Positions 1 to 64,000 of a stretch of DNA of 64,000 nt are shown piece by piece. Source of the DNA: a virus. Where the stretch lies: the UHGV virus genome UHGV-0036853; one strand, given 5' to 3'. The notes beneath the pieces are model-generated. The model was not told the origin of the DNA and searched no databases. It saw only the letters and a program-made list of their open reading frames with translations. How positions within the stretch are numbered: the stretch's first letter is position 1; each line of letters opens with the position of its first letter. The position numbers and the translations under genes were made by a program.

Positions 1-5
1 AAAAT

Positions 6-23
6 GATAAGTAAGTACTTATA
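6..23. repeat. motif family 1 (ATAAGTAnnTACTTAT-type imperfect palindrome)
   Basis: gataagtaagtacttat; other copies near 3528, 10137, 14851, 17794, 21315, 24750, 28978, 33761, 40675, 42641, 44555, 46064, 51355 and in the cores of palindromes A and B. Confidence 0.6.
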
Positions 24-66
24 TATTTTCAAGAGATAAAAAAGGCGTCCTGTGGACGCCTTGTGT

Positions 67-1140
67 TTACTCTTCTACTGACTCGGTGGGATTGTCTTTT
101 GATCTCCGGTCGTCGATTGCCTGTAAAGCCGCAATGATTTCAGCTAGTGGCTTCTCCCGATACATCTCGACGATCTGTGATTTGGTGTATTTCTTGTCAC
201 CAATTTCTACGCGCCCGCTGGCGTTCTTTGGCAGGTATCCTTCATCCAGCATGTACTCGACGAGCGATTCGATAACGTCGAGGCCACGAGTAGGATCGAA
301 GTAGAATTTCCAGGTGCACTTGCCATACGGTGGTGCAACTTTGTTTTTGATGCACTCTGCGCCTACGTCCTGACCGATCTTCTCTTTACCATCCTTCATC
401 ACCGATGCACCGAGACGGATGCGCACAGAAGCGTAAAACTTCGGTGAATCGCCGCCTGGTGACGTCGTAGGGTCGCCAAACATTACACCGATTTTTGTGC
501 GAACCTGATTCAAGAAGATGATGCAGGCGTTATATTTGCGTGCCCACAAAGCCAGAGTGGGGAAGTTCGCGCTCGTCGCACGAGCAAGCGCCGTATTGTC
601 GTTCATGTTTAGCTGATCTTTGTCTTTGGCAGTGCCTTCAGCCATCTTTTCGAACTTCTCGGCTTTGGAGTTCGGAACCATAGACGCAAGTGAGTCAGCC
701 ACGATACAGATAGGTGCTGATTCAGGAATAAGCTCTTCATCACGTACCAATTTAAGTATTGTGCCGATCAACTCTACAGAGTCTTCGAAGGTATCTGGCT
801 GCTTGTATACCCACTGACCGTCATCCTCATCTGCATTCAAGCCATTGGCTACCGCCAGGCCAACGTCAAAACTGTTCTCATGATCGAGGAATACCGCCAG
901 ACCATCTTGTTTCTGAGCGGAGATCATTGCTGCTGTTGCCAAAAAGGTTTTCCCCGCGCTTGGCGGGCCGAATACTTCTACGATACGACCACATGGGAAA
1001 CCGCCATCGTAACGACCGGAAATAGCTTTGTTTAACGGAGGAAAGCCTGTGTCAATCCAATGAGTTACTTTCTGAATTTCGTCGTTGCTACCGATTTTCT
1101 TTTTCAGAGCAAGTGCCAGTGCGGATTTTCCTTTTGCCAT
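67..1140 (-). CDS. RecA-family recombinase
   Basis: Walker A GPPSAGKT; FLNQVRTKIGVMFGDP and GGDSPKFYASVRIRLG align with the RecA core. Confidence 0.85.
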   Translation of the reverse strand: MAKGKSALALALKKKIGSNDEIQKVTHWIDTGFPPLNKAISGRYDGGFPCGRIVEVFGPPSAGKTFLATAAMISAQKQDGLAVFLDHENSFDVGLAVANGLNADEDDGQWVYKQPDTFEDSVELIGTILKLVRDEELIPESAPICIVADSLASMVPNSKAEKFEKMAEGTAKDKDQLNMNDNTALARATSANFPTLALWARKYNACIIFLNQVRTKIGVMFGDPTTSPGGDSPKFYASVRIRLGASVMKDGKEKIGQDVGAECIKNKVAPPYGKCTWKFYFDPTRGLDVIESLVEYMLDEGYLPKNASGRVEIGDKKYTKSQIVEMYREKPLAEIIAALQAIDDRRSKDNPTESVEE

Positions 1141-1142
1141 GA

Positions 1143-1415
1143 TCAGGCTCCTTTTGTTTTGTTGATTCGTTTTAAAGCGGCGGATTCGTCGAATACAATC
1201 GCATCGTGGTTAAGGAGTCTGGATACACGAGCGAGGATTTTTACGACCTGCTCGCTGACTAATCCAAACTCGCGATCTGTCGCTTTAATTCCGGCAGCGC
1301 CTAGAATTGACGGCAGTGCGATGACAGCGTACTCACCGTGATAAAAGACAATCTCTTTTGCCAGTTGGGTAGGGGTGGTTGTAGCGCCATTAATAATCGA
1401 TTTAAGCATTAGCAA
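1143..1415 (-). CDS. hypothetical protein
   Basis: ORF translationally coupled to flanking genes. Confidence 0.35.
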   Translation of the reverse strand: MLMLKSIINGATTTPTQLAKEIVFYHGEYAVIALPSILGAAGIKATDREFGLVSEQVVKILARVSRLLNHDAIVFDESAALKRINKTKGA

Positions 1416-2353
1416 TACCTTTCGAATGGAAGAACAAACACTTCAAGGTCTTCAAGGAACGAACGGAAATTCAGCTCGTAGCACAGTTGCTCGAATGCTT
1501 TCACGTCACGATTGCCTTTGATTGTTTCGATTTCGGTAGGCGGAAACTTCGTCTCAATCAGGTTCATTAGCGTGATGTTTCTCTTGAACGCTTCGAGCAT
1601 TCGACAGCCTGTTTTCTCGTTGAAGGCATTCTTCGCTAGTTTGTTGAAGGCGGTCTTATGACGCCCTTTATTAACCACGATTGAGCCGTCGTTGATGCCG
1701 CGTACCATCGTTGCGACACTTCCCCATTCATGCAGCAGCTCTTTCGCGCCGCCAGCACCAATGCCACCAACACCGCTAATGTTGTCCGAGTTATCGCCTT
1801 GTAATGCTTTTGCTTCCAAAAATGCGCGAGGCGTGGCGAATCCTGTCAGCTCCGCAAATTGCTCAAAATTAACCTGCTTGTTTTTGGCGTCTTCACGCAG
1901 GCTTACCCAGCTTACGTTTTCGCGAACTAACTGAAGCCAGTCGCTATCGCCTGTTAACAGATAGATGTGTTCAACGGTTGGCTGCGGTGCCATGCGGGAT
2001 ACCAGCAGCCCGGCCAGATCATCCGCTTCTGCATCTTTTGCAATGATTTGGTTAACACCAAGCGCGGTCATCATTTTGAGGATGTATGGCTTCTGGACAG
2101 CAAAGCCTTCCTTCATCTTTTTCATATCAGGATCGTCGTCGCGATTTGCTTTGTAGTCCGGGTAAAAGTCGCGACGCTTGTCACTAAATCCATCCCAAAG
2201 AATCATAGGTCGGGCATGGAGGATGGAGGCATAACGACGGACGTTCTTAACAAAGCCGAAAGCAGCCTGTACTTCCATTTCGCCGTTGTGCAATTTGTCA
2301 GATTGTTGGTGGTAATAACCCAGGCTATTGCCATCTACGAAGAGATAATTCAC
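1409..2353 (-). CDS. 5'-3' exonuclease / flap endonuclease (PIN plus H3TH)
   Basis: FVDGNSLGYY N-terminus, LLTGDSDWLQL and GVGGIGAGGAKELL motifs; start moved from track GTG 2404 to in-frame GTG 2353 behind GGAAGGA because a terminator hairpin lies at 2374-2397. Confidence 0.75.
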   Translation of the reverse strand: MNYLFVDGNSLGYYHQQSDKLHNGEMEVQAAFGFVKNVRRYASILHARPMILWDGFSDKRRDFYPDYKANRDDDPDMKKMKEGFAVQKPYILKMMTALGVNQIIAKDAEADDLAGLLVSRMAPQPTVEHIYLLTGDSDWLQLVRENVSWVSLREDAKNKQVNFEQFAELTGFATPRAFLEAKALQGDNSDNISGVGGIGAGGAKELLHEWGSVATMVRGINDGSIVVNKGRHKTAFNKLAKNAFNEKTGCRMLEAFKRNITLMNLIETKFPPTEIETIKGNRDVKAFEQLCYELNFRSFLEDLEVFVLPFERYC

Positions 2354-2413
2354 CGGTACATTCCTTCCAAAAAGTAAGGCGTCCGTAGACGCCTTACTGG
2401 TCACGTAATGGGA

Positions 2414-3436
2414 TTACAGAGAGTCCAGCTCTCTCAGTAGGTCATCCAGACCTTCGTCTTCCGTCGCAGATGCGGCTGCTACAGATGTCGTTGCGTCTGC
2501 TTCAGACTCTTTGGCTGATGCGGCAGCAGAACTTGTTTCTGATTTAAATTCAGATTCCATTGCTCGCAGAACTTCTTCATCAACCAGACTGGTTGGTTCA
2601 GAAGCTGGAGTGTGGGCGGTTGCTACAGCCGTCGCTCCTTCCGTATGACCAGTGATCGAGCCAAATCCAGGCAGTGCAGAGGCCGATGTTTTCGCTGTTG
2701 AGGAAATTGCTGGTGCCGATGCAGTGGCAGTTGGTGCAGCGATGCCAATCAGACGACCCATAGTGCGAACTGTCGCAAGAAGGCGAGTTTCATCGGCCTG
2801 ATTCACATAAGCAATCAGGTCATGTTGGTTGTTCCAGAATTTATCTTCGATATCACCTTTGAAGACTTTACGTTTTGGTGAAACGTCATATTCTGTATCG
2901 CGACCAGAGCCTGTGCGCTTAATTTGAAATGCGTAACCTTCCTCTTTGCTTAATGGATTGCCGATATCGTCAGCGATGTCTTCGGTGATTGCTTTGCAGA
3001 TATCATCGAACACAGTGGAAGGCAGTTCGATTAACTGACATTTCTCTGCATCGGAGAAATCCTCACGAGTTGAAAGAATGCCGTTTACCAGGTAGCGAGG
3101 GGTTGCACGCATTTGACCGATGCGCTCTTCCATTGCTTTGTTACCCTTGTGACGAGCGCGACCTTCCATCACCATTTCGCATAGCTGACAAGCGCGACCG
3201 TGAGTATGTTGCTCACAAATATAAGCATTGGTTGCTTCTTTACCTTCCTCGTTCTGATACTTAATGTAGTGCATACCAAAAGTCTGGAAGAACTTACCAT
3301 TCGGGTCGTCTTTATTAGGGAAGATGCGGATATAGTTGATGCCGTCTTTTAAGCGGGTCAAATCAGTGTTTTTGCCACGTTTGGCGGCAATGTCTTCACG
3401 AGTTTTGTTAAGCAAATCAAGTAATGTCTTAGACAT
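2414..3436 (-). CDS. gp32-like single-stranded DNA-binding protein
   Basis: YIRIFPNKDDPNGKFF N-terminal block, His-x17-Cys-x8-Cys-x2-Cys zinc pattern, acidic C-terminal tail. Confidence 0.55.
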   Translation of the reverse strand: MSKTLLDLLNKTREDIAAKRGKNTDLTRLKDGINYIRIFPNKDDPNGKFFQTFGMHYIKYQNEEGKEATNAYICEQHTHGRACQLCEMVMEGRARHKGNKAMEERIGQMRATPRYLVNGILSTREDFSDAEKCQLIELPSTVFDDICKAITEDIADDIGNPLSKEEGYAFQIKRTGSGRDTEYDVSPKRKVFKGDIEDKFWNNQHDLIAYVNQADETRLLATVRTMGRLIGIAAPTATASAPAISSTAKTSASALPGFGSITGHTEGATAVATAHTPASEPTSLVDEEVLRAMESEFKSETSSAAASAKESEADATTSVAAASATEDEGLDDLLRELDSL

Positions 3437-3553
3437 GTGTTTCTCCTTGTTGTGATTTGGCCGATGGCGCTATGCGCGTTGGGCTTTCGTTCATTCGTGG
3501 CTCTTTCGAGCTGTTAAATGATAGATCAGTACTTACTTATTATCTATCAAAAA

Positions 3554-3985
3554 TCAACGGGGAGTAATAAAGCGTTCAGAGCCTAATCGATCTAACTCAA
3601 CGATGGCCATCTTCGACGCCTGAACGATCATGTCTCGGCGATGCGAAAAGGCGGCGACAGCATGTTTGTATATGTCTGCGATGTGCCGTGCTTCATCCAA
3701 CTTCTGCCGTTTAGACAGATACTGTGGGTTTGTTTTAACCTTAGCGTCCAGTACAGACTCGTTGAACTTAATGCCGTTCATACTCAAGTTCTTACGCTCT
3801 GTGTCGTATAGCTTTGCTTCAACAGCTTCAAGGTTAAGTTTTGCCTCTGCGACACTTCTTTCTGCATGAGCGAGTTTTGAGCCATACTCCATTAAAAGGC
3901 GGGGTTGTCTACGCCAGACTTCCTCCAGATTGTCTCGGTCAAACTCGAGATCAGACATTATTTTCTCGTAAATATCGGTGATCAT
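3554..3985 (-). CDS. hypothetical protein
   Basis: ORF only. Confidence 0.4.
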   Translation of the reverse strand: MITDIYEKIMSDLEFDRDNLEEVWRRQPRLLMEYGSKLAHAERSVAEAKLNLEAVEAKLYDTERKNLSMNGIKFNESVLDAKVKTNPQYLSKRQKLDEARHIADIYKHAVAAFSHRRDMIVQASKMAIVELDRLGSERFITPR

Positions 3986-4361
3986 AGTGATATATCCATA
4001 CTTATTTTTACGTATTAATTATATCAAAGAAAGGAGTGTTATTTTGTTTAGGAGAGAGTTTTATTAGGGTGCAATAGGTCGAATGTTACATGGTTCAGTG
4101 AGTCGTAAACTTTTGCTTCATGGAGTGGTTTTCAACCTGACAATTTTTTTGTTAATATCAATGAGCTACTTGCATTTTGCTCCGATGATGCAACGTTAGT
4201 TATTGAGTACCGCAGGACATGTGGGAATTAACGCCTGTGGAGAGAACGGTCAGATAGGATCACTCATGGAAGCAGGAACTCTTGTTCGTTAGTACATAGA
4301 GAATGTCAATACTGAAATTGATTCGTAACTGCTCTTTTTCTATATAGTTGAGGATATTACG

Positions 4362-4694
4362 GTGAAAAAAGTATTAGGTGCTATTTTTGGTGGTTTGCTT
4401 CTTCTGCCAGTTGTAAGCAATGCAGCGGATGCACAAAAAGCCGTCGACAATAAAAAACCTGTTAACGCTTGGACCTGTGAAGATTTCTTGGCTGTGGACG
4501 AATCTTTCCAGCCTACAGTTGTAGGTTTTGCTGATGCTCTGAACAAGAAAGGCAAACCCGAAGATGCTGTTTTAGATATTCAGGGGGTTGCTACTGTAAC
4601 TCCTGCGGTCATTCAGGCTTGCACTCAGGATAAAAAAGCCAGCTTTAAAGATAAAGTTAAAGCCGAATGGGACAAAATTAAGAAAGATCTATAA
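4362..4694 (+). CDS. hdeA: acid-stress periplasmic chaperone HdeA homologue
   Basis: signal peptide MKKVLG..LLLLPVVSNAADA; near full-length match to the E. coli HdeA sequence as I recall it; GTG start. Confidence 0.85.
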   Translation: MKKVLGAIFGGLLLLPVVSNAADAQKAVDNKKPVNAWTCEDFLAVDESFQPTVVGFADALNKKGKPEDAVLDIQGVATVTPAVIQACTQDKKASFKDKVKAEWDKIKKDL

Positions 4695-4780
4695 TTCATA
4701 GAGTACGTTTTATCGTATTCTTATTGAATATTGAGCGAGTAAATCTCCTGTTAGGATGTTTTTCTTGAATGGGGTGTAAA

Positions 4781-5107
4781 ATGACAGTTTCATCTCTACG
4801 TAAGGCCATGATTTTTTTAGGTGCAGTAGCTGCTCTTTCGCTGGTGAATGCACAATCTGTGTTGGCTGCCGGTGGTTCAGCTAATGATATGACTTGTCAG
4901 GAATTTATTGACCTGAATCCAAAAGCGATGACGCCAGTTGCTTGGTGGATGCTCCATGAGAAAACAGTATATAAAGGCGGTGATACTGTAACTCTGACTG
5001 AAACGGATCAGACTCAGATTCCTGAAGTGGTTGAATACTGCAAGAAAAACCCACAAAAAAACTTGTATACCTTCAAAGATAAATTGGCAAATGTCCTGCC
5101 TAATTAA
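4781..5107 (+). CDS. hdeB: acid-stress periplasmic chaperone HdeB homologue
   Basis: SSLRKA.IF.GAVAALSLVNAQS..MTCQEFIDLNPKAMTPVAWWMLHE matches HdeB; start taken at internal ATG 4781. Confidence 0.85.
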   Translation: MTVSSLRKAMIFLGAVAALSLVNAQSVLAAGGSANDMTCQEFIDLNPKAMTPVAWWMLHEKTVYKGGDTVTLTETDQTQIPEVVEYCKKNPQKNLYTFKDKLANVLPN

Positions 5108-5113
5108 CTAATA

Positions 5114-5138
5114 AAACCCGCCAAATGGCGGGTTTTTT
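5114..5138. terminator. bidirectional intrinsic terminator
   Basis: hairpin cccgccaaatggcggg flanked by T-runs on both strands, between hdeB and the polymerase gene. Confidence 0.7.
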
Positions 5139-5139
5139 A

Positions 5140-8100
5140 CTATGTCTTAATAGTTTCTGCTACGTCGGCTAATATCGCTTCTAGTCGTTCTCCCTCTTCA
5201 GGTCTGAAGTAAAGAATGTTGGGGTTAAACCCGTAAAAGACAGTAACGTCAAGGTCTGGAAGATACTCCTTCCTGCCGACTAAATCGGATGGCTTGTTTT
5301 TGTTGTTAAACATTGCCGTTGCCCGGCTGCCACACGTCAGCACATAGGTCGGACGCACCAGATTGATCTCTTCACGCATAAAGTCGGTGAACTGGCCGAT
5401 CTCGTCTTTGGTGTAGTCCTTTTCTTTGTCTTTCACCTTTTTGCAAACGCCTGTGACATAGAGATCGCCCATGCGCAAATCCCCAGCCGTCAACAGCTTG
5501 GCCTTAAAATCGTCGTATCCGTTTTCCATAAAGTAACCGGTTCGAGCATCATTGCCGTTCGCATTGTCCAGAATGATCATGATTTTCGGCTTAATACCAA
5601 TGCTGGGGCGGATTAGTTCATCACCCAAGCCCATTTCAGCCGCCATCCGTGTCATGAGCACGTTAATCTCAGCCGAACGTTTGGGGTTCATCTCAAACGG
5701 ACGTGAGGCTTTAACTGCATCTATGACAAGGTTTCCCATCAATTCAGCCTGGTCGCGGAGGCGCTCTGGATCAGTTGCTGGCAGACTACCTGGCTCGATG
5801 GATGCAAACGCCCCTACTTTTTGCAGCGATTCGCGCACTCGACTATTACAGGCACGTTTCTCGACAGCTTCTTCGAATTGCGCAAGTGATTCGAATTTGC
5901 CGCCAACCTTTTCTCGCGCTCTCATGATGGCCAGGCAGCCATTCTCAGAACACCCTTTCACAGCAGAGAAGGGCGCATACAGCACCTGGCTACCATCTTC
6001 AAGCGTGCGGATCTCGATTCGGTTAGATGACACGTTAACGTCTGGTGGCAATACGCGAATACCATAGGTCAGCGCATCTTTAACCAGCCCCTGGTGTTTA
6101 TCTTCGCCAAGAATAGTGAGAGCAGCAGCGAAAAACTCTGCGGGATAATGAGTTTTCAACCACATAGATTGATAACTGATTAAGGAGTAAGCAACAGAGT
6201 GTGATTTGTTGAACTGGTAGGCACCATTCTTTTCGAATGCGGTCCAGATCTCCTTCGCTTTCATCTCTGATAGCCCTGGATGTGACGCTGTAACGCGTAC
6301 TGCGTTTATAGGTAGTTTTGCGCCGTACTCAAGTGCCTCTTCGACAGTTTTCAGAGTTCCGTCTTCGCATTTAAAATGTTCCGCACGGTGAATGCGCTGT
6401 GTAGTGCCATCTTCCAGCTCAACGTCTATCCAGCCAGCTTGAGCCTGAACGATGAACTTCTCGCCCATGCTCTTCATTTTTTCCATGTCTTTTTTGCCGA
6501 TCGCTTTACGAACGCCGTCAGCTTCAGCCATTGTGAAGCCAGCAAGCAATCGAGTCGCGTTCATCGTCTGTTCCTGATAGAGAATCACGCCATTTGTTTC
6601 TGCGGTAAGTTCATCAAGAACGGGGTGTAATGATTCCGGCGTCATAAAGCCTTTGGCGACAGAAACATAATCATCCAACATGCCTGACTGAATTGGTCCC
6701 GGCCGGAAGAGCGCAGTCGTAGCAACGACCGTTTTAAAGCTCATTGGCTCAATTCCACCACCTAAATCTTTAAGCAGCTTGCGCATTGGGCCTGATTCAA
6801 GCTGGAAAACACCTTGAGTGTACCCAGCAGCAAAACCATCCAGCACCTTGCGATCTTCAAGAGAAATGGCATCAAGATTGATATCTTCACCTCTGTTCTC
6901 TTTTATGTAGCGTTTTGCACTATCGAGCAAATCGAGAGTTGCTAGGCCAAGCACGTCCAGCTTAATTAGGCCCATAGCCTCGCAGTAACGCTTGTCAAAT
7001 GCGATACAACGCGCGTCACCACGTCGTTCAACCGGTGTACGTTCTGTCAGAGGAACACCTGCTACGATCATCCCTGCCGCATGTCTACCAAAGCCACGCA
7101 TAAGGCTTTGTAACTTGCAGGCTGCATTGAATGCATCAGGGTATTTTGTCGCGTATTTGTCGAGACTTGCCAGTTGTTCGCGCAGCTCCTCCAATGGAAG
7201 GCTATCATCCTCGACGTTCTTCAGTTCTTTTGATACCGCCATATCTGCGGACTCCACACCATAAATACGAGCGGTGTCACGTAGTGCAGAGGCCGCGCCC
7301 AGGTAGGTGAAGTTCGGAATGCCTGCAACGTAATCTTCGCCGTAGCGTTCATTCAGATACTCGATCACCTCATGGCGACGTGCCTGGCTGAAGTCCAAGT
7401 CCGCATCTGGCAAGTCGAGACGCTCAGGGTTGATGAAACGCTCAAACAGAAGACCGTGACGGATTGGGTCGACGTTGGTTATGCCTATGCACCACGCCAC
7501 CAGAGAACCGGCAGAGGAACCACGACCAGGCCCAACGGGAATGCCAGTTTCACGACTATGATTCATCAGATCGCGCACCATCAGGAAGTAACCACAGAAT
7601 CCCAGGCGAGTAAGCGTGTCCATTTCGTACTTTAGCCGCTCAACATAAACCCTGTTCTCAGAAGCTGGTGGTGTGTAGCCAAACTCTTTTGTGGTAAGAC
7701 GTTTACGCAGCCCTGCAACAGCCAGTTTCATCAGCGTTGCAGGTTCGTCGTCTGCCATCTTGGGCAGTGCTGGTGGCAATTCATGCCAGCGCCATGTACA
7801 GGCTTCGATAATGGCGTCCTGCGTTGTTGAGGCCATTGCAGCTGTTACCGGCACATCCATGCGAACGGAGAAGGCTTTAAGCGCCTCAAGGAGATGGCGG
7901 CGACCATTGACGGCGTTATCTCGCTGGTGGGGGATACGCAGACGATGCGGCTGGTCGATTTTGATGTTGTTCGTAACCATGTGCGCAATGTCTTTAATGT
8001 CTGCATCGTCGATCGATTCGTAATAAGCGGGATAAAACGCTACTGGCTCTATTTTCAGTGCGCTGGCGACTTTCATCGCCCGGAAGTTAATCTGGTCGTA

Positions 8101-8658
8101 GAATGGGGTAGGGTGCGGATAAACCACACTATAGAAGTTGTCTTTTCCACCCGCTGTAATCAGTGTGCTTATAATTTTTGCAAAATCGTTGCGTTGGAAC
8201 ACGCTACCGATGTCGGAAGTGAGCAGGATGATGTTGCCTTTGGCATATGTAGAAACCAACTGTTCGAGCGAGAGACGCGGTACAAAGTAGAACTGTTCTC
8301 GTGTGTTGGCCACCGTCATTAGTTCGCAGATGTCGCGATATCCTTGCTCATTTTTAATTAGAGCGGTAAACGAGTAGTTACGTCCTCGCTCTAATGATTC
8401 CATACATCCCTTAGACTCTTTAGCAAGTTTAGCCCGGTACTCGTATGTGGGATCATCAACGATATTTAGTTTCACACCACAAATAACCGCCATGTCGTCA
8501 CCAGCGGCACGTTGTAGTGGAATAACACTCGCAATATTCATGCTATCTGCTGAAATTACAGCGGTGTAGCCAGCTTCTCTGGCAATCTTCACCGCGTTTT
8601 CCGCTTTTAACGCCGACTCCCCAAGTGAGAAGTCAGTTCGAACCATCAGTGCCTTCAT
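5140..8658 (-). CDS. DNA polymerase III alpha-type (DnaE-like) replicative polymerase
   Basis: 1172 aa, N-terminal PHP-like region, polymerase-core conserved blocks. Confidence 0.85.
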   Translation of the reverse strand: MKALMVRTDFSLGESALKAENAVKIAREAGYTAVISADSMNIASVIPLQRAAGDDMAVICGVKLNIVDDPTYEYRAKLAKESKGCMESLERGRNYSFTALIKNEQGYRDICELMTVANTREQFYFVPRLSLEQLVSTYAKGNIILLTSDIGSVFQRNDFAKIISTLITAGGKDNFYSVVYPHPTPFYDQINFRAMKVASALKIEPVAFYPAYYESIDDADIKDIAHMVTNNIKIDQPHRLRIPHQRDNAVNGRRHLLEALKAFSVRMDVPVTAAMASTTQDAIIEACTWRWHELPPALPKMADDEPATLMKLAVAGLRKRLTTKEFGYTPPASENRVYVERLKYEMDTLTRLGFCGYFLMVRDLMNHSRETGIPVGPGRGSSAGSLVAWCIGITNVDPIRHGLLFERFINPERLDLPDADLDFSQARRHEVIEYLNERYGEDYVAGIPNFTYLGAASALRDTARIYGVESADMAVSKELKNVEDDSLPLEELREQLASLDKYATKYPDAFNAACKLQSLMRGFGRHAAGMIVAGVPLTERTPVERRGDARCIAFDKRYCEAMGLIKLDVLGLATLDLLDSAKRYIKENRGEDINLDAISLEDRKVLDGFAAGYTQGVFQLESGPMRKLLKDLGGGIEPMSFKTVVATTALFRPGPIQSGMLDDYVSVAKGFMTPESLHPVLDELTAETNGVILYQEQTMNATRLLAGFTMAEADGVRKAIGKKDMEKMKSMGEKFIVQAQAGWIDVELEDGTTQRIHRAEHFKCEDGTLKTVEEALEYGAKLPINAVRVTASHPGLSEMKAKEIWTAFEKNGAYQFNKSHSVAYSLISYQSMWLKTHYPAEFFAAALTILGEDKHQGLVKDALTYGIRVLPPDVNVSSNRIEIRTLEDGSQVLYAPFSAVKGCSENGCLAIMRAREKVGGKFESLAQFEEAVEKRACNSRVRESLQKVGAFASIEPGSLPATDPERLRDQAELMGNLVIDAVKASRPFEMNPKRSAEINVLMTRMAAEMGLGDELIRPSIGIKPKIMIILDNANGNDARTGYFMENGYDDFKAKLLTAGDLRMGDLYVTGVCKKVKDKEKDYTKDEIGQFTDFMREEINLVRPTYVLTCGSRATAMFNNKNKPSDLVGRKEYLPDLDVTVFYGFNPNILYFRPEEGERLEAILADVAETIKT

Positions 8659-8842
8659 GTGTTTTTACCTTTCTGGTTTTTTTGATTTTGTCATTGGGGA
8701 AGCCTACGAACTTCCCATGCATCGAAATCGCAACTTCTTTTGCTGATTGGTGACAATCGGGCTTGTCTGGACACACCAGACAAGCCTTACCAGTTTCAGA
8801 AGCAGCGATAAGAGAGCCGAAACATCCTTTACGCACGATCAA
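8633..8842 (-). CDS. small Cys-rich (zinc-ribbon-like) protein
   Basis: CLVCPDKPDCH; coupled between the AAA+ gene and the polymerase gene. Confidence 0.35.
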   Translation of the reverse strand: MIVRKGCFGSLIAASETGKACLVCPDKPDCHQSAKEVAISMHGKFVGFPNDKIKKTRKVKTHEGTDGSN

Positions 8843-10074
8843 CCAAATATTTTTTGAACAACTTCACGAGCCGCTTGTGCAGAAGCTGAAGGGAGTTTGT
8901 TAATGAAAGAACGCTCAATACCTGTCACGAAGTCGCCTCGCATCATTCCAATCTTGGCCGACAACAAAAGCTCACGAGGCCCAATCGGTTGGCTGATGTT
9001 GTGTTCTTCGTAACCATCGCGAACGATACCGGCAAACTTAACCATCTTTTCAGCGTATTCATCCACGATGCCGGCATTTATCAACATGTTGATCTCTGCC
9101 TCTTTGCTCATGTATTTCACATTTGAAACGATGCCAAAACGCGAAAAGTTCGCTGCGTTCTGGATGTTTGTCCCCTGGTACAAGCCAGTTTCATCACCAG
9201 AACCGTTTGTGTTGCCAGTGCCAATGAAAGCAAACCGTTCATGCGGAGTAATGCGACGCCATTCTGGTGTTGCCTCTTTGATGACCAACGCCTCACCTTC
9301 CAGCACAGGCTGATACACGCCAAGAATTTGTGGAAACGCAAAGTCGTATTCATCCGCGAGGTAAACCCAGCCATGCTTCATTGCGAGCGCAAGCAAGCCT
9401 GGCTCGAAATACGTAGAGCCATCACGCGCCAGAATTTGACCCGTAACATGAGCCTCTTCCATTGATGCTGTATGTTGGGCACGGATCAACGGACGATTGA
9501 GCAAAGCACATAGCTGTGTAGGCAATGACGATTTGCCTGTTCCTGCATGACCCCACAAATAGCCAGGTATGCCAAGTTCAAGCATCATGAAAATATCTTT
9601 GATCAGTTCGAAGTCGCCATATACGTAGCCTTTCTTCACTTCGGGAACGAACTCTGGAAACGGCGTATTGACGTTGACGCTAACCATGAGCGGCGTCCCA
9701 CGTTTTGTTCCGAGTTCTTCCACCGTTACGTCTAGCAGTTCGTGAGCTGCGACCAGATCTGTCTTGTACTCAACTGTGCCTATGTAGCCTGGGCTACTGG
9801 TCACGCCAGAAGATTTGGCCATTTCGCTTTTTTGCTCGGCACGTTTAGCTTGAATTGCATCCAGTGCCTTTTTCGATAGCGTTGGTTCATCTGGAAACTG
9901 CGTTGTGTACATTTTCAGTACGGTGTCAGGATCGGCATCTTTTACCGACTCAGGAATGCCTTCGCAATTACCATAGGCTACATGGGACTTAAAATAGTGA
10001 AATGATTTTCCGCACCACTTGCAAACAAGGTAATCAGAAGGATTTTTTTCATTTTGCAGTGCAGTAGTAGTCAT
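8839..10074 (-). CDS. MoxR/CobS-like AAA+ ATPase with N-terminal zinc finger
   Basis: Walker A GHAGTGKSSL, Walker B VYLADEYD, CKWCGKSFHYF N-terminus. Confidence 0.75.
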   Translation of the reverse strand: MTTTALQNEKNPSDYLVCKWCGKSFHYFKSHVAYGNCEGIPESVKDADPDTVLKMYTTQFPDEPTLSKKALDAIQAKRAEQKSEMAKSSGVTSSPGYIGTVEYKTDLVAAHELLDVTVEELGTKRGTPLMVSVNVNTPFPEFVPEVKKGYVYGDFELIKDIFMMLELGIPGYLWGHAGTGKSSLPTQLCALLNRPLIRAQHTASMEEAHVTGQILARDGSTYFEPGLLALAMKHGWVYLADEYDFAFPQILGVYQPVLEGEALVIKEATPEWRRITPHERFAFIGTGNTNGSGDETGLYQGTNIQNAANFSRFGIVSNVKYMSKEAEINMLINAGIVDEYAEKMVKFAGIVRDGYEEHNISQPIGPRELLLSAKIGMMRGDFVTGIERSFINKLPSASAQAAREVVQKIFG

Positions 10075-10169
10075 GCGTTTTTCCTTTGTTCTCTAATGAG
10101 CGTTCAACTTCTTATATAAATATATCATTAACTATCATAAGTAGTTACTTATCATTAAGGCTGTTTTAA

Positions 10170-12278
10170 TCACTTCAAAATGATACGAGATAGTTCAGTA
10201 ACTACAGATGAACCAAGACTATCAACGCTCGTTACCAGGGCATGATTTGCGTAAAATCTCTCCGGTGCGTCAGTCATTATGCCAATTGCCATCAAATCAA
10301 TGTCAGTCTGCGTTTCAATTTGCTTCGCAACCGAACGCAAATGAGCGTCAAAACCTCTCCCAACAGCCCACGGCGCGCCATCACTCAGAATAAGCATGAT
10401 CTTCCTGTCCTCCATGCGACCGGAAAATAACGATGCAAGGCTGGCTATGCTTTCACCATCCACGTTATTAAGAAGTGGGAATGTGTAGCCTACGCACCCC
10501 ATACGTGAGCGAACTTCGCGAGAATTTACCTTTTCATTCCAATTTTTGATGATAGGTAGCATTAAAGATTCAAAGCGAGAGAACTCATACTTGACAGCCT
10601 TAAGTTCTCCTGCCGCCATATGACTACCAAATGTAGTGAAGCCGGTGATAATGTTGGGAACATTTATTCGATCAAGGGCATCGGCGATGGTATATGCACT
10701 TGCAAGAGCCAATTGTATCGTTATACCACTCATTGAACCTGATAAATCAATCACTTGTTGAACACAGGCGTTAACGGCTTTAGATTCTTCTTTTTTACGA
10801 AACACGCGATCATCATTCATTGCTAATCTGTAGATACTAGAACCATGAATGCGCCCCCGACGCTGGCCCGGTATAAACTGAACTCTGTTTCTGCTTGCTA
10901 TTGCACGTTCCAGGTCTTTTGCTAGCGTCGACGAAACACCTGACGAAAGATGCTTTTCAATATATTTGTCGAAGAGCTGGTTGCCTTCAGGAACGATGCG
11001 ATAGCGGCTGATTGGATATCCTCCTAAATCAATATCGGAGAATGTTTTAATAAGCCGTTTGATATGGGCTTCTGCCTGATCAATCGAGCCGATGAAGTCG
11101 TATGAGCGATTGTATGGCCTGTATTCGCTTTTCGAGCTTTCTGTTAACTCGCTTTTAATCGTTTCGGATAGAGCATCTTCTGTCATGCCTCCGACTTCAT
11201 CTTCTATGCTATCCAGCTCCTCTAAAGCCTCTTCCAGACTCATTTTTGACGGAGTTGGAATATCTGAAGAGCCGTCTTCTGTCGTTTTTCTTTTTTCGTG
11301 GTCAGCGGTTAATGATTCTGACGCCGCGTTATCAGAAGCATCAGAATCTGATACCTCTTTATCATTTTCTGTATCATCGAATATTGTTTCTGATGATTCA
11401 GAATTATCTGAATCATCACTGTCGTTATTATCATGTTTGTGCTTACTATGTGATTCTGAGTTGATAGATTTGTGATTATCTAACGCTGAGGGTGTCTCAT
11501 GATCTTCGTTGTCTTCATTGTTTTCTCCAGAGGCATCCGTCTGGTCAGCGTCTGAAGGATCGGAAGTTTTTCCCGGAGCTGACTCCTTACCTTTGCTTTC
11601 ACTTTCAGTGTCTTTGAGGATCTTAGCTATGGTCGCAGCCACCTTTACACAATCCTCGGTGCAAGACATGTTACGCACGGCCACATCGATACCATGTTCT
11701 TTTAATAATGAAATTGGTTTCTCAATGACAGGCCAATATTCATCCATGAAATCTACGAACGGTGCTTGGCCATCCCAGGCTCTTACAACCGGACAGAGAA
11801 AGAAGTTTAGAAAAAGCGCGCGCTGATCTTTGCCACAATAAGCAATAGCCTCTGAAGCCTTTGGTTTAAAGACTTTTTCGATAATAAGGCGCTGAGTTGC
11901 CATCAGATTACGTCTTGTTCCGTTAAAGACCTGACCCATTTTTCGCTCGATGAACACGTCTTCTAAGGCATTCCATAGCGACCAGGAAGGAACGCGTCCT
12001 TTTCCTCTCATTTTGTTGGACACACGAATATCGGTAAACAAAATGTGAGCAACCTCATGATCGAGAAATCCGCGCACAGCATTCATCAATGCCGGTGTTG
12101 CGTTATCCGGGATTGATGGGATGTTTACGAGAATTGGCTCTCCATCATCGTTATAGCGTACATAAGCGTCGTCCCCTCGTTCTGCAACAGGGATGTTTTT
12201 ACCTGAAAGGAGAGCGACTACTCGTTTTACACTGTCACGGAAGTCCTGAACCTCTTTGATGGAACGTTTTTTAGACAT
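10170..12278 (-). CDS. CobT-like von Willebrand factor A (vWA) domain protein
   Basis: MIDAS motif DLSGSMSG; long acidic Ser/Asp-rich low-complexity insert (about 11200-11600). Confidence 0.7.
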   Translation of the reverse strand: MSKKRSIKEVQDFRDSVKRVVALLSGKNIPVAERGDDAYVRYNDDGEPILVNIPSIPDNATPALMNAVRGFLDHEVAHILFTDIRVSNKMRGKGRVPSWSLWNALEDVFIERKMGQVFNGTRRNLMATQRLIIEKVFKPKASEAIAYCGKDQRALFLNFFLCPVVRAWDGQAPFVDFMDEYWPVIEKPISLLKEHGIDVAVRNMSCTEDCVKVAATIAKILKDTESESKGKESAPGKTSDPSDADQTDASGENNEDNEDHETPSALDNHKSINSESHSKHKHDNNDSDDSDNSESSETIFDDTENDKEVSDSDASDNAASESLTADHEKRKTTEDGSSDIPTPSKMSLEEALEELDSIEDEVGGMTEDALSETIKSELTESSKSEYRPYNRSYDFIGSIDQAEAHIKRLIKTFSDIDLGGYPISRYRIVPEGNQLFDKYIEKHLSSGVSSTLAKDLERAIASRNRVQFIPGQRRGRIHGSSIYRLAMNDDRVFRKKEESKAVNACVQQVIDLSGSMSGITIQLALASAYTIADALDRINVPNIITGFTTFGSHMAAGELKAVKYEFSRFESLMLPIIKNWNEKVNSREVRSRMGCVGYTFPLLNNVDGESIASLASLFSGRMEDRKIMLILSDGAPWAVGRGFDAHLRSVAKQIETQTDIDLMAIGIMTDAPERFYANHALVTSVDSLGSSVVTELSRIILK

Positions 12279-12295
12279 GTCTAATCCTTTGTTAT

Positions 12296-12330
12296 GAAAA
12301 CAAATTGTTTACTAGTGTGTTTAATGTAGC
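12296..12330 (-). promoter_or_regulatory. conserved AAACAAnTTGTTT-type motif upstream of vWA gene
   Basis: motif family 2. Confidence 0.5.
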
Positions 12331-12376
12331 ACTGCGCGAACAGGGAACTAAGCCATTCGCGCAGGGAGAAGAGGGG

Positions 12377-12589
12377 TTAACAGATTCTGACGGCTAAAGA
12401 CCCGGAGCCGGTATTGAGAAGCGTGAAGCGTTTGTTGTTAAGTTCGAATATAAAGCCAGTTGTGTCATTCACACCAACCTGAATCTGCTCATTCGGTAGA
12501 TCGGTGAGGATGTCAGCTACACACTCATCAGCTAATTTCTGTACGTGTCCGATCTCAAGAGCGATTAGGCTGGAAATAGTGGTTTTCAT
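12377..12589 (-). CDS. hypothetical protein
   Basis: ORF only. Confidence 0.3.
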   Translation of the reverse strand: MKTTISSLIALEIGHVQKLADECVADILTDLPNEQIQVGVNDTTGFIFELNNKRFTLLNTGSGSLAVRIC

Positions 12590-12840
12590 TCAATCAATCC
12601 ATTCTAACTTATACTATGGTAAGGAATACTACTAAAATTTGTATCAATACTGAATACATCCATATCAGATGCAAGTTAATTTTCTTACCTATTTTGGGCT
12701 AGTTTTTCTCCATGCATGGACCTTTACTCGGTCTTACAAGTGCCTGCCGAAAAAAATGATAATAGCTTTACAACCCTAACCTTTGATGTAATATCGGTAA
12801 GCACTTACCAGAGAGAATTAAACGCGCAAAGGTTGTAACA

Positions 12841-13227
12841 ATGTCTGACAACAAGATTGAATTTATAGAAAGTCGCTATGCTGCTTTTATCGCAGGGCTG
12901 ATTGAATCCTCACCTATGAGTCAGGCCCAAATAGCCAGACTTATTGGTTATAAAAATGCCAACAACCTTTCTTTAATTAAAAGTGGCAAAATTCCTTTGC
13001 CTATCGATAAGGTTCGTCCGTTGGCGCTGGCGCTGGGTATTGAGCCAAGTCGTCTTATGATGATGGTGCTGGAAGAACGCCAACCTGAACTCGCAGCATT
13101 TTTATACAAAGAAGGCACCGCTCCTCTTAACGAGGACGAAAAACAGGTTCTTGCTGCATATAACGAGCGATTCGGTAAAGAGAAAGGCGCATCACAAAAG
13201 GTTGTTGAGGCCATAAAGTCTCTATGA
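12841..13227 (+). CDS. HTH (XRE-like) transcriptional regulator
   Basis: helix-turn-helix signature SQAQIARLIGYKNANNLSLIKSG; convergent with integrase. Confidence 0.55.
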   Translation: MSDNKIEFIESRYAAFIAGLIESSPMSQAQIARLIGYKNANNLSLIKSGKIPLPIDKVRPLALALGIEPSRLMMMVLEERQPELAAFLYKEGTAPLNEDEKQVLAAYNERFGKEKGASQKVVEAIKSL

Positions 13228-14325
13228 AAAATTTACACGAATAAGCTCTGTTGATAGACGATCTCCCTTGAATTTGTGGTCAATTTCGTCTAAATCCGGT
13301 TGCTCTACGATTGATGCGATGTACGTCGAGAAACTTTCTAAGGCGTCTCGCATCTCGTCCATATAATCGTGCCGGTCGTAGACCCGATCTATCCCCTCAA
13401 GACTGTGGTTCATGATTTTGCGTGATACCTCCTGGCTTATGCCTAATGCTGGGAAGTAACTACGCGCAGTACGGCGCAAATCTCGGGGTGTAAATGGCTC
13501 AAGCTCCATCAGTTCTGGTCTTTCCAGAATACGACGTAATGCCTGGGCTATTGCCACTTTGGACATAGGAAGGTCTTTCCCGATTTTTTTATTCGAAGGC
13601 ACGAGCCACTGGCTGTCTTTACCGTATTCGAACAACTCTTCAATGCATGTGCGCATTAATGTGCTTAAAGGCAGCGAATGCTCACGTGCTGACTTGTTTC
13701 TCTTGCCTTGATTCCAAACCCCACGCTTAAGATTGAACTCACTTTTTTTAGCCCGCAGTACTTCGTCAGGTCGTCTTGCTGATACAAGACACAGCCTGGC
13801 CGCCCATTTTGTACCAGCGCACACATTGAAGTAGTCCCATATATTCCAGAACACCCATACCTCTGCGTCGGTCAGCTTCCGCTCGCGAGGTGTGGGCTTT
13901 GCGCCACCGGCAACTTTGTTTAGTGACATATCGTTTAACGGTGACACGTCTATCATCCCCTGGAAGGCGCACCAGCTAAGGAACTGCTTCATCAGAGAGA
14001 AAACGCGGCGGCCCATAACAATTTTGCCATCCAGTATTAGTGGGTTGACCAGTTGGTTCACCATGAACCTATTAATGTCACTTACTTTTACATCGGCAAT
14101 GTGCGGCAAAACATGTATCAAAATACAATGAACAGCGATCTCTGGCCGACGTCTGGTTATCAGCAGAGATAAGCGAGTGAATAACATGAATGCGTCCGAG
14201 AATCTCATATCATTGCTAACCTGCGAGATCATAACGGCCTGCATTTGAGATGCTCTTTCGAGATACTCAATCGCCTCTTTTGAGGTGTTCTCCGCAGCGC
14301 GTGCTCTGTCAAAGCTATTTTTCAT
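13222..14325 (-). CDS. tyrosine recombinase / integrase
   Basis: C-terminal catalytic region with RDLRRTARS, NHSLEG and Y in DRHDYMD. Confidence 0.75.
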   Translation of the reverse strand: MKNSFDRARAAENTSKEAIEYLERASQMQAVMISQVSNDMRFSDAFMLFTRLSLLITRRRPEIAVHCILIHVLPHIADVKVSDINRFMVNQLVNPLILDGKIVMGRRVFSLMKQFLSWCAFQGMIDVSPLNDMSLNKVAGGAKPTPRERKLTDAEVWVFWNIWDYFNVCAGTKWAARLCLVSARRPDEVLRAKKSEFNLKRGVWNQGKRNKSAREHSLPLSTLMRTCIEELFEYGKDSQWLVPSNKKIGKDLPMSKVAIAQALRRILERPELMELEPFTPRDLRRTARSYFPALGISQEVSRKIMNHSLEGIDRVYDRHDYMDEMRDALESFSTYIASIVEQPDLDEIDHKFKGDRLSTELIRVNFS

Positions 14326-14413
14326 ATGACAATCACCGAGTTACGCCGATTCACTGTATAAGTAAACAGTATATTAGGCATAGATTCTTATAGGATCAAG
14401 AGTAAAAGTAACT

Positions 14414-14446
14414 CATTTTCACTAATGATTCCATACATAGTAGGTA
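14414..14446. promoter_or_regulatory. perfect 13-bp-arm inverted repeat, candidate operator
   Basis: aatgattccatac atagtag gtatggaatcatt; half-site copies near 17238-17254 and 18251-18267. Confidence 0.5.
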
Positions 14447-14509
14447 TGGAATCATTTAGACGTTGTTTTTTGAATTTTAAGGGAAACAGGAGTGAGTTTG
14501 GTGGGAATA

Positions 14510-14533
14510 AAAAAACGGCTCCTGTGAGCCGTT
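14510..14533 (-). terminator. intrinsic terminator downstream of glutaredoxin gene
   Basis: hairpin cggctcctgtgagccg followed by T-run on minus strand. Confidence 0.55.
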
Positions 14534-14537
14534 AAAA

Positions 14538-14783
14538 TCAGAGGGTGCTGACGTATGCAGCCAGTTCTGTGTATCCGCCAATCGGCTGGCCATCGATCAG
14601 CACCTGGGGGATAGTCTCTACCGGTTTACCAACAATTTCACTTAGTTTTTCCTTGTCGATACCGGCAGTGGTGATGTCGATGTACTCATAATCACCGTAG
14701 CCATGTCCCTTTAGTTGCTTCGCCAGCTCGACTGCACGTTTGCAGTATGAGCAGTTATCTCGTCCGTAGATAGTGATCGTCAT
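14538..14783 (-). CDS. glutaredoxin (GrxA/NrdH-like)
   Basis: CSYC active site; KPVETIPQVLIDGQPIGGY matches the glutaredoxin fold. Confidence 0.8.
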   Translation of the reverse strand: MTITIYGRDNCSYCKRAVELAKQLKGHGYGDYEYIDITTAGIDKEKLSEIVGKPVETIPQVLIDGQPIGGYTELAAYVSTL

Positions 14784-14956
14784 AACCTAACAAATACCTT
14801 TATAAATATTGATTCGAACATATCAGACTATACTACAAACAGATTTTTTTGATAAGTATGTAGTAACTTATTGATTGACTGGTAAACAATTGAAGTGATT
14901 ATGACAATAGATTACAGTAAGGATTGCCTTGAAATGTACATTTTATAGAGGTTTTA

Positions 14957-15865
14957 ATGATTGGTAAGTTGTCTGATTCTTTGATTGAAAATAAATACAA
15001 CGAATTTAGAGAAGAAATATCTTTACTTTTTGACTATTTAAATCAGATAAATGATACAACAAAGAAAAATATAAAACGTCTTCTAAAAGAAGTGGAGTAT
15101 GCACAGAATCCAGATACTATTATTAATATTAATGAAACTATTAAGATTAAGTGTGGCACAACGTTAGCTCGCCATTTATGTTCAAACCCATATACAGGTT
15201 CAACATTAGAGATAGGTAACAGCGCCATTGATTTAGAAGAAAAGATAAGATTGTGTAATGTTTTGAAGAATAAACAATATCAGTGGGTTATTACTGAAGC
15301 CTATGAGTTACTGGAAGACTATATTGAGGCAATATATGTCTATACTGTATGTGTTCGAAATGATTTCTGGTCCTCAAGTAATTTTGGTAAGGTTGAAGAT
15401 GATGACATTGGGAAAGGGGAAGTTTATTACAAATTATTAAAAGCAAAAAGTAACCCATCGAAAAAAATAATTAAAATTTTCAGAAATAAAATACCTGGCT
15501 TCAAAGAGATAGAAATAAACAACAAGATTGGTAAAAACTATCGCTTTAACATCAAGCTAATTGAACTACTAAGACATACAATAGTACACAATAGTGGACG
15601 ATTCAATGATACAGAAAAATTTATAAATAAGGTTTTAGATGAATCTGAAATAAACGGTAAGAAAAGAGTTATTGGAGAAAGAGCTGTTAGAAGTTACATT
15701 GCTAAAGTGCAAGAAGATGATATTGTAATGCTCTTAGAAAGACCATCTGAAATTTTTGGTTCTTTTGGTGGTTATTTTAACAGAGCAAAATTTTTACTAA
15801 GTGATATTTTAGAATACTCACTAATCATTAAAGAAGAACTAAAATCATATCTAGGCAATCATTAA
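14957..15865 (+). CDS. AT-rich accessory protein, possible HEPN-type (Abi-like) protein
   Basis: 302 aa, low GC by eye, Rx4H motif RHTIVH, own terminator; functional call is weak. Confidence 0.4.
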   Translation: MIGKLSDSLIENKYNEFREEISLLFDYLNQINDTTKKNIKRLLKEVEYAQNPDTIININETIKIKCGTTLARHLCSNPYTGSTLEIGNSAIDLEEKIRLCNVLKNKQYQWVITEAYELLEDYIEAIYVYTVCVRNDFWSSSNFGKVEDDDIGKGEVYYKLLKAKSNPSKKIIKIFRNKIPGFKEIEINNKIGKNYRFNIKLIELLRHTIVHNSGRFNDTEKFINKVLDESEINGKKRVIGERAVRSYIAKVQEDDIVMLLERPSEIFGSFGGYFNRAKFLLSDILEYSLIIKEELKSYLGNH

Positions 15866-15869
15866 CAAA

Positions 15870-15896
15870 AAAAGGGGCCGAAGCCCCTTTGAATTT
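15870..15896 (+). terminator. intrinsic terminator
   Basis: ggggccgaagcccc hairpin followed by T-rich tract. Confidence 0.7.
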
Positions 15897-16044
15897 TGCG
15901 CTGAAAAAAGTGTTGCTAGGATGTTAGCAAGCTATGGTTAAGAACGTCTGCCGTAATTGTCTATCACAGCGTTGAGCGGTCTGGTTTATGTTAGCGGAGT
16001 CTTAATCTGGGTGATTAAAAGGCCAAACCGCTCAACGCTGTGTC

Positions 16045-16131
16045 TGGCGGAGAGTAATGGAATCGAACCATCATCGCTTGCGCAATGGGACGGTTTTCAA
16101 GACCGCTTGAGCACCATGCTCCCTACTCTCC
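16045..16131 (-). tRNA. tRNA-Ser (anticodon UGA), long variable arm
   Basis: cloverleaf by hand: acceptor GGAGAGT/ACTCTCC, anticodon loop CTTGAAA, T-loop GGTTCGATTCC, encoded CCA. Confidence 0.7.
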
Positions 16132-16799
16132 GGCCGTTGTGGTGGCCGGTACTGAATCTCCGGCATACGGTGCAGCCAATTAGGACTACGGACGATCACC
16201 GCTCGCGAAAGGGAAGATTTGCGGCCGCATTTCCCTAACATCCAAGAAAGCTATCGCATCAGTCTGCGAATCCACCACAACGGAAAGAGCATTCACGTCT
16301 CGCGTGCCACCACGAATGGCAACTCAGAGAGTCGAACTCTGAAAATGCTCTTACCTGTTGTGTGCTGTGTCACTCCCTCCGCTATTACCTGGCTTTGCCT
16401 CGACCTTTTAGGTTGCGTCCGATGATAAACAGGGCTGTCGGAAATTTGTCTGTGACACAGCGATAAGAGAACTCGATGCATTTAAGCCAAGCCCCATATG
16501 GGAAGTTCTCTTATCTGTTGTGCGCTCCGTTTCGTGGAGCTAACGGCGGGTGAACAGGCCGCACCAGGTTGGACATATTTCAGCGTTATGCTGTTGCAAG
16601 AGAGCCAAATTGTGATGGTCGGTGCTGAACTCCGACACAGGGTTGTAGCAAGCCCCGCAAAGCGCGCACTACTGTAGTTGCGGCACATCAGCCTGTGCAT
16701 TCACCACAATGTTGAGAACACTGGTTGTCACGCTGCAACGCAACATTTATTCATAGATTGGGATATGACCCCGTTACGCCAATGTTCTCAATATTATGT

Positions 16800-16875
16800 T
16801 GGTGCCGGTTAACGGACTTGAACCGCTGACCATTCGCTTACAAAGCGACTGCTCTACCAACTGAGCTAAACCGGC
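16800..16875 (-). tRNA. tRNA-Thr (anticodon UGU)
   Basis: acceptor GCCGGTT/AACCGGC, D-arm TAGCTCAGTTGGTAGAGCA, anticodon loop TTTGTAA, T-loop GGTTCAAGTCC, CCA. Confidence 0.75.
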
Positions 16876-16879
16876 AATT

Positions 16880-16966
16880 TGGTGGGGAGTGATGGAGTCG
16901 AACCACCCGAGTCGCAATGACAGTAGATTTACAGTCTACCCCGCTACCCCTACGGACTAACTCCCC
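16880..16966 (-). tRNA. tRNA-Tyr (anticodon GUA), long variable arm
   Basis: acceptor GGGGAGT/ACTCCCC, anticodon arm GTAGA-CTGTAAA-TCTAC, T-loop GGTTCGACTCC, CCA. Confidence 0.7.
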
Positions 16967-16971
16967 TAAAT

Positions 16972-17046
16972 TGGCGATGGTGGGTGGATTCGAACCACCG
17001 ACCAGTTGGTTAACAGCCAACTGCTCTACCGCTGAGCTACACCATC
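16972..17046 (-). tRNA. tRNA-Asn (anticodon GUU)
   Basis: acceptor GATGGTG/CACCATC, anticodon arm GTTGG-CTGTTAA-CCAAC, T-loop GGTTCGAATCC, CCA. Confidence 0.7.
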
Positions 17047-17824
17047 AATTCGGCACTGCCAGTATTTATTACTCAACAGTGCCAATCGCGACGGTTTAGT
17101 TTCTGCCAGGAAACGCACCGCTACTTGCACTTTTCGTTAGTGCCAGACGCTTTCGACTTCGCTCAATAGTAGAAGGCAAACTCTTTAAGTAGATGATGTT
17201 TCTGAGGACAGCACCTACTTTGTAATTTATACAATGTGATGTATGGAATCATTTGTTGTGAAAACAGGCACCAATGGCAACAGTGGTTAAACCTACACAA
17301 CTATTCTGTCTTCACAACGTTGAGGCCACTACTCCGATTGAATGTTTGCCCAACATGTTACATATCAACGCTCGCCGGTATCTCTGTGAATAGAACCTTA
17401 GAATTGATAAAAATGTAATGGCCTCAACGTTGTGTGCTGGCTAACCATACCAGCCGGGCTACGTCGCCGCTTTTTAACCCAGTATAAACGACATAATTGA
17501 ACAAAATGACGTAACAGAATGGGCGGTCAGTGGCTAAGAATCCGGGAGTCATATGGAGTTGAAAATATACCGACCGCCCATTCTGTTACTTCATCGGAGG
17601 GAACACTCATGTTCCCTCCTGCGTTCTGCAATCACACTCGCTCAGTGTGTCCCATTTCGGTAACGAGGCTGGAAACTGACCTCGCTGGTGTTTGGCTTAT
17701 TAGGCTACTGCCAGATAGACTTCTTCGTTTGCACTTGTATTTAAGTTCAAACAGTCGCGTCTCAACGAAAACAAAGTCATCTTATACACAAAAGATAAGT
17801 AAGTAAATACTTATCAATATGTTT

Positions 17825-18115
17825 TTATTCGGTTGTGACTTTTTTGATCAAGGCCACTCTAGGACTAGGTGTTCTTGTAATGGTGGCAGTGAATCGTTTC
17901 GCTTGGATAGTAATGGTTTCGTTCTCCTTAAGTTGCCCGTAGCGAGTTTCCACCAGGGTGCCAAGACGCCACAGACCATCATCGATACGTTTATGACTAG
18001 CAAATTTAATCAGCAACAGTTTTACGACTAACTGACCTACGTAAAAGGCGAATGCGACTCCGGCCGCTAAGAAATAGGTGGCCAACCACCAGTCCCAAGA
18101 AGTTAAATTGCTCAT
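17825..18115 (-). CDS. small membrane protein (hypothetical)
   Basis: N-terminal hydrophobic helix WWLATYFLAAGVAFAFYV. Confidence 0.4.
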   Translation of the reverse strand: MSNLTSWDWWLATYFLAAGVAFAFYVGQLVVKLLLIKFASHKRIDDGLWRLGTLVETRYGQLKENETITIQAKRFTATITRTPSPRVALIKKVTTE

Positions 18116-18260
18116 TTTCTAACCTTTGTTTCATGAACTACCCGATACACACGCTTTCCGATGCACAGTGTTTTGGTTTTAAGTTCCTGCTTAATTAAGT
18201 CACGACAGATGCCGAAGCCGATAAGGAAGCCACCCATAAAAGCTAATGAGATGTATGGAA

Positions 18261-18476
18261 TCATTTTAACACTCCTGATTCTACTAATTGCTGTAGCAAT
18301 ACTTTCCCTTTATCAGTTAACTGGTAGTTGGCCGAACACTTCGTTTCAGAAACGTTTGCAACCAACCCTAACCGCTCTAACTTAGCCCGCGTTTTAGGCT
18401 TCCAGTACTCAGGGAACTCTGACCACTTACTGATTTCATGAAGCGTTTCCTTCTCCCGCTTACTTAATACGATCAT
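18261..18476 (-). CDS. hypothetical protein
   Basis: ORF only. Confidence 0.35.
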   Translation of the reverse strand: MIVLSKREKETLHEISKWSEFPEYWKPKTRAKLERLGLVANVSETKCSANYQLTDKGKVLLQQLVESGVLK

Positions 18477-18635
18477 CCTTAATCTCCTTCACTGTGTGGG
18501 TTATTTCTACAATGCGATAAATACGACCGCGTCGTTCTATAACACCGCTTTTAATGTAGTCATTGATGCAACTGGACATCACCACAATACCGATTAAAAA
18601 ACCAACCGCTAAAAATGCAATCATCCAGCCGAGCA

Positions 18636-19958
18636 TCATTCTTTATCTCCGATTCGATCTTCTGTATCGCGTAAGCAACGCGGCCATTTCAGTCGTGGGT
18701 GGCGTAAGCTGCCATCCGGCGTTTTCTCGTGACAATGAACCTCGACAATACGACCACGGTACTTCTCTTTATTGTTCCAGATCTCGTCCAGATATTTATG
18801 CTTAATGCCGCTCGCACGAACAATCACACCGTTTTCAAGTCGAATAACAATTTTTCCAAGCGTGTTGGCAAAACCAGAGTCCGGGTCGCCCGGCTCAAAG
18901 TCGATAATTTCACCATCTTCTGAATCTTCGTCTTTTAACTTCCACCAGCTGCGGGTACGTTTAAACTCGTAAACAGAGTTCGGATCTTTGCCCATCTCCC
19001 CTTCTTCGTTATCGTCCAGGCGTTTCATGAAGCGTTCGATGAAGTCTTCGTGGCTATGGATGATGTAGAACGGATGTAGGTGAATGTCTTGCGCGTAGTC
19101 TTCACTGCGATCGTTTTTGAACAACGCCACGAGAATAGCCAGGCGCTCTTTCAGCTTCATACCTGTCTTTGCATACTCTTTGGATTTAGCCTGTGCCCGC
19201 CATTCCGGTAGGAAGAAGTCGAAAACATGATAAATAGCGCCAATTGCCTGCACGTTCTTTTTGCGCAATGCAGATACGGACTGGTTAAATGAACCGGCTG
19301 TTCCTTCACCATCGAAGAAGATGTGTTTGTGGCCTGAAAGTTTGCCTAATTCGAGCATGGCTGGCTTTAGGTGATCGAGAGACGTGATTGGATTACCAGT
19401 ACGAGAAAGGAAGTTCACCTCTTCCTCGTCAACAATAACCTCGCAAATTACTCGCAAACCATCGAGCTTAAGGCTGCCAATCATCGGCCATTTTGCTTTA
19501 GGATTTGGCTTGAAGGGGTATTTGTCGCCTTTTTCTTTATACGGTGACGCCAGCTGCACCTCGAATTTCGGAATGGGATTTTCAAAAACCTTGTTGCATA
19601 GGCTAATCCCAACGCCAGCTTTCGGATCTTTTAAGAGGAAACGACGGAACACGTCCTGCCCATCGGCGCACATTGACGCCACGATAGACTCAACAGCAGC
19701 TATTGCTGCGTTCCCCGTCAGCTCGCGAGAGGCCAGCTTATTCAGTATATCAATGGCTTTTTCGTCACTTGGGACGGACTCACTAAGCGGCTCTGCCACT
19801 TTGTATTTCTTTACCCCAAAACGGATGAAAGGGTTGAGCATCAATGAAACCATGCTTTGCTCGAAGTCATCCATGTTGGCCAATGCCTCTTTTTTTGCAT
19901 TGGTTCCCATAGTTTTCATTTCGTCCAGCTTATGCTTAAGTGCGATCAACTTTTTCAT
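18636..19958 (-). CDS. ATP-dependent DNA ligase
   Basis: adenylation motif I KLDGLR; FFDGEG; basic C-terminal block. Confidence 0.8.
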   Translation of the reverse strand: MKKLIALKHKLDEMKTMGTNAKKEALANMDDFEQSMVSLMLNPFIRFGVKKYKVAEPLSESVPSDEKAIDILNKLASRELTGNAAIAAVESIVASMCADGQDVFRRFLLKDPKAGVGISLCNKVFENPIPKFEVQLASPYKEKGDKYPFKPNPKAKWPMIGSLKLDGLRVICEVIVDEEEVNFLSRTGNPITSLDHLKPAMLELGKLSGHKHIFFDGEGTAGSFNQSVSALRKKNVQAIGAIYHVFDFFLPEWRAQAKSKEYAKTGMKLKERLAILVALFKNDRSEDYAQDIHLHPFYIIHSHEDFIERFMKRLDDNEEGEMGKDPNSVYEFKRTRSWWKLKDEDSEDGEIIDFEPGDPDSGFANTLGKIVIRLENGVIVRASGIKHKYLDEIWNNKEKYRGRIVEVHCHEKTPDGSLRHPRLKWPRCLRDTEDRIGDKE

Positions 19959-20437
19959 TGTTGTTTTGCCTCCATATGTTGATCGATTTGCTCATGTGTT
20001 TCTTTTGTTGTTTCTTCAAGCAACGCCGCATACACGTCAGTGATCGCTGTTTGTGATGTGGTGCTCTTCTTAACCATGCTATTAATCGTTACACTGTCAC
20101 GTTTTCGTTTTATAGTTCTGGCTTGTTTATTCCGTTCTTCAACCTCCTTAATGAGCGCGGTCATATCTTCGAAATACAGAGATTCTCCTTTACGAATCTC
20201 TTCAACCATCATTTTTAACGCCTTGCATTTGCCTGCTTTGATAGCGGTTGCGCACGACTGGAATGAAGTTCGAGGAAGACGGTTTTCTTTGAAGGCAAGA
20301 ATGGTGTGCTGGCAAACGGAGTAGCTGCAATATGCCGACTCACCGTTTATCTTTACTTCCTCACAACGAAGTGAATAACCATTATTTCCTGAAATAGAGG
20401 GGATTTTTGACAAATCAGCTTTCACAACTACCGCCAT
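19955..20437 (-). CDS. hypothetical protein
   Basis: ORF coupled to ligase gene. Confidence 0.4.
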   Translation of the reverse strand: MAVVVKADLSKIPSISGNNGYSLRCEEVKINGESAYCSYSVCQHTILAFKENRLPRTSFQSCATAIKAGKCKALKMMVEEIRKGESLYFEDMTALIKEVEERNKQARTIKRKRDSVTINSMVKKSTTSQTAITDVYAALLEETTKETHEQIDQHMEAKQQ

Positions 20438-20492
20438 AAATAATCTTGTACTTACCTATCGTTATTTGCGTAAAAAACGACGCGCGGAGAGA

Positions 20493-21275
20493 TTACCAAC
20501 TTCCCCAGCTAACCATCTTGCGCTGATTGCTTTCTAAGCGATAGGGGACAAGAAGCTCTGTGACATGATTGGTGGCGTATGATTTAGCCTCTTGCTCTAT
20601 CATCGGTAATTCGTTAGCAATCCTGACCATCTTCCCAGCAAATTCCGCCATTACGCCATCACATGCCTTCCCAGCATCAATAACGATATGCACCAGATCC
20701 AACTGGCTTTTGCACATGTCGCAAAGAGACGCATACTCACTCTCTCTGATTACATTTACGGCATCATTAGCCCCTTTATTAAGCAAGACTTCCAACAGGT
20801 TTGTCGGGGTAACAAAATCGGCTTTAAGTGACAATGTTCTCTCACCTTTTATCGACCGTAAGTACTCTTCGTAGTTTTGCTTGTCTTCCAGCAAAACTAA
20901 GCTATGCATAGTTAGAAGTGATTCCTGAATAGCCTCTTCAATAATACTGTCGTTTGGCGCACAAAAAACGGTATTTGTGTAGATCACTTTTCCATCCATC
21001 CATGCACCAACCTGCACTTTAAGACTGAGCGGGTTTTCTTTGCTAATAAAAACAACTAATGCAGAACGCCGTGCACAAGAAGGTTCACCCCATACGTGTA
21101 ACTCAACCTTCAGATAAGGTAGCCCTGGTAGCGGGATCTCAACCAAACGAGTGGCGATATGATCCATTGCCGTTTTTACCGCTTTTTCAATGATGTCTAG
21201 TCGATTGCTCTCGCTGATTTCTAAACCAGTTTTATCAATGATGTCGCAGGCTAATTTCTGAATTTCGTCTTTCAT
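20493..21275 (-). CDS. hypothetical protein
   Basis: ORF only. Confidence 0.45.
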   Translation of the reverse strand: MKDEIQKLACDIIDKTGLEISESNRLDIIEKAVKTAMDHIATRLVEIPLPGLPYLKVELHVWGEPSCARRSALVVFISKENPLSLKVQVGAWMDGKVIYTNTVFCAPNDSIIEEAIQESLLTMHSLVLLEDKQNYEEYLRSIKGERTLSLKADFVTPTNLLEVLLNKGANDAVNVIRESEYASLCDMCKSQLDLVHIVIDAGKACDGVMAEFAGKMVRIANELPMIEQEAKSYATNHVTELLVPYRLESNQRKMVSWGSW

Positions 21276-21350
21276 ACCAACTCCTAGCTAACAGATGAAA
21301 GTATTCTTACAGAAAGATAAGTAATCATCTACTTATTTTAGCGGCACTTG

Positions 21351-22604
21351 TTACGATAGCGCCTTAATGCCCAAAACCTTGCTTTGCAACTCCAACTGTT
21401 TGGTATACGGTTTTGCCCGATAATAGGCTTTGATAATTTGTTCTGGCGTTGCACCGCCCGGGTCGAGTCCTTCCTCACCCAAACACGCAACTTTGACATT
21501 AAGACCGATACTGGTCAGTCGCCTGGCTGCGGCCATAGTGTTGCGTATAGCTTGCTTTTCACTATCCCACATCATGATCACATTACGTAACCCACGCGCC
21601 TTGAGCGTCAGGAACGCGCCTAACTGATCTTCTGCATCCTGAGTGGTGTTACCAGATAGATGCATCCCGAACGTTCCTATCGGTTCCACGTAATCACGTA
21701 ATGTTTCTTCATCAAAAATAGCTCGTTTAACCCCCATAACATCGAACGCCCCCTCACAGACAACTACAGTCTGTTTGCCGACCGCATTATGGCCGTTGTA
21801 GAGAAACTTACCTGAAGCTGGAAGCTGCATAGGAAAGAGGTAGCGGCGTTCTGCTGTACCGGTAATGTCTCGTCCCTGAAATGTCTTCATTACCCCATCC
21901 AGATCGTAAACCGGTATCAGTATTCGCATATCGAATATCTGTCCTTTAACCTGATCTGTATACGGATCTACATAAGCGTGCTTGCCTTCGACGCAGTATC
22001 GTAGGTCAAAATACTTTGCCATTTCAGGCGATATGTTTCGTTCAACCAGATAGTCTGGAAGACGGCCATCTATAGGAAGTTCGTAATGACGAGGGAGTGC
22101 AAGTGGTCCCTCTAACTCGACTGTGCTTGTAAGCACTATCTCTTCTTTCTTTGGTGCCCACCCCTGGGAAAGAAGAGCGTTCTGCACATATTCCTCGAAC
22201 TGTCGTCGTGATTTACCGCTGTAGTGCTTGAGGAAGACCAGCTTATTGAACTGAATCTCTTCGGGATGATCACCAGCGAAGCATTTGCCGACGCCACTGG
22301 TCAGATTGAAATATACCTTCCAGTTGGAGCTGCCGCATACCGGACACTCCTTGATATTCACTTCACGACCGCGAGCACTCACGCCTCCACGTCGATAAAC
22401 GATACCTTCAGTGTCCAACCATTGTTCAAAATCTAATTCGGTAATTAGCTCTTTCAGCTCGCTCACGATAATTCCACTTTTAACAGGCAATATTGTGACC
22501 AACCTAAATGTTGATATAACATAAAGGCTCATGTGTTTTTCTTTTGTGGTTTGGCAAAAGAAAAGTTGTTTCACCAATGAATCAAGCGTGGAGGTGTTCT
22601 CCAC
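21351..22604 (-). CDS. DNA primase (zinc finger plus TOPRIM)
   Basis: CPVCGSS..KCFAGDHPE zinc motif; TOPRIM VVVCEGAFDVMG. Confidence 0.75.
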   Translation of the reverse strand: MENTSTLDSLVKQLFFCQTTKEKHMSLYVISTFRLVTILPVKSGIIVSELKELITELDFEQWLDTEGIVYRRGGVSARGREVNIKECPVCGSSNWKVYFNLTSGVGKCFAGDHPEEIQFNKLVFLKHYSGKSRRQFEEYVQNALLSQGWAPKKEEIVLTSTVELEGPLALPRHYELPIDGRLPDYLVERNISPEMAKYFDLRYCVEGKHAYVDPYTDQVKGQIFDMRILIPVYDLDGVMKTFQGRDITGTAERRYLFPMQLPASGKFLYNGHNAVGKQTVVVCEGAFDVMGVKRAIFDEETLRDYVEPIGTFGMHLSGNTTQDAEDQLGAFLTLKARGLRNVIMMWDSEKQAIRNTMAAARRLTSIGLNVKVACLGEEGLDPGGATPEQIIKAYYRAKPYTKQLELQSKVLGIKALS

Positions 22605-22613
22605 GCTTATTTT

Positions 22614-23954
22614 TTAGGTAACGTCTAAGATCCGCTCAATGAAGCGCATTTGTTCGAGGTTTTGTTTAACACGAATGCTGATCCCTCCCTGCTGGTTACG
22701 TGAACCAGCAAAGTAGAGACGAGCCTCTCCTTTCGCTTCTTCTTCTTCGGTTTTGTTGATCGTTATTACCAGGTCAGCAATACGTACTTTTTCGATGTTG
22801 TCGGCGGCGTGCATCATTGTGGCAACTTCTGACGCGCCACCTTCACGGTTTGTCTGCGATGCCGTGATTCCAGCAACGTTATGTTTGTCATAAAGAGCAC
22901 GTAAATCGGTGTAGATACTACGAATGTTGGCGCGATCATCACGAAGGTCATAACTGGCACGCATCAAATCTGCGTAGTCGACAACAAGCATGTCAGGCAC
23001 CATGCCATTGGCTTTCATACTGTTAAGCATACGGTCCAGATCTGCCGGTGACATACTTCCTGACGGACGCTCAACAACCCACAAACTACCAATCCCCTTA
23101 GTGGCTCCCAACTCTGCCAACTTACGATGAACTTCATCGCGCCGTTCCACCAGCTTGGACATTTCCGTCTCCGACAATCTTGCATCAAAGCGGTCGGACA
23201 AAATGTTGGTGTGAACCTCCAGCGAGAGATACAGAACATTGTAGCCAGCAAGCGTTGCGTTTATGGAAAACTCACCCATTGCGGTCGATTTACCGGATTT
23301 AGCGAACCCCATGAAGAGCACCATTTCGCGCTTTGCCCAGCCTTTTTGGTACAGCAACCTATCGAGAAGAGGGAGTCCTGTTGTAATACTGTTTGGTACA
23401 TACTCCTCTGAAGCCTCATATTCACGCGCTTTCAATCGCTCACTTGCGGAGGTGTAGTAGTCATAGATTCCGGTCGCTTCGTTCGATCCAATCTGCTGAA
23501 CCTTGGCCATGATTGCCATCGCCCCCTGAAAGTCGCCTTTCTCTTTCAGTTCAGCAGCCTTAATCAGAGCATCATCAAACGCTACGCTTTTTGCGAAGGT
23601 TGATACCTGGTCAACCATGTACGAGGTATCGGACAATTTTTCTGCAAGGATGCGCTTAAACGCAGCAACAACATCGGCGAATAGTTCCTCACGGATAGTC
23701 TTATCGCGTTTCGCACGCTTAAGCATATCCAGAATTGCAGATGAAGAGGGCGCGCTCTTGTACATACGGTAATAGCCCGAAACCATATTAACCAATATGG
23801 CATTGGCCGCATTGGCAAATTGGCTAGGTACAACAAGATCTCCCGCACGAGTAAGAAACTCGTGATCACGACAAAAATAGGCCGTCAATCTGTTCTGAAA
23901 ATCTTCATCAAACTCTTCGGACAGCCCGCGTCCTGTATGGCAAAGTTCTGTCAT
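22614..23954 (-). CDS. DnaB-like replicative helicase
   Basis: Walker A GFAKSGKST, Walker B LVVDYADLM, RecA-fold C-terminal domain. Confidence 0.7.
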   Translation of the reverse strand: MTELCHTGRGLSEEFDEDFQNRLTAYFCRDHEFLTRAGDLVVPSQFANAANAILVNMVSGYYRMYKSAPSSSAILDMLKRAKRDKTIREELFADVVAAFKRILAEKLSDTSYMVDQVSTFAKSVAFDDALIKAAELKEKGDFQGAMAIMAKVQQIGSNEATGIYDYYTSASERLKAREYEASEEYVPNSITTGLPLLDRLLYQKGWAKREMVLFMGFAKSGKSTAMGEFSINATLAGYNVLYLSLEVHTNILSDRFDARLSETEMSKLVERRDEVHRKLAELGATKGIGSLWVVERPSGSMSPADLDRMLNSMKANGMVPDMLVVDYADLMRASYDLRDDRANIRSIYTDLRALYDKHNVAGITASQTNREGGASEVATMMHAADNIEKVRIADLVITINKTEEEEAKGEARLYFAGSRNQQGGISIRVKQNLEQMRFIERILDVT

Positions 23955-23970
23955 GTGCTTTCCTTTGTTT

Positions 23971-24002
23971 TTTAAACAAATTGTTTTCTAGTATTAGTTA
24001 AT
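23971..24002 (-). promoter_or_regulatory. motif family 2 copy upstream of DnaB-like gene
   Basis: ttaaacaaattgttttctagtattagttaatt. Confidence 0.5.
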
Positions 24003-24747
24003 TAGATAGGGGATCAATAAACCGCCGTGCTTCTTCCAGTTCTTCTGGAAAGTGGGCGGAAATAAGGCGCTCTGGAACTATTTCCATTAGCCAGATAGCG
24101 GAGAAAATTGCGCGTATGCGCTTGCTGCGGGGGATGGTGCGTAAACGCTCCAGAATCCACTCAAAATAGCTTTCCTGGATCGGGTTAAACTGCATGTCTC
24201 CCATATGCTTAAAACTAACCAGAGAGTCATCCAGACGGGTTGTTGCGCGTCTGGCTAATTTCTCTTCAAATATCTCAATCAGTTCTGGCTGCCACAAATG
24301 CTGTGGGCGAGGCAGCTTGTCCCACAGACGTCGTGCAGCTGCGGAAAGCACGGTGGAGATAAAGTAGTCGTATGAGCAGCAATAGCGGTCAGCAAACTGG
24401 CGTGCTTTCCATAGCGACGTTTTATTGGCAGTCGACAACTCCTGATAAGGCAGGCGTTTTAACCCGGTGGTGAACGGAGCTGTTTCAAAGTGTTCACGAC
24501 CGTGCGTCAGCATAATATTTGAGTACTGACGTTTGTATGCCTCCGTAAAAAGACAGGTGGCCATCAGAGGATGCATGTCGCGGTAATCAAACCACTTCGT
24601 CTCGAAGAGTTCAGCCTCGTCTTTACAGCGCGACAAGCCAATGTTTTCAGCGACCCACTTGTCCATAACAGCGGTATTCCACTCTGTCATGAAGTCGTAC
24701 TGGTCGTTGTCGATGGTATCGAAAAAGATTTGGCTCATGTGGCTCAC
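23998..24747 (-). CDS. hypothetical protein (replication-module associated)
   Basis: ORF only. Confidence 0.45.
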   Translation of the reverse strand: MSHMSQIFFDTIDNDQYDFMTEWNTAVMDKWVAENIGLSRCKDEAELFETKWFDYRDMHPLMATCLFTEAYKRQYSNIMLTHGREHFETAPFTTGLKRLPYQELSTANKTSLWKARQFADRYCCSYDYFISTVLSAAARRLWDKLPRPQHLWQPELIEIFEEKLARRATTRLDDSLVSFKHMGDMQFNPIQESYFEWILERLRTIPRSKRIRAIFSAIWLMEIVPERLISAHFPEELEEARRFIDPLSN

Positions 24748-24855
24748 CTGGTAGGTAGTTACTTACTTATCACAATGAGCGGATGATAGCGACTGGTGTC
24801 AGTTTTTGGAAGTGAAAACGGAAGGGAGTTGTTCTGGTGGGTGTCTTTTAAAAGA

Positions 24856-24910
24856 CCTGCTTCCGTATATATATTTAATAAGTTACTTATTATTTAAATA
24901 CAGAAACAGG
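24856..24910. repeat. large imperfect palindrome A with flanking conserved tail (agctgccagaccgg)
   Basis: arms cctgcttccgtatatat / atacagaaacagg around the TAAGTTACTTA core. Confidence 0.7.
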
Positions 24911-24940
24911 TTCTGATTGAAGCTGCCAGACCGGAAGTTG

Positions 24941-25300
24941 TCAGCCTTTTTTCATGAGTTCTCGCTTGATTTCATCGGTACGCATCGTTACATCGGCAGC
25001 TGTGATCGCCTCGTTAAGTTTCACGATGTCCTCGATTTCCTGCGGTGTCTTCTCCGCAAGATGGAAAATAGCAGCACGAATCACATCAGAGCGGGTGAAT
25101 TTCTCGAAGCGAGGGATGAACTTCATCATCTCCAGCAGTTCGAAGTATTCGTCTTCCAGTGACATTGTGCGGCTTTTAATTTTCTCTTTGCCACGAGTCG
25201 GGCGTCCCTGTGGTCTGACTGGTTGGCGCAAAGGAGTTGTGTTCTTAGCCGGTGCATCAGGCTCTTTGCGCTTTGCTAGGTCACCCATTTTCATGGACAT
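24941..25300 (-). CDS. small partition-associated DNA-binding protein (ParG-like, putative)
   Basis: small basic protein immediately downstream of and coupled to the ParA gene. Confidence 0.4.
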   Translation of the reverse strand: MSMKMGDLAKRKEPDAPAKNTTPLRQPVRPQGRPTRGKEKIKSRTMSLEDEYFELLEMMKFIPRFEKFTRSDVIRAAIFHLAEKTPQEIEDIVKLNEAITAADVTMRTDEIKRELMKKG

Positions 25301-25968
25301 TATTCTTCTTCCTCCAGACTCAACAGATAATCTACAAATTCTTCAAACTCGGCTTCCGCCTTTTTGTCGCGCTCGCTACCGGTCATTTCAAAGATAGAAC
25401 GACCAGACTCTTCCGCATCATCGTAGACGTTGCGGTTATATAGATTGACAGGCGCAGACTCGATGCCAAACGTCTCAACAATCTCTTTAGCCGCCAGAAT
25501 GCGAGACACTTGTGATGGCAAAGCCGGGCACTGGTTCATGACCGCGCGGACCTTCACTTTATCGTTTACATTGCGAACATTGTCGATAATAGGATCGATG
25601 TCACGTAAAGATTTCAAATCACGACGCTTAGGACGCAGCGGGATAATGATAACGTCGGCCATCAGCATCGCTTGTCGCTGAATTTCGGAGTCAAAGCCAC
25701 CAGCATCTACCACTACAAACTCAGCTCTACCCTGAAGCGATTTTAGGTGCTTAATGATGTCATCCTGAACGTATGCAAAAGGAATCAGCTCAAGATCTTC
25801 GTTCTGTCGACGGTCTTCACACCAGCTTGTTGTAGTGCGCTGAATATCTATATCAGTGATATAAACCTTCTTCTTCTTTTTGACTTTCAGGCAAACGGCA
25901 ATTTGCTGGGCAACAGTAGATTTGCCAGGCCCGCCCTTTGTGCCGCCAACCACAAAGATCTTGGTCAT
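25300..25968 (-). CDS. ParA/ParF-type partition ATPase
   Basis: deviant Walker A GGTKGGPGKST. Confidence 0.8.
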   Translation of the reverse strand: MTKIFVVGGTKGGPGKSTVAQQIAVCLKVKKKKKVYITDIDIQRTTTSWCEDRRQNEDLELIPFAYVQDDIIKHLKSLQGRAEFVVVDAGGFDSEIQRQAMLMADVIIIPLRPKRRDLKSLRDIDPIIDNVRNVNDKVKVRAVMNQCPALPSQVSRILAAKEIVETFGIESAPVNLYNRNVYDDAEESGRSIFEMTGSERDKKAEAEFEEFVDYLLSLEEEE

Positions 25969-25986
25969 TGGAGAGTTCCCTTTGCG

Positions 25987-26035
25987 TATATAATTATCGT
26001 CTGAAACAACTTGTTTTCTTATATGTGATATAGCC
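25987..26035 (-). promoter_or_regulatory. motif family 2 copy upstream of ParA gene
   Basis: gaaacaacttgttttcttatatg. Confidence 0.5.
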
Positions 26036-26105
26036 TAAATGCCTACGGCTGTGGTGTAAAGGTTTAATGATAGGTACATAGATTTGGTAAGGACTTAATA
26101 ACAAA

Positions 26106-26125
26106 AAACCCGCCGTAGCGGGTTT
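26106..26125 (-). terminator. intrinsic terminator
   Basis: cccgccgtagcggg hairpin followed by T-run on minus strand. Confidence 0.6.
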
Positions 26126-26130
26126 AGGAA

Positions 26131-26907
26131 TTAGTGGTTGGTAGACCTGGCATCAAATGTTGTAACGCCCACTTCAATGTGGCGGTCTTCTTTGGAGATG
26201 ATGGTGAGAATCTGACTAGATGGGTCTATGCTGACAGCCATAGGGTTCCAGTGACGTAACTGAGCCTCGCTGTTCAATAGCAGCGCATCCCACGGTTTGA
26301 CGCCATTCTGCCCAATACCACCTTCAACAAGGACATCTATAAATTCTTTATTTAAATTGTCATAGATTTGGACACGCCCGACCAGAAGCATACCGACCGC
26401 CCAAATTCTGGCACCGTAAACCGTCTGATGGTCATCACATACCACATGGTCATGCCAATTGAGAAGGAAATTGTAAACTCTTCTAGCAAGTCCCTTTTGT
26501 TCCTTTGAAGGGGTTACAAATGCCCCTTTGATCTGGACCCCAAGGTGAGAGCCTTTTTGTGAGCGAAACTGGAAACGTTTGTAGACGAACCTGGCAATCT
26601 GAATGCCGTCATCATCTTCTTGTTCATCACCAACTAACTCACGAACACTATGAACTATCTCTGCTTCTGAATACCCCTGCTCGTCAAGATCCATTGCATG
26701 TTCTTGAAGCCAATCTGCATCAGGGTCGCCTACAAATGATACTGTCAAACAGTAATCATAATTAGATCCCGTCAAGGACCATTCTGTGAGCCGTAAAACA
26801 GAAAAATCAGAGTTAACCATGTAGCCAACTCTGATTTTTTCTCTTGTTTCACATTCAGGGAAATCAGACAGTACTTTTGAATACTCTGCTATGAATGATG
26901 GTGACAT
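26131..26907 (-). CDS. hypothetical protein
   Basis: ORF only. Confidence 0.45.
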   Translation of the reverse strand: MSPSFIAEYSKVLSDFPECETREKIRVGYMVNSDFSVLRLTEWSLTGSNYDYCLTVSFVGDPDADWLQEHAMDLDEQGYSEAEIVHSVRELVGDEQEDDDGIQIARFVYKRFQFRSQKGSHLGVQIKGAFVTPSKEQKGLARRVYNFLLNWHDHVVCDDHQTVYGARIWAVGMLLVGRVQIYDNLNKEFIDVLVEGGIGQNGVKPWDALLLNSEAQLRHWNPMAVSIDPSSQILTIISKEDRHIEVGVTTFDARSTNH

Positions 26908-27306
26908 TTAGTTCGCTAGCCGCATATCCGTAGGTGAATCCAGTTTCGCTATTTTAACATCTACGCGGTATTTATCTTTGATAAATTTAGCTATTTTGCT
27001 TTCAATCTCATAGAAAGCATCCGGTTCACAACGCACAACATCGGGAAACTGTTTTTCTGGCTTAACAAGGAAACGTAACCGATTGTTGAGCACCATCATT
27101 TCTGCAAACAATTTGATGGTAAACTTGCCTTCTTCAACGTCACTTTTAAGGTTAACGATGAAACGCTGATCCTTAAGCATACCTGGTTTGTTCATTTCAC
27201 GAATTTGGAGCGAGTCATCCCAGTACCGCAACGGAACCGATGCGATCATCTTGGTACAGTCTCTTATCGTCTGAATAGAACGAGATGCGTTAAGTGCAGT
27301 ATGCAT
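26908..27306 (-). CDS. hypothetical protein
   Basis: ORF only. Confidence 0.45.
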   Translation of the reverse strand: MHTALNASRSIQTIRDCTKMIASVPLRYWDDSLQIREMNKPGMLKDQRFIVNLKSDVEEGKFTIKLFAEMMVLNNRLRFLVKPEKQFPDVVRCEPDAFYEIESKIAKFIKDKYRVDVKIAKLDSPTDMRLAN

Positions 27307-27480
27307 GTTTCCACCTTAGCCGGTAATAACTTTATGTCATAGCGGCGACCTTGTCGGTTTAGAGGCTACGAGTATGCGTCGATTTATTAAAACAAGGTAT
27401 GATTTACTTGACATCCATGCATCAAATCTACCTTGTGCTCTAATAATATGCAAATTTTATGTTAGAAAACGCCACTTTTG

Positions 27481-27711
27481 TTATGGCACTTTTCTGCCCC
27501 ATCCACACAATCGCTCCCCAATCATATTGTGAAAAAGCACCTCTCTTTCAGTCTCTTCGGTCATGAGATCATCACGGCTGATGTATAGCGGTGTAGCCGC
27601 ATCGCAGAAAAGCACACCAGCGGGTTGAGGCTTAATCACGCAACCACTTATTGTGCAACTCATGATGAACAGTAGAAGCATCCTTGCGCCGTAACTCATC
27701 AAGTGTTTCAT
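27481..27711 (-). CDS. putative o-spanin (Rz1-like lipoprotein)
   Basis: lipobox ISGC after MKHLMSYGARMLLLFIMS; start taken at the internal Met of track ORF 27481..27789. Confidence 0.4.
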   Translation of the reverse strand: MKHLMSYGARMLLLFIMSCTISGCVIKPQPAGVLFCDAATPLYISRDDLMTEETEREVLFHNMIGERLCGWGRKVP

Positions 27712-27883
27712 TTTTGACGTCCACTGTGCTTTGAAGTCGTTTCCTGTCTTCCTGTTTTGCCTTCTCTTCCATTGCTCGTCGCGCCGCATTTCCGCCCATC
27801 GTGTAAGCGCCGACCAGAACGAAAAGAACGGCAGCCAGCGTAATCAAAGCAACTTTTAGCTTTGTCATCAGGCTGCCTAGCAT
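27632..27883 (-). CDS. putative i-spanin (Rz-like)
   Basis: N-terminal TM helix then charged coiled-coil region; overlaps lipoprotein ORF in another frame. Confidence 0.4.
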   Translation of the reverse strand: MLGSLMTKLKVALITLAAVLFVLVGAYTMGGNAARRAMEEKAKQEDRKRLQSTVDVKNETLDELRRKDASTVHHELHNKWLRD

Positions 27884-27884
27884 A

Positions 27885-28604
27885 TTAGACCATCCCTTTC
27901 TGGTGTCTTCTCACCTGCGACCAGGCGATAAATCCAGCCACAACAATAGTGGCAATACCGAAGATGATGCGTACTGTATCCCCGCTAGAGATATGACCTT
28001 GTGCTTTATCCATAGCAGCGGAAACCTGCGGCATAACATCGGCCAGCTGCGCCAGACCAATACCTGCTGTAACAGTTGCGCCTGCTGTTTCTTTAGTTAC
28101 AGGAACAGCCTTCACGGTTTTCACCGGCTTAACGACGCCAGCTCGACGCAGACCTTCCTCAATAACTTCTGCCGCATACCAGGTGTTCAGCGTTTTTAGC
28201 GGACCTCGCCCATTCTCATGGCGAATGATTGCCTCAACCAAAGGTCGAAGAATGTCGTAATCATGCAGATCGATAATCATGTCTGCGGTTACACCAACGG
28301 CTTTAGACACCTCATTAATGTAGGCGTCAGTGTTGTTTTCATTCGGCGGTGCCCAACGTTCAATAACTTCACGAATGGTATCGATACTTGAGCCGTCTTT
28401 TGCGCGACGTTTGTCGTGGTAGGTAATTAGAGTCACCGCCAGCGCACGAATCCCCCAAACAGGGTCTTTAAACGTGCAAAAGCGCGGTTCGTCTGGATTC
28501 GCAACCAGACCTTGCCACGGTGATCCTTTATCAAGATTACCGGGGTTATTATTACGAATGCCTCTCGGAGTCTTCATCCTTGATCTCCTGTTATTGCAGT
28601 CCAT
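27885..28604 (-). CDS. lysis-cassette protein with C-terminal membrane anchor (endolysin-like, uncertain)
   Basis: position next to spanins; hydrophobic C-terminal helix; no catalytic motif recognised. Confidence 0.3.
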   Translation of the reverse strand: MDCNNRRSRMKTPRGIRNNNPGNLDKGSPWQGLVANPDEPRFCTFKDPVWGIRALAVTLITYHDKRRAKDGSSIDTIREVIERWAPPNENNTDAYINEVSKAVGVTADMIIDLHDYDILRPLVEAIIRHENGRGPLKTLNTWYAAEVIEEGLRRAGVVKPVKTVKAVPVTKETAGATVTAGIGLAQLADVMPQVSAAMDKAQGHISSGDTVRIIFGIATIVVAGFIAWSQVRRHQKGMV

Positions 28605-28926
28605 TTTTTACGCCATACGCGGCTAACCCCAAAAGCAGTGCAGTAATAATGAACGACGTTATTTTAGAAACAATGCCGCCAAAGAACCCACTGGAGATGG
28701 AATCTAACCGGTTAAGGAGCTTGTCCAGATTGGAGTGTTGAATACTATGTTGCGCCGGGGTCATATCACCAAAGTAGGTTTTCAGCTGATCATTGACCTC
28801 CTGGCCAATTTCTTCACGTAGCTCTTTACCTAATTTGCCAACAACCTCCCGAGCAACGATCGCGGCAATACGCTCAACTTGCTCTGTTGTAACGCCCGCC
28901 ATCTCGTTCGACATGTTTTCCTCCAT
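28591..28926 (-). CDS. small membrane protein (C-terminal TM)
   Basis: hydrophobic C-terminal helix ITSFIITALLLGLAAYGV. Confidence 0.35.
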   Translation of the reverse strand: MEENMSNEMAGVTTEQVERIAAIVAREVVGKLGKELREEIGQEVNDQLKTYFGDMTPAQHSIQHSNLDKLLNRLDSISSGFFGGIVSKITSFIITALLLGLAAYGVKNGLQ

Positions 28927-28995
28927 GAAAAGTCAAATCGGGATGGCGGATTTATATCACATTTCACCCTTTTGTTGTAGGTGTGTACTTACCTA

Positions 28996-29229
28996 TCATT
29001 CAGCATTGCAACGGACTGATGAGAAAGCACCTACTCCTACCCATCGCCAGTTATAGATGCTACCCGCTTTGTATAAGGTATAGTCGTTCACTTTTTTAAC
29101 AGCATATATGGGTATGACTGTCTCCTGTCCACCAATGATAGCCTCACCATAACATATAGGTGTCGGCAATTTCTGGCAGCCAGTAAGAGAGAGAACAACA
29201 GCTATTGTTAGAAATAATCTTTTCATCAT
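28996..29229 (-). CDS. small lipoprotein
   Basis: signal peptide with lipobox LTGC. Confidence 0.5.
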   Translation of the reverse strand: MMKRLFLTIAVVLSLTGCQKLPTPICYGEAIIGGQETVIPIYAVKKVNDYTLYKAGSIYNWRWVGVGAFSSVRCNAE

Positions 29230-29236
29230 TTACTCA

Positions 29237-29845
29237 TCAGTTATACAGATTTCTATTTATTACCGGTACTCTGCCATTTACGCTAAAACTATGGCCGCCA
29301 TTAAGTTGGTTTACGAATATCGAGCTAACAGTATTTCCATATGCCGCATATCCATAAACCATTGTCATGGCTCCGCCCGGTACTGGAACAGCGAACACAT
29401 TCGCATATGTTGGGATTATCGCTGGTGGGTAATCAAAAACATGCCCTCCAGAGCTGTTCCACTCCGTATTATTAAGAAAGGTAAATGAAAGTGGGATATT
29501 TGCCGTATTATAGATTTCCTCCCCTTGTGCATTGAAAAAACTCATGCCCCAAGTTTCTTTTTTGGCTATACCTTTCGAAAATACGTATATCGTGGCACTA
29601 GAGTCGCTACCCTGACCTCCGAAACTGTAAATCACCTGGTTGTTACGCACTATTCTGTTGGCTATTAATGAAACAGCTTTCGAATAGGCAACAAAAATCA
29701 TCGGTGAACGATCTGGAGATATTTGGGTGTTAAACTCTGTCCCGCCGGACAAAGAAACAACCTGCTTTCTCTGAAAAACGATAGGAGACAAAGAAGGAGA
29801 CATCCAGACCTTCCCGTCAGATCGATATATCTTGCTTCCGTACAT
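29237..29845 (-). CDS. hypothetical protein downstream of tail fibre
   Basis: ORF; start overlaps upstream stop (TAATG). Confidence 0.4.
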   Translation of the reverse strand: MYGSKIYRSDGKVWMSPSLSPIVFQRKQVVSLSGGTEFNTQISPDRSPMIFVAYSKAVSLIANRIVRNNQVIYSFGGQGSDSSATIYVFSKGIAKKETWGMSFFNAQGEEIYNTANIPLSFTFLNNTEWNSSGGHVFDYPPAIIPTYANVFAVPVPGGAMTMVYGYAAYGNTVSSIFVNQLNGGHSFSVNGRVPVINRNLYN

Positions 29846-30099
29846 TATTTTTGAAAAACCAATATGTTTAAATTACCACTAGCTCCAGACCATGAAATGG
29901 TATTTCCAGAAACCGTAAGACTTGTGTATTTCCCATTGGTTACGTCCATTATGTAATAGTCGATTCCCAATCCCGCCTCAACATCATATGTTCTACTTCC
30001 AGAACCAGAGGGAGTAAAATAATCGAGGTAATAAACAGGGGCCAACGCATCGACCATCTCCTGTCTTGATGGCGACCAAACCTGTGCACCATAGCTCAT
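29845..30099 (-). CDS. hypothetical protein downstream of tail fibre
   Basis: ORF. Confidence 0.4.
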   Translation of the reverse strand: MSYGAQVWSPSRQEMVDALAPVYYLDYFTPSGSGSRTYDVEAGLGIDYYIMDVTNGKYTSLTVSGNTISWSGASGNLNILVFQK

Positions 30100-30189
30100 A
30101 AATATATCCTTATAACTGCGGTTGTGAGGCCATATTTATCGACCTCACAACCATCTTATAAATTATCCTTATTAGAAATAATGTCTAAA

Positions 30190-33100
30190 TCAGTTGCTTG
30201 TTGCCCCAACAGTACCGGCAAATTTCAGCCATTGACCTGACGGACTTCTATTACTACGGTAGTGATAAACGAGGATTGCGTTTGTCACTCCACCGTAGTC
30301 AGCTTTATGTGACGTTGTTAAACGAATTGTATAATCACCGTTAGGTAGATTAAAAACTTCGATTATAGATTCTGCTAATTCTACAGCACCAAATCCCGTT
30401 ATATTGTTGATACTGCCAGCATTGAATCCCATAGCATCGCCAAAGCCAATCCAATAACTTTTGCTAAATGCCCCATTTGATTTAAGGTGGCTAATGAATG
30501 TGGACAAACTCATGCCCATATCCCCACCAGAAACAGAGGAAGTTCGCACAGTCATGCTTGGAAGAGAACTACTCTTCACATAGGAACTGAGAAGGTTTGT
30601 TACCTCTGTTTTCGTATAAGCATTAAGGTTAGCCGCAGTCAAAGTTATATCGGCAGAGCCATCAAACGCCACACCAGCAATTTTCCTTGCTGTCTGCAAT
30701 TTTGTGGCGGTTGCAGCATTACCAGTAGTGTTCTGATTACCGGTCGTATTCACACCAGGTAAGTTAATATTGGCTGTACCGTTAAAACTAACACCACCGA
30801 TAGTACGAGCCGTTTGTAACTTCGTGGCTGAAGCTGCGTTACCAGTCGTATTCTGATTACCCGCTATATTAACACCCGGCAAGTTAATATTGGCGGTACC
30901 ATTAAACGACACACCTCCAATTGTTCTGGCTGTCTGCAACTTCGTTGCAGAGGCTGCGTTGCCAGTAGTGTTCTGATTACCGGTGGCATTGACACCTGGA
31001 ATAGAGTCTTTGGACGTATAAACTTGCGCCCATTCAGACCAACTGGATGCATCCGTATCTCGTCGCGAACGTACATGTACAGGCGCATGAGCACCACTTG
31101 TACCGCTCCAACCTATGAACAACTCACCTTCACCAACGGCCGTTGCGCCCTTAAGATGAAGCACATTCCCGTAAGTCGAAGGGTAGCCATTGTTATATGC
31201 CTCGTACATCTGCAATCCAGTCGCAGCACCTTGTGTTGTACCGGTGAGCGCAGTAACGCGTCCTCTGGACGTAATTGTTGGTATTGAAATATTCGCAGAG
31301 CCGTTAAACGACACCCCGTTAATAGTTCTAGCAGTTTGCAACTTGGTCGCTGTGGCCGCGTTACCGGTAGTGTTCTGATTACCGGCAGCATTAACACCAG
31401 GCAAATTAATATTCGCAGTGCCATCGAAGCTAACACCACCGATGGTTCTTGCTGTCTGCAATTTAGTAGCTGTAGCAGCATTACCTGTGGTGCTTTGGTT
31501 GCCAGCTTTGTTAACTCCGGGCAAGTCGATGTTGGCAGTTCCGTTAAATGAAACGCCACCAATCGTTCTTGCCGTTTGAAGTTTTGTAGCGGTTGCGGCA
31601 TTACCAGTAGTGCTCTGATTACCTGCCGTGTTTACACCAGGCAAATTTATGTTCGCAGATCCATCGAAGGCCACGCCGCCGATAGTTCTTGCAGTCTGCA
31701 ATTTCGTGGCGGTACTCGCATTGCCATTCAATGAACCAGTTAATCCACCAGTAACAGACAACGGACCTGAAACCGTCCCTCCTGATGTTGATAATGCACC
31801 TATATCCGATGGCGTAGGTTTGTATTTTGTATTGTAGTCTCGTCGCCAGCCTGGAGAATAATCTGTCCCGTGGTTAATATAAGTAAATTGAGCGTTAGCA
31901 GTACCACCACCGCTAGATGTTGTTGGTGTGGTAACGCGGATCGTCATTGCTGACTTTATCCCCATTACCTCAATTACTGCCCCGGCAAGATGAATATTGC
32001 CACAACCAGTATCAGTAATGATTTTGTTGTTGCCATACGACCATGAGCCTTTACACATCCAGTACGGATGATTAAACGCCCCTTGAGAGTCCAACCATTC
32101 GACAAACTGTGCCGTAGTCCAGTTTCCTGCTGTTGTACTTACAGAGCCTCCAAATGCTCGCCCAGCGCCAATATTTTTCGTGAAGGTATCCTTACCTGGT
32201 ATATCAGCACCATTCTGGTTCTTCGCCAATCGGCTATTCGCATTGTCATTCGCAGCTTTAACTGCCTTTGGAGTTGCAGCCAGTGATTCGCTGGTGCTAT
32301 CGACAGCACTGCTAAGTTTCACAACACCTTTAGTTGTAAGGCTTGCGTCTTCCATCGCAACTGCACCGGCAATCTCTTCAGCACGATCAGCGGCAGCTTC
32401 TGCACGGGTCGCAGCGGATTCAGCAGCAGTTTTGCTCTGAGATGCAGCCGTCGCACTGCCTGCCGCCTCTGTTGCTTTCGTGGATGCCGTTGAAGCACTA
32501 CCCTTCGCAGCTGATGCCTGCTTGGTCGCCTCATCCTTTGAAGCAGACGCCGAGGTGGCTGATGCTGACGCAGAACTTGCAGATTCAGCAGCCGCAGTCT
32601 TAGAGGAAGCGGCATTGTCTTCTGAAGACTTTGCATTTGTTTCAGAGGTTTTCGCTGCTGATGCTGAATTTTTAGCGGCTGTAGCCTGATTCGTCGCCTC
32701 AGTCGCTTTTGCGGTAGCTGTTGCCGCTGATGACGACGCGCTTTCCGCAGATTTTCCTGCCGCAGTTGCACTTGATGAAGCACTATCCGCACTTGCTGAG
32801 GCTGCGCTTGCTGACGCTTCTGCCGCAGATTTCGAACTGTTTGCAGACGATGCACTCTGCCCGGCTGCCGTTTCAGATGCTTTTGCGTTTGTCTCTGACG
32901 CTTTTGCTGCCTTAGACGAATTTTCAGCTTCTGTTGCAAATGATGCCGCCGCGTTTGCACTCGATGAAGCGTTAGCCTCTGATGCTTTAGCCGCATCCTT
33001 AGATGCAGAGGCACTGGACGCAGATGTGGCCGCCTCCGATGCTTTAGTCGACGCTACAGATGCTGATTCTGCTGCCGCGACATATGCTGATTCTGCGTTC

Positions 33101-33717
33101 GTTTCAGATTTTTTCGCAGCAGTTGCACTCGCACTTGCAGCACTTTGTGAGGATTCCGCAGCGGATGCACTTTGAGACGCTTGAGAGGCTTTTTCTCCAG
33201 CGGTATTGGCGCTTTCTGCTGCTGCGGCAGCACTGGCCGCCGCCTCACGAGCTTTGTCGCCAGCAGCGTCAATCGCATCGGTGTTATTTTTATACCACTC
33301 AACGTTTTCGTTGTGCTCGTTGACGATCTGCATCAGCGGCTTAACGGTCACTTCTGTACCGTCTTCACGCTCGATTGTCACCTCATCCAGCGCAGTCAAC
33401 CAACTGCGCATGGACTTGGAATCAGCCGACATACGCGACATTAGCGCAGTAAAGCGCGCGCTAAACTGTGTTAAGTCGCCTTCATAGGTCGTAATGATTC
33501 GGCACGGAACTTCAGACTGAGTTTCGCCGGTATAAGGTTCTGAGAGAACAATATTCGTATCGCTTGTTACGCGCTTGATCTCATACAGCTTATTGTCGGG
33601 GCCAATGACGATCATCCCCGGCAACACACCATTAGCTGTTACGTTCCAGGCTGTCCCAACCCCAACCAGAGTATTGCTACCCTGTGTAAATGTGATAGTA
33701 CCTTCCCTGTACCACAT
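30190..33717 (-). CDS. long tail fibre protein with Ala/Ser-rich stalk and tandem repeat units
   Basis: 1175 aa; about 8 copies of GVSFNGTANINLPGVN..GNQNTTGNAA.ATKLQTARTIGG; long A/S/E-rich low-complexity region. Confidence 0.75.
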   Translation of the reverse strand: MWYREGTITFTQGSNTLVGVGTAWNVTANGVLPGMIVIGPDNKLYEIKRVTSDTNIVLSEPYTGETQSEVPCRIITTYEGDLTQFSARFTALMSRMSADSKSMRSWLTALDEVTIEREDGTEVTVKPLMQIVNEHNENVEWYKNNTDAIDAAGDKAREAAASAAAAAESANTAGEKASQASQSASAAESSQSAASASATAAKKSETNAESAYVAAAESASVASTKASEAATSASSASASKDAAKASEANASSSANAAASFATEAENSSKAAKASETNAKASETAAGQSASSANSSKSAAEASASAASASADSASSSATAAGKSAESASSSAATATAKATEATNQATAAKNSASAAKTSETNAKSSEDNAASSKTAAAESASSASASATSASASKDEATKQASAAKGSASTASTKATEAAGSATAASQSKTAAESAATRAEAAADRAEEIAGAVAMEDASLTTKGVVKLSSAVDSTSESLAATPKAVKAANDNANSRLAKNQNGADIPGKDTFTKNIGAGRAFGGSVSTTAGNWTTAQFVEWLDSQGAFNHPYWMCKGSWSYGNNKIITDTGCGNIHLAGAVIEVMGIKSAMTIRVTTPTTSSGGGTANAQFTYINHGTDYSPGWRRDYNTKYKPTPSDIGALSTSGGTVSGPLSVTGGLTGSLNGNASTATKLQTARTIGGVAFDGSANINLPGVNTAGNQSTTGNAATATKLQTARTIGGVSFNGTANIDLPGVNKAGNQSTTGNAATATKLQTARTIGGVSFDGTANINLPGVNAAGNQNTTGNAATATKLQTARTINGVSFNGSANISIPTITSRGRVTALTGTTQGAATGLQMYEAYNNGYPSTYGNVLHLKGATAVGEGELFIGWSGTSGAHAPVHVRSRRDTDASSWSEWAQVYTSKDSIPGVNATGNQNTTGNAASATKLQTARTIGGVSFNGTANINLPGVNIAGNQNTTGNAASATKLQTARTIGGVSFNGTANINLPGVNTTGNQNTTGNAATATKLQTARKIAGVAFDGSADITLTAANLNAYTKTEVTNLLSSYVKSSSLPSMTVRTSSVSGGDMGMSLSTFISHLKSNGAFSKSYWIGFGDAMGFNAGSINNITGFGAVELAESIIEVFNLPNGDYTIRLTTSHKADYGGVTNAILVYHYRSNRSPSGQWLKFAGTVGATSN
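30680..31700 (-). repeat. intragenic tandem repeats (~110 bp units) in tail fibre gene
   Basis: near-identical DNA units encoding the repeated fibre motif. Confidence 0.7.
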
Positions 33718-33809
33718 GTTGAATATGCTCCTTGATTTGGCGGGCTATCCTTGCCCGCCATTAAGTAAGTACATACTTATTTTTACCGATGTAAATATTT
33801 TTTTCTACA

Positions 33810-36800
33810 TTACAGAAGGCCAATTCTTACTCGTAGGACGTTGTTATCGTCATAAACGTCAATCCGCTGACCATTTATGACCAGTCGCCCATTACCTCCG
33901 CTATTACCGTTGATCTCAAGCGTTCCATTTTTGCCGAACCGCCATCCAGATCTACCGCTAACAAAATTGGTAGATTGCAGATCGCCTACTTTTGCATTGG
34001 TGATTGTGCCATCCTTGATATACGCACCATTCATATAGGCGATACTGTTTTCGATAACAAATGGCGTGGTGATCTTCCCGTTAACAGAGTTGACCAAACC
34101 AAATCTGTCCGCCTGCACCAAAAACTGAGAAAGACCGGTGGTGTCGATACCAAGCGCAATACCGGCAACATACTTCTGCCCTCCGCTCGTTGAAGTCTCC
34201 ATTTTCAACGTCCACGCGGTTGAGACTTTTTTGTTGGTATCAGCAATGGCCGTTGCCTGCTGTTGAATTGTCGCGGTATTTCCATCCACCTCTGCTTTCA
34301 GAGTATCGATTCGCCCACTTAGAGCATTATCTGCCTGCGTTCTCGCTGTCGTTTCAGTTGTGACCGCCGCAGAAATGTTGGCTGCTGTTTGAGACTCTAA
34401 GTTTGTGATTTGAGTCGCCAGTGCCGCATCTTGCTCTGTACGCGTTTTCGTTTCGGTTGCTACAGCCGCTTTAATATCCTCTTTGTATTGAGAGGTCAGC
34501 TTGGTGATCTGAGATGACAACGCCGAGTCAGCATCAGTTCGAGCCTGCGTTTCAACTGCAACGGCCGCACTAATATCTTTCGCAGTCTGTGCTTTTAAAC
34601 TTGAAACCTCTTTTGTTAAAGCGGTATCACCATCTGCACGAGCCGTTGTTTCTCTGGCAAGAGATGCCTCGAGATCATTAGCTTTTGCTGTAAGAGACGT
34701 AATCTGAGTGGACAATGCACTATCGGCATCAGTCCTTGCCTTTGTCTCTACAGCAACCGCTGCGGCAATATCAGTTCCGGTCTGTGCTCGCAGGCTGTTA
34801 ATTTCTCGTGAGAGCGCCTGGTCAGCACTTGCCCTGGCCTCCTGCTCCTGAGTGATGGCAGCGGATATATCACCGTCAACCTTTGACTGAAGCTGGTTTA
34901 TTTGTTTGGCTAATGCAGAGTCCCCGCTTGCTCGAGCCTCCTGCTCACTACGTATTGCAGCAGAAATATCATCATCAACCTTTGCCTGAAGTTGGGTGAT
35001 CTGACTTGCCAGAGCCGAATCTTCCGTTGCTCGGGCTTCTTGCTCTTCCTTAATAGCTGCGACGATATCGTTGCTTACTTTCGACTCAAGCTGAGTGATC
35101 TGTGTCGTCAGAGCTTCATCGGCAGATGTACGAGCCTCCTGCTCTGTACTAATCGCCGCGCTGATATCTCCTTCAAACTTAGATTGCAGCTGAGTGACAC
35201 GCTTTGCCAACGCTTCATCGCCATCGGCACGAGCGGTGGACTCTTCCAGAATACTGGCCTTAATGTCTTCGCCAATTTCTACGCGAATTTCCTCAACCTT
35301 CGTGGCCATTGCAGACATATCATCAGCAAAGGTTTTCTGTGTTGTTGCGATCTTCGCGTTATTGACCATCTGCTTGTGCTGGTCTTCATCTTGACGAAGA
35401 GCCAGGTCAATATTTGTTTTGGCTAACGCCTCAATGTTCGTAGTCAGTTCTGCACTGGCACGATCGACCTCTGCAACCGTCTTTTTCATTTCTTCAACAG
35501 CAGCGGAGCTTTCCTCTACCGTTGACTGCAACACTTCCAGTTGTTTAGCGTTTGCAGCATCGCCTTCAACACGAGCCTCGCTTTCCTTAGCAATAAGAGC
35601 TGCTGCTTCATCTCTTGCAGCCTTTATTGCCTCGACTGTATTAGCGAGAGCTTTATCGTGTTCAGATACGGTGTTTTCGATTTCAACAATTGCAGCATCA
35701 GTAGCATCAATTTTTTCAAACGCTTCATTGACCTTGTCGATCGTTGCCGAAACCTCACCTTTAAGCTCGGTTTGTGCGTTCTCCAAAGCATCGCTACGCT
35801 CGTTGAATTTTATTTCAAAATCCGCGAGGTTATCGCTGAACTGCTTATCTAATTCAGCTATATCTTCCTTAACGTCGTTTACCGACCCCTCCAAAGATTC
35901 GACGCTCTGGTTGATATGCTCATTTAACTCGTCAACTGCTTCTTGAGAGGCTTTGCTGTTGATGTCCTCAAGCAGAGCCTGACCAAGCTCAGACGATGTA
36001 ATCTTACCTTCCAGGAACGACAGTACATCGCGAGTTGTCGCCTCTGTACCCAAGTTTGAGTTCGGAGGACTTAACATGCCGCGCTTGTTCGATGCTCGAA
36101 CCCAGTAATACCACGTTTCACTATCCCCAAGACCAGCATGTGTAAAGGTGGTGCTTGCAGACTCCGCGATCAGTTTCGCCGTATCCAGATTGTTGGTCTG
36201 GGATGCGTAAACATTAATGTGATCAAGGTCTACCGAATCTGGATTAACCCAATTTAGTATCACATTACGATAGTCTCCAACGGCCGTTAATGACGTTGGT
36301 GCATCCGGCGGTGTCATTGTGCCCAGCACCTGATAAACGGTACTGATAATTTCTGTTTTTTTACCGTTGAATGAAACCGCATACAGTTGGAAGTCGTAGC
36401 GTCCATTCTCCGCGACATTAACGATTTCGTATTGCTCTTCGGTTACACGCGCCGATTGCCAGTTCGATACATTGTTTTCATCAGAACGTCGCCAACTGAT
36501 CCAATACTCTGGAGATTTCCCTTCCCATGTTGCAGTCAGTTTTACTGACAGGTTTCCCGGGCTTGAGAGATAAGTCCCTTCAGTGATTTGCAAATTAGAT
36601 GGCTTGGAGTAAGTCGGGTCCAATACCGTCGTATTCTGCGGGATAAGCGTTGCACCATTGTCGATTGCCTCATATTTAGACGGATTGTTCTCAACAGCGG
36701 TGATGTCAAAGCTACCCGGCGTTTCCCCCTGCGCGATGTTAACGATGCGAACGCGCATAGGTTCGAGATCTGGTTCTGTAATTGTCCAGACACCGTTCAA

Positions 36801-38540
36801 AACAGGCGTTTCCGCTGACGACAGGGCTTTTGAAAACGTAACCTTTGTTATGTTTTCGCCAGTTTCAAGAACATCGCGTTCAACGATTTTGCCTTCCTGA
36901 TTCAATATCCGAATAAAGCTGCCGCTTTTAGCTAACGACACAGGCGCATCGAGAGTGATGCTGTTTTTGGTAAACTCCACAATTCGACCGGAGTTACGTT
37001 TACCTGCACGATATTTGTTCTGAATCAGAACGGTTTCACCGGGCATCAGAAATGAGGCGTCTAAGCCGGCAGTAAATGTAATTACATCCGACTCCATTCT
37101 GGCGGTATACAAAAGCCACAAACCAACTCGGTGAGCCTGGCCTCGGCTTGTACATCCAAATGCTACGACTTCTGTTTTACGCTCACCATAACGGCGCATT
37201 GCGTCCTGATCTTCAACGTACTCGATGTTTTGCTTATAACCGTCCTCCTTGTTGTTGTAGGTCACGAGCGCAACGGATGGGCGATCTTTACGCGCAGAAC
37301 CTTTATAGGTAAACAGTCCATCTTTGACGTTGGAGTTGGTAAACATCATTACCGGATCTGATGGGCTATCCTGCATGATGTTAACCATGCCACCAGCCCA
37401 AAACACCATGCCGCGGAATGCACCGGCAATATCCTGAATTAATCGGTATGCGTCTTGTCGACTGGTGATCTGCGTATTGATTGCAAAGCGTTTCTCTTTA
37501 CCCCCAAAGCCATCATCGACCTCTTCGTCACAATATCGACCAATCAGGTAGAGCTGGCCGAGGTCAATCATGGATTCCGACACAAATTGCCCAAGACCAT
37601 ACCGAGTATTGGTAAGCAAATCGTAGAGAATCCACGCAGGGTTTGAAGAAGACAACAGCTTAAAAGTACCGTCCCATACGCCGACATAAGTATTGGTGTA
37701 TTCGTTGTAGTTTGACGGCACTCGAATTTTGATACCGCGCACCAAATACGAACGAGAAGGCATTGTGCTACCAAACTGCTCTGAATTGACCTTTAAGCCA
37801 ACAAGTGCAGAGTTAGGGTAGTTCATGGGTGTATCTACAATCTCACCTATGGAATCAACCCATGTGTCGTTGTAGAGGTACTGGCTACTGTTATCATCTG
37901 TAAGACGAATCACCCTAACCTTGTATGCACGACCAGGCTTAGGTAGTTTCAGCTCATAGCTACGGTAATACACTCCTGTTTTCTTTGCCGTTAGCGTGAT
38001 ATCAACGCTTTTCTCACCTTCTGCCACTACATCAGAAAATGTTGCGTCTCCGTTGGCGATCTGGAATTTGTACTTCACCGTAGTGCCATTTGTATCGCCA
38101 GAGCTTTTATCAACGCTACGTAAAGAGGGGAATTTCATGATGACACGAACGCGATCAGCTTCATCGTTATCGATTGAAACCGTAACGTCGTGTGTTTTTT
38201 TAAGCTGAATATTTACGGACTTAGGCGTTTCAACAAAATCAAAACCAGCCATTGGCGTCTGGTCTTGTGAGCCGTCACGAAAATCCCATGTAATACCGCT
38301 GAAGTTGGAAGAGCCATCTTCATTCAAGATCGGTAAATCGTCGATGAAGATCGACTTTGCGCCATTTACCAGGCCACCGATAACCCCCTCACCAAGAAGG
38401 TCGAGGATGGCTGCCATAGCACGAGAATTGACAGTATCATCAGCTTCAACCGGGGTACGGCTGGAGCTTTTACTTTTCTTGCCACCAGCACCGGCAATAA
38501 GAAGCGGTAATTTTTTCTTCTTGAACTGTTCCATGTCCAA
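33810..38540 (-). CDS. lambda J-like tail tip / host specificity protein with C-terminal coiled-coil repeat extension
   Basis: NPAWILYDLLTNTRYGLG block typical of J-family; C-terminal ~30-aa repeats DISAAV..E..ART.AD.AL. Confidence 0.8.
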   Translation of the reverse strand: MDMEQFKKKKLPLLIAGAGGKKSKSSSRTPVEADDTVNSRAMAAILDLLGEGVIGGLVNGAKSIFIDDLPILNEDGSSNFSGITWDFRDGSQDQTPMAGFDFVETPKSVNIQLKKTHDVTVSIDNDEADRVRVIMKFPSLRSVDKSSGDTNGTTVKYKFQIANGDATFSDVVAEGEKSVDITLTAKKTGVYYRSYELKLPKPGRAYKVRVIRLTDDNSSQYLYNDTWVDSIGEIVDTPMNYPNSALVGLKVNSEQFGSTMPSRSYLVRGIKIRVPSNYNEYTNTYVGVWDGTFKLLSSSNPAWILYDLLTNTRYGLGQFVSESMIDLGQLYLIGRYCDEEVDDGFGGKEKRFAINTQITSRQDAYRLIQDIAGAFRGMVFWAGGMVNIMQDSPSDPVMMFTNSNVKDGLFTYKGSARKDRPSVALVTYNNKEDGYKQNIEYVEDQDAMRRYGERKTEVVAFGCTSRGQAHRVGLWLLYTARMESDVITFTAGLDASFLMPGETVLIQNKYRAGKRNSGRIVEFTKNSITLDAPVSLAKSGSFIRILNQEGKIVERDVLETGENITKVTFSKALSSAETPVLNGVWTITEPDLEPMRVRIVNIAQGETPGSFDITAVENNPSKYEAIDNGATLIPQNTTVLDPTYSKPSNLQITEGTYLSSPGNLSVKLTATWEGKSPEYWISWRRSDENNVSNWQSARVTEEQYEIVNVAENGRYDFQLYAVSFNGKKTEIISTVYQVLGTMTPPDAPTSLTAVGDYRNVILNWVNPDSVDLDHINVYASQTNNLDTAKLIAESASTTFTHAGLGDSETWYYWVRASNKRGMLSPPNSNLGTEATTRDVLSFLEGKITSSELGQALLEDINSKASQEAVDELNEHINQSVESLEGSVNDVKEDIAELDKQFSDNLADFEIKFNERSDALENAQTELKGEVSATIDKVNEAFEKIDATDAAIVEIENTVSEHDKALANTVEAIKAARDEAAALIAKESEARVEGDAANAKQLEVLQSTVEESSAAVEEMKKTVAEVDRASAELTTNIEALAKTNIDLALRQDEDQHKQMVNNAKIATTQKTFADDMSAMATKVEEIRVEIGEDIKASILEESTARADGDEALAKRVTQLQSKFEGDISAAISTEQEARTSADEALTTQITQLESKVSNDIVAAIKEEQEARATEDSALASQITQLQAKVDDDISAAIRSEQEARASGDSALAKQINQLQSKVDGDISAAITQEQEARASADQALSREINSLRAQTGTDIAAAVAVETKARTDADSALSTQITSLTAKANDLEASLARETTARADGDTALTKEVSSLKAQTAKDISAAVAVETQARTDADSALSSQITKLTSQYKEDIKAAVATETKTRTEQDAALATQITNLESQTAANISAAVTTETTARTQADNALSGRIDTLKAEVDGNTATIQQQATAIADTNKKVSTAWTLKMETSTSGGQKYVAGIALGIDTTGLSQFLVQADRFGLVNSVNGKITTPFVIENSIAYMNGAYIKDGTITNAKVGDLQSTNFVSGRSGWRFGKNGTLEINGNSGGNGRLVINGQRIDVYDDNNVLRVRIGLL

Positions 38541-38551
38541 AAAATCCTTGA

Positions 38552-39142
38552 TTACATAAGCTGGTCGATGGTGATAGAAGAACTCACGACCTGTGAGCCA
38601 ACTAAAATTTCCTCGCCATAGATAAGCTGTACAGGGTTCCCCTGGTTTGTTGTGTTTTGAGGTCCATCAAAGTAATAAGAGTTCGAGTTATCCGCCTGCC
38701 TCACACTTTCGTTAGTGGCTTGCGGAGATATGATTTGCGCTATACCGCCCATCATCAGTGACAAACCGAGAGGCGCAAGAGCGGGCACCCATATCGAGGC
38801 AACCATTAATACTGCTCCAACAACCGTCTGAAACCATCCAAAAGCAGATCCACCACTTCCTCGCGGAACAGGGGTAATGCGGATTTTTGCAATATTGTCA
38901 GACTGCCCCATCATCTGATATTCACTCTCGTCCACAGACCACTTGTGGCCCTGTTTATTGGTGATCTGGATGTGGTATCTGTCATAGGTTTTGATATTGC
39001 GCTTCATCCATGCTTTAAACCCAGGCTTGTTGGCCTCAATTAAATCCAGAGCCTGTTTTGTATTGCGCACCTTTAGATGCCAGTGGCGGCCAAAATGTTT
39101 GGCCATAGGGCCGCCAAGCTGCACATGAACTAACTCAGACAC
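38552..39142 (-). CDS. tail assembly protein I-like
   Basis: position and hydrophobic C-terminal region. Confidence 0.6.
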   Translation of the reverse strand: MSELVHVQLGGPMAKHFGRHWHLKVRNTKQALDLIEANKPGFKAWMKRNIKTYDRYHIQITNKQGHKWSVDESEYQMMGQSDNIAKIRITPVPRGSGGSAFGWFQTVVGAVLMVASIWVPALAPLGLSLMMGGIAQIISPQATNESVRQADNSNSYYFDGPQNTTNQGNPVQLIYGEEILVGSQVVSSSITIDQLM

Positions 39143-39954
39143 GTCTCATCTCCCTTGAGCAAGTCTTTGTGACGCAAGTGATGCGTCGTATGTTTCTGAT
39201 ACATCCCGCCGTAATAAGCACGACAACTTAGGCGGTCGATCTGGTGATGAAGAATCATTCCATCACCGATATAAACCGCGCAGTGGTCAGGCATTTTCCC
39301 GTATTGGATAAAGAAGATGTCCCCACGTTGAGGCTCTGTTCCGGGTGCAAGCCGTACCAATCCTTCGTTTCGGTAGTTCTGGTCGAGAATGTCGTTATCG
39401 CCGGTGTACCATGATGGAATATGCAGGTGTGCGTTCGGGTTTAGTTCGACGTTAAACTCACGCTTCAAATAGTCCCGACACAACATCCAGCAATCGAATA
39501 CGCCAAATACATACGGTCTGCCCAGGTATGGCATTTCGAAACCATCAGGAGTGATCACATTCATCTCGCTAAAATGGAAAGGGGCATCTCCCTCAACATT
39601 CTTGCGAATAGCCAGAATCATCCACGGAACTTCCGTCGCTTCGCAGCCTGCACGATCGGCATCAGATGCTTCTGCTGATTCATCAGTATGTGAATGCCAG
39701 ATTGCGATAACATCACCCGCATCCTCTGCCGCCATAATGTCGTCAACGTGCATTACAAAAGTGTTCTGCGGGTTCTCCGAAACATTCCGCGCTTCCATAA
39801 AGCGATATTTGTCGCCATTAGTTCTAACCAGAAAGCCACACGCTTCATTAGGGTAGCGATTTATGGCGCAGAGATAGATTTGCTGCATAACGTCAGAGCC
39901 AAGCTCAGGGATTGCTTTATTACCCATACCGCGTAGCTCCAATAAATCCGCCAA
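39130..39954 (-). CDS. tail assembly protein K-like (JAMM/MPN plus NlpC/P60)
   Basis: HSHTDESAEASDADR metal motif; Cys-His peptidase-like region; true start may be internal. Confidence 0.75.
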   Translation of the reverse strand: MADLLELRGMGNKAIPELGSDVMQQIYLCAINRYPNEACGFLVRTNGDKYRFMEARNVSENPQNTFVMHVDDIMAAEDAGDVIAIWHSHTDESAEASDADRAGCEATEVPWMILAIRKNVEGDAPFHFSEMNVITPDGFEMPYLGRPYVFGVFDCWMLCRDYLKREFNVELNPNAHLHIPSWYTGDNDILDQNYRNEGLVRLAPGTEPQRGDIFFIQYGKMPDHCAVYIGDGMILHHQIDRLSCRAYYGGMYQKHTTHHLRHKDLLKGDETCLS

Positions 39955-40618
39955 AATGGATCACACCGTCGGCAAAATAATTCCGACGCGCATTACAGGC
40001 GTCATAACGTTTTGTGCAGTAATCCGCACCAGACATAGACGTCTGCTGGTTATTTTTGTCGAAATATGGACCGGTATAGCCGCATTCTGGCCCTCGGTAT
40101 TTCCACGGGCAGGTGTTTTTAATGATCTGACGATACGGCAGTTGCACCCCCATCAAATCGAACACACTGGACAATTCAAACTCGACAACCTGATGAGTTT
40201 CGAGAGTTTTCTGTTCGATAAACCACATTTCATCCGGGAAATGTTGGTTTGGATCTGCTGTTGGGTTGCCGTCTTTAAAATTAACGGCATCGAGGAAGCG
40301 AGCCAGCGTCATCTTGCGAATAATGCGGCAGCCAACAAGATCGTCGTTTGCCTGAACTTCCGCAGAGACGGTTCCGGCAAAGTTCGATACCTGAATTTTT
40401 GGACGTGGCAACGTTCCCTGGCCAGTTTTATCAAAGCCTGATGCTTTGATTGGCCACGGCTCGTATGTCACTCCTTGCCAGACGACCGGTTGCATCAGTT
40501 CGTTTGTTCCGGCGTGGAAGAATAGCTTCCCCCCTGAAGTTGTGTTCGACATATCCAGTACGAACAACTCAATGAGTGCAGAGGGAGATAAGCTCTGAAT
40601 ATCAGCTTTAATTCCCAT
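39920..40618 (-). CDS. minor tail protein L-like
   Basis: VVWQG..Y.P.PIK.SGF and C-terminal CPWKYRGPECGY cysteine cluster; start moved to ATG 40618 behind AAGGA. Confidence 0.8.
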   Translation of the reverse strand: MGIKADIQSLSPSALIELFVLDMSNTTSGGKLFFHAGTNELMQPVVWQGVTYEPWPIKASGFDKTGQGTLPRPKIQVSNFAGTVSAEVQANDDLVGCRIIRKMTLARFLDAVNFKDGNPTADPNQHFPDEMWFIEQKTLETHQVVEFELSSVFDLMGVQLPYRQIIKNTCPWKYRGPECGYTGPYFDKNNQQTSMSGADYCTKRYDACNARRNYFADGVIHFGGFIGATRYG

Positions 40619-40700
40619 TGTTTCATCCTTGAAATAAGTAGGCGCTAACATCCTGTCAGCGCCACAATGATAGTAAATTAGTACTTACTTATCCAGATAC

Positions 40701-41036
40701 TTAAGCCTCAAATACTTGTCTGAATGGAGCGGTTAATACTGCGTACCCCTGATATCGCTTGACCGTATGACTGTCACATACAACTACAATCCGTTTTCCT
40801 CTTGGATTAACCCAATAGAACGACTCAACGCCTGCTCGCTCAGTCAGGAAGTCATCGATTGCATTAATTTCGTTGTATGATCTGGTAAAGGTTAACGACC
40901 ATTCTTCTTTAATACGATTAAGACCTTGAGCTTGTCGCTGCTCGTAGTCATCACCAAAATTAAGTACCGTTACATTCGGTTTTACGCTTTTTTCAGATTC
41001 GTAATCTGGATACCAATTAAACGTTTGTCTTTCCAT
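40701..41036 (-). CDS. minor tail protein M-like
   Basis: size, position, FGDDYEQRQAQGLN block. Confidence 0.7.
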   Translation of the reverse strand: MERQTFNWYPDYESEKSVKPNVTVLNFGDDYEQRQAQGLNRIKEEWSLTFTRSYNEINAIDDFLTERAGVESFYWVNPRGKRIVVVCDSHTVKRYQGYAVLTAPFRQVFEA

Positions 41037-41078
41037 CTCACATCCTTGTGAGACTGCCCCGGTCGGGGCAGTCGATAG

Positions 41079-41828
41079 TTAGTTACGTTGAGTGTTTGGG
41101 TTGAGTGATCCGCCAGGGCGTTTCTCTTGAGCGATAGTCTCAAGCGCGATTGCTTTCATCCGTTGAGCGGCATTGTTCCATATGCTTTCTGTATCGCCGG
41201 ATTCAGTTGTGCTACCGTCACTATGGACGTTGATCTCAATTGATACCGGAGAAAGAACATTTCCTCCTCCACTCATACCATCGGTACTGAGCGTTACAGG
41301 GATTGTTCGACCATCAGGCAATGGAACATACGCCTCATTCATAGAACCTTCCCCAAACAACGCTAATTGAGGTGAGTTAGCAATACCGCCTTTCTGGTAT
41401 GCCCGGAGCGGGATCACGCCGTCTTTTCCGAATATTCCTCCATTTGCAAACTTCGGGATTGCAGGAATGCCTTTAGTTCCGTCAGCCACACTGCTGGTTG
41501 CGGTTTTAGCAGAGCTTGATGTCACGCTGTCGAAACCACCGCCAGCCCAAGCTGAAACAAGACCAGATGCAACCGTTGCTCCAAAACTCAACCACTTATT
41601 ACCAGAGCCGGAAGCATTAGCTCCAAGCATTGCAAACGCGGCAGACAGCGCGCCGGTAACAGAGCTGAGGTTCTGCATCGAGAAGATGGAGTCCTTCACG
41701 GCTTTTGTCTCGGCATCTTTGGCTTCAGTGCTATCAAATAGCCCTGATACCCAGCTACCAATCGCATTTGTTGCTGTGCCAATTGCGCTGGTGGTCTGCT
41801 GTGTTGTTTGCCCCAATCCAGTTCCCAA
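41079..41828 (-). CDS. Gly/Ser/Ala-rich structural protein resembling the C-terminal part of a tape measure protein
   Basis: FANGGIFGKDGV..EGSMNEAYVPLPDG; overlaps upstream ORF by ~130 nt in another frame. Confidence 0.4.
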   Translation of the reverse strand: MGTGLGQTTQQTTSAIGTATNAIGSWVSGLFDSTEAKDAETKAVKDSIFSMQNLSSVTGALSAAFAMLGANASGSGNKWLSFGATVASGLVSAWAGGGFDSVTSSSAKTATSSVADGTKGIPAIPKFANGGIFGKDGVIPLRAYQKGGIANSPQLALFGEGSMNEAYVPLPDGRTIPVTLSTDGMSGGGNVLSPVSIEINVHSDGSTTESGDTESIWNNAAQRMKAIALETIAQEKRPGGSLNPNTQRN

Positions 41829-42595
41829 GTAACGGTTTTATTTGTTGCTCCTGCCGGCTCGACATTTGCGGTCAGCTGAACAGTTTTGTTTGCCTCAACG
41901 GTTGTGCTATTTGGGTCGATTTCGACGCCGGTAACAGCCACAACAGGCGCAGTTACTTCCACCGTTGCAGTTGCCTTTTTGCTGCCATCTTGGGAAACGA
42001 TCTCAATCGTCGCAGTGCCAACTTCTACACCAGTAACGTTCCCGCTCTGGTCTACCGTTGCCTTATCTTCATTTTTGGAAGACCAGGTAACAGCCTTATT
42101 CGTCGCATTTGACGGCTGAACATTCGCTTTCAGACTGACTGATTTCCCTTTCTCAACAGAGGTTGAGTCTGGCGTTACCGTTACGGATTGAACGGCTACC
42201 GGATTTACGGTGACTTCCACTGAAGCGGAAAGCTGGGTTTCCTGATCAGTTGCAGTAATTTTTACTTTGCCTGGTGCTACGCCAGTTACTAATCCAGTGC
42301 CGTTAACGGTTGCAATTTGATCATTGGCTGACTTCCAGGTGAATGAACTGGCACTCTTACCCATACTAATACCTGCACTAAGTTGAACAGTTTTCCCAAC
42401 CAAAACTGACGGTGAAGCCGGGGTTATGTTTACGGATTGGGAGAGGGGAACCGCCTGCAAACAAGCAGATAGCTGACTTTGTTGCCGCTCGGTTAAAGGT
42501 TCATCGGAGATAGAATTGGTAAATCCGGCGCGACACATATGCCCCGTAAAATCCGAAAATGCCTCTTCCGTAATCTTCATCTTTTGTTCTGGCAT
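41696..42595 (-). CDS. virion protein with three bacterial Ig-like (Big_2) domains
   Basis: three repeats of the type VTV.P.S.SV..GK.V.L.A.V.P..ATNK.VTWSS. Confidence 0.6.
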   Translation of the reverse strand: MPEQKMKITEEAFSDFTGHMCRAGFTNSISDEPLTERQQSQLSACLQAVPLSQSVNITPASPSVLVGKTVQLSAGISMGKSASSFTWKSANDQIATVNGTGLVTGVAPGKVKITATDQETQLSASVEVTVNPVAVQSVTVTPDSTSVEKGKSVSLKANVQPSNATNKAVTWSSKNEDKATVDQSGNVTGVEVGTATIEIVSQDGSKKATATVEVTAPVVAVTGVEIDPNSTTVEANKTVQLTANVEPAGATNKTVTWELDWGKQHSRPPAQLAQQQMRLVAGYQGYLIALKPKMPRQKP

Positions 42596-42612
42596 TTCTT
42601 GCTCCTACAAAA

Positions 42613-42637
42613 AGGGTGGGCGTATAGCCCACCCTTA
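42613..42637 (-). terminator. intrinsic terminator after capsid gene
   Basis: gggtgggc...gcccaccc hairpin followed by TTTTTGT on minus strand. Confidence 0.7.
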
Positions 42638-42668
42638 AACTTAGATAATTACTTATCTACCGCACTGA

Positions 42669-43544
42669 TTAAATTTTTACATTGGTCAGTGCAGCGATAG
42701 CCTTATCGTGCTTATTCGCCAGAGAGCAGTACCACTTCACACGGGTACGTACTGCGTCTTTGTTCTGTACAGTACCAATGTTTTCAACAACGATACCTGC
42801 GTTATCGCCGCCATACAGACCAGTAACGCCGTTCTCTTCTGACAGATGCAAGCAGTAGATGCTTGCTTTGCCAGCATCGGTCGGGATGAAGTCGTTGATG
42901 ATGAACGGAACGCCGTTATGACACAGCATCGGACGACCGAAGTTCTCCATCATGATTTCAGACGGACCTACATTTACTGTACGCAGCAGCGCACGGTAAG
43001 CACGAAGGTGCTCTGAACGCATCATGATGCAGTCAGCACCAAGATCTTTCACCGCATCGACCAGTTCGTCGAACATAGAGAAAGTCATAGATGCACCGGC
43101 GATATCGATCTTCTGATCTGCGTGCATCAGGCGTGGAATACCGTCGAACGCTTTGTTGTTGGAGCTGGAGTCACCCAAAATCAGGTTGCGGCGGAACGCA
43201 CGAGCCAGACCTTTAACTTTCTGACGAACCTGAATAGCCAACTGGTTATTGGTGTCGGCCATAGTGGTTGCCAGGAATTTATCAACGTCTACGTCACCAG
43301 CCAGAATACGCAGTTTCGCAACGCATTCTTCGAAGGTTGCTGCACCTTCAGGGATGGTGTCGTTAACGTCGATGAAGGTAGCTTCACTCAGCGTTTTTTC
43401 ACGGTTGTACAGATATGCCTTTGAATTAATTTTCATAAAAGGCAGGATGGCAAACAGGTCATCGCGATCGATGATAGTTTCGATCACACCCTGTTCAAGT
43501 TCGTTGTTAGACAGCTTTTCAGCTTCTTCACGCAGTAATGGCAT
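42669..43544 (-). CDS. putative major capsid protein
   Basis: position after scaffold-like protein, followed by strong terminator; no direct fold evidence. Confidence 0.45.
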   Translation of the reverse strand: MPLLREEAEKLSNNELEQGVIETIIDRDDLFAILPFMKINSKAYLYNREKTLSEATFIDVNDTIPEGAATFEECVAKLRILAGDVDVDKFLATTMADTNNQLAIQVRQKVKGLARAFRRNLILGDSSSNNKAFDGIPRLMHADQKIDIAGASMTFSMFDELVDAVKDLGADCIMMRSEHLRAYRALLRTVNVGPSEIMMENFGRPMLCHNGVPFIINDFIPTDAGKASIYCLHLSEENGVTGLYGGDNAGIVVENIGTVQNKDAVRTRVKWYCSLANKHDKAIAALTNVKI

Positions 43545-43569
43545 CTATCAATTCCCTTTGATTTAGATG

Positions 43570-44457
43570 TTACTTAAGTCCAATTTTCCCCAGACCGGAG
43601 GCCAACTTATCCATAGTCGACTTGTTCTTCGGTTGGGATATTGTGTAGGTCGATTTGGAATGTGAGCCTACACCCTGCTTGGCTTCGCTACGCATCAATG
43701 CGTCAGCTTCCGGATCTGCCCGCACAATGCGTTCAATCGCGGATTCAAACGGCAACGGCTTACCTTCACCGTCAACCAGAACAGCTCGTTCTTTATGACC
43801 TGCCGGTTTGTCATAACCCACTACGCTACCGTCTTCACCCACTTCAAAATGAGAACCGTAGATCACGCGGGCTTTTGCCGGAGTCATCAGAACTTTGTCA
43901 CGTAGGAAGAGAGAGTTACTGAAGGAAGCGCCCACGGTCATCTCGACTAATTGAGATTTCAGTGATGCGTTTTCACTTTCCAGTGCTGCATAACGTTCGT
44001 CACGCTGTGCCAGCTCTGCCTGGTGTGCTTCGATCATCTGTTTTTTAACAGCATCGAACTCACCACGACGCTCCAGTTCAGCTTGCTCCGCCTCACGACG
44101 TGCGTTTTCTGCGGCCTGTTCAGCTTCTAAAAGCTGGCGAGCACGCGCCGGGTCGATATCACCGTACTGAGCAAGCTGATCGGCCAATGTGCGCTCTTTC
44201 TCTTTGCGCTTCATGTTCTCTTTCAGCAGTTCAGCACCAGCTTTCTTGGTTTTGCGAAGTTCGACCAGTAACTCTTCATGAGTCATGCCAGCGTATTCGT
44301 CATCACCCTTCGGCTGCTCTTTTTGTTCACCCTGCTTGTCAGGATCTTGTGTACTCTGCTCATTATCAGCAGCTACACCGCCAGCGCCCCCACGCTCATG
44401 CGCTTCAGCAACATCCATCAGACCACGACGGGCCAAAAGCATTTGCCACAGTTTCAT
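43570..44457 (-). CDS. putative scaffolding protein (coiled-coil, charged)
   Basis: E/A/R/Q-rich heptad region between portal and capsid genes. Confidence 0.45.
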   Translation of the reverse strand: MKLWQMLLARRGLMDVAEAHERGGAGGVAADNEQSTQDPDKQGEQKEQPKGDDEYAGMTHEELLVELRKTKKAGAELLKENMKRKEKERTLADQLAQYGDIDPARARQLLEAEQAAENARREAEQAELERRGEFDAVKKQMIEAHQAELAQRDERYAALESENASLKSQLVEMTVGASFSNSLFLRDKVLMTPAKARVIYGSHFEVGEDGSVVGYDKPAGHKERAVLVDGEGKPLPFESAIERIVRADPEADALMRSEAKQGVGSHSKSTYTISQPKNKSTMDKLASGLGKIGLK

Positions 44458-44478
44458 AAAAATTCCCTTTGTTACTTA

Positions 44479-46053
44479 TCACTCGTTCTCTTGAGTAGAT
44501 GAGTCCCCATTCCCTCGGGGTTGATCTTGCCCGCTTTCTTGGGCCACACCACGATCATAAGTAAGTACTGACTTATTTTCAAGGGTATTTAGATCATTTT
44601 TTGGCGGAAAATTCAAGAGATCTTTATCAAATTCCTTTTTCATCGCCTCAGTAATGTTCGGGAAAATCTTCTCAATAAGCATTTCCATCTGGTGACGACG
44701 TACAGAGTCCGGTGCCTGAAGTAATGACAGTTTCTCGGCAACAGAAAATTCATCTGTAAGGCCACGAATATCGAAACTTTCTGGATACGCAATTAAAGAG
44801 TGGTCTTCGTCCAGATCTACCCCCATCCATTTCGCAACCAGTAGCATGATTTGGCGTTCAGCCCTTTCCAGACGCTCTGCTTTTGTGACAAGCAAGCTAT
44901 TTACACGCTGGAAGTCATACATTTTTGCGGCACCAGATGAGTTATCGATTCCCTGTGCGTTGTCCTGCTTCGTTCGCTCACCAGCTACACCAACTGAATG
45001 GTAGATTTCGTTAATCACCGTCTTAATCGTAGTGATGATCATCTGAGCTTGTTTCGGGTCTGGTGACAGATAAAACGGCTGGTTTCCACCTTCAGAATCG
45101 TAGGTGAAGACTCGCTTTGTGCCCATTTCAAGCACTTTAGTGTGGTTTTCATCACCAGGTAAAAGCGACTGTACCGGTATAGCCAACTGGCTAAATGTCT
45201 GATCCTGAATAATGGCATCAAGGTTTGACAGATAGTTTGCAACCGCACGATCAAGATAAGCGATATCATCGATCAACGATGGGCTGAAATACGGTGATTC
45301 ACTTTCTCCAATACAATCAACAGGAAACACAGGAACTACGCCGAGATTATGCTCACCGCTATCCTCTAAAATAACTTTTGCCTGACGGCGACCTGCTCCA
45401 CCAGCGCCCTTCTTCACTTCCTCACGGAACAGATACCACTCGTTTTGTGTCCACAGACGATAACGTTGGTATTCCTGACCTGTAGAAGTAAAAGGATCTG
45501 CGTCATCACGAGCGACTTCCACAATTAACGCCCACAACATATTCCCGTCGTCGTCCCATGCCACATCCAGCATTTGCTGAGGTGAAATCCAGTAGGCGTA
45601 GGCGCGAGCATCTTTCTTTTTCTCGTCAGCTACTGACTCAACATCACCACTCATCGTGCTATCGACAACAACCCATATGCGACCGTAAATAGACGACTGC
45701 AAATCAATAGCGGCCATAAATGAGTCAATAGAGGCATTCTGGCGAGTCGCACGTTTCCAGAAATTGCGGATCTGCTCTGGTGCCTCTTCGATATTTCTAT
45801 GAATGTCTTCTTTAAAGAGATATTTGTTGATGAGGTTTACCACCTCACGAGTGTGGTTGAAGCGATAAGCACGTTCAACTCGCTCCTTAAACTCCTGATC
45901 TCCCTCTTTAAAGTAACGAAAGATATTGTCTGTAAACCAACCACGCCCGCCAGCGTAAGTGCTGGCGAGGAAGTCCCAATGTTCTTTTTTCTTTTCGTAT
46001 TCCGGGTGGCGTCGCGCCACCAGATCCTTAATTTGTTTGTCGTTCAATTCCAT
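44479..46053 (-). CDS. putative portal protein
   Basis: 524 aa directly downstream of terminase large subunit. Confidence 0.55.
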   Translation of the reverse strand: MELNDKQIKDLVARRHPEYEKKKEHWDFLASTYAGGRGWFTDNIFRYFKEGDQEFKERVERAYRFNHTREVVNLINKYLFKEDIHRNIEEAPEQIRNFWKRATRQNASIDSFMAAIDLQSSIYGRIWVVVDSTMSGDVESVADEKKKDARAYAYWISPQQMLDVAWDDDGNMLWALIVEVARDDADPFTSTGQEYQRYRLWTQNEWYLFREEVKKGAGGAGRRQAKVILEDSGEHNLGVVPVFPVDCIGESESPYFSPSLIDDIAYLDRAVANYLSNLDAIIQDQTFSQLAIPVQSLLPGDENHTKVLEMGTKRVFTYDSEGGNQPFYLSPDPKQAQMIITTIKTVINEIYHSVGVAGERTKQDNAQGIDNSSGAAKMYDFQRVNSLLVTKAERLERAERQIMLLVAKWMGVDLDEDHSLIAYPESFDIRGLTDEFSVAEKLSLLQAPDSVRRHQMEMLIEKIFPNITEAMKKEFDKDLLNFPPKNDLNTLENKSVLTYDRGVAQESGQDQPRGNGDSSTQENE

Positions 46054-46079
46054 TTGAATAACCTTAGATAATTACTTAC

Positions 46080-47336
46080 CTATCGAGAACCACCAAGAAT
46101 AACACGGTTTTTGACTGGATACCTACGATGTACTGGATAGCCCAATGCGTCTGCACTATGCTCAATGCCACCTGTCTTATCCATATCTCGTGTTCCAGGC
46201 TTGTAGATGACTTTTTCCAGTGAATCAATCAAATGCTTGCACTTCGGATCGATATACAACCGGATATCTCCAGATGCGGTCATCAGCATTCGGTTAACAG
46301 CATTAACACGATCCGCAATTGGCGGGTGCTTTTTCGAATAATCGACACGTAAGAATCCCTTCTCTTTGAAAATGTCGACGTCAGACTCCCCGCGAGCATG
46401 TTGGCGATAAGCACCTGCCGGATCTGGAAATACCGTTATCTGTGATTTCCAGCGCCAGAAGCGTCTCTCAAGCTCATCACAAACCTCTGCCGTGTTAGAG
46501 GAAAAGAGCACCAATTCATCAATTGCCCATAGCTCGCCGTTTGGCTGAGGTTGCAAAATTACGGAAGACATCGGGTCAATGTTGAAGTCCTGTCCTACCC
46601 ATATAGGCAACCGAGGGTTGAATTGAAGCGGTTTAACATGCACGTTACGATCGAACGGGTAGTAAACGCGACCGGACATGTTCTCAAAGCTGGCTAGGTA
46701 CTCCTGAGCGAACGATTTGGGGTCCATATCGTTCTTAGCAGCTTCAATTTCCGCCGTAGGTACAAACGGAGAATCGGCAGTTACAAACTGCCAGCTCTTC
46801 CACTGTCCCTTTCGTTGCAGCTCTACGTTCTGACCTATAGTCCACAGTTTGTGAAATTCCGAGAAGCCTTTTGGCGTTCCAATGATCAGTGCACCGCCGC
46901 GTGTCGATGAAAGAGTTGGTCGTAGTACCTTGTACCAGGTATCAGCCTTCATATCCTGAAATTCATCAAGCACTACAAAATGCAACGCAACGCCGCGCAG
47001 AGTGTCAGGCTTATCAGCACCTTTAAGGGCGATCTCCGAACCGTTCTTCAACACGATTGTCATCGTGGTGTCGTTCTTTTTCCTAACCCACTTACGAGGC
47101 AGAACTTCCTGTAGATCGTCCCACAAAATCTGACGAGCCATCTGATAAGTCGGGGCGACATACCAGACCCTTTGCTTTTTTTCCTTTGCAGCCGCACGAA
47201 TAATAGTTGAGATCGACAACCGGGATTTCCCCCAGCGTCGACCAGCACAAACAACTTTAAATCGATGCGGTGACTGGAAGACTTTCATCTGTCCAGAATG
47301 CAACTGCACAAGACTTAGAGAGGACGGGATTGCCAT
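46080..47336 (-). CDS. terminase large subunit
   Basis: Walker A CAGRRWGKS, Walker B FVVLDEF, C-terminal nuclease-like region. Confidence 0.8.
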   Translation of the reverse strand: MAIPSSLSLVQLHSGQMKVFQSPHRFKVVCAGRRWGKSRLSISTIIRAAAKEKKQRVWYVAPTYQMARQILWDDLQEVLPRKWVRKKNDTTMTIVLKNGSEIALKGADKPDTLRGVALHFVVLDEFQDMKADTWYKVLRPTLSSTRGGALIIGTPKGFSEFHKLWTIGQNVELQRKGQWKSWQFVTADSPFVPTAEIEAAKNDMDPKSFAQEYLASFENMSGRVYYPFDRNVHVKPLQFNPRLPIWVGQDFNIDPMSSVILQPQPNGELWAIDELVLFSSNTAEVCDELERRFWRWKSQITVFPDPAGAYRQHARGESDVDIFKEKGFLRVDYSKKHPPIADRVNAVNRMLMTASGDIRLYIDPKCKHLIDSLEKVIYKPGTRDMDKTGGIEHSADALGYPVHRRYPVKNRVILGGSR

Positions 47337-47968
47337 TATTCGTCCTCCCCTTCACTTCCATCATCTGTCGCATCAAATTCGCTTAGAGCTTCTTCTTCCA
47401 AAGTCTCAAGCAATTCGTCATCGATGATTTCAGGCTCGTCGTCTTCCTGACGTAATTTCGCCACCTGGGAAGGTGTAAGCTCACCAAATACCAAGTTCGG
47501 AATTTCTTCCTCGTCATTTTCTGCATGATCCATACCCAACGCTTTGGACGAAACTTCAAAGCATTTTGCAAGGGTATTACTTGCTCTCTGTAAGCTCTTG
47601 AGAGAATCCTCAATCGCCCCTAAAGGCTTACCCTCACGTTTGGCCGTAGTGACTTCGACCATCACCATCTGCCCCAACGCATACGCCCAGCCGTCATAAC
47701 GTGTACGACGTTCTTCTATCTTTTCCGCACGGGCTTTAGCGCGAAGCTCTGCGTCAGATTTAAGAGACTCACGAACCATCTTCCCAACAGAGTCCGCGCC
47801 TTTCTCTAATCCTCGCTTTTTGAAATGTCTGGAGAGTGTTTCACGACGAATGCCGTACTCTTCCTCCAGCTTTGAGAGTGTATATTCGCCTGACGTCCAT
47901 TTGGCTTCAGCTTCGGCCCACTCAGCTGGTGTCAGGCGAGTTTTTACCTCGTCTTTTTCGACCGTCAT
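47336..47968 (-). CDS. putative terminase small subunit
   Basis: HTH-like N-terminus, acidic C-terminal tail, coupled to large subunit. Confidence 0.45.
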   Translation of the reverse strand: MTVEKDEVKTRLTPAEWAEAEAKWTSGEYTLSKLEEEYGIRRETLSRHFKKRGLEKGADSVGKMVRESLKSDAELRAKARAEKIEERRTRYDGWAYALGQMVMVEVTTAKREGKPLGAIEDSLKSLQRASNTLAKCFEVSSKALGMDHAENDEEEIPNLVFGELTPSQVAKLRQEDDEPEIIDDELLETLEEEALSEFDATDDGSEGEDE

Positions 47969-48007
47969 AGATCCCTCTAAAACACACAGAGCGCGTCCAT
48001 GCGCTCT

Positions 48008-48066
48008 AAAACAACTTGTTTACTGCATCTGCTAACCAACTTGTTTTCTGGGGTGTTTAATTAGGT
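48008..48066 (-). promoter_or_regulatory. two motif family 2 copies upstream of terminase small subunit gene
   Basis: aaaacaacttgtttac and ccaacttgttttctgg. Confidence 0.5.
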
Positions 48067-48085
48067 CTGGGCATATCTTACTAAG

Positions 48086-48140
48086 CCTGCTTCCGTATAT
48101 ATTTAATAAGTTACTTATTATTTATATATACAGAAGCAGG
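48086..48140. repeat. large near-perfect palindrome B, second copy of element A
   Basis: arms cctgcttccgtatatat / atatatacagaagcagg around the TAAGTTACTTA core; followed by agctcccagaccg. Confidence 0.75.
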
Positions 48141-48164
48141 TCTTTAAATAAGCTCCCAGACCGA

Positions 48165-48431
48165 TTACATCACCAGTAACTTCGCTTTGGCTCGACCTAA
48201 AGTGGTTAACCCAAGAGTCCGGCGGTGATAGCGATTGTCACTGCGTTGGCGCGTATGCCCTTTCTCCACCAGCCCCTTTTTTATCAGAGCGCGAATTGAG
48301 AACTGGATACTTTGCTTGGTTGTCTTGTACGGCAAAACTTCAAGCAATTCGTCCAGATCAAGTAGATGACCTCGCTCATAACCGAGATTGAGCGTTTTGA
48401 TGATGTCCTTTTGTTTATCGGTTAACGTCAT
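48165..48431 (-). CDS. small winged-HTH-like DNA-binding protein
   Basis: SIQFSIRALIKKGLVEK helix pattern; last gene of operon. Confidence 0.35.
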   Translation of the reverse strand: MTLTDKQKDIIKTLNLGYERGHLLDLDELLEVLPYKTTKQSIQFSIRALIKKGLVEKGHTRQRSDNRYHRRTLGLTTLGRAKAKLLVM

Positions 48432-48440
48432 GGCAAATCC

Positions 48441-49331
48441 TTATGCCGGTAAAGCAATTTCTAACGGTTTATCCAAAGGTTGTTTGTCGAATGCCAGCAG
48501 TGGCAGCGTGTCAGGCAGTCGACGGCCAAAGTCAGGGTTTCGGTACACACCATACAACGGAGACGTAAAGCTCAGGTTGTGAATGTCCTTGAGCAGCTTC
48601 ACAATGCTGGCCTCGTCCACCAGACTGTCGGCAATGTCCTGAATCGTCGTGCCACGATTCCGCCCAGCTTTTGCCAGGGAACTGTTCTTGTGGTAGTCCG
48701 CCACCAGATCACGCAGTGCACGGCGACGACGAGACTCGCTCATTGCGAACAACTCTTTGACGATCGCCTCGTTATCACCCGGGTCAGAACGGAAATGGCG
48801 CTGGAATACACGCAGTGCACTTTCATAGCTCTTCGGTCGCTCAGGGCGGATGAACTTAAACCCTGCTTTCATGGCGAAGGGATTGTATTTGCTCATCGAG
48901 GACTGGATCTCAATGATTGGCCGGTCATGCATCCTGCTAACCAGGTTAATCATTCGATAAGAGACGCCTACGCCACGATACTGAGTATCCACAACTGAGC
49001 GACTGATCACCGCAAAGTTGTTATTCACGTACCGACCCCAGTACTGGTTAGCCACGGTGGTATTAGTGGTTGGTTTCAACTTAGGAAACATGCGGTGGCG
49101 AGGTGCCAACAGTAGTTTCGGGTAAGCCATAACCACGACGCCCACCAGACGGTCATCAAGTTCGCAGCGATAGTAAGTTGGCGCGAAAGGTTTGCCGTCT
49201 GTTTTGTAGTGAAGCGACTTAAGAGCGTGCCAGTCCTCTACAGTTCCCTTTGTAACAGTCATTCGCTCCAGAAAGTCCAGATGACGCGGAAACTCTTCAG
49301 GGCGGTAGCGTTTAATGATGATGTCCGTCAT
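48441..49331 (-). CDS. GNAT-family acetyltransferase-like protein
   Basis: QYRGVGVSYRMIN resembles the GNAT acetyl-CoA binding motif. Confidence 0.45.
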   Translation of the reverse strand: MTDIIIKRYRPEEFPRHLDFLERMTVTKGTVEDWHALKSLHYKTDGKPFAPTYYRCELDDRLVGVVVMAYPKLLLAPRHRMFPKLKPTTNTTVANQYWGRYVNNNFAVISRSVVDTQYRGVGVSYRMINLVSRMHDRPIIEIQSSMSKYNPFAMKAGFKFIRPERPKSYESALRVFQRHFRSDPGDNEAIVKELFAMSESRRRRALRDLVADYHKNSSLAKAGRNRGTTIQDIADSLVDEASIVKLLKDIHNLSFTSPLYGVYRNPDFGRRLPDTLPLLAFDKQPLDKPLEIALPA

Positions 49332-49993
49332 GAATGGACCTCATCGTGACTACCATTGTGATATTCCACCTTCACGCGTTCTTTGTAGTGCTTGGTGATC
49401 TGCATATCCGGGCGCAGCGCGTTCTTCAGGTCTTCGTGAGTCGTCGCCACCATTACCGTCGCACCAACCTTTCGAGCGGCACGCTGGAGGTTAGACGCCA
49501 CAACCTGAGCGGTTACACGGTCGAGAACAGCGCCGAACTCGTCAGCAGCCCACACTTTAGCGCCTGACTCAATCAGTTTGGCAATCTTGAGACGATATTT
49601 CTGGCCGTCTGACATTTCAGAAGGCTTGCGAACAAACAGATATGCATCGTTCAGACCAGCCATAGATAACAACCCAAGCGCATCACTGGTCGTTTTGCCC
49701 AACTGATCGATGACGTTAACCTCATTATCGAAGGTAAAATCATCGATGGAGGCTACAGACAGCCCTTCATCCTTCATCTGTCGTTGCAACTCGCGCAGCA
49801 CAACGGATTTGCCGGAACCGGATTGGCCGGTGATGTACACCACATCGCCCTGCTTCACTTCCAGCTCCAGATTGTCGTAAAGCGTCCACTCTTTTTCGTC
49901 CAGGCCAAGCCCGAACGACTCAGCGATTTCCAACGTGCGCGTGGTTTTATTTACGCGTGTCTGAAACGATACGTTGATGATGTATTTGCTCAT
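49328..49993 (-). CDS. stand-alone ABC-type ATPase
   Basis: Walker A GQSGSGKS, signature-like MSDGQKYR, Walker B VWAADEF, H-loop TTHE. Confidence 0.7.
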   Translation of the reverse strand: MSKYIINVSFQTRVNKTTRTLEIAESFGLGLDEKEWTLYDNLELEVKQGDVVYITGQSGSGKSVVLRELQRQMKDEGLSVASIDDFTFDNEVNVIDQLGKTTSDALGLLSMAGLNDAYLFVRKPSEMSDGQKYRLKIAKLIESGAKVWAADEFGAVLDRVTAQVVASNLQRAARKVGATVMVATTHEDLKNALRPDMQITKHYKERVKVEYHNGSHDEVHS

Positions 49994-50691
49994 GCAGCCA
50001 TCTCCCCGGAAGAGATCTTCTCCGCATATGCCACAAATGCGTCTACCCCGCTTTCTCCCGTCATTTCTTCCATGTGGGCAAGCAAATCACCAACAACAAT
50101 GGCAGAGCCAGCAGGGAGCGTTTTAAAGCCCAATACGTCGACAACACGTACTTCTTCCGCTGCAACTTCACGACTGATCTCGGTGTGTTCATCCTTCTGT
50201 CGTTTAGTTTCTTCGCCAAGATCGATAACTAGCGAGTCGGTGTCCATTTCTTCTGTCATACTGCCAACGAGAACATTCAACTCACGCTCTTCAAAGCCGA
50301 AAACCTCGATATCGTCCAGAACAAGCGACTCAAGCTCTTTCTGTAGCTTAATTGCATCGTAATCAATGCTGGCAAGTCGGTTATCTTCAAGGCGCTTCGC
50401 ACGAACCTCGTCATCACTGAGATCATCGCGAACAATAACCGGTACGCGCTCAAGTCCAGCAAAAATTGCAGCCTCACGGCGGCCGTGGCCAGTAATAATT
50501 ACGTCGTTCTTATCGACCGTAATTGGCTGGTCAAATCCGCGCTTTTTAATGGCTGCGGCTAGATCTCGGATCTGCTGTTCATCATGCTTTTTGGCATTCA
50601 TCTCATAGGGAATAAGATCTGCCGGGTCGCGATATACGATTTCAAACTTTTTGGTCATTACATACGCTCCTTGTAGTAGTCGACCAGCCAC
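49990..50691 (-). CDS. ParB/Srx-like domain protein
   Basis: ParB N-domain motif ITGHGRREAA. Confidence 0.65.
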   Translation of the reverse strand: MAGRLLQGAYVMTKKFEIVYRDPADLIPYEMNAKKHDEQQIRDLAAAIKKRGFDQPITVDKNDVIITGHGRREAAIFAGLERVPVIVRDDLSDDEVRAKRLEDNRLASIDYDAIKLQKELESLVLDDIEVFGFEERELNVLVGSMTEEMDTDSLVIDLGEETKRQKDEHTEISREVAAEEVRVVDVLGFKTLPAGSAIVVGDLLAHMEEMTGESGVDAFVAYAEKISSGEMAA

Positions 50692-51356
50692 ACCAGAGCC
50701 TCACCAGCGTTCTCCATTTCATTACCGGTGTTAATAGCCTGTTCTTTGATGATGTTTTTTATGGTTTCTGCAACACGATCTGACGCATCGAAAGTTACTT
50801 TGAAGCGCATGGTCTGATGTTCCGCACCCACACGTTCGGTTTTCTCCCGTTTGTCGGTATCGACAGGCTCATCACTACCACGAGACAACGCCTCCAGTGC
50901 TTCAAGGTCGATTGCCGCCTCTTTTGCTAAAACCATCGAGATTTCGTCGTCATACGGGGCGATTTCAGACAGTTGATAGTCAAGTTCTGACTGAATTTCT
51001 TCAATGAAGCGTTGCAATGCGATTTGGTCGTCTTCACCGTATCGCTCGTTGTCCACCAGTGACATCTGTTTAGCTACGACATCGCTAATTTTGCCCACAG
51101 AAAGCACTGGAACCGTTGAAATTCCTTGCTCAATAGCGGCACGCCAGCGATGTTCACCGCCGAGGATTTCAAAAAATCCATCTTCAAGTTCACGAGCCAA
51201 AATTGGCTTAAAAAAGCCCAATTTTTCGATAGAACCTTTCAGTTTTTCAAAATTCTGCGCACCAACCGAATTGGTGTTCCAGGTATTCGGGCGAAGGTTG
51301 GCAACATCAACCTGCAAAATCGTGATTTTTACATCCATTTTATTGCTACAATCCAC
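50658..51356 (-). CDS. ParB/Srx-like domain protein
   Basis: ParB N-domain motif ILGGEHRWRAA. Confidence 0.65.
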   Translation of the reverse strand: MDCSNKMDVKITILQVDVANLRPNTWNTNSVGAQNFEKLKGSIEKLGFFKPILARELEDGFFEILGGEHRWRAAIEQGISTVPVLSVGKISDVVAKQMSLVDNERYGEDDQIALQRFIEEIQSELDYQLSEIAPYDDEISMVLAKEAAIDLEALEALSRGSDEPVDTDKREKTERVGAEHQTMRFKVTFDASDRVAETIKNIIKEQAINTGNEMENAGEALVWLVDYYKERM

Positions 51357-51420
51357 TAAGTAATCACTTACTTATTATAATAGCCAAATAACATACAAAA
51401 GGCACTAAGGAAAGAGGTTT

Positions 51421-52980
51421 ATGACTGTTCGGATTGTATCTAACGCAGTAAATGCGCTTATTTCTGGCGCAGATGACAAGGTAAAGCAACTGGTGCAGCA
51501 AATGTTGAGCTACGAAGTCGAGACTGGCGACTGGAAGGGCACAAGCACGATGTTCAACTGGAGTAAAAACTCGTTCCCTGCTGGCTTTGCCAAGCCTGTA
51601 GCGGCGAACTTGAACAAGGCGGGCATCAAATGTGTTCATATCCGCAAAGACAAAGCCCCGGCGCTTGGTAAACCAAATCCGGCGGTTAACCCATTCCCAT
51701 ACAATCCTGATTATGCGTATCAGGATCAGACTGTGGAAACACTGGTTCGAGAGGGAATGATGATTGCGCAGATCGCTACTGGTGGCGGGAAATCTAACGT
51801 TGCCTGCAAAGCAGCTGCACGTATCGGTCGAATGACATTATTTTTAACAACCCGCTCTGTTCTGATGTTTCAAATGGCCGAAAACTTCCAGAGATCCATC
51901 GACTACCGCGCCGAAAATGGCGAACCGTGGTTAAAAGACCAAAAGGTTGGAGTCATTGGCTCGGGTGAGTTCCAGGTATCACGACATATCAACGTCGCTA
52001 CAGTTCAAACTCTTGCAAGTTTCCTCGAAGAACCACCACGCGATGCAACACCAGATAAGAAAAGCTACCACCTCAAACGTCGGGAGTTGGTGAAACGCTT
52101 CCTTTCAAGTGTCTCTCTTCTTATTCTGGAAGAGGCGCATGAGTCTTCAGGCTCAAATTTCTATGACATCGCCAGATTATGTGTGAACGCAGACTATCGT
52201 CTGGCGCTTACAGCCACGCCGTTCATGAAGGATTCGACGGAAGCCAACATGCGCCTGATGGCGGTGGCCGGGCGAATTGAAATTAAAGTCACAGAAAAGT
52301 ACCTGATTGATCGAGGCATTCTGGCAAAGCCGTACTTCCTTTATCATAAAGTTGCCTACAAGCCAGACGAGGCCAGAATCAAGGCCGAACTTGCCAACAA
52401 ACACCTAAATTTTAGAGTAGGTATGAGCACTGCCTACCAAAAGGCTTATCAGCTGGGCATCGTGTATAATTTGGGACGTAACGAGGCCATAGTACGAGAT
52501 GCATTGCTCTATAAGCAACATTCTCTCAATTGTATGACTCTGGTTCGTCTTAAACGCCACGGGCAAATCCTGATGGAAATGATGAAAGAGTCCGGCCTTA
52601 GAGTTGACTTCATCTATGGGGAATCTAACCAGGCCACAAGGCAAGCAAAGCTGAACAGTTTAGCGTCTGGAGAAATAGATGTTTTAATAGGCTCGACTAT
52701 TCTGGATGTCGGTGTTGATGTGCCAAGCGTTGGCGCGGTCATTCTTGCTGGTGGTGGGAAAGCAGAAGTTGAAATGAGGCAGCGTGTCGGTCGTGGCTTA
52801 CGAGCCAAGAAGAATCAGGCAAACGTATGTTTTATCACTGATTTTATTGACATTAGCAACAAATATCTGTTGTCTCACTCTTATGAGCGAAAACACATCA
52901 TCGACACCACACCTGGCTTTGCAGAAGGTGTATTGCCTATTGATGGCGCATTCGATTTTGGAGTTCTGAAACGAGATTAG
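51421..52980 (+). CDS. SF2 (DEAD/DEAH-like) helicase
   Basis: Walker A ATGGGKS, motif II LILEEAH, C-terminal helicase domain. Confidence 0.75.
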   Translation: MTVRIVSNAVNALISGADDKVKQLVQQMLSYEVETGDWKGTSTMFNWSKNSFPAGFAKPVAANLNKAGIKCVHIRKDKAPALGKPNPAVNPFPYNPDYAYQDQTVETLVREGMMIAQIATGGGKSNVACKAAARIGRMTLFLTTRSVLMFQMAENFQRSIDYRAENGEPWLKDQKVGVIGSGEFQVSRHINVATVQTLASFLEEPPRDATPDKKSYHLKRRELVKRFLSSVSLLILEEAHESSGSNFYDIARLCVNADYRLALTATPFMKDSTEANMRLMAVAGRIEIKVTEKYLIDRGILAKPYFLYHKVAYKPDEARIKAELANKHLNFRVGMSTAYQKAYQLGIVYNLGRNEAIVRDALLYKQHSLNCMTLVRLKRHGQILMEMMKESGLRVDFIYGESNQATRQAKLNSLASGEIDVLIGSTILDVGVDVPSVGAVILAGGGKAEVEMRQRVGRGLRAKKNQANVCFITDFIDISNKYLLSHSYERKHIIDTTPGFAEGVLPIDGAFDFGVLKRD

Positions 52981-52982
52981 TT

Positions 52983-53261
52983 ATGAGCGAAAAGAAAACA
53001 ACTTATTGTCAGGTGGCATTGTCTGATAAGGCCAATGACAAACTTGGAAAGTTTCAAATGAAACTAAAAGAAAAAAACATCAAAATGTCTAAGGCTGAAG
53101 TTATCAATACCATCCTAGAGGCGATGACGATGGCTGAGTTTGATAAAGTTTCCTCTGCCGTTGGAGTCTCTGCTAAGGCTCGTGAGAAAATCATGCGCAT
53201 CTATGAAAACTCTAATATGACAAAGGAAGACCTAGAACAAATTCTAAGCAAACTGCCATAA
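52983..53261 (+). CDS. small hypothetical protein coupled to helicase gene
   Basis: ORF. Confidence 0.4.
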   Translation: MSEKKTTYCQVALSDKANDKLGKFQMKLKEKNIKMSKAEVINTILEAMTMAEFDKVSSAVGVSAKAREKIMRIYENSNMTKEDLEQILSKLP

Positions 53262-53515
53262 CATTTCGCATTCCCTCCATCCGCCAATTCCAAGATGTGC
53301 TTACTTGTAAAAGGAGCACATCAATTGATGCGGCCTAGAGAATGAATTTAATCAAGACAAACATTGAATGATTAATAGACTACGATAGTGTCCAACAGGG
53401 CATTCTCATGTGACATTTGTCACATTTTTAACCGCATAAGTCTCCGGCTGAAAAAAGTTCTTGATTGGCTGAATGATATTTGTAGGCTTATCAATGTTTA
53501 TAGCCGGAGGTGTGA

Positions 53516-54058
53516 ATGGGTGTACTTGACATTGATAGTAATTACTTAAGTGCAAGGCGAATAAAGGAATGTGTTCATATCTATTGTAAATCAAAGCAGT
53601 CTTGTTTAGAAAAGCAGGCGTACCTAACATCTTCTCAAAAAGGAGAGCACAAACTCATCAAATATAAACTAAAGGCTTCGCGCAAAGATCGTTATGAGCA
53701 CTATATATACGTAAAGGATATTGAAGGTACCAAGACAAATTGCGGTATTATCTTTTATCCCTATGATATATCAAGACTGTTCTCCATTATGAAATCCTGT
53801 GTCGGCGTAGCTCCAGGTAAATTAGAGTTGCATTCAAACTTATACGATTACCCAAATGCTCAAAAACTGATAAACGATAGCACTTCGTCCTATGGATTTT
53901 CGTTTCTCTTTAAGAATCATCTCGCATTGAAAGATTTCATCGAAAAATACAATGAAGGAATAATATCAGGCGAATTAAATTTCAACAAAATCTGCGGAGA
54001 TATAAAAAGGGACGACCTCTTAATAGATATTTACAACAGAACCCAAGTTAACGTGTAA
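53516..54058 (+). CDS. hypothetical protein (AT-rich island)
   Basis: ORF, low GC. Confidence 0.45.
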   Translation: MGVLDIDSNYLSARRIKECVHIYCKSKQSCLEKQAYLTSSQKGEHKLIKYKLKASRKDRYEHYIYVKDIEGTKTNCGIIFYPYDISRLFSIMKSCVGVAPGKLELHSNLYDYPNAQKLINDSTSSYGFSFLFKNHLALKDFIEKYNEGIISGELNFNKICGDIKRDDLLIDIYNRTQVNV

Positions 54059-54085
54059 CCATCCATTAATCATAGCCAGACAAAT

Positions 54086-54505
54086 ATGAAAGTAACAAAC
54101 CTAATTATTTTAACACTAGCCACATCACTAATTGGGTGTTCATCTTCATCTATATCTGTTTCAAAGGCAAAGTATGCACCTCAAAGCAGAATATTTAAAT
54201 ATCAAACACCACATGAGTCTAGTCTAACAATAGTTAGAGACAAAGGGCTGGTTGGTTCTGGATGTAACGCTTCCATATTCATCAATGGAGAAACGGCAGC
54301 AAAATTGGAACCTGGTGAAAAAGCAACTTTCTATCTTAATGAAGGAGATTGGATCGTTGGGACATCAATTGAAAGTTCAGGTCTTTGCGCATTTAACCCC
54401 TCTAGGATGGAGCGAGAAATAAAACTAAAGCAAGGCGACGCGAAAACATATCGGGTTTTCACTACCTGGGATGGTACAATGGATATATTGCCAACCACTT
54501 TATAA
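54086..54505 (+). CDS. lipoprotein (AT-rich island)
   Basis: lipobox LIGC. Confidence 0.5.
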   Translation: MKVTNLIILTLATSLIGCSSSSISVSKAKYAPQSRIFKYQTPHESSLTIVRDKGLVGSGCNASIFINGETAAKLEPGEKATFYLNEGDWIVGTSIESSGLCAFNPSRMEREIKLKQGDAKTYRVFTTWDGTMDILPTTL

Positions 54506-54509
54506 TGAT

Positions 54510-55034
54510 ATGACGACGAAAGACATCACCTACGGTGTGCCAGCAGAAGTCTGGCCTCGAGATTACACTAACGTTGAAAAACTACTGATGTTCTGGCGCA
54601 GAGAACAAATTCCTGTAAGGGCCACTCTCGAAGATGGTCAGGCGTTTTGCATGTACGTTTATGGCCTCATGCCATCTCGTAACAAAGTTGACCTTTGCCC
54701 AGCCCCTTTTGACAAAGAAAATCGTATAAGGCTCCCAATTGAACGCATTAGTACAATTGAATCAGGTGTGGTTGACAGTATCGCTCACGATTTCAAAGGT
54801 CGACTAACAGTTCACCCTGATTATGTCGATAATCGGCCATCACGCCGCGATTTTTTTGCAATTTGCAACCAAGCCTACAAAGCAAACAAATCTATAAGGG
54901 TGTACATGGCGGATGGCCGTGAAATTGAGGGGGTGTCAGCAGGCGCAGATGCTTGTCAGGTTACACTACGTGTCGAGAACGGTAGAAAAATAGTTGTTTT
55001 GTTCGATTGGGTTGAACGAATTTTGCCTTTTTGA
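54510..55034 (+). CDS. hypothetical protein (AT-rich island)
   Basis: ORF; start moved to ATG after upstream stop. Confidence 0.45.
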   Translation: MTTKDITYGVPAEVWPRDYTNVEKLLMFWRREQIPVRATLEDGQAFCMYVYGLMPSRNKVDLCPAPFDKENRIRLPIERISTIESGVVDSIAHDFKGRLTVHPDYVDNRPSRRDFFAICNQAYKANKSIRVYMADGREIEGVSAGADACQVTLRVENGRKIVVLFDWVERILPF

Positions 55035-55037
55035 GTT

Positions 55038-55346
55038 ATGAAATCGATATTGTTACCACCATTATTTTTACTTTGCTCAGTTGCGGCAAATGCAATGGAC
55101 TATAAGCCTGTCATTCAGTCGCTGATGAATGACGTGTGCTCAACGTCTCAGAATGTATCAGTTTGCATGTATCAATTTTCGGCAGCCGTAAAAGCAGGAA
55201 AAGCGATAGGTGAGAATGTGGAACTGTGTAAGAAAGTGGCAAATGAAGAACGAGCAATGTTGGATTGCGAATCTAGCGAGTCATCGGCACAGTTCGTTGA
55301 TGCGCTATTTGACACCAATCGTAAGGCTGTAGAGTCTGTCCAATAA
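55038..55346 (+). CDS. small secreted Cys-containing protein
   Basis: signal peptide ending ANA. Confidence 0.5.
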   Translation: MKSILLPPLFLLCSVAANAMDYKPVIQSLMNDVCSTSQNVSVCMYQFSAAVKAGKAIGENVELCKKVANEERAMLDCESSESSAQFVDALFDTNRKAVESVQ

Positions 55347-55536
55347 ATCTATAAGGTTAATAACCGGCTAAGTCCGGTTATTATTTTTCACATCACTTCT
55401 TTATATCTATAAATCAAATAATCTAAATATATATAAGGTCGAAAGCCGTAATCGATTATTTATTTAGGGAACACCTTCGACGATCTCGCTTTTATTTCTA
55501 GGACTTTCATCCCTGCAAAAAATTTTAAAAAAACAC

Positions 55537-55564
55537 TTGCAATCTTTTTTCGCGTATCGATAAT
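55537..55564 (+). promoter_or_regulatory. sigma70-like promoter for 55630 gene
   Basis: TTGCAA, 16-bp spacer, GATAAT; strong RBS AAGGA before ATG. Confidence 0.5.
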
Positions 55565-55629
55565 TGAACTCGTCGAAAGCGAAGACGCTAACGACAATAA
55601 ATTTTAAATTTACATAAGGAAAAATTATC

Positions 55630-56280
55630 ATGGCTAACATTATCATTTCTAAAAAATCCATCATTGAAGCTGCTTCCATTGTATCCGATGAACTGCGCGA
55701 AAAAGCAGATCTGGCAACTCAAACATATAACGAACATTATAAAAATGGTACGCACACTAAAGCAGACAAAGCAAATATGCAAGCTGCGACCACTAAACTT
55801 GCTTACTTCATCAACAACGTCGTAAACGCAGTAGAAGACGAAAAATTATGCTCTGTTTTCTACTATGCGATTAAAGCAAGCAAACAAGCGCCAGAAGTAT
55901 TTTTCCGTGATGCAATGACTAATAGTTATTCACTGGAAAAACTGGTTTATCTGGTTAAATCCATTAAAGCTGGTAAATGCGTTTATTCCGTCGCTGATAT
56001 GTCAGGATCTCGTGTATTCGCTTTAATCGATATGATTAACGACGAGATCGACACGTTCACTAATGGCGCTGTTTTCGATTTAATGAATGAAGCTAAAAAA
56101 GCGTGCGAAATTAAATTGGACGCTGGCTATACTCAAGCCAACCAGTTGATCAATCTTTGCGAACGTCTCGGACTTGTTGAGAAAGTCAAAGGAGCTGGGA
56201 GCGCAAAAGCTGGTACTCAGCAATATCGCTTCATTAAAAATGATTTCTACAATTATTTAGCTGATGCTTTCAAAGCGTAA
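55630..56280 (+). CDS. hypothetical protein with own strong promoter
   Basis: 216-aa ORF. Confidence 0.55.
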   Translation: MANIIISKKSIIEAASIVSDELREKADLATQTYNEHYKNGTHTKADKANMQAATTKLAYFINNVVNAVEDEKLCSVFYYAIKASKQAPEVFFRDAMTNSYSLEKLVYLVKSIKAGKCVYSVADMSGSRVFALIDMINDEIDTFTNGAVFDLMNEAKKACEIKLDAGYTQANQLINLCERLGLVEKVKGAGSAKAGTQQYRFIKNDFYNYLADAFKA

Positions 56281-56292
56281 TTAATGGAATCA

Positions 56293-56311
56293 AGCGCCCA
56301 CTATGGGCGCT
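56293..56311 (+). terminator. hairpin, copy 1 of two identical ones
   Basis: agcgcccactatgggcgct. Confidence 0.5.
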
Positions 56312-56328
56312 TTAAAGGAGCTTTAAAA

Positions 56329-56532
56329 ATGGTCAGCTATGACAAGATCCGCGCAGAATATCGCGCAAAGTATCGCGCTTATAAACTGGAATTAATCGAT
56401 GATTTGATCGCGCAACGCGACCAATTAAATTTTACGTTTTCTGATTTGCTTAACAGCAAGCGAGATTGCAAGCGCAAACGTGAATACTTACGTTTAAGCA
56501 CATTAATCGGAAAACTTCAAAATTCTATTTAA
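56329..56532 (+). CDS. small hypothetical protein
   Basis: start after AAAGGAG. Confidence 0.45.
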   Translation: MVSYDKIRAEYRAKYRAYKLELIDDLIAQRDQLNFTFSDLLNSKRDCKRKREYLRLSTLIGKLQNSI

Positions 56533-56553
56533 TTTTTTTTAAGGAGCTTAATC

Positions 56554-56784
56554 ATGTTTGTTCTTATCGCTGGCGTTAACGTCCATAATGAATATTATGT
56601 TAATCGCATCGCTGGGATCGCTGGTTACGCTGGGCGCTCAGTCGAGCTTATAGATGAAACGACGCGCAAAATTGACTTATTGAGCGACCAGGAGCGAAAA
56701 AAAGCAGACGTGAACGACGCTGATATATTTTTAATGTTAAAAGCGTTTGTAGAAATGGGATTTGAAATCAGTTTACATAAATAA
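56554..56784 (+). CDS. small hypothetical protein
   Basis: RBS AAGGAG. Confidence 0.45.
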   Translation: MFVLIAGVNVHNEYYVNRIAGIAGYAGRSVELIDETTRKIDLLSDQERKKADVNDADIFLMLKAFVEMGFEISLHK

Positions 56785-56788
56785 AATC

Positions 56789-56815
56789 GAGCGCCCACTA
56801 TGGGCGCTTTTTTCG
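56789..56815 (+). terminator. intrinsic terminator, copy 2 of identical hairpin
   Basis: agcgcccactatgggcgct followed by TTTTTT. Confidence 0.65.
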
Positions 56816-57400
56816 TTTCCAATACTTCCACCATAACGCGCCATCATTGGCGCGTTTTTTATTGTCTTTGACTCACTCCAACAACATAAAAATAAGCGCC
56901 AAAATAACGCCATAGACGCGCTTTTATATCCTTGCCAGTACATACCCATTACTTAACGCATTAACGCGCTTAAAACGCGTTATATTGCGCTATAACGTAT
57001 GGCTAATCATTAATTTTTATTCTTGCTATGTGATCCGCGTTTATTTGTCGGCGCGGATCGGCATTTTGTGTTGTTCTGTGTCCGCTCGCGTATTATGTGC
57101 GCGTGATTTTTCACATAATCACACCACTTAATCACGTATGTGATTACGCTACGAAAGAAATCTGGATGTCTCAGGCGACGAAAGTCATCATGATTTTCCC
57201 CGCTCGCCTGTCCGACAACCGCTGGTTGGATTCCACCAGCTTCCCGATGTTTTTTCTACATAAAGGCGAATGCAGCCGTTTCCCGAAAAAATCCTGGCCG
57301 TTTCCCGTCGGCTCATGAATACGTTCCTCGCCGTTTCTGAAAATTTCCCTGCGGCAGCTGGTGGCTATAGAGAAAGGGCCGTTTCTGGCCCTCTTCTCAG

Positions 57401-57883
57401 TTACACGCCATCAAGGATGTGGATGCGGTTGCTTGTGTATACATTCAACATAAAGTTAGCGCAAAACAGTTTCCATGTATCAACGCCAGCGGTATACGTA
57501 ATGTTTTTGCATTTAATTGCATTGTTGGCGATCCGCATCCCCTGCGATACTGCTTCATCGTCGGAAAATTTGAACGACGATTGAGTTTTAATCCAGACAG
57601 AAATCTGCGTAGCGAACTCAATCAGCTTGGACTGGCAGAATCGCCCGGAGCGCACCGGAAAGACGAACGTTCCGAATCCAGAATTTACCACATACGCTTT
57701 CTCAAATACCCGCGAGTAACGACGATTGCCAATGATGTCGCGTGCAATAATGCATTTTTCTTGTGCTGACAGTTCTACCGTCTCATTGTCGCGCCATGCA
57801 CCAAGTACTCGTTTTTCAATGTCAGAGAACGTTACAGCGATATTGCCATGTGCGGGTGCGTTTACAGTAGCGATAAAATTCAT
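57401..57883 (-). CDS. hypothetical protein
   Basis: ORF with conserved upstream motif. Confidence 0.5.
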   Translation of the reverse strand: MNFIATVNAPAHGNIAVTFSDIEKRVLGAWRDNETVELSAQEKCIIARDIIGNRRYSRVFEKAYVVNSGFGTFVFPVRSGRFCQSKLIEFATQISVWIKTQSSFKFSDDEAVSQGMRIANNAIKCKNITYTAGVDTWKLFCANFMLNVYTSNRIHILDGV

Positions 57884-57900
57884 GATTAATTCCTTATAGT

Positions 57901-57950
57901 AAATAACAAATTGTTTTCTTGTTGGTGTTAATTATCGTTGTACGAATAAG
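57901..57950 (-). promoter_or_regulatory. motif family 2 copy
   Basis: aaataacaaattgttttcttgttggtgttaattatcg. Confidence 0.5.
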
Positions 57951-58087
57951 GCGTCAAAGTGGAAAGTTGCGGTAGCCGGACGGGAACAGGTGGGTTTGTC
58001 GGTTGCCTGGAGGTAAGAGGTTGGTGTTTTTAGCCTGCGGGAAACAGGATGGTCATTTAAGGCCACCAGCATTGGTGACCTTATTCT

Positions 58088-58369
58088 TCAGTGGAGCAGA
58101 CCGATGTCGATGGTATCCCCTGAATCATCCACACGGATCATCAGCATGGCGAAGGCGTTTAGTGGATAGCTTGCGTGCCATTCAGGGAAGCGGTCATCTC
58201 GCATGAAGTCGGCAATGTCGTAAACGATGCCCTCAAAGTGAAAGAATCTCGTGCTTACCTGCTCGTCATATTCCACATGATCCATTTCTTGCTGTTCTGT
58301 TTCCGGCAAGTCCAGCCATGATTCGAGTAATACATTTTGTGCTTTGGTGGTAATGGTGAAATCAGTCAT
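58088..58369 (-). CDS. small acidic protein
   Basis: start moved to ATG 58369 behind AGGA; the track N-terminus would overlap the upstream motif. Confidence 0.45.
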   Translation of the reverse strand: MTDFTITTKAQNVLLESWLDLPETEQQEMDHVEYDEQVSTRFFHFEGIVYDIADFMRDDRFPEWHASYPLNAFAMLMIRVDDSGDTIDIGLLH

Positions 58370-58388
58370 GAGCATATCCTCACTGCGT

Positions 58389-58440
58389 AAACATGTTGTT
58401 TTCTTGTTGGTGTAATTATCGCAGTGTAGATAAGGCATAA
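58389..58440 (-). promoter_or_regulatory. motif family 2 copy
   Basis: aaacatgttgttttcttgttggtgtaattatcg. Confidence 0.5.
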
Positions 58441-58704
58441 AAGAAGTTAATACAGGCTGAATACACAAGAAAGGTTCTCGAAGTTGATAGCCAGGTTTCA
58501 AACTAACCTTCGGTTATTAAAAGTCATTTAAGACCACCAATGCTGGTGGCCTTAATAATTATCGCCCGATTACGCTAAGGATCTTTTCCTCAACTGATTT
58601 GTTGTTGCGACTAAACTGCCTTGCGTATCTAATGACAGAAGAGGCGTTTCGCTTTCTGACCATTTCGGCTCTTTCCTTCAGGCGTTTCTTGAAATCGCCC
58701 ATAT

Positions 58705-59079
58705 TTACCACCAGGCGCAGAACGTCAGTCTGTTATTGTGAAAGTCGTGGTTCCTGATCAGGTCTTCCACAAGTTTTTTCAGCTTGTCCACGTCATGCCA
58801 GTAACCTTCATCGTACTCCTGACTGCCGAAGAAAAAACCTTCCCGGGTAGGCAAGTACTCTTCGCAATTACTTTCGTTTATGTGCATCAAATGAGCCTTC
58901 AGAAAACAAATGTCATTCATCGTTAATTCTAAAAGCTCACAATTTTCGACTTCACCTACGTTGCGCTCCATCCACCCAACGAGCGCATTGAACTTACGGA
59001 AGTAAGCAACCCGCTTTCTGGATGCCTCATTATTCAGATCGTTTTTTGGCTGCGTCTCAATGTAAATATCAAGCCCCAT
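58705..59079 (-). CDS. hypothetical protein
   Basis: start at ATG 59079 behind AAGGAA. Confidence 0.45.
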   Translation of the reverse strand: MGLDIYIETQPKNDLNNEASRKRVAYFRKFNALVGWMERNVGEVENCELLELTMNDICFLKAHLMHINESNCEEYLPTREGFFFGSQEYDEGYWHDVDKLKKLVEDLIRNHDFHNNRLTFCAWW

Positions 59080-59125
59080 GATGGTTTCCTTATTAAGTTG
59101 CTTCAGTGAAATCATTTTCACAAAT

Positions 59126-59160
59126 CAGATAAGGCAGAAAACAAATTGTTATCGGGTATA
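59126..59160. promoter_or_regulatory. motif family 2 copy, apparent opposite orientation
   Basis: agataaggcagaaaacaaattgttatcgg. Confidence 0.4.
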
Positions 59161-59164
59161 AGAA

Positions 59165-59187
59165 AATGGCGCGGTTTACGCGCCATT
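59165..59187 (-). terminator. intrinsic terminator
   Basis: ggcgcg..cgcgcc hairpin downstream of 59197 gene. Confidence 0.5.
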
Positions 59188-59196
59188 TAAAGAGGA

Positions 59197-59592
59197 TTAA
59201 GCGAATACGCTTTCAGGGATTAAGGTGTCAGCAGGAATGCCGGAGGTAATACGCAGACCGTACTGACCAATCCAGGTGGTGCTGGTGTTCAGGCTGGAGG
59301 TGAATACGGAATTAACCATATTCATCATGGTTTCAAACACCTCTTCATCAACCTGGCGGAAGTAGTTCTCGATTTTCAGCAGCAGCGGGTCAGTTGCATC
59401 GAGAATGGACTGGTATTGAGTCGCGTACTCGCCGCCGGAGGCATCACCTTTACGCACGATCGTACTGGCCTGTACTTCGGCACCAGTTTCGGTGTTGTAC
59501 GTAACAACGGTGATTTTTGCCACATTCTTACCTTCGGCGGTTTCAGAGGCATAGTAAACATCAACTGTCAGTTTTTCGCGTTTAACGGTCAT
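59197..59592 (-). CDS. hypothetical protein
   Basis: ORF. Confidence 0.45.
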   Translation of the reverse strand: MTVKREKLTVDVYYASETAEGKNVAKITVVTYNTETGAEVQASTIVRKGDASGGEYATQYQSILDATDPLLLKIENYFRQVDEEVFETMMNMVNSVFTSSLNTSTTWIGQYGLRITSGIPADTLIPESVFA

Positions 59593-59656
59593 TTCACTCT
59601 CCGTAGTGTCTTGGTTATTTTTCTATTTTATAGTCGTAGGTATGTACTTACAATAC

Positions 59657-59684
59657 AAAAAAGCCCCGTAATGATGGCGGGGCT
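59657..59684 (-). terminator. intrinsic terminator
   Basis: agccccgccatcattacggggct followed by TTTTTT on minus strand. Confidence 0.65.
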
Positions 59685-59718
59685 GTCGTACTGTCGACTA
59701 ATTACCACTTGCACATTA

Positions 59719-60030
59719 TCAGGCTATTGCCATCACTGATGCTCTCTGAATTTCTTGCTGGGCCACGCGGTTAACTTCCATCAAAGCCAGTTCGAGCTGA
59801 TGTTCCGGCCACATTCTTTGAAATGCCACCCAGCCTTTTCCACGCTGGCGACGAACATTCATTACATAACGAGTAAAGGTGTTTTTATCGAAAGACACCG
59901 CTGTTTCACGGAACAGACGAATAGAGGTTCCATTGGCAACGATGTCCAGCAAAGTTAATTGAGCAACCAGCGCAGGCTTCTCTTTTCTCTTCTGGTCTTT
60001 GTCCAGACCAAGAACCAATGATTTTTTCAT
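59719..60030 (-). CDS. small basic hypothetical protein
   Basis: start at ATG 60030 behind GGAG. Confidence 0.45.
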   Translation of the reverse strand: MKKSLVLGLDKDQKRKEKPALVAQLTLLDIVANGTSIRLFRETAVSFDKNTFTRYVMNVRRQRGKGWVAFQRMWPEHQLELALMEVNRVAQQEIQRASVMAIA

Positions 60031-60040
60031 CACAACTCCG

Positions 60041-60080
60041 TAAACAACTTGTTTTCTCAATGGCGTAAATAATACCAGTG
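60041..60080 (-). promoter_or_regulatory. motif family 2 copy
   Basis: taaacaacttgttttctcaatggcgtaaataata. Confidence 0.5.
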
Positions 60081-60184
60081 AGAAAACGGCTACAAAGCAT
60101 ATTGATCAGGTACATGAGCGATATGCAGGTTCTTCCCTGCGGCTACAGATGAAGTTAAGCCAGCATTGCTGGCTTTGGTTGGGT

Positions 60185-60514
60185 TTACTCGAATACTTCA
60201 AGAAACTCCTGAACATCCCAATGCTGGACAAGGTGAAGATAGACCTTAGAAATCACGTCATTCTCGCTATCGCATGTGAAGTAGTACTTCTGGCTGCGGT
60301 TGTATGTGTCCACACAAAATTCGCTCATATCCATAAAGTCAGCATCTTCACCCATGTCGCAAATCATCAAAGCAGGTGCATCATCACGAGTCATCAGCTC
60401 AAGCACCCACCGCGAATTGATCAGAGTGGAAGACCAACCTTCTAACTCATAAAACTGATCAAACTCTTTTTGAGTCAATTTCTTGATTTGGTTGATGTCG
60501 ATATGTGCAAACAT
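60185..60514 (-). CDS. small acidic protein
   Basis: start at ATG 60514 behind AAGGA; D/E-rich. Confidence 0.45.
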   Translation of the reverse strand: MFAHIDINQIKKLTQKEFDQFYELEGWSSTLINSRWVLELMTRDDAPALMICDMGEDADFMDMSEFCVDTYNRSQKYYFTCDSENDVISKVYLHLVQHWDVQEFLEVFE

Positions 60515-60526
60515 AAAGCAATCCTT

Positions 60527-60580
60527 AAACAACATGTTTTCTTATTGGTGTTATTATCGCAATAACACACAGGCGAAAAA
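60527..60580 (-). promoter_or_regulatory. motif family 2 copy
   Basis: aaacaacatgttttcttattggtgttattatcg. Confidence 0.5.
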
Positions 60581-60699
60581 GGATTTTATTCCGGTGAATG
60601 TGGTTTTGGCAGTGAGTTTTCAGGTTCAGTACCGAGTACAATTTTTACATTATTCTGATTTAGTGGCCGAAGATGGCTGGTGGGCAGAATAATCCTCTC

Positions 60700-62000
60700 C
60701 CCGAAAACCTACTGAAATCGATTGTGACCCGCTGGCTGTCTGGCACAATTACGCTGTAGCTGGGCATTCAGAGGGAATCCAGCGGTAAGTAAGTCCGCCT
60801 GCACGTGAGCGTCTCTCTCCTTCCCGCACATTACAGGTGGGCAGCCGCAACTCTCCCTCACGCTATACCGGTACGCCACCGTTCCTGAACCGGCATCGAA
60901 CCTTTTCCCGAAATCCACACAGGCAACTCGACCGTTTCCCTGAAAACCTCCAGCCGTTCCCCGAAGGCAACCCAGCCGTTTCTGTAGCGGGATGCAGCCT
61001 TTTCCCTGTATGGACCGAAGGCTGACCGTAGGGGTGTTACGGGGGATAAAATCAGGAGTTGAATAAATACGAAAAAGGAGGCGACACCCCTCCTTCCCTC
61101 CCCACTTATACATACCTGGCTTCTTCGCTATACATGTTGTGTTTTATTCGTGTTTTATCTGTCTCAACCTCTCTATAGGCGTTAATGCTCACTCCTTCCA
61201 GAGCGTTCTATACGGCGACTATTCCTGTTGGTGAATTGGGTGTGTTGTTCTCTCTGTCGGTGTAAATGGTTTCGTTCGTTTTGCGGTGGTTCTTCTGTGG
61301 GGGTGTTCTCGTCGTTTTGGTGATTGTTCTTCTCCGTGTATGGAGTAATGGCAGGTGGGCGATTCCTTTCGTTATTGTGTTTGAGTTGTTTGTCTGGAGT
61401 GCGTGAAGGGCTTTTGTAGTTATTCGTGTATTGGGTAATGGCGTTTCCCGTGATTGTTATGTTTCGTGTCTTTTGGGATTGAGAGAATCCTTGCGGTTAC
61501 AGGCTTCGTTGGGTTTTCAGTGATTCTGGTGTTCTTCGCTGTTTGGGGAATGGCGTGTCGTGGGTATCGCGCGTGTGAATGTTTTCGGATTGCCTGTGAA
61601 AGTTAGGTTGGTTGTCCGGTAGCCTGGGAAGAAGAGGTGGGTCTTTTCGGTGGCCTGCCATAAAGAGGTTGGTTGTTTTTGGGAATGGCATGTGTGTTAT
61701 TTAGTTGTTTTGTTATGCCTGAAAATAAGTTGTTTATATGGTTGTGTAACGCAACGGGAGCGATTTTGAGCGTGTGTTTTTGTTGGTAGTGTGTTGAGTT
61801 GTCTGTGGTGAAAATTGGACGCTGTGGAGCTGTCTGCTGCGTAGGATTACGGGTATAAGAAGTGATGTGTGAAAACGTCAATTTTTTAGACCAAATCGGG
61901 TGAAAGCGTTGACGTTTCGTTGATCTGTTATTCAGTTGTTTTCTTGTTTGTATAAACAACTATAACCTATTGATATTTAAGGATGTGATTGCAGGCATGG
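60700..62000. other. ~1.3-kb gene-poor, strongly G+T-skewed (plus strand) region with spaced short repeats
   Basis: TTCCCnGAAA-like repeats at 60.70-61.0 kb; four spaced GGGnAATGGC-like repeats at about 61336, 61427, 61540 and 61681. Confidence 0.5.
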
Positions 62001-62087
62001 AAGGGGAGTAGTGGCGATCAACGGATTCTTATAGAAAAGAATCAAATTGTGACCGCCATTATCAACGGTTTGAATATGTTTTCAGAT

Positions 62088-62396
62088 TTACCAGTTCCAG
62101 CACTCTAGCCCTTCAACGACTGGTGCACCACAATCAAAATGTACAGAGTCAAAGCCTACATCAAGTACCTTCTGAATGTTAGCAATCGCGCCTTCGGATA
62201 TACCATATCGACGCAAGTTGTCTTTCCAGACATCATCCTGTAACCCGGCGTGGACAATACAACCGCCGTCAATTTGCGAAACCCAATCCAGCTCATTGCT
62301 TGCGATCATGAACCGGCGAGCATCTTCCTCTGATGTATGAGATGAACTGATCAATGCCACCTGGTAGGCTTGGGTAATGTTCAACATTTCAACCAC
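62088..62396 (-). CDS. hypothetical protein (last gene before chromosome junction)
   Basis: ORF with two upstream motif copies. Confidence 0.45.
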   Translation of the reverse strand: MVEMLNITQAYQVALISSSHTSEEDARRFMIASNELDWVSQIDGGCIVHAGLQDDVWKDNLRRYGISEGAIANIQKVLDVGFDSVHFDCGAPVVEGLECWNW

Positions 62397-62400
62397 TCCG

Positions 62401-62470
62401 AAACAATTTGTTTTCTTATATGGCTTATTATCTCAATTAACAAAAGTCAGAAAACAAATTGTTTTAGGCA
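62401..62470 (-). promoter_or_regulatory. two motif family 2 copies
   Basis: aaacaatttgttttcttatatggcttattatc and agaaaacaaattgtttta. Confidence 0.5.
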
Positions 62471-62547
62471 TATGTAAATCAGAAGGGATTGCGTCTATAT
62501 GAAAATGCCCAGCGTGTTGCCGGGCATTGCGAACAGAGGTTGTTTAG

Positions 62548-64000
62548 TTACTTAACCTGGTGGCCTGGTTTAGCGCCAGCATCCGGGCTTAACAGGAAGA
62601 TATCTTTCCCGCCAGGGCCAGCAGCCATCACCATGCCTTCGGAGATACCGAAGCGCATTTTACGCGGAGCCAGGTTAGCCACCATAATGGTGTGACGACC
62701 AATCAGTGCCTGTGGGTCTGGATAAGCAGAACGGATGCCTGAGAAGACATTGCGTTTTTCACCACCGAGATCCAGTGTCAGACGCAACAGTTTGTCAGAA
62801 CCTTCAACAAACTCCGCGTTTTCAATCAGCGCCACACGCAGGTCAACTTTGGCGAAGTCGTCAAAGGTGATGGTTTCCTGAATCGGGTCGTCAGCCAGTG
62901 GGCCAGTTACCGGTGCGGCTGTGGCTTTCACTTCTTCTTTGGATGCTTCCACCAGTGCTTCCACCTGTTTCATATCGATACGGTTATACAGTGCTTTGAA
63001 CGGATTCACTTTATGGCTCAACAGCGGTTGCTGAATACCATCCCAGGTCAGTTCTGTATTCAGGAATGCTTCTGCACGTTCAGTCAGTTTCGGCAGTACC
63101 GGTTTCAGGTAAGTCATCAGCACGCGGAACAGGTTAATGCCCATAGAGCAAATCGCCTGCAGATCTGCATCGCGACCTTCCTGCTTCGCCACCACCCACG
63201 GAGCCTGTTCATCGACATAGCGGTTAGCCAGGTCAGCCAATGCCATGATTTCACGGATAGCTTTACCAAATTCGCGGCTTTCCCATGCTTCGCCAATCAC
63301 TTCAGCGGCATCAGTAAAGGTTTTGTACAGTTGCGGGTCAGCCAGTTCGCTTGCCAGCACGCCGTCAAAACGCTTGTTGATAAAGCCCGCATTACGGGAG
63401 GCCAGGTTAACCACTTTGTTCACGATATCGGCATTCACACGCTGAACGAAATCCTCCAGGTTGAGATCGATATCATCAATGCGCGAAGACAGTTTGGCGG
63501 TGTAGTAGTAACGCAGGCTGTCAGCGTCAAAATGATTCAGCCAGGTGCTGGCTTTAATAAAGGTGCCGCGAGACTTGGACATCTTCGCGCCGTTCACCGT
63601 CACATAGCCGTGAACAAACAGGTTGGTCGGCTTGCGGAAGTTGCTGCCTTCCAGCATGGCAGGCCAGAACAGGCTGTGGAAGTAAACAATATCTTTACCG
63701 ATGAAGTGGTACAGCTCGGCGGTGGAGTCTTTCTTCCAGTATTCATCGAAGCTGGTGGTATCGCCGCGCTTGTCGCACAGATTCTTGAAGGAACCCATGT
63801 AGCCAATCGGTGCGTCCAGCCAGACGTAGAAATATTTACCCGGCGCGTTCGGAATTTCAAAACCGAAGTACGGCGCATCGCGGGAGATATCCCACTGTTG
63901 CAGGCCAGATTCAAACCACTCCTGCATTTTATTTGCCACTTGCTCCTGCAACGCGCCGCTGCGGGTCCATGCCTGCAACATTTCGCTGAAAGAAGGCAGA
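62548..64000 (-). CDS. metG: methionine--tRNA ligase, C-terminal two-thirds (partial, continues past window end)
   Basis: KMSKS motif, anticodon-binding and C-terminal tRNA-binding regions read as E. coli MetRS. Confidence 0.9.

Follow-up and report, generated by a model that had tools for sequence, protein, structure and literature searches.

A predicted HEPN-like protein family encoded in a swappable cargo slot of SSU5-like phage-plasmids

The window analyzed here, a stretch of 64,000 nucleotides (UHGV virus genome UHGV-0036853), is an SSU5-like phage-plasmid of E. coli: it shares 98% identity with Escherichia phage CMS-2020a and has close relatives in many plasmids of ~110 kb. It contains an open reading frame (ORF) of 302 amino acids (positions 14957 to 15865, plus strand) that opens with an ATG, and reading of the sequence places a Shine-Dalgarno-like AGAGG (14947 to 14951, plus strand) 5 nt upstream of this start codon. 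As the initial annotation had it, the ORF sits between a glutaredoxin gene and a tRNA cluster. The glutaredoxin gene grxA (14538 to 14783, minus strand) belongs to the backbone, and so does tRNA-Ser(UGA) (16045 to 16131, minus strand), the first member of a Ser-Thr-Tyr-Asn cluster that occupies the minus strand from 16045 to 17046. An Rfam scan of positions 14400 to 17600 returned tRNAs and nothing else. The low GC content that had drawn attention to the gene was borne out by calculation of GC and codon usage: the ORF has a GC content of 0.290 and a GC3 of 0.228, compared with a GC content of 0.459 for the window. It is the lowest of the 47 window ORFs of at least 150 amino acids (median, 0.477), and the 1,084-bp stretch that starts at position 14801 is the GC minimum of the entire 64 kb, ~4.6 standard deviations under the mean. 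The dN/dS ratio of the ORF against its divergent alleles is 0.14 to 0.26; this indicates purifying selection, and therefore a real gene.

The gene and its leader make up a replaceable single-gene cassette of 1,084 bp (14784 to 15867; GC content, 0.287) in a fixed slot of the SSU5-like backbone, with grxA as its left border and tRNA-Ser(UGA) as its right border. In an alignment with phage Cyrano, homology ends at the start codon of grxA (~14784) and restarts at ~15868, two bases past the stop codon of the ORF; the interval initially proposed as an island, 14790 to 15900, comes close to this replaced unit. Cyrano has no homologue of the ORF, and its slot holds a gene of the Gp49 family instead. 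The edges are also sharp in a comparison with a plasmid that carries a 60%-identical allele (L002), where the backbone is 96 to 100% identical and the cassette, leader included, is 63 to 72% identical. Other Enterobacteriaceae phage-plasmids have more divergent alleles (39 to 43% amino acid identity) in this slot, always on the plus strand against minus-strand neighbors. In an Enterobacter plasmid, the slot is filled by an unrelated 398-amino-acid protein with a sub-threshold AbiC-like signal; we found no similarity between this protein and the 302-amino-acid one. These comparisons define the region between grxA and the tRNA cluster as a fixed slot whose cargo can be swapped. Of 5,426 complete E. 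coli genomes, 252 have the backbone integrase and 30 have the cassette; thus, the gene is accessory, and ~12% of related E. coli phage-plasmids carry it, which is a lower bound. All cassette copies in these genomes are on plasmids and none is chromosomal. No small ORFs were found in the cassette, and neither tandem repeats nor ToxI-like or antitoxin-like repeats were found between positions 14700 and 15950. A type III (ToxIN-like) toxin-antitoxin system was rejected on the absence of tandem repeats from this interval.

Just beyond the right edge of the cassette lies a GC-rich hairpin, AAAGGGGCCGAAGCCCCTTT (15871 to 15890), with a folding energy of -14.3 kcal/mol on the plus strand and -16.7 kcal/mol on the minus strand. 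It had been taken for the gene's own terminator, a view that did not hold up. The hairpin is conserved backbone sequence: it is kept in Cyrano, where the gene is absent, and it is the sole part of the interval 14790 to 15900 that the two elements have in common. Furthermore, its run of seven T residues belongs to the minus strand, where it lies 3' of tRNA-Ser, whereas on the plus strand it is followed merely by GAAUUUUG. Because it is backbone sequence with a minus-strand T run, the hairpin does not belong to the gene alone; from its position and sequence it is best read as a bidirectional terminator common to two convergent units, the ORF and the tRNA cluster.

The leader of the cassette contains TAAGTATGTAGTAACTTA (14853 to 14870), a copy of an operator-like 18-bp palindrome, TAAGTAAGTACTTACTTA, for which ~12 sites were counted in the window and 0.4 would be expected. 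Nearly all of these sites are intergenic and lie 12 to 100 bp upstream of the genes that open minus-strand operons. The leader copy is conserved in alleles with 39 to 60% amino acid identity. The palindrome is confined to SSU5-like loci, where it also stands 5' of the unrelated cargo that fills the slot in Enterobacter (L003), and it is missing from the slot of Cyrano, which holds no plus-strand cargo. In the loci examined, then, a phage-plasmid-specific palindrome precedes the plus-strand cargo of the slot. Four bases beyond its end in the window begins a candidate sigma-70-like promoter (TTGACT, a 16-nt spacer, and GATTAT; 14875 to 14902, plus strand), which matched the consensus at 9 of 12 positions in a scan. 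Since the palindrome is SSU5 specific and precedes unrelated cargo in the slot, the cargo appears to be wired into an operator-like regulon specific to the phage-plasmid. This has a bearing on the initial description of the gene as horizontally acquired cargo. The cassette is indeed accessory, and foreign composition accompanies the gene everywhere, its GC content being 7 to 21 points below that of the flanks in 10 of 10 loci. What does not fit is recent import: divergent alleles share the same slot and carry a backbone-type palindrome in the leader, and we therefore regard the ORF, on the strength of these comparisons, as a long-standing, regulated accessory module of Enterobacteriaceae phage-plasmids.

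The only named family to which the protein could be assigned is phrog_35492 of the PHROGs collection, where no function is assigned. The search for relatives grew from 7 clusters in a first search to ~100 proteins in a profile search and, finally, to 501 clusters at an E value of ≤1e-3 when HMMER was run exhaustively against 1.84 billion representatives. The best 150 of the 501 clusters are standalone proteins, mostly of 280 to 310 amino acids (about 290). In species-representative genomes we found 47 loci with a family member, and these span Gamma-, Beta-, Alpha-, and Deltaproteobacteria, Campylobacterota, Bacteroidota, Spirochaetes, Nitrospira, and Aminicenantes. In IMG/VR, the gene is carried by 16 viral contigs, 8 of which are SSU5-like. 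Threshold matches in Pfam, PADLOC, and NCBIfam were found neither for the protein nor for the family consensus, truncated segments of the consensus, or 94 members. The initial annotation had proposed a Pfam check for HEPN, Abi_2, and AbiEii domains, and this check left the protein without a match; Abi_2 (PF07751), AbiEii (PF08843), and the PADLOC Abi models did not match it even at an E value of ≤10, and Abi_2 and AbiEii were not among the matches listed in the scans of members. Membership in Abi_2 (AbiD/AbiF) or AbiEii was accordingly rejected. Traces of HEPN families in individual members were all below threshold: PF05168 in one member (E value, 0.049) and DUF3644 in two (0.011). Literature searches by protein accession and PHROG number found nothing on any family member. 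The family is new and had escaped annotation; most probably it belongs to a superfamily and a functional class that are both well known.

The first hint of a function was the motif RHTIVH, amino acids 206 to 211 of the ORF (nucleotides 15572 to 15589), which had been proposed as an Rx4-6H signature of HEPN RNases. On the one hand, the motif is present. On the other hand, its presence in a single sequence is uninformative, being no more than expected by chance: Rx4H arises in 17% of shuffles of the 302-amino-acid protein and is also found in 18 of the 47 window ORFs of at least 150 amino acids. The signal comes from invariance across homologues. All 212 full-length representatives have Rx4H, and the residue that follows the arginine is histidine in 210 and asparagine in 2. 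In an alignment of 94 sequences with 21 to 60% identity, eight columns are invariant, Y108, Q109, W110, E117, R206, H207, H211, and G214, and E114 is conserved in 88 of the 94. These residues fall into two blocks. The most conserved one, N105-K-Q-Y-Q-W..E114..E117..E-D121 (15269 to 15319, plus strand), is a candidate for HEPN helix 2, and the other, R206-H-T-I-V-H211-N-S-G214 (15572 to 15598, plus strand), combines Rx4H with the invariant loop glycine and is the predicted catalytic site.

HEPN domains are defined as four-helix up-down bundles in which inserts between helices 2 and 3 are common; helix 2 has a conserved acidic residue, and the Rx4-6H motif, with a polar residue (N, D, or H) after the arginine, closes helix 3 and enters a loop (Anantharaman et al. 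2013, PMC3710099). The AlphaFold2 model of the 302-amino-acid protein, built from the 94-sequence alignment, is confident (pLDDT, 91.8; pTM, 0.88) and all-alpha save for two beta-hairpins. It begins with a long helix (amino acids 2 to 50), a short helix, and a beta-hairpin (amino acids 69 to 91), which together (14960 to 15229, plus strand) may form a stalk, sensor, or oligomerization module. A second long helix (amino acids 93 to 133) bears the NKQYQW..E..E block and is followed by a 60-residue insert of four short helices (residues 134 to 194). The helix of amino acids 195 to 212 has R206 to H211 in its last two turns and runs into the loop with the invariant G214, after which come a helix of residues 219 to 229, further helices, the second beta-hairpin, and a last helix at the C terminus. 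The predicted fold contains a four-helix up-down bundle that resembles solved HEPN domains; 114 to 127 residues could be aligned, covering nearly the entire target domains. Other features of HEPN domains are also found in the model: the polar residue after the arginine, the motif at the helix end, and the insert between helices 2 and 3. The invariant E117 is in the long helix that precedes the insert, although the canonical Ex3[KR] form was not seen. At the level of fold, then, the HEPN-like assignment is supported by the model, since an invariant R-H-x3-H at the end of a helix that runs into a loop is what a HEPN-like structure predicts; lack of a HEPN-like fold, which the initial annotation had named as refuting its reading, was not what the model showed.

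Database searches and profile comparisons gave a different picture. A search of PDB sequences with the family profile (E value, ≤10) found no HEPN chain; the top match was the halogenase CmlS, a weak similarity (E value, 0.004) within the conserved helix. Foldseek searches of the PDB and BFVD returned nothing significant, which we attribute to the dominance of long helices. Profile-profile comparison with HepT by hhalign gave a probability of 0.08%; however, the HepT profile was built from 41 Pfam-confirmed sequences with ~70% identity, and this negative result is weak because the template is so narrow. Judged by these searches, the family lies outside all curated HEPN families tested. Taking the predicted fold and the conserved residues together, we nevertheless consider membership in the HEPN superfamily quite likely.

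Homologues outside the phage-plasmids have informative neighborhoods. In Vibrio furnissii, the homologue is a single-gene cassette of a chromosomal integron array with attC-like repeats on its flanks. The homologue in B. pseudomallei is part of an integrase island together with Shedu (SduA_C), ABC-3C domains, and toxin-antitoxin genes, the one in V. crassostreae follows a HEC-04-type ATPase, and another adjoins HicAB and a MNT-HepT fusion. At 30 loci, the four ORFs closest to the gene were set against four distal ones. The near ORFs contained 59 Pfam families, of which Resolvase (7) and Phage_integrase (5) were the most frequent and which also included FRG, AAA_21, ABC-3C, HepT, and the IS110 transposase, whereas the distal ORFs contained 132 Pfam families that were mainly housekeeping. 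A PADLOC scan of the near set gave strong matches to PD-T7-1, PD-T7-5, PDC-S15, and LmuB (two each), HEC-04, PDC-S18, PDC-M68B, PDC-S13, the S subunit of a type I restriction-modification system, and a CBASS cyclase. No partner gene was conserved across the 30 loci, and no tRNA genes were found near homologues outside the phage-plasmids. This profile is that of a mobile, solo defence-island gene. Because the family most likely has the fold of a HEPN-type RNase and is found in defence islands elsewhere, the protein is probably an anti-phage or exclusion nuclease; a role in defence or exclusion, which the initial annotation had also suggested, is indicated here only by the context of homologues, namely their defence-island and integron neighborhoods. 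In this respect the gene resembles the orphan effectors of integron cassettes and defence islands, as the V. furnissii homologue is alone in its attC-flanked cassette and further homologues lie between recombinases and known defence genes. Unlike such effectors, the gene in the window moves by homologous replacement of the slot between conserved flanks and not by attC recombination.

Among characterized proteins, the closest in organization is HepS (STM14_3211) of the Salmonella prophage Gifsy-1, a solo HEPN anticodon nuclease that acts in abortive infection (PMC13043305). Both are single proteins of known or predicted HEPN type, encoded in an accessory position on a temperate mobile element without a partner or inhibitor gene. 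The resemblance is organizational only: a search for similarity, made with the family profile against PDB sequences at an E value of ≤10, found no HEPN chain, and HepS is much smaller, as its motif lies at R100 to H105, whereas the protein in the window has 302 amino acids with an N-terminal helix of ~50 residues, a beta-hairpin, and a 60-residue insert. HepT of the HepT/MntA system has a motif of similar style, R-[N/H]-x-[IV]-[AV]-H (MRNRIAHGY in HepT and LRHTIVHNSG here). However, the nucleotidyltransferase partner MntA is absent from the single-gene cassette, no neighbor is conserved in the 30 loci, the 302-amino-acid protein is more than twice the size of HepT, PF01934 does not match it, and the profile-profile probability is the very low one given above. 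The lactococcal-type proteins AbiD/AbiF (Abi_2), AbiJ, AbiU2, and AbiV are alike in being standalone proteins of ~300 amino acids with Rx4-6H, encoded on plasmids or prophages; in contrast, the Pfam and PADLOC models for these and other HEPN families defined by Aravind gave no match above threshold to the protein, the consensus, or the 94 members.

On balance, we favor the reading that the gene encodes a solo HEPN RNase that works without an antitoxin, is activated by infection, and serves as an effector of abortive infection or exclusion. A new solo HEPN family is probable, and a defence or exclusion RNase is its likely function. The analysis shows the gene and the selection on it, the family with its conserved residues and predicted fold, the way the cassette behaves, and the associations in genomes; we infer the RNase activity of the 302-amino-acid protein, its oligomeric control, its trigger, and the anti-phage outcome, and the mechanism we propose is as follows. 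The swappable slot of an SSU5-type phage-plasmid would carry, as accessory cargo, the gene for a standalone, metal-independent HEPN RNase, which would be made from its own promoter under the phage-plasmid-specific operator. Because an antitoxin gene is absent, we propose that the protein is kept inactive as an oligomer; HepS, a closed oligomer that is opened by a phage protein (PMC13043305), offers a plausible precedent for the control of a HEPN protein that has no antitoxin. A competing phage or other invader would be sensed, possibly through the stalk of helices and the beta-hairpin at the N terminus. An active site that cuts RNA (tRNA, rRNA, or mRNA) would then be built from two Rx4H motifs (R206 and H211, aided by H207 and E117), so that the infection would be aborted and the host population of the phage-plasmid protected.

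Clinical isolates of E. coli, Shigella, and Salmonella commonly carry SSU5-type phage-plasmids, and ~12% of the E. coli elements fill the slot with a member of a previously unannotated family of ~500 clusters that bears hallmarks of solo HEPN proteins. Surveys have found few recognizable defence systems on these elements (bioRxiv 10.1101/2025.09.12.675607). If RNase and anti-phage activity were confirmed, the family would provide a new model for defence-finding tools. It would also be, after HepS, a second antitoxin-less HEPN effector on a temperate element, and its helical stalk and beta-hairpin would become a candidate sensor module.

The same HEPN RNase might instead be used offensively: expressed with the lytic or early genes, it would degrade RNA of the host, of a competitor, or of a defence system and so act in anti-defence or host takeover. 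The leader palindrome also heads ~10 backbone operons, which suggests co-regulation with the phage program. Since so many backbone operon heads have it, the gene could share the timing of the lytic or early genes instead of being active in the lysogen, and this would fit defence of the lysogen less well; the phase in which the regulon is switched on, lysogeny or lytic growth, decides between a guard of the lysogen and a lytic weapon. The slot also adjoins a tRNA cluster, and a T5-like tRNA-rich region is an anti-defence island that encodes Rad, which is reported to lower retron ncRNA (bioRxiv 10.1101/2023.03.15.532788). However, most family members are chromosomal and lie in defence islands, integron arrays, and recombinase islets rather than in phage anti-defence loci, the viral contigs with the gene are just the 16 mentioned above, half of them SSU5-like, and homologues outside the phage-plasmids have no tRNA genes nearby. 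Nor is the ORF Rad itself: Rad is a TOPRIM-type protein of 189 amino acids, and the 302-amino-acid protein had no TOPRIM match in the Pfam scan. We consider an offensive use unlikely.

A second alternative accepts the HEPN-like bundle and denies the RNase, making the protein a regulatory or ligand-binding one or a metal enzyme with H207-x3-H211 and E114/E117 as ligands. Several observations are compatible with it. H207 and H211 are both invariant and one helical turn apart, E114 and E117 are spaced alike, and these residues could bind a metal; no sequence link to catalytic HEPN families was found; the conserved helix is weakly similar to the halogenase CmlS; and some HEPN folds, such as MtlR and nucleotidyltransferase (NT)-associated domains, are non-catalytic (PMC3710099). 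Yet such non-catalytic proteins typically lose Rx4-6H (PMC3710099), whereas here the arginine and the histidine are kept in 212 of 212 representatives, and the defence-island context favors an effector. A non-RNase thus strikes us as decidedly unlikely.

HEPN RNases are often the toxins of toxin-antitoxin systems, for example HepT/MntA and RnlA/RnlB, and the protein could be an addiction toxin that stabilizes the phage-plasmid, with an unrecognized antitoxin in the form of a small RNA or a distant gene. A YafO toxin occupies a neighboring variable slot of related plasmids, and one homologue adjoins HicAB and the MNT-HepT fusion. The family as a whole behaves otherwise: a neighbor gene conserved across loci was not found, the cassette lacks small ORFs as well as tandem or ToxI-like repeats, the Vibrio homologue travels as a single-gene integron cassette, and only ~12% of related plasmids carry the gene. 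We regard addiction as very unlikely.

It is also conceivable, if highly improbable, that the gene encodes an anticodon nuclease paired with the adjacent tRNA cluster within the phage-plasmid-wide operator regulon. Such a nuclease would cut host tRNAs, for example Ser, Thr, Tyr, and Asn isoacceptors, while the tRNA copies of the element sustain its own translation, giving an RNA-level toxin and immunity pair for takeover or for exclusion of competitors. As a property of the family, a link to tRNA genes was rejected: the tRNA set of an element changes without regard to its cassette, and tRNA genes are missing from the neighborhoods of homologues elsewhere. Finally, the extreme AT content and an annotation that goes no further than "hypothetical protein" might suggest that the ORF is spurious or decaying, a part of some AT-rich spacer, but this is effectively refuted by full-length conservation in more than 200 representatives from many phyla, by the dN/dS ratio of 0.14 to 0.26, and by the confident AlphaFold2 fold.

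About 12 copies of an 18-bp palindrome, TAAGTAAGTACTTACTTA, are dispersed over the window, where 0.4 would be expected (positions 8, 3522, 14853, 17796, 21318, 24752, 28978, 33762, 40674, 44558, 46065, and 51357). Nearly all of them fall in intergenic DNA, 12-100 bp upstream of the first genes of operons, and the SSU5-like loci are the only ones in which we detected this palindrome. It looks like an operator or promoter element of a regulon that would span the phage-plasmid; a candidate for the protein that binds it is the product of an HTH gene (12841-13227).

A copy of the palindrome (2644-2661) is also found in the leader of the gene that occupies the cassette slot, between grxA and tRNA-Ser, in Enterobacter hormaechei p1_020038. 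This gene (L003:2839-4035) encodes an unrelated 398-aa protein on the plus strand, which matches the Pfam model putAbiC below threshold (E 0.0044; 17.9 bits, with a cutoff of 22). A second variable slot corresponds to window positions 14459-14556, in the interval between the integrase gene (13222-14325) and grxA. This slot is empty in the window; it contains a YafO toxin gene and a 202-aa gene in pGD31-F25 and a 184-aa gene in the related phage Cyrano, and in two other loci (L016 and L017) colicin M and a microcin-like gene are added. Elsewhere in the window, the two long ORFs that come next after the cassette ORF in low GC content are at 53516-54055 (+; 0.35) and 55630-56277 (+; 0.39), with a median of 0.48; these two ORFs may be further accessory cargo.

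The tRNA genes to the right of the cassette slot are also variable: the tRNA complement differs among relatives, from Asn only to Ser-Thr-Tyr-Asn. In the interval between tRNA-Ser and tRNA-Thr (16132-16800), close relatives lack approximately 490 bp of the window (16292-16780). Phage-plasmids of the P1/P7/D6/RCS47 type match the window at approximately 16456-16815 with 91-94% identity, in their plp/upl and tRNA region, which suggests that SSU5-like and P1-like elements have recombined at tRNA genes.

Homologues of the cassette protein are found in other types of mobile context. On chromosome 2 of Vibrio furnissii (L004:1-16912), the neighborhood is a long array of integron cassettes, in which the attC-like repeats (TAACAAA...GCGTTA) measure about 125 nt and the cassettes include DJ-1/PfpI, MazG, SHOCT, DUF4238, and acetyltransferase genes. 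In an alignment of nearest neighbor genes from 30 loci, serine recombinases (Resolvase) were present within the two nearest genes in seven cases; thus, some homologues may be carried by a small resolvase-bearing mobile unit.

The most conserved block of the family (residues ~93-180 of the protein, encoded at window 15233-15496, and positions 84-173 of the family profile) shows a weak but recurrent resemblance to CmlS, a FAD-dependent halogenase, in the helical region of that enzyme. The family matched the CmlS structure (PDB 3i3l) with an E value of 0.004, 13 of its 94 aligned members matched NCBIfam halo_ClmS (best 1.3e-5), and two members matched Pfam Trp_halogenase. This similarity may be convergent. 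PADLOC models for Csn2 matched 10 of the 94 members (best 8.6e-5), probably a compositional effect of K/E-rich helices, and those for Cas13d matched two of the 94 (0.0018).

Follow-up and report, generated by a model that had tools for sequence, protein, structure and literature searches.

The tRNA unit and its gene-free spacer

The window analysed here is the whole 64,000-nucleotide stretch of the viral genome UHGV-0036853. Its minus strand carries an untranslated tRNA/ncRNA unit of about 1.6 kb or more, which in RNA sense consists of the cassette H6, the genes for tRNA-Asn, tRNA-Tyr and tRNA-Thr, a 668-nt array (16132-16799), tRNA-Ser, the cassette H0 and a terminator (Table 1). All four tRNAs were assigned to this strand by ARAGORN, and the gaps within the Asn/Tyr/Thr trio are 4-5 nt. 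The tRNA-Ser(UGA) scores 46.6 bits on the tRNA-Sec model RF01852, which has a gathering score of 47. The terminator was graded strong in a minus-strand scan, and the operon spans at least from the S cassette H6 (17434) to this site. The scan found no promoter-like site inside the Ser-Thr spacer, and the operon promoter was not located. A neighbouring low-GC ORF had no Pfam or PADLOC match.

Table 1. Features of the untranslated unit, listed in RNA sense
Feature	Position	Strand	Elements and basis
S cassette H6	17313-17434	-	upstream of tRNA-Asn; stem CACAACGUUGAGGCCAUUAC / GUAGUGGCCUCAACGUUGUG, interior ~80 nt
tRNA-Asn	16972-17046	-	ARAGORN; RF00005 75.5 bits
tRNA-Tyr	16880-16966	-	ARAGORN; RF00005 41.9 bits
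tRNA-Thr(tgt)	16800-16875	-	ARAGORN; RF00005 69 bits
S cassette H5	16702-16801	-	variant stem UUGAGAACAUUGG / CCAGUGUUCUCAA; inverted repeat I2
M-b (type M2)	16609-16710	-	closing helix AUUGUGGUGA / UCAUCACAAU; 5' hairpin GCACAGGCUGAUGUGC; 3' hairpin CGGAGUUCAGCACCG
Spacer X	16523-16608	-	leader hairpin GCUCCACGAAACGGAGC (16524-16540) preceding the next S cassette
S cassette H4	16456-16522	-	stem CACAACAGAUAAGAGAACU / AGUUCUCUUAUCGCUGUG; inverted repeat I7
Link module	16363-16455	-	closed by GCUGUGUCAC / GUGACACAGC (16364-16373 with 16452-16461); inverted repeat I12
S cassette H2	16276-16362	-	18-bp stem CACAACaGGuAAGAGCAUU / AAUGCUCUUuCCGUUGUG closing a cloverleaf-like four-way junction
M-a (type M3)	16132-16281	-	closing helix GUUGUGGUGG / CCACCACAAC; 5' hairpin CGCAGACUGAUGCG; 3' hairpin CCGGAGAUUCAGUACCGG; inverted repeat I6
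tRNA-Ser(UGA; tga), atypical	16045-16131	-	ARAGORN; under the RF00005 gathering score
S cassette H0	15965-16042	-	directly after tRNA-Ser; stem CACAGCGUUGAGCGGUUUGG / CCAGACCGCUCAACGCUGUG
Intrinsic terminator	15871-15890	-	AAAGGGGCUUCGGCCCCUUU + UUUUG, end of operon; terminator scan

The preliminary description had reported a stretch without credible ORFs between the tRNA-Ser and tRNA-Thr genes, and our analysis agrees on both points. The array lies between these two minus-strand genes and is non-coding: the longest ORFs overlapping 16140-16800 on either strand are 59-93 aa, and none has a Pfam match. In the P1, RCS47 and JL22 records, plus-strand small proteins are annotated over homologous DNA, namely upl (63 aa) and plp ('putative lipoprotein', 125 aa in P1), and a Upl-like ORF of 59 aa can be read at 16498-16677 of the window. 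That the stretch encodes such proteins is nevertheless almost inconceivable. Plp begins at a TTG start and runs into the antisense strand of trnT, and its length in homologues is 27, 44, 81, 125, 131, 139 or 143 aa as cassettes come and go. The DNA for the N-terminal part of Upl is absent from D6, P7 and others, and neither protein reached the cutoff of a Pfam family (best E-value 0.078). Among the plasmid and RefSeq E. coli matches listed, the homologous stretches are almost all unannotated or lie under doubtful ORFs, the plasmid gene tables being incomplete. Keyword searches of the literature on P1 upl/plp and the ban operon returned nothing specific, and a P1vir RNA-seq preprint does not mention the region. 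In P1, the DNA homologous to the array sits in the C1-controlled ban operon, between trnT and tciA, and this operon is also annotated with a 'dicF-like region'.

Two scaffolds and their interiors

The gene-free stretch is neither junk nor a set of decayed tRNAs: it is made of modules that fold independently and share two constant scaffolds whose interiors can be exchanged. For the minus strand of 16132-16799 the folding energy is -234.7 kcal/mol (z = -4.1, from 20 shuffles only), and the plus strand reaches z = -2.0. Each repeat within it is one arm of a long inverted repeat (I2, I6, I7, I10 and I12), and these arms recur across hundreds of phage and plasmid records. The array consists of S cassettes (H5, H4 and H2) alternating with M modules (M-b, the link and M-a). 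Compensatory changes mark both scaffolds over dozens of phages, and both fold better as the tRNA strand than as its complement. Two related 'ctcttaYctgttgtg' blocks that had been noticed earlier are present without mismatch at 16348-16362 and 16508-16522, other matches in the window having 3 mismatches; they constitute repeat family D3 and are the 5' arms (RNA sense) of two hairpin cassettes. The closing helices of the M modules re-use the GUUGUG/CACAAC hexamers of the S stems and, since both kinds of helix need the same hexamers, they cannot both be fully formed at once.

An S cassette is closed by a stem of 18-23 bp, the CAAC/GUUG base of which is invariant, around an interior of about 30-130 nt that is unrelated from type to type. 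Cassettes were gathered across phages with an arm-similarity filter, a plain hairpin finder being too permissive (many false positives in coding regions), and the 91 unique cassettes fall into about 35-37 interior types. The CAAC/GUUG base is invariant over 49 distinct arm pairs, in which stem positions 7-19 show 2-7 standard pair types each and are 88-100% paired; these pairs were counted with our own script, as the MAFFT arm alignment misplaces a bulged A. Covariation extends into the interiors, and in the dT cassette 13 of 36 pairs are compensatory (11 phages). Within the window, the outer pairs of H5 take in the last bases of the tRNA-Thr CCA end and the hairpin GGGGUCAUAUCCC lies inside it; an alignment of 16 unique variants yields 37 consensus pairs, of which 7 changed on one side only, and H5 is 92% identical to P1 69716-70019. 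H4 is a copy, now diverged, of the cassette that is commonest in P1/P7, with the interior ...GGGGCUUGGCUUAAAUGCAUCGAG and the second ctcttaTctgttgtg block as its 5' arm; two compensatory stem pairs set the window copy apart from the other 12 of its 13 unique variants. RNAalifold gave H6, a cassette met 10 times in SSU5-like loci, 40 pairs on 3 variants. H0 corresponds to inverted repeat I1 (20 nt, 95% complementary), with one compensatory pair in 6 variants.

Repeats of this kind could also act as DNA, either as palindromic recombination hot-spots or as MITE-, REP- or attC-like elements beside tRNA genes, with the RNA structure incidental. The inverted repeats match almost perfectly, with full palindromes among them (two loci, L020 and L033); modules have been reshuffled, the breakpoints falling at the conserved arms, and direct arm repeats bound an insertion that consists of H4 and the link. 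We consider this reading improbable, however, for several reasons. A U-G pair occurs at stem position 17 in 14 of 40 cassettes, where a G-U would be an A-C mismatch on the other strand. Of 52 unique cassettes, 41 fold better on the tRNA-sense strand (Wilcoxon p = 1.4e-7, a generous value because the cassettes are partly related); in H4 the antisense strand folds slightly better (+1.5 kcal/mol). In addition, interior hairpins are conserved and covarying, every element points the same way as the transcription unit around it, an integrase or transposase is not consistently nearby, and interiors are unrelated from cassette to cassette, unlike those of a MITE family. As to attC sites, CACAAC/GTTGTG fits the RYYYAAC/GTTRRRY cores at 5-6 of 7 positions (compared by eye) with no central bubble, there are no ORFs between sites, and no integron integrase was seen in the contexts examined.

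The preliminary description had also pointed to T-loop-like segments and proposed degraded or intron-containing tRNAs. One exact copy of GAGTCGAACTC does lie in the interval (16329-16339); the plural does not stand, as the next best match (2 mismatches) is the genuine T arm of tRNA-Tyr at 16895-16905, and the window is not enriched for the 11-mer at up to 2 mismatches (10 found, 14 expected). The copy belongs to hairpin A of H2 (UCAGAG-UUCGACU-CUCUGA, 16324-16342), which has the 5-bp stem and 7-nt UUCRANY loop by which T arms were recognised, its full stem being 6 bp and its loop UUCGACU; hairpins B and C follow. H2 has 33 consensus pairs, 7 of them compensatory relative to type-c relatives (two lineages only). 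T-arm-like hairpins (5-6 bp stem, loop UUCRANY) in H2 and two other cassette families, together with the location inside a tRNA cluster, would suit degraded or intron-containing tRNAs; judged by representative sequences, 5 of 37 interior types have such a hairpin, compared with 0.1 expected from shuffles. The four-way junction of H2 is tRNA-like, and the cassettes fill tRNA-like slots in the array. This reading is nevertheless extremely improbable. ARAGORN found no tRNA in the interval beyond the flanking genes, and the Rfam tRNA clan had no match there even at E<=10. There is no acceptor, D or anticodon arrangement; the closing stem is 18-23 bp against a 7-bp acceptor, the order of arms is wrong, and the T-like arm of H2 lies beside the 5' strand of its 18-bp closing stem rather than the 3' strand. 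The sequences are also conserved at 90-99% with compensatory changes, the opposite of decay.

In an M module, a closing helix and two constant end hairpins flank a variable core. The skeleton has 19 pairs that are 90.4% paired (90-95% over both sets), 10 of them with two-sided changes; none of 500 shuffles was as good, slid controls paired at 23-50%, and the result stands on 28 distinct hits. On the covariance model R1 built here, M-a scores 110.9 bits and M-b 94.5 bits (E 2.7e-20), both being members of the training alignment; untrained relatives elsewhere were also recovered. The core of M-a includes the palindrome reported before, a GGGAA..GCGGCCGC..UUCCC hairpin at 16211-16235 (GGGAA at 16211-16215, GCGGCCGC at 16221-16228, TTCCC at 16231-16235), and the module is 96-97% identical to its D6 and P7 counterparts. 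The link has the closing helix alone, without the two constant end hairpins of M-a and M-b, and its only full-length match in the collected loci was itself. H4 and the link together form an insertion relative to CMS-2020a CP054387, which lacks 16367-16508, and the insertion is bounded by the two 'ctcttaY' repeats. Spacer X, structurally the weakest part, is kept in 7 unique variants including P1, with 21 consensus pairs and no compensatory change. For M-a, H6, X and the link, sequence variation was too small to test internal helices.

Mosaic distribution and known relatives

The modules are distributed as a mosaic. P1-like plasmids, SSU5-like plasmids and lambdoid prophages differ in how many they carry and in which order, and the spacer between tRNA-Ser and tRNA-Thr, in which modules are reordered, measures anything from 8 to 938 nt. 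Pieces of the spacer occur in about 700 plasmid (phage-plasmid) records and in Stx phages, with only 2 plasmid records covering at least 80% of it. Most of the complete E. coli genomes sampled contain homologous modules: 4,673 of 5,426 carry one M-like element, and 1,537 carry pieces of a related locus. Two k-mer scans were run, of which a 14-mer scan of viral contigs yielded about 57% chance matches, and a 20-mer genome scan yielded 5 loci only, including one in Clostridium symbiosum that matched by chance. Annotation mostly overlooks these modules, which are carried and traded by many temperate phages that infect enteric bacteria. Since the modules are 90-99% identical over hundreds of replicons and show compensatory changes, they appear to be under selection and not decaying.

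Scanning the interval with Rfam 15 at the gathering score and at E<=10 returned tRNAs only. The absence of covariance-model hits, which had been named beforehand as counting against small RNAs here, holds for every Rfam 15 family inside the interval (YrlA and STAXI included), but it is overturned by R1, which recovered both M modules. YrlA / Y RNA gave only weak matches, all of them over true tRNAs. ROOL and GOLLD, large structured non-coding RNAs often found beside prophage tRNA genes, are single RNAs of 500-800 nt known mainly from Firmicutes and metagenomes, unlike the present array of 65-150-nt modules, and their models had no match at E<=10 in the window region or at E<=1 in related loci. 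Small non-tRNA RNase P substrates are also known from phages, including the T4 stable RNAs C and D (species 1 and 2), the M3 RNA of phi80 and the c4 RNA of P1/P7. Such RNAs lie in or beside a tRNA cluster or on a precursor and are matured by tRNA-processing enzymes; T4 species 1 and 2 are not known to have a function. They are single genes rather than a scaffold family with exchangeable interiors, and are not known to be linked to the modules by sequence or model.

The closest known relatives of the M scaffold are predicted by the covariance models. The STnc100 model RF02076 scores the last M-like module of P7 at 43 bits and that of P1 at 33 bits (gathering score 47), and the spacer separating dicF from dicB in Qin, a prophage of E. 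coli K-12, at 34 bits; M-a and M-b of the window had no match to it even at E<=10. Conversely R1, built only from M1-M7, found exactly those three loci at full length (E 0.018-0.12, borderline values from a rough calibration). Like STnc100, M modules are closed by a helix (..UGGUGAAU / CACCA..), have one hairpin directly following its 5' strand and another, of the CCGGNNNCCGG type, directly ahead of the 3' strand, and are variable in the centre. Unlike STnc100, M-a and M-b lie inside a tRNA array without a terminator or poly-U tail of their own; the scan found no terminator-like site after either, and the single weak one that it placed inside M-a corresponds to the 5' hairpin of this module. 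Taken together, these analyses suggest that M modules and STnc100/PasD are distantly related at the level of the scaffold. STnc100 and PasD are Hfq-bound prophage sRNAs, known from lambdoid prophages of Salmonella and pathogenic E. coli, that share a scaffold and differ in their seeds (bioRxiv 10.64898/2026.05.13.724894; PMC8550237); that one scaffold can carry different seeds and targets is the published view (bioRxiv 10.64898/2026.05.13.724894), and the function of STnc100 has been reported as unknown (PMC12370729).

The unit also resembles the dicBF operon of K-12 Qin, a prophage early operon with an untranslated leader that is processed into small RNAs. The same M architecture stands between dicF and dicB in K-12, and DicF (RF00039) lies 12 nt upstream of the STnc100-like M module. 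Faubladier et al. reportedly described in 1990 that DicF is produced by RNase III- and RNase E-dependent processing. The K-12 locus holds only a GGUUGUGG remnant and no intact S cassettes, and the DicF model RF00039 had no match in the window (K-12 positive control, 76.7 bits).

Possible roles of the modules

The modules might instead be antitermination signals, either nut-like (boxA plus hairpin) or put-like, that make polymerase resist Rho and terminators across the array into downstream genes. The S 3' arm reads UGCUCUUAC or UGCUCUUUC, which is boxA-like, and a 5-bp hairpin lies 13 nt beyond this word. For comparison, boxA is UGCUCUUUA in rrn operons and CGCUCUUA in lambda, where nutR continues CGCUCUUAC (PMC2724277). 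Cassettes without tRNAs also exist in lambdoid phages, at the head of early-left operons; they occupy the place of nutL/putL, immediately past the early-left promoter region and a CI-like repressor, and a terminator-like hairpin follows them. A lambda-type nut site has a single-stranded boxA (YGCUCUU(U)A) with a boxB hairpin behind it, and works with an N-type protein. The boxA-like word is base-paired within the stem rather than single-stranded, however (in the H2 arms, 16283-16291 on the minus and 16346-16354 on the plus strand), and the window is not enriched for it (8 found, 4.9 expected). Cassette variants change the word while the other arm compensates (GUUCUCAAC, GGCCUCAAC, CUCCUUAAU), and no N-like arginine-rich ORF was seen beside cassettes. 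The HK022 put RNA (~70 nt, two stem-loops just downstream of PL/PR) shows no similarity to S or M modules: its putL, taken from HK022 with the primers of PMC9378689, lacks S and M arm motifs and has a different, two-stem architecture. Because the word is neither enriched nor conserved among variants, we did not adopt the boxA/nut reading, and we regard antitermination as very unlikely.

A more serious possibility is that the modules are purely cis-acting punctuation, in which long stems and end hairpins would guide tRNA maturation and shield the untranslated transcript from exonucleases or Rho, the interiors being filler without a function that drifts or is exchanged. Modules adjoin tRNAs at 0-6 nt: M-a ends 4 nt ahead of the tRNA-Ser 5' end, in most P1-like loci an S cassette begins 1-2 nt past the tRNA-Thr CCA, and in SPN9TCW a cassette GUUGUG is followed at once by the 5' end of tRNA-Arg. 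H5 is paired with the CCA end of tRNA-Thr, the untranslated run is long (about 1.6 kb or more), scaffolds are conserved far better than interiors, and a stem of 18-23 bp is about the size of an RNase III substrate. On the other hand, the interiors of dT and H2 are conserved with compensatory changes across distant phages, and tRNA-free cassettes head lambdoid early-left operons. Cyrano carries tRNA-Ser, tRNA-Thr and tRNA-Asn without any spacer, which argues that the array is not needed for tRNA maturation. We therefore hold this explanation to be doubtful, with an appreciable chance of being right.

The preliminary description had finally allowed for 'other small RNAs'. Of this, the non-coding status, the tRNA strand and the independently folding modules are borne out, and discrete RNAs are predicted. 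Based on these observations, we think it most likely that the modules are excised alongside the tRNAs to become stable small RNAs, the interiors of which are active in trans; that the interval forms the core of an untranslated operon on the minus strand that works in this manner has, in our judgement, about an even chance. The modules and tRNAs would be co-transcribed, and RNase P would cut the primary transcript at tRNA 5' ends, a step that we propose in view of module-tRNA gaps of only 0-6 nt. RNase III or RNase E probably cleaves at the long stems, and each module would thereby be freed as a small RNA with protected ends. The variable interiors could then act in trans, possibly as base-pairing seeds like those of the Hfq-bound STnc100, PasD and DicF, or, in the cassettes that bear T-arm-like hairpins, as tRNA-mimicking surfaces. 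Several points count against this explanation: the modules have no terminator and poly-U tail of the kind typical of Hfq sRNAs, M-a and M-b have no match to RF02076 and the hits of R1 on STnc100-like loci are borderline, S and M helices compete for their shared hexamers, H4 folds slightly better on the antisense strand, several window modules vary little in sequence, and arm identity could be maintained by recombination rather than function. The constant arms may also provide homology for recombination between phages, which would explain how cassettes are swapped, duplicated and deleted between phage families.

One could speculate further that the S cassettes are a previously undescribed 'scaffold-and-cargo' class of RNAs of temperate enterobacterial phages. 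The CAAC/GUUG stem would display dozens of unrelated structured interiors, including a conserved dT double-T-arm mimic of the tRNA elbow that heads early operons, and phages would swap them to manipulate host tRNA processing, mRNA targets or defences that sense tRNAs; S and M helices, which exclude each other, would be a co-transcriptional switch setting which module RNAs come out. We rate the chances of this larger proposal as low. Apart from it, the view of two scaffold families with exchangeable interiors would tie together the DicF-locus leaders, STnc100, PasD and the 'spacers' of phage tRNA arrays, and would give temperate phages a concrete route, recombination at constant arms, by which to evolve and trade small RNAs. 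It would also yield many candidates for phage control of host RNA metabolism or defence, tRNA-mimicking ones included, and the scaffold could serve stable RNA expression in synthetic biology.

A probable minus-strand tRNA operon and its spacer

Our analysis has shown that the interval between the tRNA-Ser and tRNA-Thr genes (16132-16799) belongs to a real array of non-coding, modular, structured RNA. The array is in part a known, poorly understood prophage sRNA lineage (STnc100/PasD and the DicF locus) and in part undescribed, namely the S cassettes, including the dT type. The preliminary description had noted an ORF-free stretch between two tRNA genes. This was confirmed, as the longest ORF on either strand is at most 93 aa, none of the longest ones matches a Pfam family, and ARAGORN called both flanking genes. 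Four tRNAs lie on the minus strand, they are followed by a strong terminator, and a terminator/promoter scan found no promoter-like site within the spacer; we therefore read the region as a single unit, untranslated and on the minus strand, that begins at some point right of 17434 and ends at 15871. Folding of the interval gave z = -4.1 for the minus strand and z = -2.0 for the plus strand (only 20 shuffles each). The region's best DNA matches are E. coli phage-plasmids. Its flanks match Escherichia phage CMS-2020a and Cyrano (SSU5-like), and the spacer itself mostly matches P1, P7 and D6; in P1 the counterpart sits between trnT and tciA, in the ban operon that C1 represses.

Features of the tRNA operon and related S-type cassettes
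Feature	Coordinates	Strand	Source
Strong intrinsic terminator	15890-15871	-	terminator scan
S cassette H0, directly after tRNA-Ser, beyond the interval	15965-16042	-	
tRNA-Ser(tga)	16045-16131	-	ARAGORN
M module M-a, 3' end 4 nt before tRNA-Ser	16132-16281	-	
S cassette H2	16276-16362	-	inverted repeats, spacer comparison
Link module, atypical	16363-16455	-	
S cassette H4	16456-16522	-	inverted repeats, spacer comparison
M module M-b	16609-16710	-	
S cassette H5	16702-16801	-	inverted repeats, spacer comparison
tRNA-Thr	16800-16875	-	ARAGORN
tRNA-Tyr	16880-16966	-	ARAGORN
tRNA-Asn	16972-17046	-	ARAGORN
S cassette H6, upstream of tRNA-Asn, beyond the interval	17313-17434	-	
S-type cassette, P1, between trnA and dicF-like region	L001 3878-3954		
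S-type cassette, D6	L002 4528-4592		

The tRNA-Ser(UGA) is atypical: it falls short of the gathering score on the general tRNA model, scores best in Rfam against tRNA-Sec (46.6 bits, gathering score 47), and is drawn by ARAGORN with a long variable arm and a D stem of 3 bp. According to the D6 record, tRNAscan-SE would not call the amino acid of the counterpart. On the plus strand, a 302-aa ORF (14957-15865; GC 26-33% vs ~47% in the surrounding region) without a Pfam or PADLOC match stops at a bidirectional terminator shared with the tRNA operon, and it looks like foreign cargo beside the array.

Two module kinds and their conserved helices

Module anatomy was drawn from inverted repeats and spacers of 14 related loci read in RNA sense. 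Two kinds of module, S and M, alternate. The S cassette is a long hairpin of the form 5'-(R)CACAAC(A)GGUAAGAGCAUU ... interior ... AAUGCUCUUACCGUUGUG-3', with stem variants such as CACAACGUUGAGAACACUGG. The M module opens with GUUGUGGUGAAU and the hairpin GCRCAGRCUGAUGYGC, and ends with the hairpin CCGGAGAUCAGCACCGG followed by YCAYCACAAY; the link is closed by GCUGUGUCAC/GUGACACAGC. Two ctcttaYctgttgtg blocks reported earlier are exact (16348-16362 and 16508-16522) and form the 5' arms of H2 and H4. Bounded by these repeats, H4 and the link are missing from the close relative CP054387, as expected of recombination between cassette arms. The T-loop-like segments GAGTCGAACTC had been described in the plural; one copy exists (16329-16339), a hairpin within H2, with no second in the interval. 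The GCGGCCGC palindrome is present at 16211-16235, where, on the minus strand, a GGGAA/UUCCC stem of M-a displays the self-complementary 8-nt GCGGCCGC. This hairpin is kept in D6, P7 and two other loci and could support loop-loop dimerisation. Degraded tRNAs, which had been proposed for the interval, were rejected: ARAGORN and the Rfam tRNA models gave no match there, the arms are in the wrong order, and selection acts on the sequences. No Rfam family matched the interval in the suggested scan, whether the gathering score or E<=10 was taken as the cutoff.

The S stem was compared over 49 distinct arm pairs: its four CAAC/GUUG pairs are invariant, and positions 7-19 are 88-100% paired with two to seven standard pair types each (position 10: A-U 25, G-C 11; position 14: G-C 30, A-U 5, C-G 5; position 17: C-G 16, U-G 14, U-A 8). 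The numerous G-U pairs are possible only in the tRNA sense, and this strand is the more stable one in 41 of 52 unique tRNA-linked cassettes, although these are partly related rather than independent and the p-value is thus generous. H4 is an exception, its antisense strand being slightly more stable. H2 folds into a four-way junction with three hairpins, closed by an 18-bp stem, and 7 of its 33 pairs are changed on both sides yet still paired in type-c relatives (two lineages only). The M skeleton of 19 pairs is 90.4% paired, with 10 changed on both sides (11 modules, nine interior types); none of 500 shuffles reached the observed value, and slid controls were 23-50% paired. On 28 distinct model hits, whose alignment is fitted to the model, pairing was 94.8%, again with 10 pairs changed on both sides. 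The sequences of M-a, H6, the link and X (a spacer with leader hairpin, 16523-16608) vary too little to show covariation in their internal helices. The S and M helices draw on the same GUUGUG/CACAAC hexamers; in the last P1 cassette, one compensatory change keeps both pairings (GUUGCG with CGUAAC and with CGCAAC), which could reflect alternative folds or simply concerted evolution.

For a reading as DNA palindromes or mobile elements, the shuffling at the arms is real; the strand asymmetry of the cassettes, the co-orientation of modules with transcription and the structured interiors argue for RNA instead. A coding function is also unlikely. P1 plp has a TTG start, overlaps trnT in antisense and ranges from 27 to 143 aa among homologues, and the DNA for the upl start is absent in D6 and P7. 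Both ORFs run antisense over S and M modules (L001 2979-3548, i.e. NC_005856 69472-70041), and they are probably not genes because neither is conserved among relatives.

Shuffling, distribution and the dT cassette

Cyrano has a Ser-Thr spacer of 8 nt; the spacer measures 224-490 nt in other relatives, 668 nt in the window and 938 nt in a Salmonella plasmid, and module order differs between them. Parts of the window spacer turn up in 700 plasmid records, but only two of these cover 80% or more of it. Scanning IMG/VR with the S 3' arm yielded 54 true cassettes, clustering of 91 unique cassettes gave ~37 interior types, and a 20-mer scan (one genome per species) placed true cassettes in Escherichia, Lonsdalea, Sodalis and an Enterobacterales MAG. 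Upstream of the tRNAs, P1-like phages have additional S-type cassettes whose stems are further variants (CAACAGGUAAGGGCGCUGG..., CAACAUUAAGGAGGC...), and the array therefore flanks the tRNA block on both sides.

Cassettes are often found in phages without a nearby tRNA, at the head of the early-left operon, between a CI-like repressor gene, which they directly follow, and a hypothetical gene with a DUF2303/YfdQ or rdgC gene (e.g. Stx2a_WGPS2, phiNP, 118970_sal3, EPP-1, F1055). This position is nut-like in lambdoid phages and a boxA-like word, UGCUCUUAC, lies in the S 3' arm (boxA comparison: PMC2724277), as antitermination elements might have. However, the boxA-like word is base-paired in the S stem, is not enriched and gives way to other words in variant stems, with compensating changes on the opposite arm, and HK022 putL is unrelated to the cassettes. 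Some lambdoid-like contigs carry, between two S cassettes, a conserved ~190-nt module (GUUGUGGCGAAAGCC...GAAUCGUACACAAC; L089 3650-3830, L033 and L087, RNA sense) unlike the modelled M scaffold.

A cassette with the dT interior type spans ~130 nt (Stx2a_WGPS2, NC_049941, L136 2001-2135; also L089, L092, L135 and L137-L141), and its S stem encloses a pair of T-arm-like hairpins, a central hairpin that varies and a G-rich strand that is conserved. It heads early-left operons of several temperate phages and directly adjoins tRNA-Arg in SPN9TCW. Compensatory change affects 13 of 36 pairs (11 phages), the central hairpin covaries, and Rfam gave no match at E<=1. T-arm-like hairpins occur in 5 of 37 interior types, from three independent families, vs 0.1 expected (representative sequences); 'tRNA-like' thus fits only a minority of cassettes.

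Relation to STnc100 and a possible maturation route

The STnc100 consensus (RF02076) shows the M skeleton. At E<=1 it matched the last M-like module before tciA/terB, with 43 bits in P7 and 33 bits in P1 (gathering score 47). A covariance model built only from M1-M7 and searched against 186 kb found additional M modules in EPP-1, L087, sal3, F1055, Sodalis and a MAG, and matched exactly the three STnc100-like loci at full length with borderline E-values (0.018, 0.036 and 0.12); these three hits coincide with the RF02076 matches. STnc100 and PasD, two prophage sRNAs that bind Hfq, are judged to descend from a common ancestor and to have one scaffold but different seeds and targets (Zhu, Shabalina and Storz, bioRxiv 10.64898/2026.05.13.724894; Pearl Mizrahi et al., PMC8550237); the function of STnc100 is still unknown (PMC12370729).

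Based upon this anatomy, we propose that the operon would be transcribed from the minus strand, that RNase P would cut tRNA 5' ends and that tRNA 3' trimming would follow, setting module ends, because the modules adjoin tRNAs by 0-6 nt. RNase III or RNase E could cut at the S stems (18-23 bp) and at the M closing helices (10-15 bp), as reported for the maturation of DicF. Once freed, the modules may persist as small stable RNAs, with the specific function residing in their interiors, and the constant arms would allow interiors to be exchanged between phages. Only the structural and comparative steps of this scheme have been demonstrated.

The STnc100-like element matched in P7 and P1 also occurs in 4,673 of the 5,426 complete E. 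coli genomes. In the K-12 Qin prophage it lies between the dicF terminator and dicB (RF02076, 34 bits), with DicF 12 nt upstream (76.7 bits). The K-12-like locus carries it as an M module (L148 1491-1631) without RefSeq annotation, ending before the dicB start codon; its 15-bp closing helix could be the RNase III site reported for DicF processing.

Follow-up and report, generated by a model that had tools for sequence, protein, structure and literature searches.

Paralogous hairpin elements at gene-block boundaries of SSU5-type phage-plasmids: candidate operon-insulating terminators

Repeated stem-loops and dispersed palindromic sites have been described in several phages and phage-plasmids. 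In T4-type phages, the promoter-early stem-loop (PeSL) cassettes are said to be mobile regulatory cassettes. N15 has dispersed centromere sites, some type Ib partition systems have their site downstream of the par genes, and ribbon-helix-helix partition proteins usually bind arrays of short repeats. The SSU5-type phage-plasmids, a group that includes pHCM2 of S. Typhi, pMT1 of Y. pestis and pLF82 as well as many Klebsiella and E. coli plasmids carrying resistance genes, are common and poorly characterized, and literature searches on SSU5 termini, cos sites, palindromes and terminators returned nothing relevant. Here we analyze one such SSU5-like phage-plasmid in a 64-kb window (the whole stretch of DNA under study, 64,000 nucleotides), which is about 97-98% identical to E. 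coli pLF82/Cyrano. An original prediction from this sequence described two near-perfect palindromes with a conserved tail, one beside the partition locus (element A) and one beside the terminase genes (element B), and proposed that they serve as centromere-like, packaging or replication sites.

Both palindromes are real: direct reading and a palindrome scan place B at 48086-48140 and A at 24856-24910, each on the minus strand. B consists of the arm CCTGCTTCYGTATATAT, a 21-nt AT-only core with TAAGTnACTTA and a complementary arm; the arms are 17 bp long with 16/17 pairs complementary, in agreement with the single mismatch originally reported, and no such palindrome arose in 30 dinucleotide shuffles of the window. 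A is, as predicted, a less perfect copy of B with shorter, weaker arms (CCTGCTTCCGTAT / ATACAGAAACAGG), and both of its arm mismatches are U.G wobbles on the minus strand. The central AATAAGTTACTTATT is identical in A and B and has five matches in the window at up to 2 mismatches (0.15 expected), four of which are the A and B sites read on both strands. The conserved tail, agctSccagaccg, is indeed present at 24921-24933 and 48150-48162, but it is one half of an outer inverted repeat, hence each element spans about 100 bp. Repeat search and RNA folding agree with this extent. Element B covers 48064-48162 (minus strand) and is bounded by the inverted boxes GGTCTGG(G) and (C)CCAGACC, with GGTCTGG (48064-48070) pairing with CCAGACC (48156-48162). 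Element A extends over 24833-24932 (minus strand), with TCTGG (24833-24837) pairing with CCAGACC (24926-24932). As minus-strand RNA, B (111 nt) folds at -50.6 kcal/mol (z = -10.4) and A at -29.1 kcal/mol (z = -4.7).

The window holds two members of a larger family, which was found in about 800 plasmids, with three places per record in most E. coli plasmids among the matches listed. The earlier count of two copies holds for the window but not for the genome, which has a third (class C) outside the window. Cyrano and SSU5 have three copies each (at 0, 31.2 and 78.1 kb in Cyrano and 0, 33.5 and 78.3 kb in SSU5) at the same conserved gene-cluster boundaries, always in intergenic gaps at the ends of operons: class B before the small terminase subunit gene terS, class A where the par/cargo genes give way to the helicase-primase block, and class C after the adenine methylase gene. 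Exactly three copies occupy these three positions across at least 7 genera. Every copy sits between co-directional genes, the window genes flanking A and B are all on the minus strand, and the genome is transcribed almost wholly from one strand. No copies were found outside SSU5-type replicons in the searches made, no target-site duplications were seen at the copies, and Rfam hits were limited to tRNAs and to chance matches with miRNA-like hairpins, leaving the elements themselves without a match.

The gene positions originally given for A and B stand. The operon of parA (25300-25968) and the ParG-like ribbon-helix-helix gene (24941-25300), both on the minus strand, ends at A, which lies 30 nt past the ParG-like stop. 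The first gene past A is a 249-aa ORF without a Pfam match (23998-24747, minus strand, likely start ATG 24738), with a family-1 motif at 24755-24770, followed by a DnaB-like helicase and a primase. In PhiR41_1, a convergent gene lies between par and A. At B ends the ParB-like/ABC-ATPase operon, with an 88-aa winged-helix gene (48165-48431, minus strand) as its last member, and terS (47336-47968, minus strand), the first gene of the late block, starts 117 nt downstream; the intervening leader (47987-48049, minus strand) contains family-2 palindromes (48006-48024 and 48034-48049) and a covarying hairpin with a U-run (47987-48008). All relatives that were retrieved by TerS alone, a sample free of pattern bias, have B 5′ of terS. 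Both flanks are conserved at B and C; at A the downstream flank is constant and at least 12 unrelated upstream flanks meet its left arm at the same base. The leaders downstream of A, B and C are not homologous, though their lengths are similar (116-119 nt). The original prediction was thus correct in seeing a real family of elements, placed non-randomly where function is plausible; its structure, positions, polarity and family-wide conservation are documented here.

None of the three roles originally proposed (centromere, packaging, replication) gains support as the common function of the family. We instead favor, at somewhat better than even likelihood, the reading that the elements are conserved hairpins that stop transcription between gene blocks, i.e., operon-insulating terminators, on the grounds of the U-runs of A and C, a fall in transcript level across A and the canonical terminators that replace A and C in Klebsiella oxytoca. 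When the transcribed strand is folded, A and B each give a stable stem-loop whose stem is GC-rich at its base. A U-tract directly 3′ of the hairpin is present for A and most of class C and absent for B: the U-rich tract UCUUUUAAAA (24846-24855, minus strand) adjoins hairpin A, class A has 4-8 T within 10 nt 3′ of the hairpin in all lineages though the sequence beyond diverges, the corresponding count is 4-6 T for most class C copies across lineages, and only 2-4 T for class B, which lacks a U-run in the lineages of E. coli, SSU5 and Klebsiella. A terminator consensus scan flags neither A nor B because their stem and loop exceed normal terminator dimensions, the apical region measuring 21 nt versus 3-8 nt for a canonical loop.

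In published RNA-seq data for the LF82 lysogen, parA, the parG-like gene and CYRAN_30 are highly expressed and the next gene, the counterpart of the 249-aa ORF, is at background (49.8, 89.1 and 54.6 for CYRAN_28, CYRAN_29 and CYRAN_30; 6.2 for CYRAN_31; background 9.8), with log2 values of up to 10.4 versus 2.6 across A. These values have per-gene resolution and come from a 97%-identical relative of the window sequence. Transcript level in this near-identical plasmid therefore falls from 54.6 to 6.2 across A; the Cyrano counterpart of A (31159-31211) coincides with the abrupt drop and is the sole hairpin in the 193-nt gap between CYRAN_30 and CYRAN_31, and we infer that the hairpin itself causes it. 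B and C lie between silent genes in these data, where they are uninformative, and presumably act as A does. In pCAV1099-111, of a diverged K. oxytoca lineage, canonical terminators (a GC hairpin plus T-run) stand at the A and C positions beside a decayed palindrome, and the B hairpin, whose left arm is still recognizable, has acquired a T8 run. More distant relatives also have a hairpin at the B position, though an unrelated one.

In class A, non-Watson-Crick arm pairs on the transcribed strand comprise 37 G.U wobbles versus 3 mismatches, and at arm position 9 the states C-G, U.G and U-A all occur; this wobble bias could alternatively stem from a C-to-T mutation bias on the coding strand. Class B arm changes are uncompensated (G.A and C.A in Klebsiella), and on the transcribed strand class C of Cronobacter shows two C.A mismatches. 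Almost no covariation emerges from RNAalifold on a mixed alignment, as the arms hardly vary.

In the mechanism that we propose, A and B would be two of three paralogous hairpin elements of ~100 bp with an AT-rich center, set at three fixed boundaries. Their minus-strand RNA would fold into a long hairpin whose stem of 13-17 bp is GC-clamped (CCUGCUUC.../...GAAGCAGG) and whose apex is AU-rich, and this hairpin would end or block transcripts arriving from the upstream block. A would close the par and cargo-gene operon ahead of the helicase-primase block, C the nucleotide-metabolism/methylase block, and B, immediately ahead of the late promoter region and terS, the ParB-like/ATPase/winged-helix operon; by such insulation, genes silent in the plasmid prophage would be shielded from expressed neighbors. 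Given its lack of a U-run, B may be more of an RNA 3′-end or processing hairpin or a roadblock, aided by the canonical GAGCGC hairpin 80 nt further on. As a secondary role, the likeness of the copies and their location at module borders suggest from sequence comparison that they may act as recombination joints, with unrelated cargo genes abutting the upstream arm of A. Among the copies compared no hybrid elements were seen, and a search for element-to-element deletion products in small derivative plasmids found pCsaCS931a, which is simply degraded and keeps class C only.

Several features hint at more than a generic terminator: the sequence of the 17-bp arms is conserved and not their pairing alone; the arm changes of class B are uncompensated and those of Cronobacter class C are mismatches; the outer boxes are retained at variable spacing (18-24 nt); and in K. 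oxytoca the right-arm motif of A and C survives without its partner arm. They suggest, for example, a trans-acting factor or gene conversion between copies. As candidate members of a T4-late-like promoter family, the TATAAATA motifs inside the elements were discarded, with 4 matches in the window versus 1.6 expected.

Alternatively, B might be, or contain, a packaging signal (cos or pac) at which terminase cuts the concatemer, A and C being non-functional or auxiliary paralogues; we consider this unlikely. B adjoins the terminase genes in the classical place of a cos or pac site, as A and C do not, and some AT-rich hairpin occupies the B position in every lineage examined; in more distant relatives (TerS 53-58% identical) these are other, unrelated hairpins, and a scan of viral contigs with the unrelated B-position palindrome of a diverged K. 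pneumoniae relative returned unrelated phages only. Furthermore, the linear GenBank record of SSU5 has both its start and its end within B (...CTTATTA/AATATATACGG), at the position equivalent to 48103/48104 in the window and about 9.5 nt from the dyad. Assembly collapse at a repeat does not explain this break, as the SSU5 copies share no identical run longer than 22 nt. The Cyrano record is likewise linearized inside B, but its ends were probably copied from SSU5, since the LF82 paper compares Cyrano to SSU5 without an analysis of termini. Against a packaging site, the SSU5 junction compared with the plasmid forms has no missing or duplicated bases and no trace of cohesive overhangs, and the large terminase subunit TerL is of the Terminase_6N, T4-like type. 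Its distant relatives, we presume, include T5-like and Jersey-like phages and not lambda-type cos phages; these relatives give no clear indication of how the DNA is packaged. A cos or pac signal is expected as a single site, and the presence of three copies with the same arms in each genome speaks against this role for the family as a whole; what is left of the packaging proposal is B alone, on the strength of the SSU5 record ends.

In a broader form, which we find doubtful, the elements would be cis-acting DNA sites for a phage-plasmid protein, with three domains per SSU5-type genome, B serving, as the SSU5 record hints, as the virion cut point and A and C as extra entry points, e.g., lytic origins or secondary packaging/processing sites. 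A protelomerase target (telRL, N15-type) was rejected: no protelomerase is annotated in the SSU5 and Cyrano regions viewed (for Cyrano, all but 100-105 kb), there are three copies, and PhiR41_1 and plasmid relatives are deposited as circular records. Rather improbable, in our estimate, is the reading of the elements as DNA-level assembly sites, such as lytic origins or targets of the adjacent ParB-like/winged-helix proteins. An origin would combine an easily melted AT palindrome with protein-binding boxes at its flanks, an arrangement known from oriS/oriL of herpesviruses and from the two origins of SPP1, and the central 37 bp are all A/T, clamped by GC-richer arms with outer TCTGG/CCAGA boxes on both sides. 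Arm sequence is conserved more than pairing, the right-arm motif persists unpartnered in K. oxytoca, the helicase-primase block follows directly downstream of A, and the genome has a T4-like set of replication and recombination genes. However, the spacing of the outer boxes varies, sites with a canonical terminator have a decayed palindrome, and no initiator was identified, the 249-aa ORF having no domain match. The box statistics are moreover confounded by codon usage (GGT CTG), which fits both the genome-wide enrichment of GGTCTGG and the depletion of TCTGGG, and the boxes were dropped as a genome-wide signal.

We regard it as very unlikely that the ParA/ParG-like system uses the elements as centromere-like sites, dispersed in the manner of N15, and the original proposal of this role is not supported. 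A does adjoin parA and the parG-like gene, but B and C lie 23-47 kb from par and are unrelated to it, and a convergent gene separates par from A in PhiR41_1. Both partition proteins are retained in K. oxytoca, ParA at 74% and the ParG-like protein at 50% identity; in the latter the start of the putative DNA-binding segment, IKSRTMS-EDE, is nearly unchanged. Yet palindrome A has decayed there, whereas a type Ib centromere should be retained together with these proteins. A long palindrome is also unlike the short-repeat arrays of ribbon-helix-helix proteins, and the family-2 palindrome, the only motif kept upstream of parA, is the better operator or centromere candidate. It is likewise highly improbable that the elements are selfish or neutral repeats (MITE/ERIC-like) of no function to the phage-plasmid: they are imperfect palindromes of about 100 bp in transcribed intergenic DNA and the family-1 motif has the 10-mer ATAAGTAAGT in common with what we take to be the ERIC core, but the fixed number and positions, the absence of target-site duplications and the confinement to SSU5-type replicons in the searches made speak against it.

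If the insulator reading is true, the three-site map would explain how a lysogen expresses its maintenance and cargo genes without leak into adjacent lytic genes, and would mark a cargo-swap hotspot beside A. The elements would also give annotators a landmark for module borders. Were B instead the place where DNA is cut for packaging, it would fix for the group as a whole where the genome ends lie and how packaging proceeds, both apparently unreported.

Among known systems, lambda-type cos and P1/SPP1-type pac sites resemble B in that it lies a short way before terS, has partial dyad symmetry and is where a phage record is linearized, but the element is non-unique, offers no overhang evidence and accompanies another terminase family. 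The N15 centromeres are likewise several palindromic sites across a phage-plasmid with one beside the par genes; the partition system differs, being here a small ParA with a ribbon-helix-helix protein, and the putative site does not co-vary with the par proteins. The RNase III hairpins of phage T7 appear similar as long intergenic hairpins at mRNA 3′ ends in a genome read in one direction, whereas the elements here have no counterpart in Rfam. Like PeSL cassettes, thought to join regulation with recombinational shuffling, the elements are repeated intergenic stem-loops at module borders beside hypervariable cargo genes; here, however, there are only three copies at fixed positions, A alone borders a variable region, a promoter in the repeated unit would be hypothetical, and the leaders that follow it are non-homologous. 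Intrinsic terminators, including bidirectional ones, share the GC-rich-base hairpin at an operon 3′ end, the U-run (in A and C) and the transcript collapse (across A), and canonical terminators replace the element in a sister lineage. The present elements differ in the missing U-run of B, in their size, with a 13-17 bp stem and a 21-nt structured AU apex extendable to ~100 nt, and in being three sequence-conserved paralogues with outer inverted boxes, maintained across genera.

Two palindromic elements of the window, A (24856-24910) and B (48086-48140), were borne out by direct reading of the sequence at the positions first assigned to them. The arms of B, the paired halves of its inner palindrome, are 17 bp long, pair at 16 of 17 positions and enclose a 21-nt centre of A and T only; a palindrome scan of 30 dinucleotide shuffles of the window found none comparable to B. 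A has the same arms in a weaker form, and the centre AATAAGTTACTTATT is common to both. The tail reported to follow each copy is present but is not a standalone motif: it is half of an outer inverted repeat, with GGTCTGG (48064-48070) opposite CCAGACC (48156-48162) at B and TCTGG (24833-24837) opposite CCAGACC (24926-24932) at A, and the true unit is therefore about 100 bp. Folded as minus-strand RNA, B reaches -50.6 kcal/mol (z = -10.4) and A -29.1 kcal/mol (z = -4.7).

The window, an SSU5-type phage-plasmid, shares 97-99% identity with E. coli CMS-2020a, PhiR41_1 and Cyrano (the pLF82 phage-plasmid of E. coli LF82), 85-88% with Salmonella phage SSU5 and about 80% with Klebsiella relatives. 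The original prediction counted two copies of the element, which holds for the window; Cyrano and SSU5 carry three each, the third (C) lying outside the window. B occupies the record ends in both, A lies at 31159-31211 in Cyrano and 33458-33513 in SSU5, and C at 78084-78138 (downstream of an adenine methyltransferase gene) and 78304-78360, respectively. In PLSDB, sequence resembling the B region was found in 798 plasmids from Klebsiella, Escherichia, Enterobacter, Yersinia, Salmonella, Citrobacter and Cronobacter, Y. pestis pMT1-type plasmids such as pMT-pPCP among them. An arm-pattern search of IMG/VR returned more than 120 stretches, and the divergent-looking matches that were checked all came from SSU5-type genomes. 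B was found in every close relative retrieved through TerS alone, a route free of pattern bias.

Nearly all genes lie on a single coding strand (minus in the window). Read along the transcripts, B comes after the stop codon of an 88-aa winged-helix gene, the final gene of an operon for ParB-N-domain proteins and an ABC-type ATPase; 117 nt separate B from the terminase small-subunit gene terS that follows. A lies beside the par locus, downstream of the stop of a ParG-like ribbon-helix-helix gene that is itself preceded by parA. The 249-aa ORF heading the helicase-primase block has its likely ATG 117 nt beyond A. The placements by terS and by the par locus agree with the original prediction. Across the window, SSU5 and Cyrano there are eight copies of A, B and C; in seven of them 116-119 nt lie between the element end and the next start codon, Cyrano C being the exception (108 nt). 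For Klebsiella B the figure is about 95 nt. The leaders downstream of A, B and C show no homology despite their similar lengths. The 119-aa ParG-like gene (24941-25300), which has no Pfam match, corresponds to CYRAN_29 of Cyrano, annotated there as 'RelE/ParE putative toxin'; judged by its sequence and position it looks like a ribbon-helix-helix ParG-type partner of the small ParA, and the toxin label is probably a misannotation.

The interval between this gene and A (24911-24940 in the window) is a hotspot for unrelated cargo genes. It holds a different gene or none in each of PhiR41_1 (a 768-nt opposite-strand gene), Cyrano (CYRAN_30) and the window (no insert). Among copies at the A position in relatives (class A), at least 12 unrelated upstream flanks join the upstream arm at one identical nucleotide, the downstream flank (...CCAGAAC...CCCTTCCGT) is kept across genera, and only 59 of 737 plasmids cover more than 80% of an A-spanning query.

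Published expression values for Cyrano in overnight LB are 49.8 for CYRAN_28 (ParA), 89.1 for CYRAN_29, 54.6 for CYRAN_30 (a hypothetical protein, 'moron' in the LF82 paper) and 6.2 for CYRAN_31 (the 249-aa ORF), against a background of 9.8; in other conditions, log2 values reach 10.4 for CYRAN_30 versus 2.6 for CYRAN_31 (PMC9928086, supplementary table). The sole hairpin in the 193-nt gap between these last two genes is A. The genes flanking B and C give lysogen values close to background, which makes the data uninformative for these two sites.

The simplest account of A, B and C, and one we consider somewhat probable, is that they are strong hairpin terminators or insulators. They would partition a unidirectionally transcribed genome and keep blocks expressed in the lysogen from reading into lytic blocks. 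This reading draws on the positions and polarity of the elements, the U-runs that A and C carry, the drop in RNA-seq signal across A and the replacement by canonical terminators in a sister lineage. In all lineages, class A has 4-8 T in the 10 nt after the hairpin and most class C copies have 4-6; the U-rich tract is absent after class B hairpins (2-4 T). With the copies oriented by transcription, the downstream arm (...TATACGGAAGCAGG) is clearly better conserved than the upstream one. Non-canonical arm pairs on the transcribed strand of class A comprise 37 wobbles versus 3 mismatches, and C-G, U.G and U-A states are all seen at arm position 9. Arm changes are uncompensated in Klebsiella class B (G.A and C.A) and Cronobacter class C (two C.A), and the arms vary so little that RNAalifold detects essentially no covariation.

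Diverged relatives were reached through TerS homologues of 53-61% identity. At the B position, the hairpin of K. michiganensis and K. oxytoca has eight consecutive T and a left arm that can still be recognised (CCTGATTCTGTAT), one K. pneumoniae relative has an unrelated palindrome with 11-bp arms, and long AT-rich hairpins whose GC clamps differ are present in Xenorhabdus and Moellerella. At the A and C positions of K. oxytoca pCAV1099-111 (L227, 36255-36330; L228, 38525-38590), an AT-rich stretch of about 60 nt that ends in a right-arm-like motif is nearly identical at both sites, which points to recent copying between sites within one genome. A canonical GC hairpin and T-run follow, and beyond them lies a decayed copy of the old palindrome with its outer box kept; the palindrome is thus no longer kept up where there is a standard terminator.

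A generic terminator leaves unexplained the conservation of arm sequence beyond pairing alone, the right-arm motif retained without a partner, the outer boxes and the missing U-run at B. These features could be due to gene conversion between copies or to a putative sequence-specific factor.

Packaging at B, one of the roles first proposed, is a less likely candidate, which would make B the virion end. The linear records of SSU5 (JQ965645) and Cyrano (OV696614) start and end within palindrome B, one base apart (window 48103/48104), and repeat collapse fails to explain the SSU5 linearisation point. However, the element has three copies, the SSU5 junction bears no overhang signature, the Cyrano linearisation probably imitates that of SSU5, and the terminase belongs to the T4-like Terminase_6N type; the literature searched yielded no termini experiment for either phage. 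The all-A/T centre flanked by conserved boxes suggests instead a candidate replication origin or other protein assembly site, but the outer-box statistics reduce to codon usage. Weakest is a centromere for the par system, since conservation of the element does not follow that of the par proteins and the conserved feature upstream of parA is another palindrome.

That palindrome, AAACAAnTTGTTTTCT (family 2), has at least 15 sites in the window (12295-12313, 23974-23989, 26004-26019, 48006-48049 and 57901-62467). Single copies lie upstream of parA and of the helicase gene and two upstream of terS, and a cluster at 57.9-62.5 kb includes a 17-bp-arm palindrome made of two inverted copies (62401-62464). 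The copy upstream of parA is also kept in K. oxytoca. Family 2 probably serves a global regulator as its operator, and is a better centromere or operator candidate for the ParG-like protein than the element. The family-1 motif ATAAGTAAGTACTTAT (3525, 10137, 17795, 24755, 33761, 40677, 44557, 46068 and 51360) lies mostly in short intergenic gaps and precedes minus-strand starts, those of late genes included, by between a few and about 90 nt; its half-sites resemble the A/B centre with different spacing, and its 10-mer ATAAGTAAGT presumably also occurs in the ERIC repeat core. Directly before the terS ribosome-binding site, a minus-strand leader hairpin (47987-48008) shows compensatory changes across lineages (GAGCGC/GCGCTC, GAGCAC/GTGCTC, GGCGTC/GATGCC) and is followed by a U-run in some lineages but not in K. 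oxytoca; it may work in the late operon as an attenuator or as a leader that binds a regulator.

Elsewhere on the minus strand are three tandem tRNA genes (16803-17046; the equivalent Cyrano cluster is annotated Asn, Thr, Ser) and large ORFs with diverged internal repeats of 120/300 nt (30647-31708) and 99 nt (34399-35216), which by synteny with Cyrano fall in the tail-fibre/host-specificity-protein region.

We found no published description of the element in the literature searched and no Rfam family for it. It is best classed with the known phage regulatory stem-loops (intrinsic terminators, PeSL-type cassettes and T7 RNase III sites), as an unusual variant specific to this family.

Follow-up and report, generated by a model that had tools for sequence, protein, structure and literature searches.

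Repeat-built host-recognition fibres in the tail-tip module of an SSU5/Cyrano-type phage-plasmid

Related systems and identity of the locus

SSU5-like phage-plasmids are common in Enterobacteria, and their host range is poorly understood. The closest described elements, Cyrano (pLF82) and the Salmonella phage SSU5, share the gene order of the locus analysed here (CYRAN_20/21 and SSU5_020/021) and a conserved side-fibre N-terminus. The J protein of the window (the whole 64,000-nucleotide stretch of UHGV virus genome UHGV-0036853) is 98–99% identical to that of Cyrano, which also has 10 repeat units, and about 75–83% identical to J of the SSU5 type; SSU5 J has just five regular units in 1385 aa. 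The fibre of Cyrano (1341 aa) has another middle section, with five units and a Gp34_trimer domain as in the close relative P0120, and ParA and toxin-antitoxin genes lie directly beyond the lysis genes of this phage. The fibre of SSU5 has a different tip and is accompanied by a separate gp38-like adhesin, SSU5_022.

More distant systems resemble single parts of the locus. Lambda J (PDB 8iyk, 1132 aa) shares with the window J the hub, the fibronectin-III (FN3) domains, the Phage_Tail_Tip segment and the M-L-K-I-J module, but it is without a long helical shaft and has an extra C-terminal LamB-binding domain. The F2 pyocin (PDB 25vf, 25ve) is like the window J in its hub, FN3 domains, coiled-coil helical shaft and related tip domain; its central fibre beyond the hub comprises residues 819–1204, whereas the J shaft alone spans about 575 aa, including a 10 x 33-aa array. 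In this pyocin, the region equivalent to the J shaft is a solved three-stranded coiled coil, and the OB domain and stem of the side fibre dock on this helical shaft at an acidic kink (PMC13455828). Its side fibre, PyoF13, resembles the window fibre at the N-terminus. The solved chain 9l9p_S ("Putative tail fiber protein", 1172 aa) shares the 33-aa repeat family (about three copies, far fewer than in the window J), a node-like segment and the tip domain. Mu S/S' (PDB 5yvq, 8ju3) strongly matched aa 451–668 of the window fibre, including a Mu S-like constant segment, and the repeat-knob module of the window fibre is about 80% identical in nucleotides to P1 S; by contrast with both Mu S and P1 S, the N-terminal anchor and stalk of the window fibre are of the SSU5 type.

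Homologues of M, L, K and I (PHROG families) precede J in the order M-L-K-I-J, and the side fibre follows. By gene order and homology, the locus is the lambda-like tail-tip module, M-L-K-I-J with the side fibre, of an E. coli phage-plasmid of the SSU5/Cyrano type. The region is 91.6% identical in nucleotides to phage Cyrano and 98.4% to the E. coli plasmid NZ_CP048306, and it is near-identical and syntenic with SSU5/pLF82-type plasmids of about 100–115 kb, the phage-plasmid assignment resting on the tail-fibre region of the window. All 170 J-shaft matches in complete E. coli genomes were found on plasmids, and the J allele (at least 95% identity) was present in 167 of 5426 such genomes.

The positions and lengths that the earlier note had assigned to the two open reading frames proved exact (Table 1). 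Translation of J probably starts at the ATG at 38534, two codons 3' of the TTG, yielding the 1574-aa form present in databases. The side fibre is orthologous to CYRAN_21 and SSU5_021. Downstream of it lie an 84-aa ORF, a 202-aa ORF, cor and the lysis genes, none of which matched a fibre-assembly family. Next to the fibre, neighbouring ORFs and family matches revealed no invertible segment, alternative S'/U' genes, invertase or U/Tfa-type assembly gene; an invertible fibre of the Mu S / P1 S type was rejected, since no such genes are among the adjoining ORFs. Judged from their matches, both proteins are host-recognition fibres, as had been proposed: J matched the Pfam families FNIII-A_GpJ, Phage-tail_3, fn3 and Phage_Tail_Tip, and the fibre matched tail-fibre families of PHROG as well as the structure of Mu S.

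Table 1. Coordinates of the two fibre genes and of their segments in the window.
Feature	Position	Strand	Residues	Remarks
J, tip attachment protein (central tail fibre)	33810..38540	-	1576 aa	ORF from TTG
J core, hub and fibronectin-III domains	35958..38540	-	1-861	
Proximal J shaft, irregular coiled coil	35481..35957	-	862-1020	
J shaft, conserved node	35244..35480	-	1021-1099	predicted helix break aa 1055-1064
Ten tandem 33-aa J units, predicted hendecad coiled coil	34257..35243	-	1100-1428	
J tip domain	33813..34256	-	1429-1576	Phage_Tail_Tip / DUF1983; Pfam E 1.2e-41
Side tail fibre	30190..33717	-	1175 aa	ORF; PHROG tail-fibre families
Fibre N-terminal anchor, OB-like domain and basic stem	33268..33717	-	1-150	
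Ala/Ser-rich stalk, predicted heptad coiled coil	32368..33267	-	151-450	composition and periodicity
Mu S-like segment and Mu S'-like domain	31726..32367	-	451-520 and 521-664	PDB 5yvq, 8ju3
Fibre repeat block 1, four 40-aa units	31285..31725	-	665-811	last unit truncated
Fibre knob between repeat blocks	30964..31284	-	812-918	
Fibre repeat block 2, three 40-aa units	30643..30963	-	919-1025	last unit truncated
Fibre distal tip module	30193..30642	-	1026-1175	

The helical shaft of J and its node

The hub and FN3 domain set of J (FNIII-A_GpJ, Phage-tail_3, fn3) was matched with Pfam E-values of 1e-29 to 1e-34. In the PDB, J matched the fibre of the F2 pyocin (E 2.5e-155) as well as lambda J (E 2.4e-128) by sequence. 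Both this domain set and the place after M-L-K-I are those of a lambda-type TipJ. The tip domain, relatives of which are present in 1782 phage records, matches lambda J residues 839–971, and lambda residue ~971 also corresponds to the end of the window J. Equivalence with lambda J itself was rejected, given a score of 533.9 bits, where the NCBIfam model lambda_TipJ requires 1950, and an end before the LamB-binding domain. The core is 94–96% identical in E. coli relatives with differing shafts.

The C-terminal third of J is predicted to form an acidic alpha-helical shaft of about 575 aa, capped by the Phage_Tail_Tip domain; periodicity, a monomer AF2 model and homologues suggest a length of about 84 nm and, by analogy with the F2 pyocin, three strands. 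The AF2 model placed helices at aa 862–1054 and 1065–1438 (pLDDT ~70–83), in agreement with the long helical extension described previously. Their net charges are -29 and -24, strongly acidic, and proline is absent from aa 870–1428. As in F-pyocin-type central fibres, a long helical coiled coil joins the FN3 domains to the tip domain, and the sequence of shaft and tip matched 25vf (E 1.1e-24). The proximal shaft has a hydrophobic period of 3.56, and its indels among relatives (7, 11, 18 and 25 aa) fall near aa 886–911.

The distal array consists of ten contiguous units of 33 aa, one of them 32 aa, with an extra degenerate copy at aa 986; the solved chain 9l9p_S and the alpha-helical shaft of the F2 pyocin contain homologous repeats. 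The hydrophobic period of the array is 3.65, that is 11/3, a hendecad (33 = 3 x 11) and not a heptad. The repeats noticed earlier after the core were thus real, and their description as some 8–9 copies of a ~30-aa heptad repeat is replaced by this one. The units are 47% identical to each other in amino acids and 51% in nucleotides. Tandem Repeats Finder (TRF) found just the two most similar (period 99, positions 34837–35045, score 218), and one unit would add a computed ~4.9 nm. Within the shaft, conservation is lowest in these units. The node, in contrast, kept an identity to the window J of 0.86–0.96 among relatives, against 0.19–0.84 for the rest of the shaft. In the AF2 model the array is a continuous helix and the node the sole break, with pLDDT <50 over aa 1045–1068.

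The node (aa ~1021–1099) is a candidate docking site of the side fibre, a hypothesis drawn from the docking shown for the pyocin. Fibre aa 2–107 gave a modest match to residues 3–104 of PyoF13 (25ve_A; E 4.6e-4, profile 6.4e-4), aa 83–108 are basic (+3), and the OB-like domain also matched the N-terminus of the distal tail protein 23gd_B. The identity of the node tracks that of the fibre N-terminus with r = 0.95, in a statistic that ignores kinship. It may tentatively be imagined, though we think it doubtful, that the J coiled coil serves as docking rail and spacer: side fibres would attach at the node by their OB-like N-terminus and basic stem, as in F-type pyocins, and the number of 33-aa units (4–10, ~20–49 nm) would set how far the tip projects past the side-fibre origin and so match the phage to how deep the LPS, O-antigen or capsule layer of its host is. 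If so, this would be the first phage with central-fibre-anchored side fibres and a quantised, evolvable offset.

Anatomy and mosaicism of the side fibre

The side fibre begins with an anchor that is its conserved module across relatives. The long Ala/Ser-rich stalk reported before was recovered (37% Ala and 23% Ser over aa 151–490), with periodicity peaks at 3.50 and 7.0 and a weak match to the N-terminal rod of T7 gp17; its length may be about 45 nm. Stalk length differences among relatives were mostly multiples of 7 aa, with indels of 14, 105 and 210 aa. The following part matched 5yvq (E 1e-16) and 8ju3 (E 1.2e-82). The Mu S'-like domain (aa 521–664) was common to just ~10% of the sampled relatives, which were gathered by similarity, so that module statistics of this kind are biased.

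The repeats of the fibre, like those of J, are far beyond chance. Instead of about eight near-identical units of ~36 aa, seven units of 40 aa were found, four (starting at aa 665, 705, 745 and 785) and three (at aa 919, 959 and 999) with a knob between them, the closing unit of each block having ~27 aa. TRF returned a period of 120 nt for both arrays (31322–31726, 3.4 copies, score 383; 30659–30996, 2.8 copies, score 373). The units can be called near-identical as protein (88%) but not as DNA (73%). The knob is a non-repeat segment of ~107 aa with no Pfam or PDB sequence match, and relatives also show a 134-aa spacing between the flanking units. The 40-aa unit occurs in 11,753 representative proteins, and no Pfam family or solved structure matches it by sequence. 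Phage_fiber_2 (PF03406) and Gp34_trimer (PF21446) did not match the whole fibre at E<=0.01 nor its repeat, knob or tip segments at E<=10; relatives carry these domains elsewhere. The shaft of 40-aa units is probably all-beta and one unit would add ~2 nm as a rough estimate, the AF2 model of this region being unusable (pLDDT 35.8). The domain found internally at aa ~500–615 recurs in diverged form at aa ~1050–1151 of the distal part (BLASTP, 31% identity, E 4e-12).

One and the same J (98–100% identical) was paired with fibres of 852–1647 aa, and the 4+3 repeat module of the window was detected in only 15 of 5426 genomes. In many plasmids the distal tip was swapped as a cassette, with a breakpoint at query nt ~390, corresponding to aa ~1046. 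From these comparisons the fibre appears to vary mainly by cassette swapping, its big differences being whole modules and not repeat number.

Repeat number, DNA divergence and the role of the repeats

Among relatives, unit number was 4–10 in J and 1–5 per block in the fibre. Clean J indels of 66 aa (window and P0123, 97.8% identity) and 33 aa (P0149 and P0240, 99.1% identity; P0124 and P0125) were observed, as were clean fibre indels of 40 and 80 aa at 92–99% identity. The earlier note had named an invariant repeat number, with no structural role predicted, as what would speak against its idea; relatives instead differ by clean steps of whole units, so this objection does not apply. One 99-nt J deletion has its junction on a 10-nt microhomology of adjacent units, TCAACCTTTG, as slippage would give; the 198-nt J indel that separates the window from P0123 shows no microhomology at its junction.

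As DNA, the copies have diverged: no in-register exact run is longer than 19 nt, synonymous sites are saturated and the same-codon fraction between units (0.36–0.37) equals the chance expectation (0.34–0.37). Each unit keeps its own DNA signature across relatives, with no concerted evolution. Such copies are poor substrates for slippage or recombination, and frequent slippage is unlikely because synonymous divergence has reached saturation in units that remain conserved as protein. Likewise, protein-identical fibre repeats may be kept genetically stable because their codons have fully diverged. In 60 plasmids sampled from the 167 E. coli genomes (96.6–99.8% allele identity), the J array had one length in ~95%, nearly all rows showing the same 1269-nt span and three being exactly 99 nt shorter, and six full-length plasmid matches to the whole region had the same or nearly the same length (8351–8354 nt). 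Since the copies make poor slippage substrates and array length is near-constant, the repeats appear to be rarely changing length modules and not a contingency locus.

The reading we favour, with a probability of roughly 0.8, is that these are two repeat-built host-recognition fibres of an SSU5/Cyrano-type phage-plasmid in which the repeats are structural spacers, rarely changed in number, and host-recognition differences come mainly from module swapping. Both fibres would be trimeric. J is a lambda-type tail-tip hub whose distal 329 shaft residues form ten 33-residue units of three hendecads each; the side fibre runs from OB-like anchor through heptad stalk, Mu S-like domains and a 40-residue-unit shaft with knob to the distal tip domain. 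Fibre length would be quantised by the repeats, each J unit contributing ~4.9 nm and each fibre unit ~2 nm, and unit number would rarely change, whole units being lost or gained in frame via short microhomology. Host-recognition differences among relatives would arise mainly from the exchange of whole fibre modules.

It is improbable, though the best placed of the other explanations, that the units are mainly recombination linkers, shared islands for the exchange of distal cassettes among P1, Mu-like, lambdoid and T-even-like phages, with length as a by-product. In nucleotides, the repeat-knob module shares 76–81% identity with fibres of ~90–98-kb P1-type plasmids and in part with those of chromosomal prophages, breaks in identity gather at the borders of modules (aa 701–751 and ~991 among them), relatives carry alternative tips (the window type, Peptidase_S74 or a gp38-like adhesin), and the 40-aa unit is widespread, all of which fits exchange. 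However, the idea offers no account of the J array, whose sequence shows no mosaicism of this sort, 76–81% identity with short exact runs makes weak substrates between phages, and linkers are compatible with the spacer role and no exclusive alternative to it.

Somewhat less credible still is the idea that the units are binding modules, the acidic J units or node docking side fibres and/or the 40-aa units binding surface polysaccharide, so that number means valency and not length. The resemblance of the fibre N-terminus to the pyocin OB and stem, the acidic J shaft and the basic stem, and a weak alignment of TRDDADDGNG, the motif at the pyocin kink, with ARADGDTAL from the units point that way. 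On the other hand, the units are predicted as an unbroken helix with a break at the node only and are the least conserved in the shaft, the pyocin similarity is modest (E ~5e-4), and a distal tail protein has the same OB-like domain.

Finally, a contingency locus, in which slipping or recombining DNA repeats keep a lineage making fibres of varied length and switching host range, as the earlier note had suggested, was rejected as very improbable: differing unit numbers and the 99-nt deletion are what it predicts, but 73%/51% nucleotide identity, exact runs of at most 19 nt, saturation and the ~95% constancy of the J array oppose it.

Repeat-built fibres that differ by whole units are an ordinary kind of phage feature, and the present anatomy is a useful refinement. 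The 40-aa fibre unit, widespread and with neither a Pfam model nor a sequence-detectable solved structure, is a gap worth filling. The hendecad shaft with its putative 4.9-nm quanta, the node, the pyocin-like anchor and the swappable distal cassettes may serve as handles for engineering and for host-range prediction.

Tail Gene Locus and Identity of the Element

Both long minus-strand open reading frames (ORFs) called earlier from the sequence were found at the same positions; they encode a side tail fibre and J, the tip attachment protein or central tail fibre (see table). For J, an ATG two codons downstream of the TTG start at 38540 (at 38534) gives the 1574-aa form present in database relatives, and an AAGGA ribosome-binding site lies ahead of both starts. 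Homologues of the lambda tail proteins M, L, K, and I were located upstream of J, and two small ORFs followed by the cor, holin and endolysin genes were located downstream of the fibre gene.

Features of the tail fibre locus (window nucleotides for genes, residues for parts of the fibre)
Feature	Position	Strand	Description
J ORF	33810-38540	-	1576 aa from TTG
Fibre ORF	30190-33717	-	1175 aa
84-aa ORF	29845-30099	-	SSU5_024/023 homologue
202-aa ORF	29237-29845	-	SSU5_024/023 homologue, the longer one, 75% identity
cor	28996-29229	-	77-aa lipoprotein; Cor superinfection-exclusion family, phrog_1119, E 2.3e-30
Fibre anchor region	aa 1-150		
Fibre stalk	aa 151-450		Ala/Ser-rich, 37% Ala, 23% Ser; periodicity 3.50/7.0
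Mu S/S'-like part of fibre	aa 451-668		8ju3, E 1.2e-82
Fibre repeat block 1	aa 665-811		Four 40-aa units
Fibre knob	aa 812-918		Non-repeat stretch
Fibre repeat block 2	aa 919-1025		Three 40-aa units
Fibre tip module	aa 1026-1175		

Identity of the 8.35-kb region was 91.6% with the phage Cyrano (pLF82) and 98.4% with the E. coli plasmid NZ_CP048306. It was matched by 593 PLSDB plasmids, the majority non-mobilizable, and the near-full-length plasmid matches, among the matches listed, were mostly of ~100-120 kb. Therefore, the element is an SSU5-type phage-plasmid. Its J and fibre genes have near-identical, already annotated counterparts in known phage-plasmids. IS1203, IS2/IS100, ISEc23 or IS1 was present in or beside the fibre or J gene in the plasmid matches H29, H30, H54, H61, H67-H70, and H167, and some of these related phage-plasmids are probably unable to make functional tails.

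The phage SSU5 carries cor at the same place as the window. Cor proteins block FhuA-dependent phages, and the linked cor gene hints that FhuA may be used by the central fibre. The 202-aa and 84-aa ORFs have no match in Pfam or NCBIfam; their distant kin in T1-like and Stx phages are 'membrane associated proteins'. A role for either as an obligatory fibre chaperone or a tip-bound receptor-binding protein was rejected because Cyrano lacks both at this place: its fibre tip and J tip are the same as those of the window, yet the holin gene directly follows the fibre gene. Cyrano has been described as an induced siphovirus, with a tail measured at 259 nm vs. 230 nm predicted from the tape-measure protein (PMC9928086). 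This excess of ~30 nm may mean that some of the tail tip and of the central fibre was measured along with the tail.

Domain Order and Repeats of the Fibre and J

The earlier note had described about eight ~36-aa units in the fibre and about eight to nine copies of a ~30-aa heptad repeat in J. The observation of tandem repeats was confirmed with corrections: the fibre carries seven units of 40 aa, and J carries ten of 33 aa with hendecad periodicity. The Ala/Ser-rich fibre stalk was also present as described, and its sequence indicates a heptad coiled coil that would be ~45 nm long.

The fibre tip (aa ~1050-1151) was found to be a diverged copy of the internal Mu S'-like domain (aa ~500-615), with 31% identity and E 4e-12 (window 30193-30642 vs. 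31870-32220). The two copies suggest that a second shaft-plus-tip may have been added onto an older fibre. Pfam searches with the 40-aa unit (window 30643-31725, repeat-knob region) returned only noise at E ≤ 10, and a PDB sequence search of the same region gave zero matches at E ≤ 10. At E ≤ 1e-3, a profile of the unit matched 11,753 representative proteins; the highest copy number was 15, reached in a protein of 2342 aa. The AF2 model of fibre aa 640-1175, built on a 22-sequence alignment, was of too low confidence for use (mean pLDDT 35.8) and suggested at most 'short beta strands' in the repeat region.

In Pfam, J contains FNIII-A_GpJ, Phage-tail_3 and fn3 domains, plus Phage_Tail_Tip at aa 1424-1558, and the best solved relatives by sequence were the F2-pyocin central fibre, the J-like 9l9p_S and lambda J. 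The ~575 residues separating the FN3 domains from the tip domain contain no proline. The distal 329 residues of this shaft (aa 1100-1428) consist entirely of the tandem units, one of them of 32 aa, and a degenerate 33-aa copy lies at aa 986. Hydrophobic core positions of the unit are 4, 11/12, 16, 19, 23, 27, and 30/31, and the hydrophobic spectral peak of the array is at 3.65 residues, which corresponds to a hendecad (11/3, with 33 = 3 × 11) and not to a heptad; in the proximal shaft the peak is at 3.56. Helices at aa 862-1054 and 1065-1438, with a break at aa 1055-1064, were predicted by an AF2 monomer model (pLDDT ~70-83 within helices). At the textbook helix rise of 0.1485 nm per residue, the computed lengths are ~29 and ~55 nm, and 4.9 nm for each 33-aa unit. 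In the F2 pyocin, the structure of the corresponding region has been solved as a three-stranded coiled coil, named the 'alpha-helical shaft' (PMC13455828). In a sister group (loci L053-L078, IMG/VR), the J homologue is alike from residue 1 to ~1038/1118 with 70-74% identity, and the J-like ORF (from about 7001) then runs on to at least 3369 aa, with no stop before the end of the available DNA and with the 33-aa units absent.

Variation in Repeat Number and Fibre Mosaicism

The interpretation that such repeats could vary fibre length and host range by slippage or recombination was partly right. Repeat number differs between relatives in whole units, in both proteins, and can alter fibre length. 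Throughout 120 fibre relatives the 40-aa spacing was exact, with blocks of 1-4 and 1-5 units; the fibres P0091 and P0053 differ by a single 40-aa indel and are otherwise 98.8% identical, an 80-aa difference sets P0014 apart from P0020, and three more pairs show one of 40 aa. Relatives of J carry 10, 9, 8, 7, 6, 5 or 4 tandem units (five regular ones in SSU5). A clean 66-aa gap separates the J of the window from that of P0123 at 97.8% identity, and 33-aa differences were observed between P0149 and P0240 (99.1% identity) and between P0124 and P0125. The irregular proximal J shaft showed indels of 7, 11, 18, and 25 aa. Length differences in the fibre stalk were chiefly multiples of 7 aa (14, 105, 210), as expected if the coiled-coil register is to be kept.

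At the DNA level, these repeats are poor substrates for slippage or recombination. The fibre units show 88% protein identity vs. 73% DNA identity and the J units 47% vs. 51%. Exact in-register matches between units extend to at most 19 nt for the fibre and 14 nt for J. Identical amino acids share the same codon in 36-37% of cases, and codon usage predicts 34-37%. The DNA signature of each unit is kept across relatives, with window unit 4 being 100% identical to unit 2 of the related locus L072, and therefore there is no concerted evolution.

The long J allele was detected in 167 of 5426 complete E. coli genomes, always on plasmids (≥95% identity). Among 60 rows sampled across the ranking of these genomes, the J array span was exactly that of the query in nearly all; three were exactly 99 nt shorter and one contained IS1. 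One of these three, NZ_CP027358 (L083, a closer relative than P0123/L080), lacks window 34876-34974, and these 99 nt are cleanly flanked by the 10-nt microhomology TCAACCTTTG, common to the two most similar adjacent J units. The junction of the 198-nt J indel between the window and P0123/L080 showed no microhomology, so it is uninformative about mechanism. Slippage of the DNA repeats as the cause is only weakly supported. Since the span is constant in nearly all sampled plasmids and one deletion shows microhomology, unit loss is real but rare, and sometimes follows a slippage-like route. The repeats are not a contingency locus.

Among relatives, J is stable and the fibre is mosaic. One J (98-100% identical) was found with fibres of 852, 1175, 1218, 1255, 1341, 1345, 1385, 1390, 1429, 1432, 1435, and 1647 aa, and the lengths of J and fibre showed no covariation. 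The 4+3 repeat module of the window was present in only 15 genomes; judged by sliding identity, the fibre anchor and stalk ends were common to ~90% of sampled relatives and the Mu S'-like domain to ~10%. The distal tip is swapped as a cassette, with the breakpoint immediately beyond the final unit (query nt ~390). Other relatives (L080, 13590-14514; L082, 3197-3733) use a Peptidase_S74 self-cleaving auto-chaperone as the tip or a separate gp38-like adhesin gene (SSU5_022; Gp38 domains in L080). The fibre of the window has neither. SSU5 reportedly attaches to the LPS core via 'gp22' (PMC12312913, with reference to Kim et al. 2014).

Possible Docking of the Fibre on the J Shaft

A tentative hypothesis, with a probability of roughly 0.3, is that the fibre docks on the J shaft. 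The N-terminus of the fibre (aa 2-107) is similar to residues 3-104 of PyoF13, the F2-pyocin side fibre (E 4.6e-4; family profile 6.4e-4). In the pyocin, the side fibre docks through this OB domain and a basic stem at an acidic kink in the central-fibre helical shaft (PMC13455828). In the window, the J shaft has a strongly acidic sequence, and a basic stretch lies at fibre aa 83-108. The same fibre residues 2-107 also match the N-terminus of the distal tail protein 23gd_B. Alternatively, the fibre would dock on the tail-tip ring, like those of Ur-lambda or T5.

As regards docking on the shaft, the sole predicted helix break of J falls in the one stretch of the shaft that is conserved, the remainder being variable: relatives are 0.86-0.96 identical to the window sequence at aa 1021-1100 and 0.19-0.84 in the rest of the shaft. 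When loci are compared, the fibre N-terminus follows this node in conservation (r = 0.95, not corrected for phylogeny and boosted by one outlier) more closely than it follows other parts of J (0.64-0.81). Alignments that might place the pyocin kink on the J of the window were too weak and were confounded by the repeats.

The window J is of the lambda type with a pyocin-like helical shaft, and the fibre is a mosaic member of the known Mu/P1-like side fibres. The finding is an ordinary one, which adds useful refinements and one testable hypothesis.
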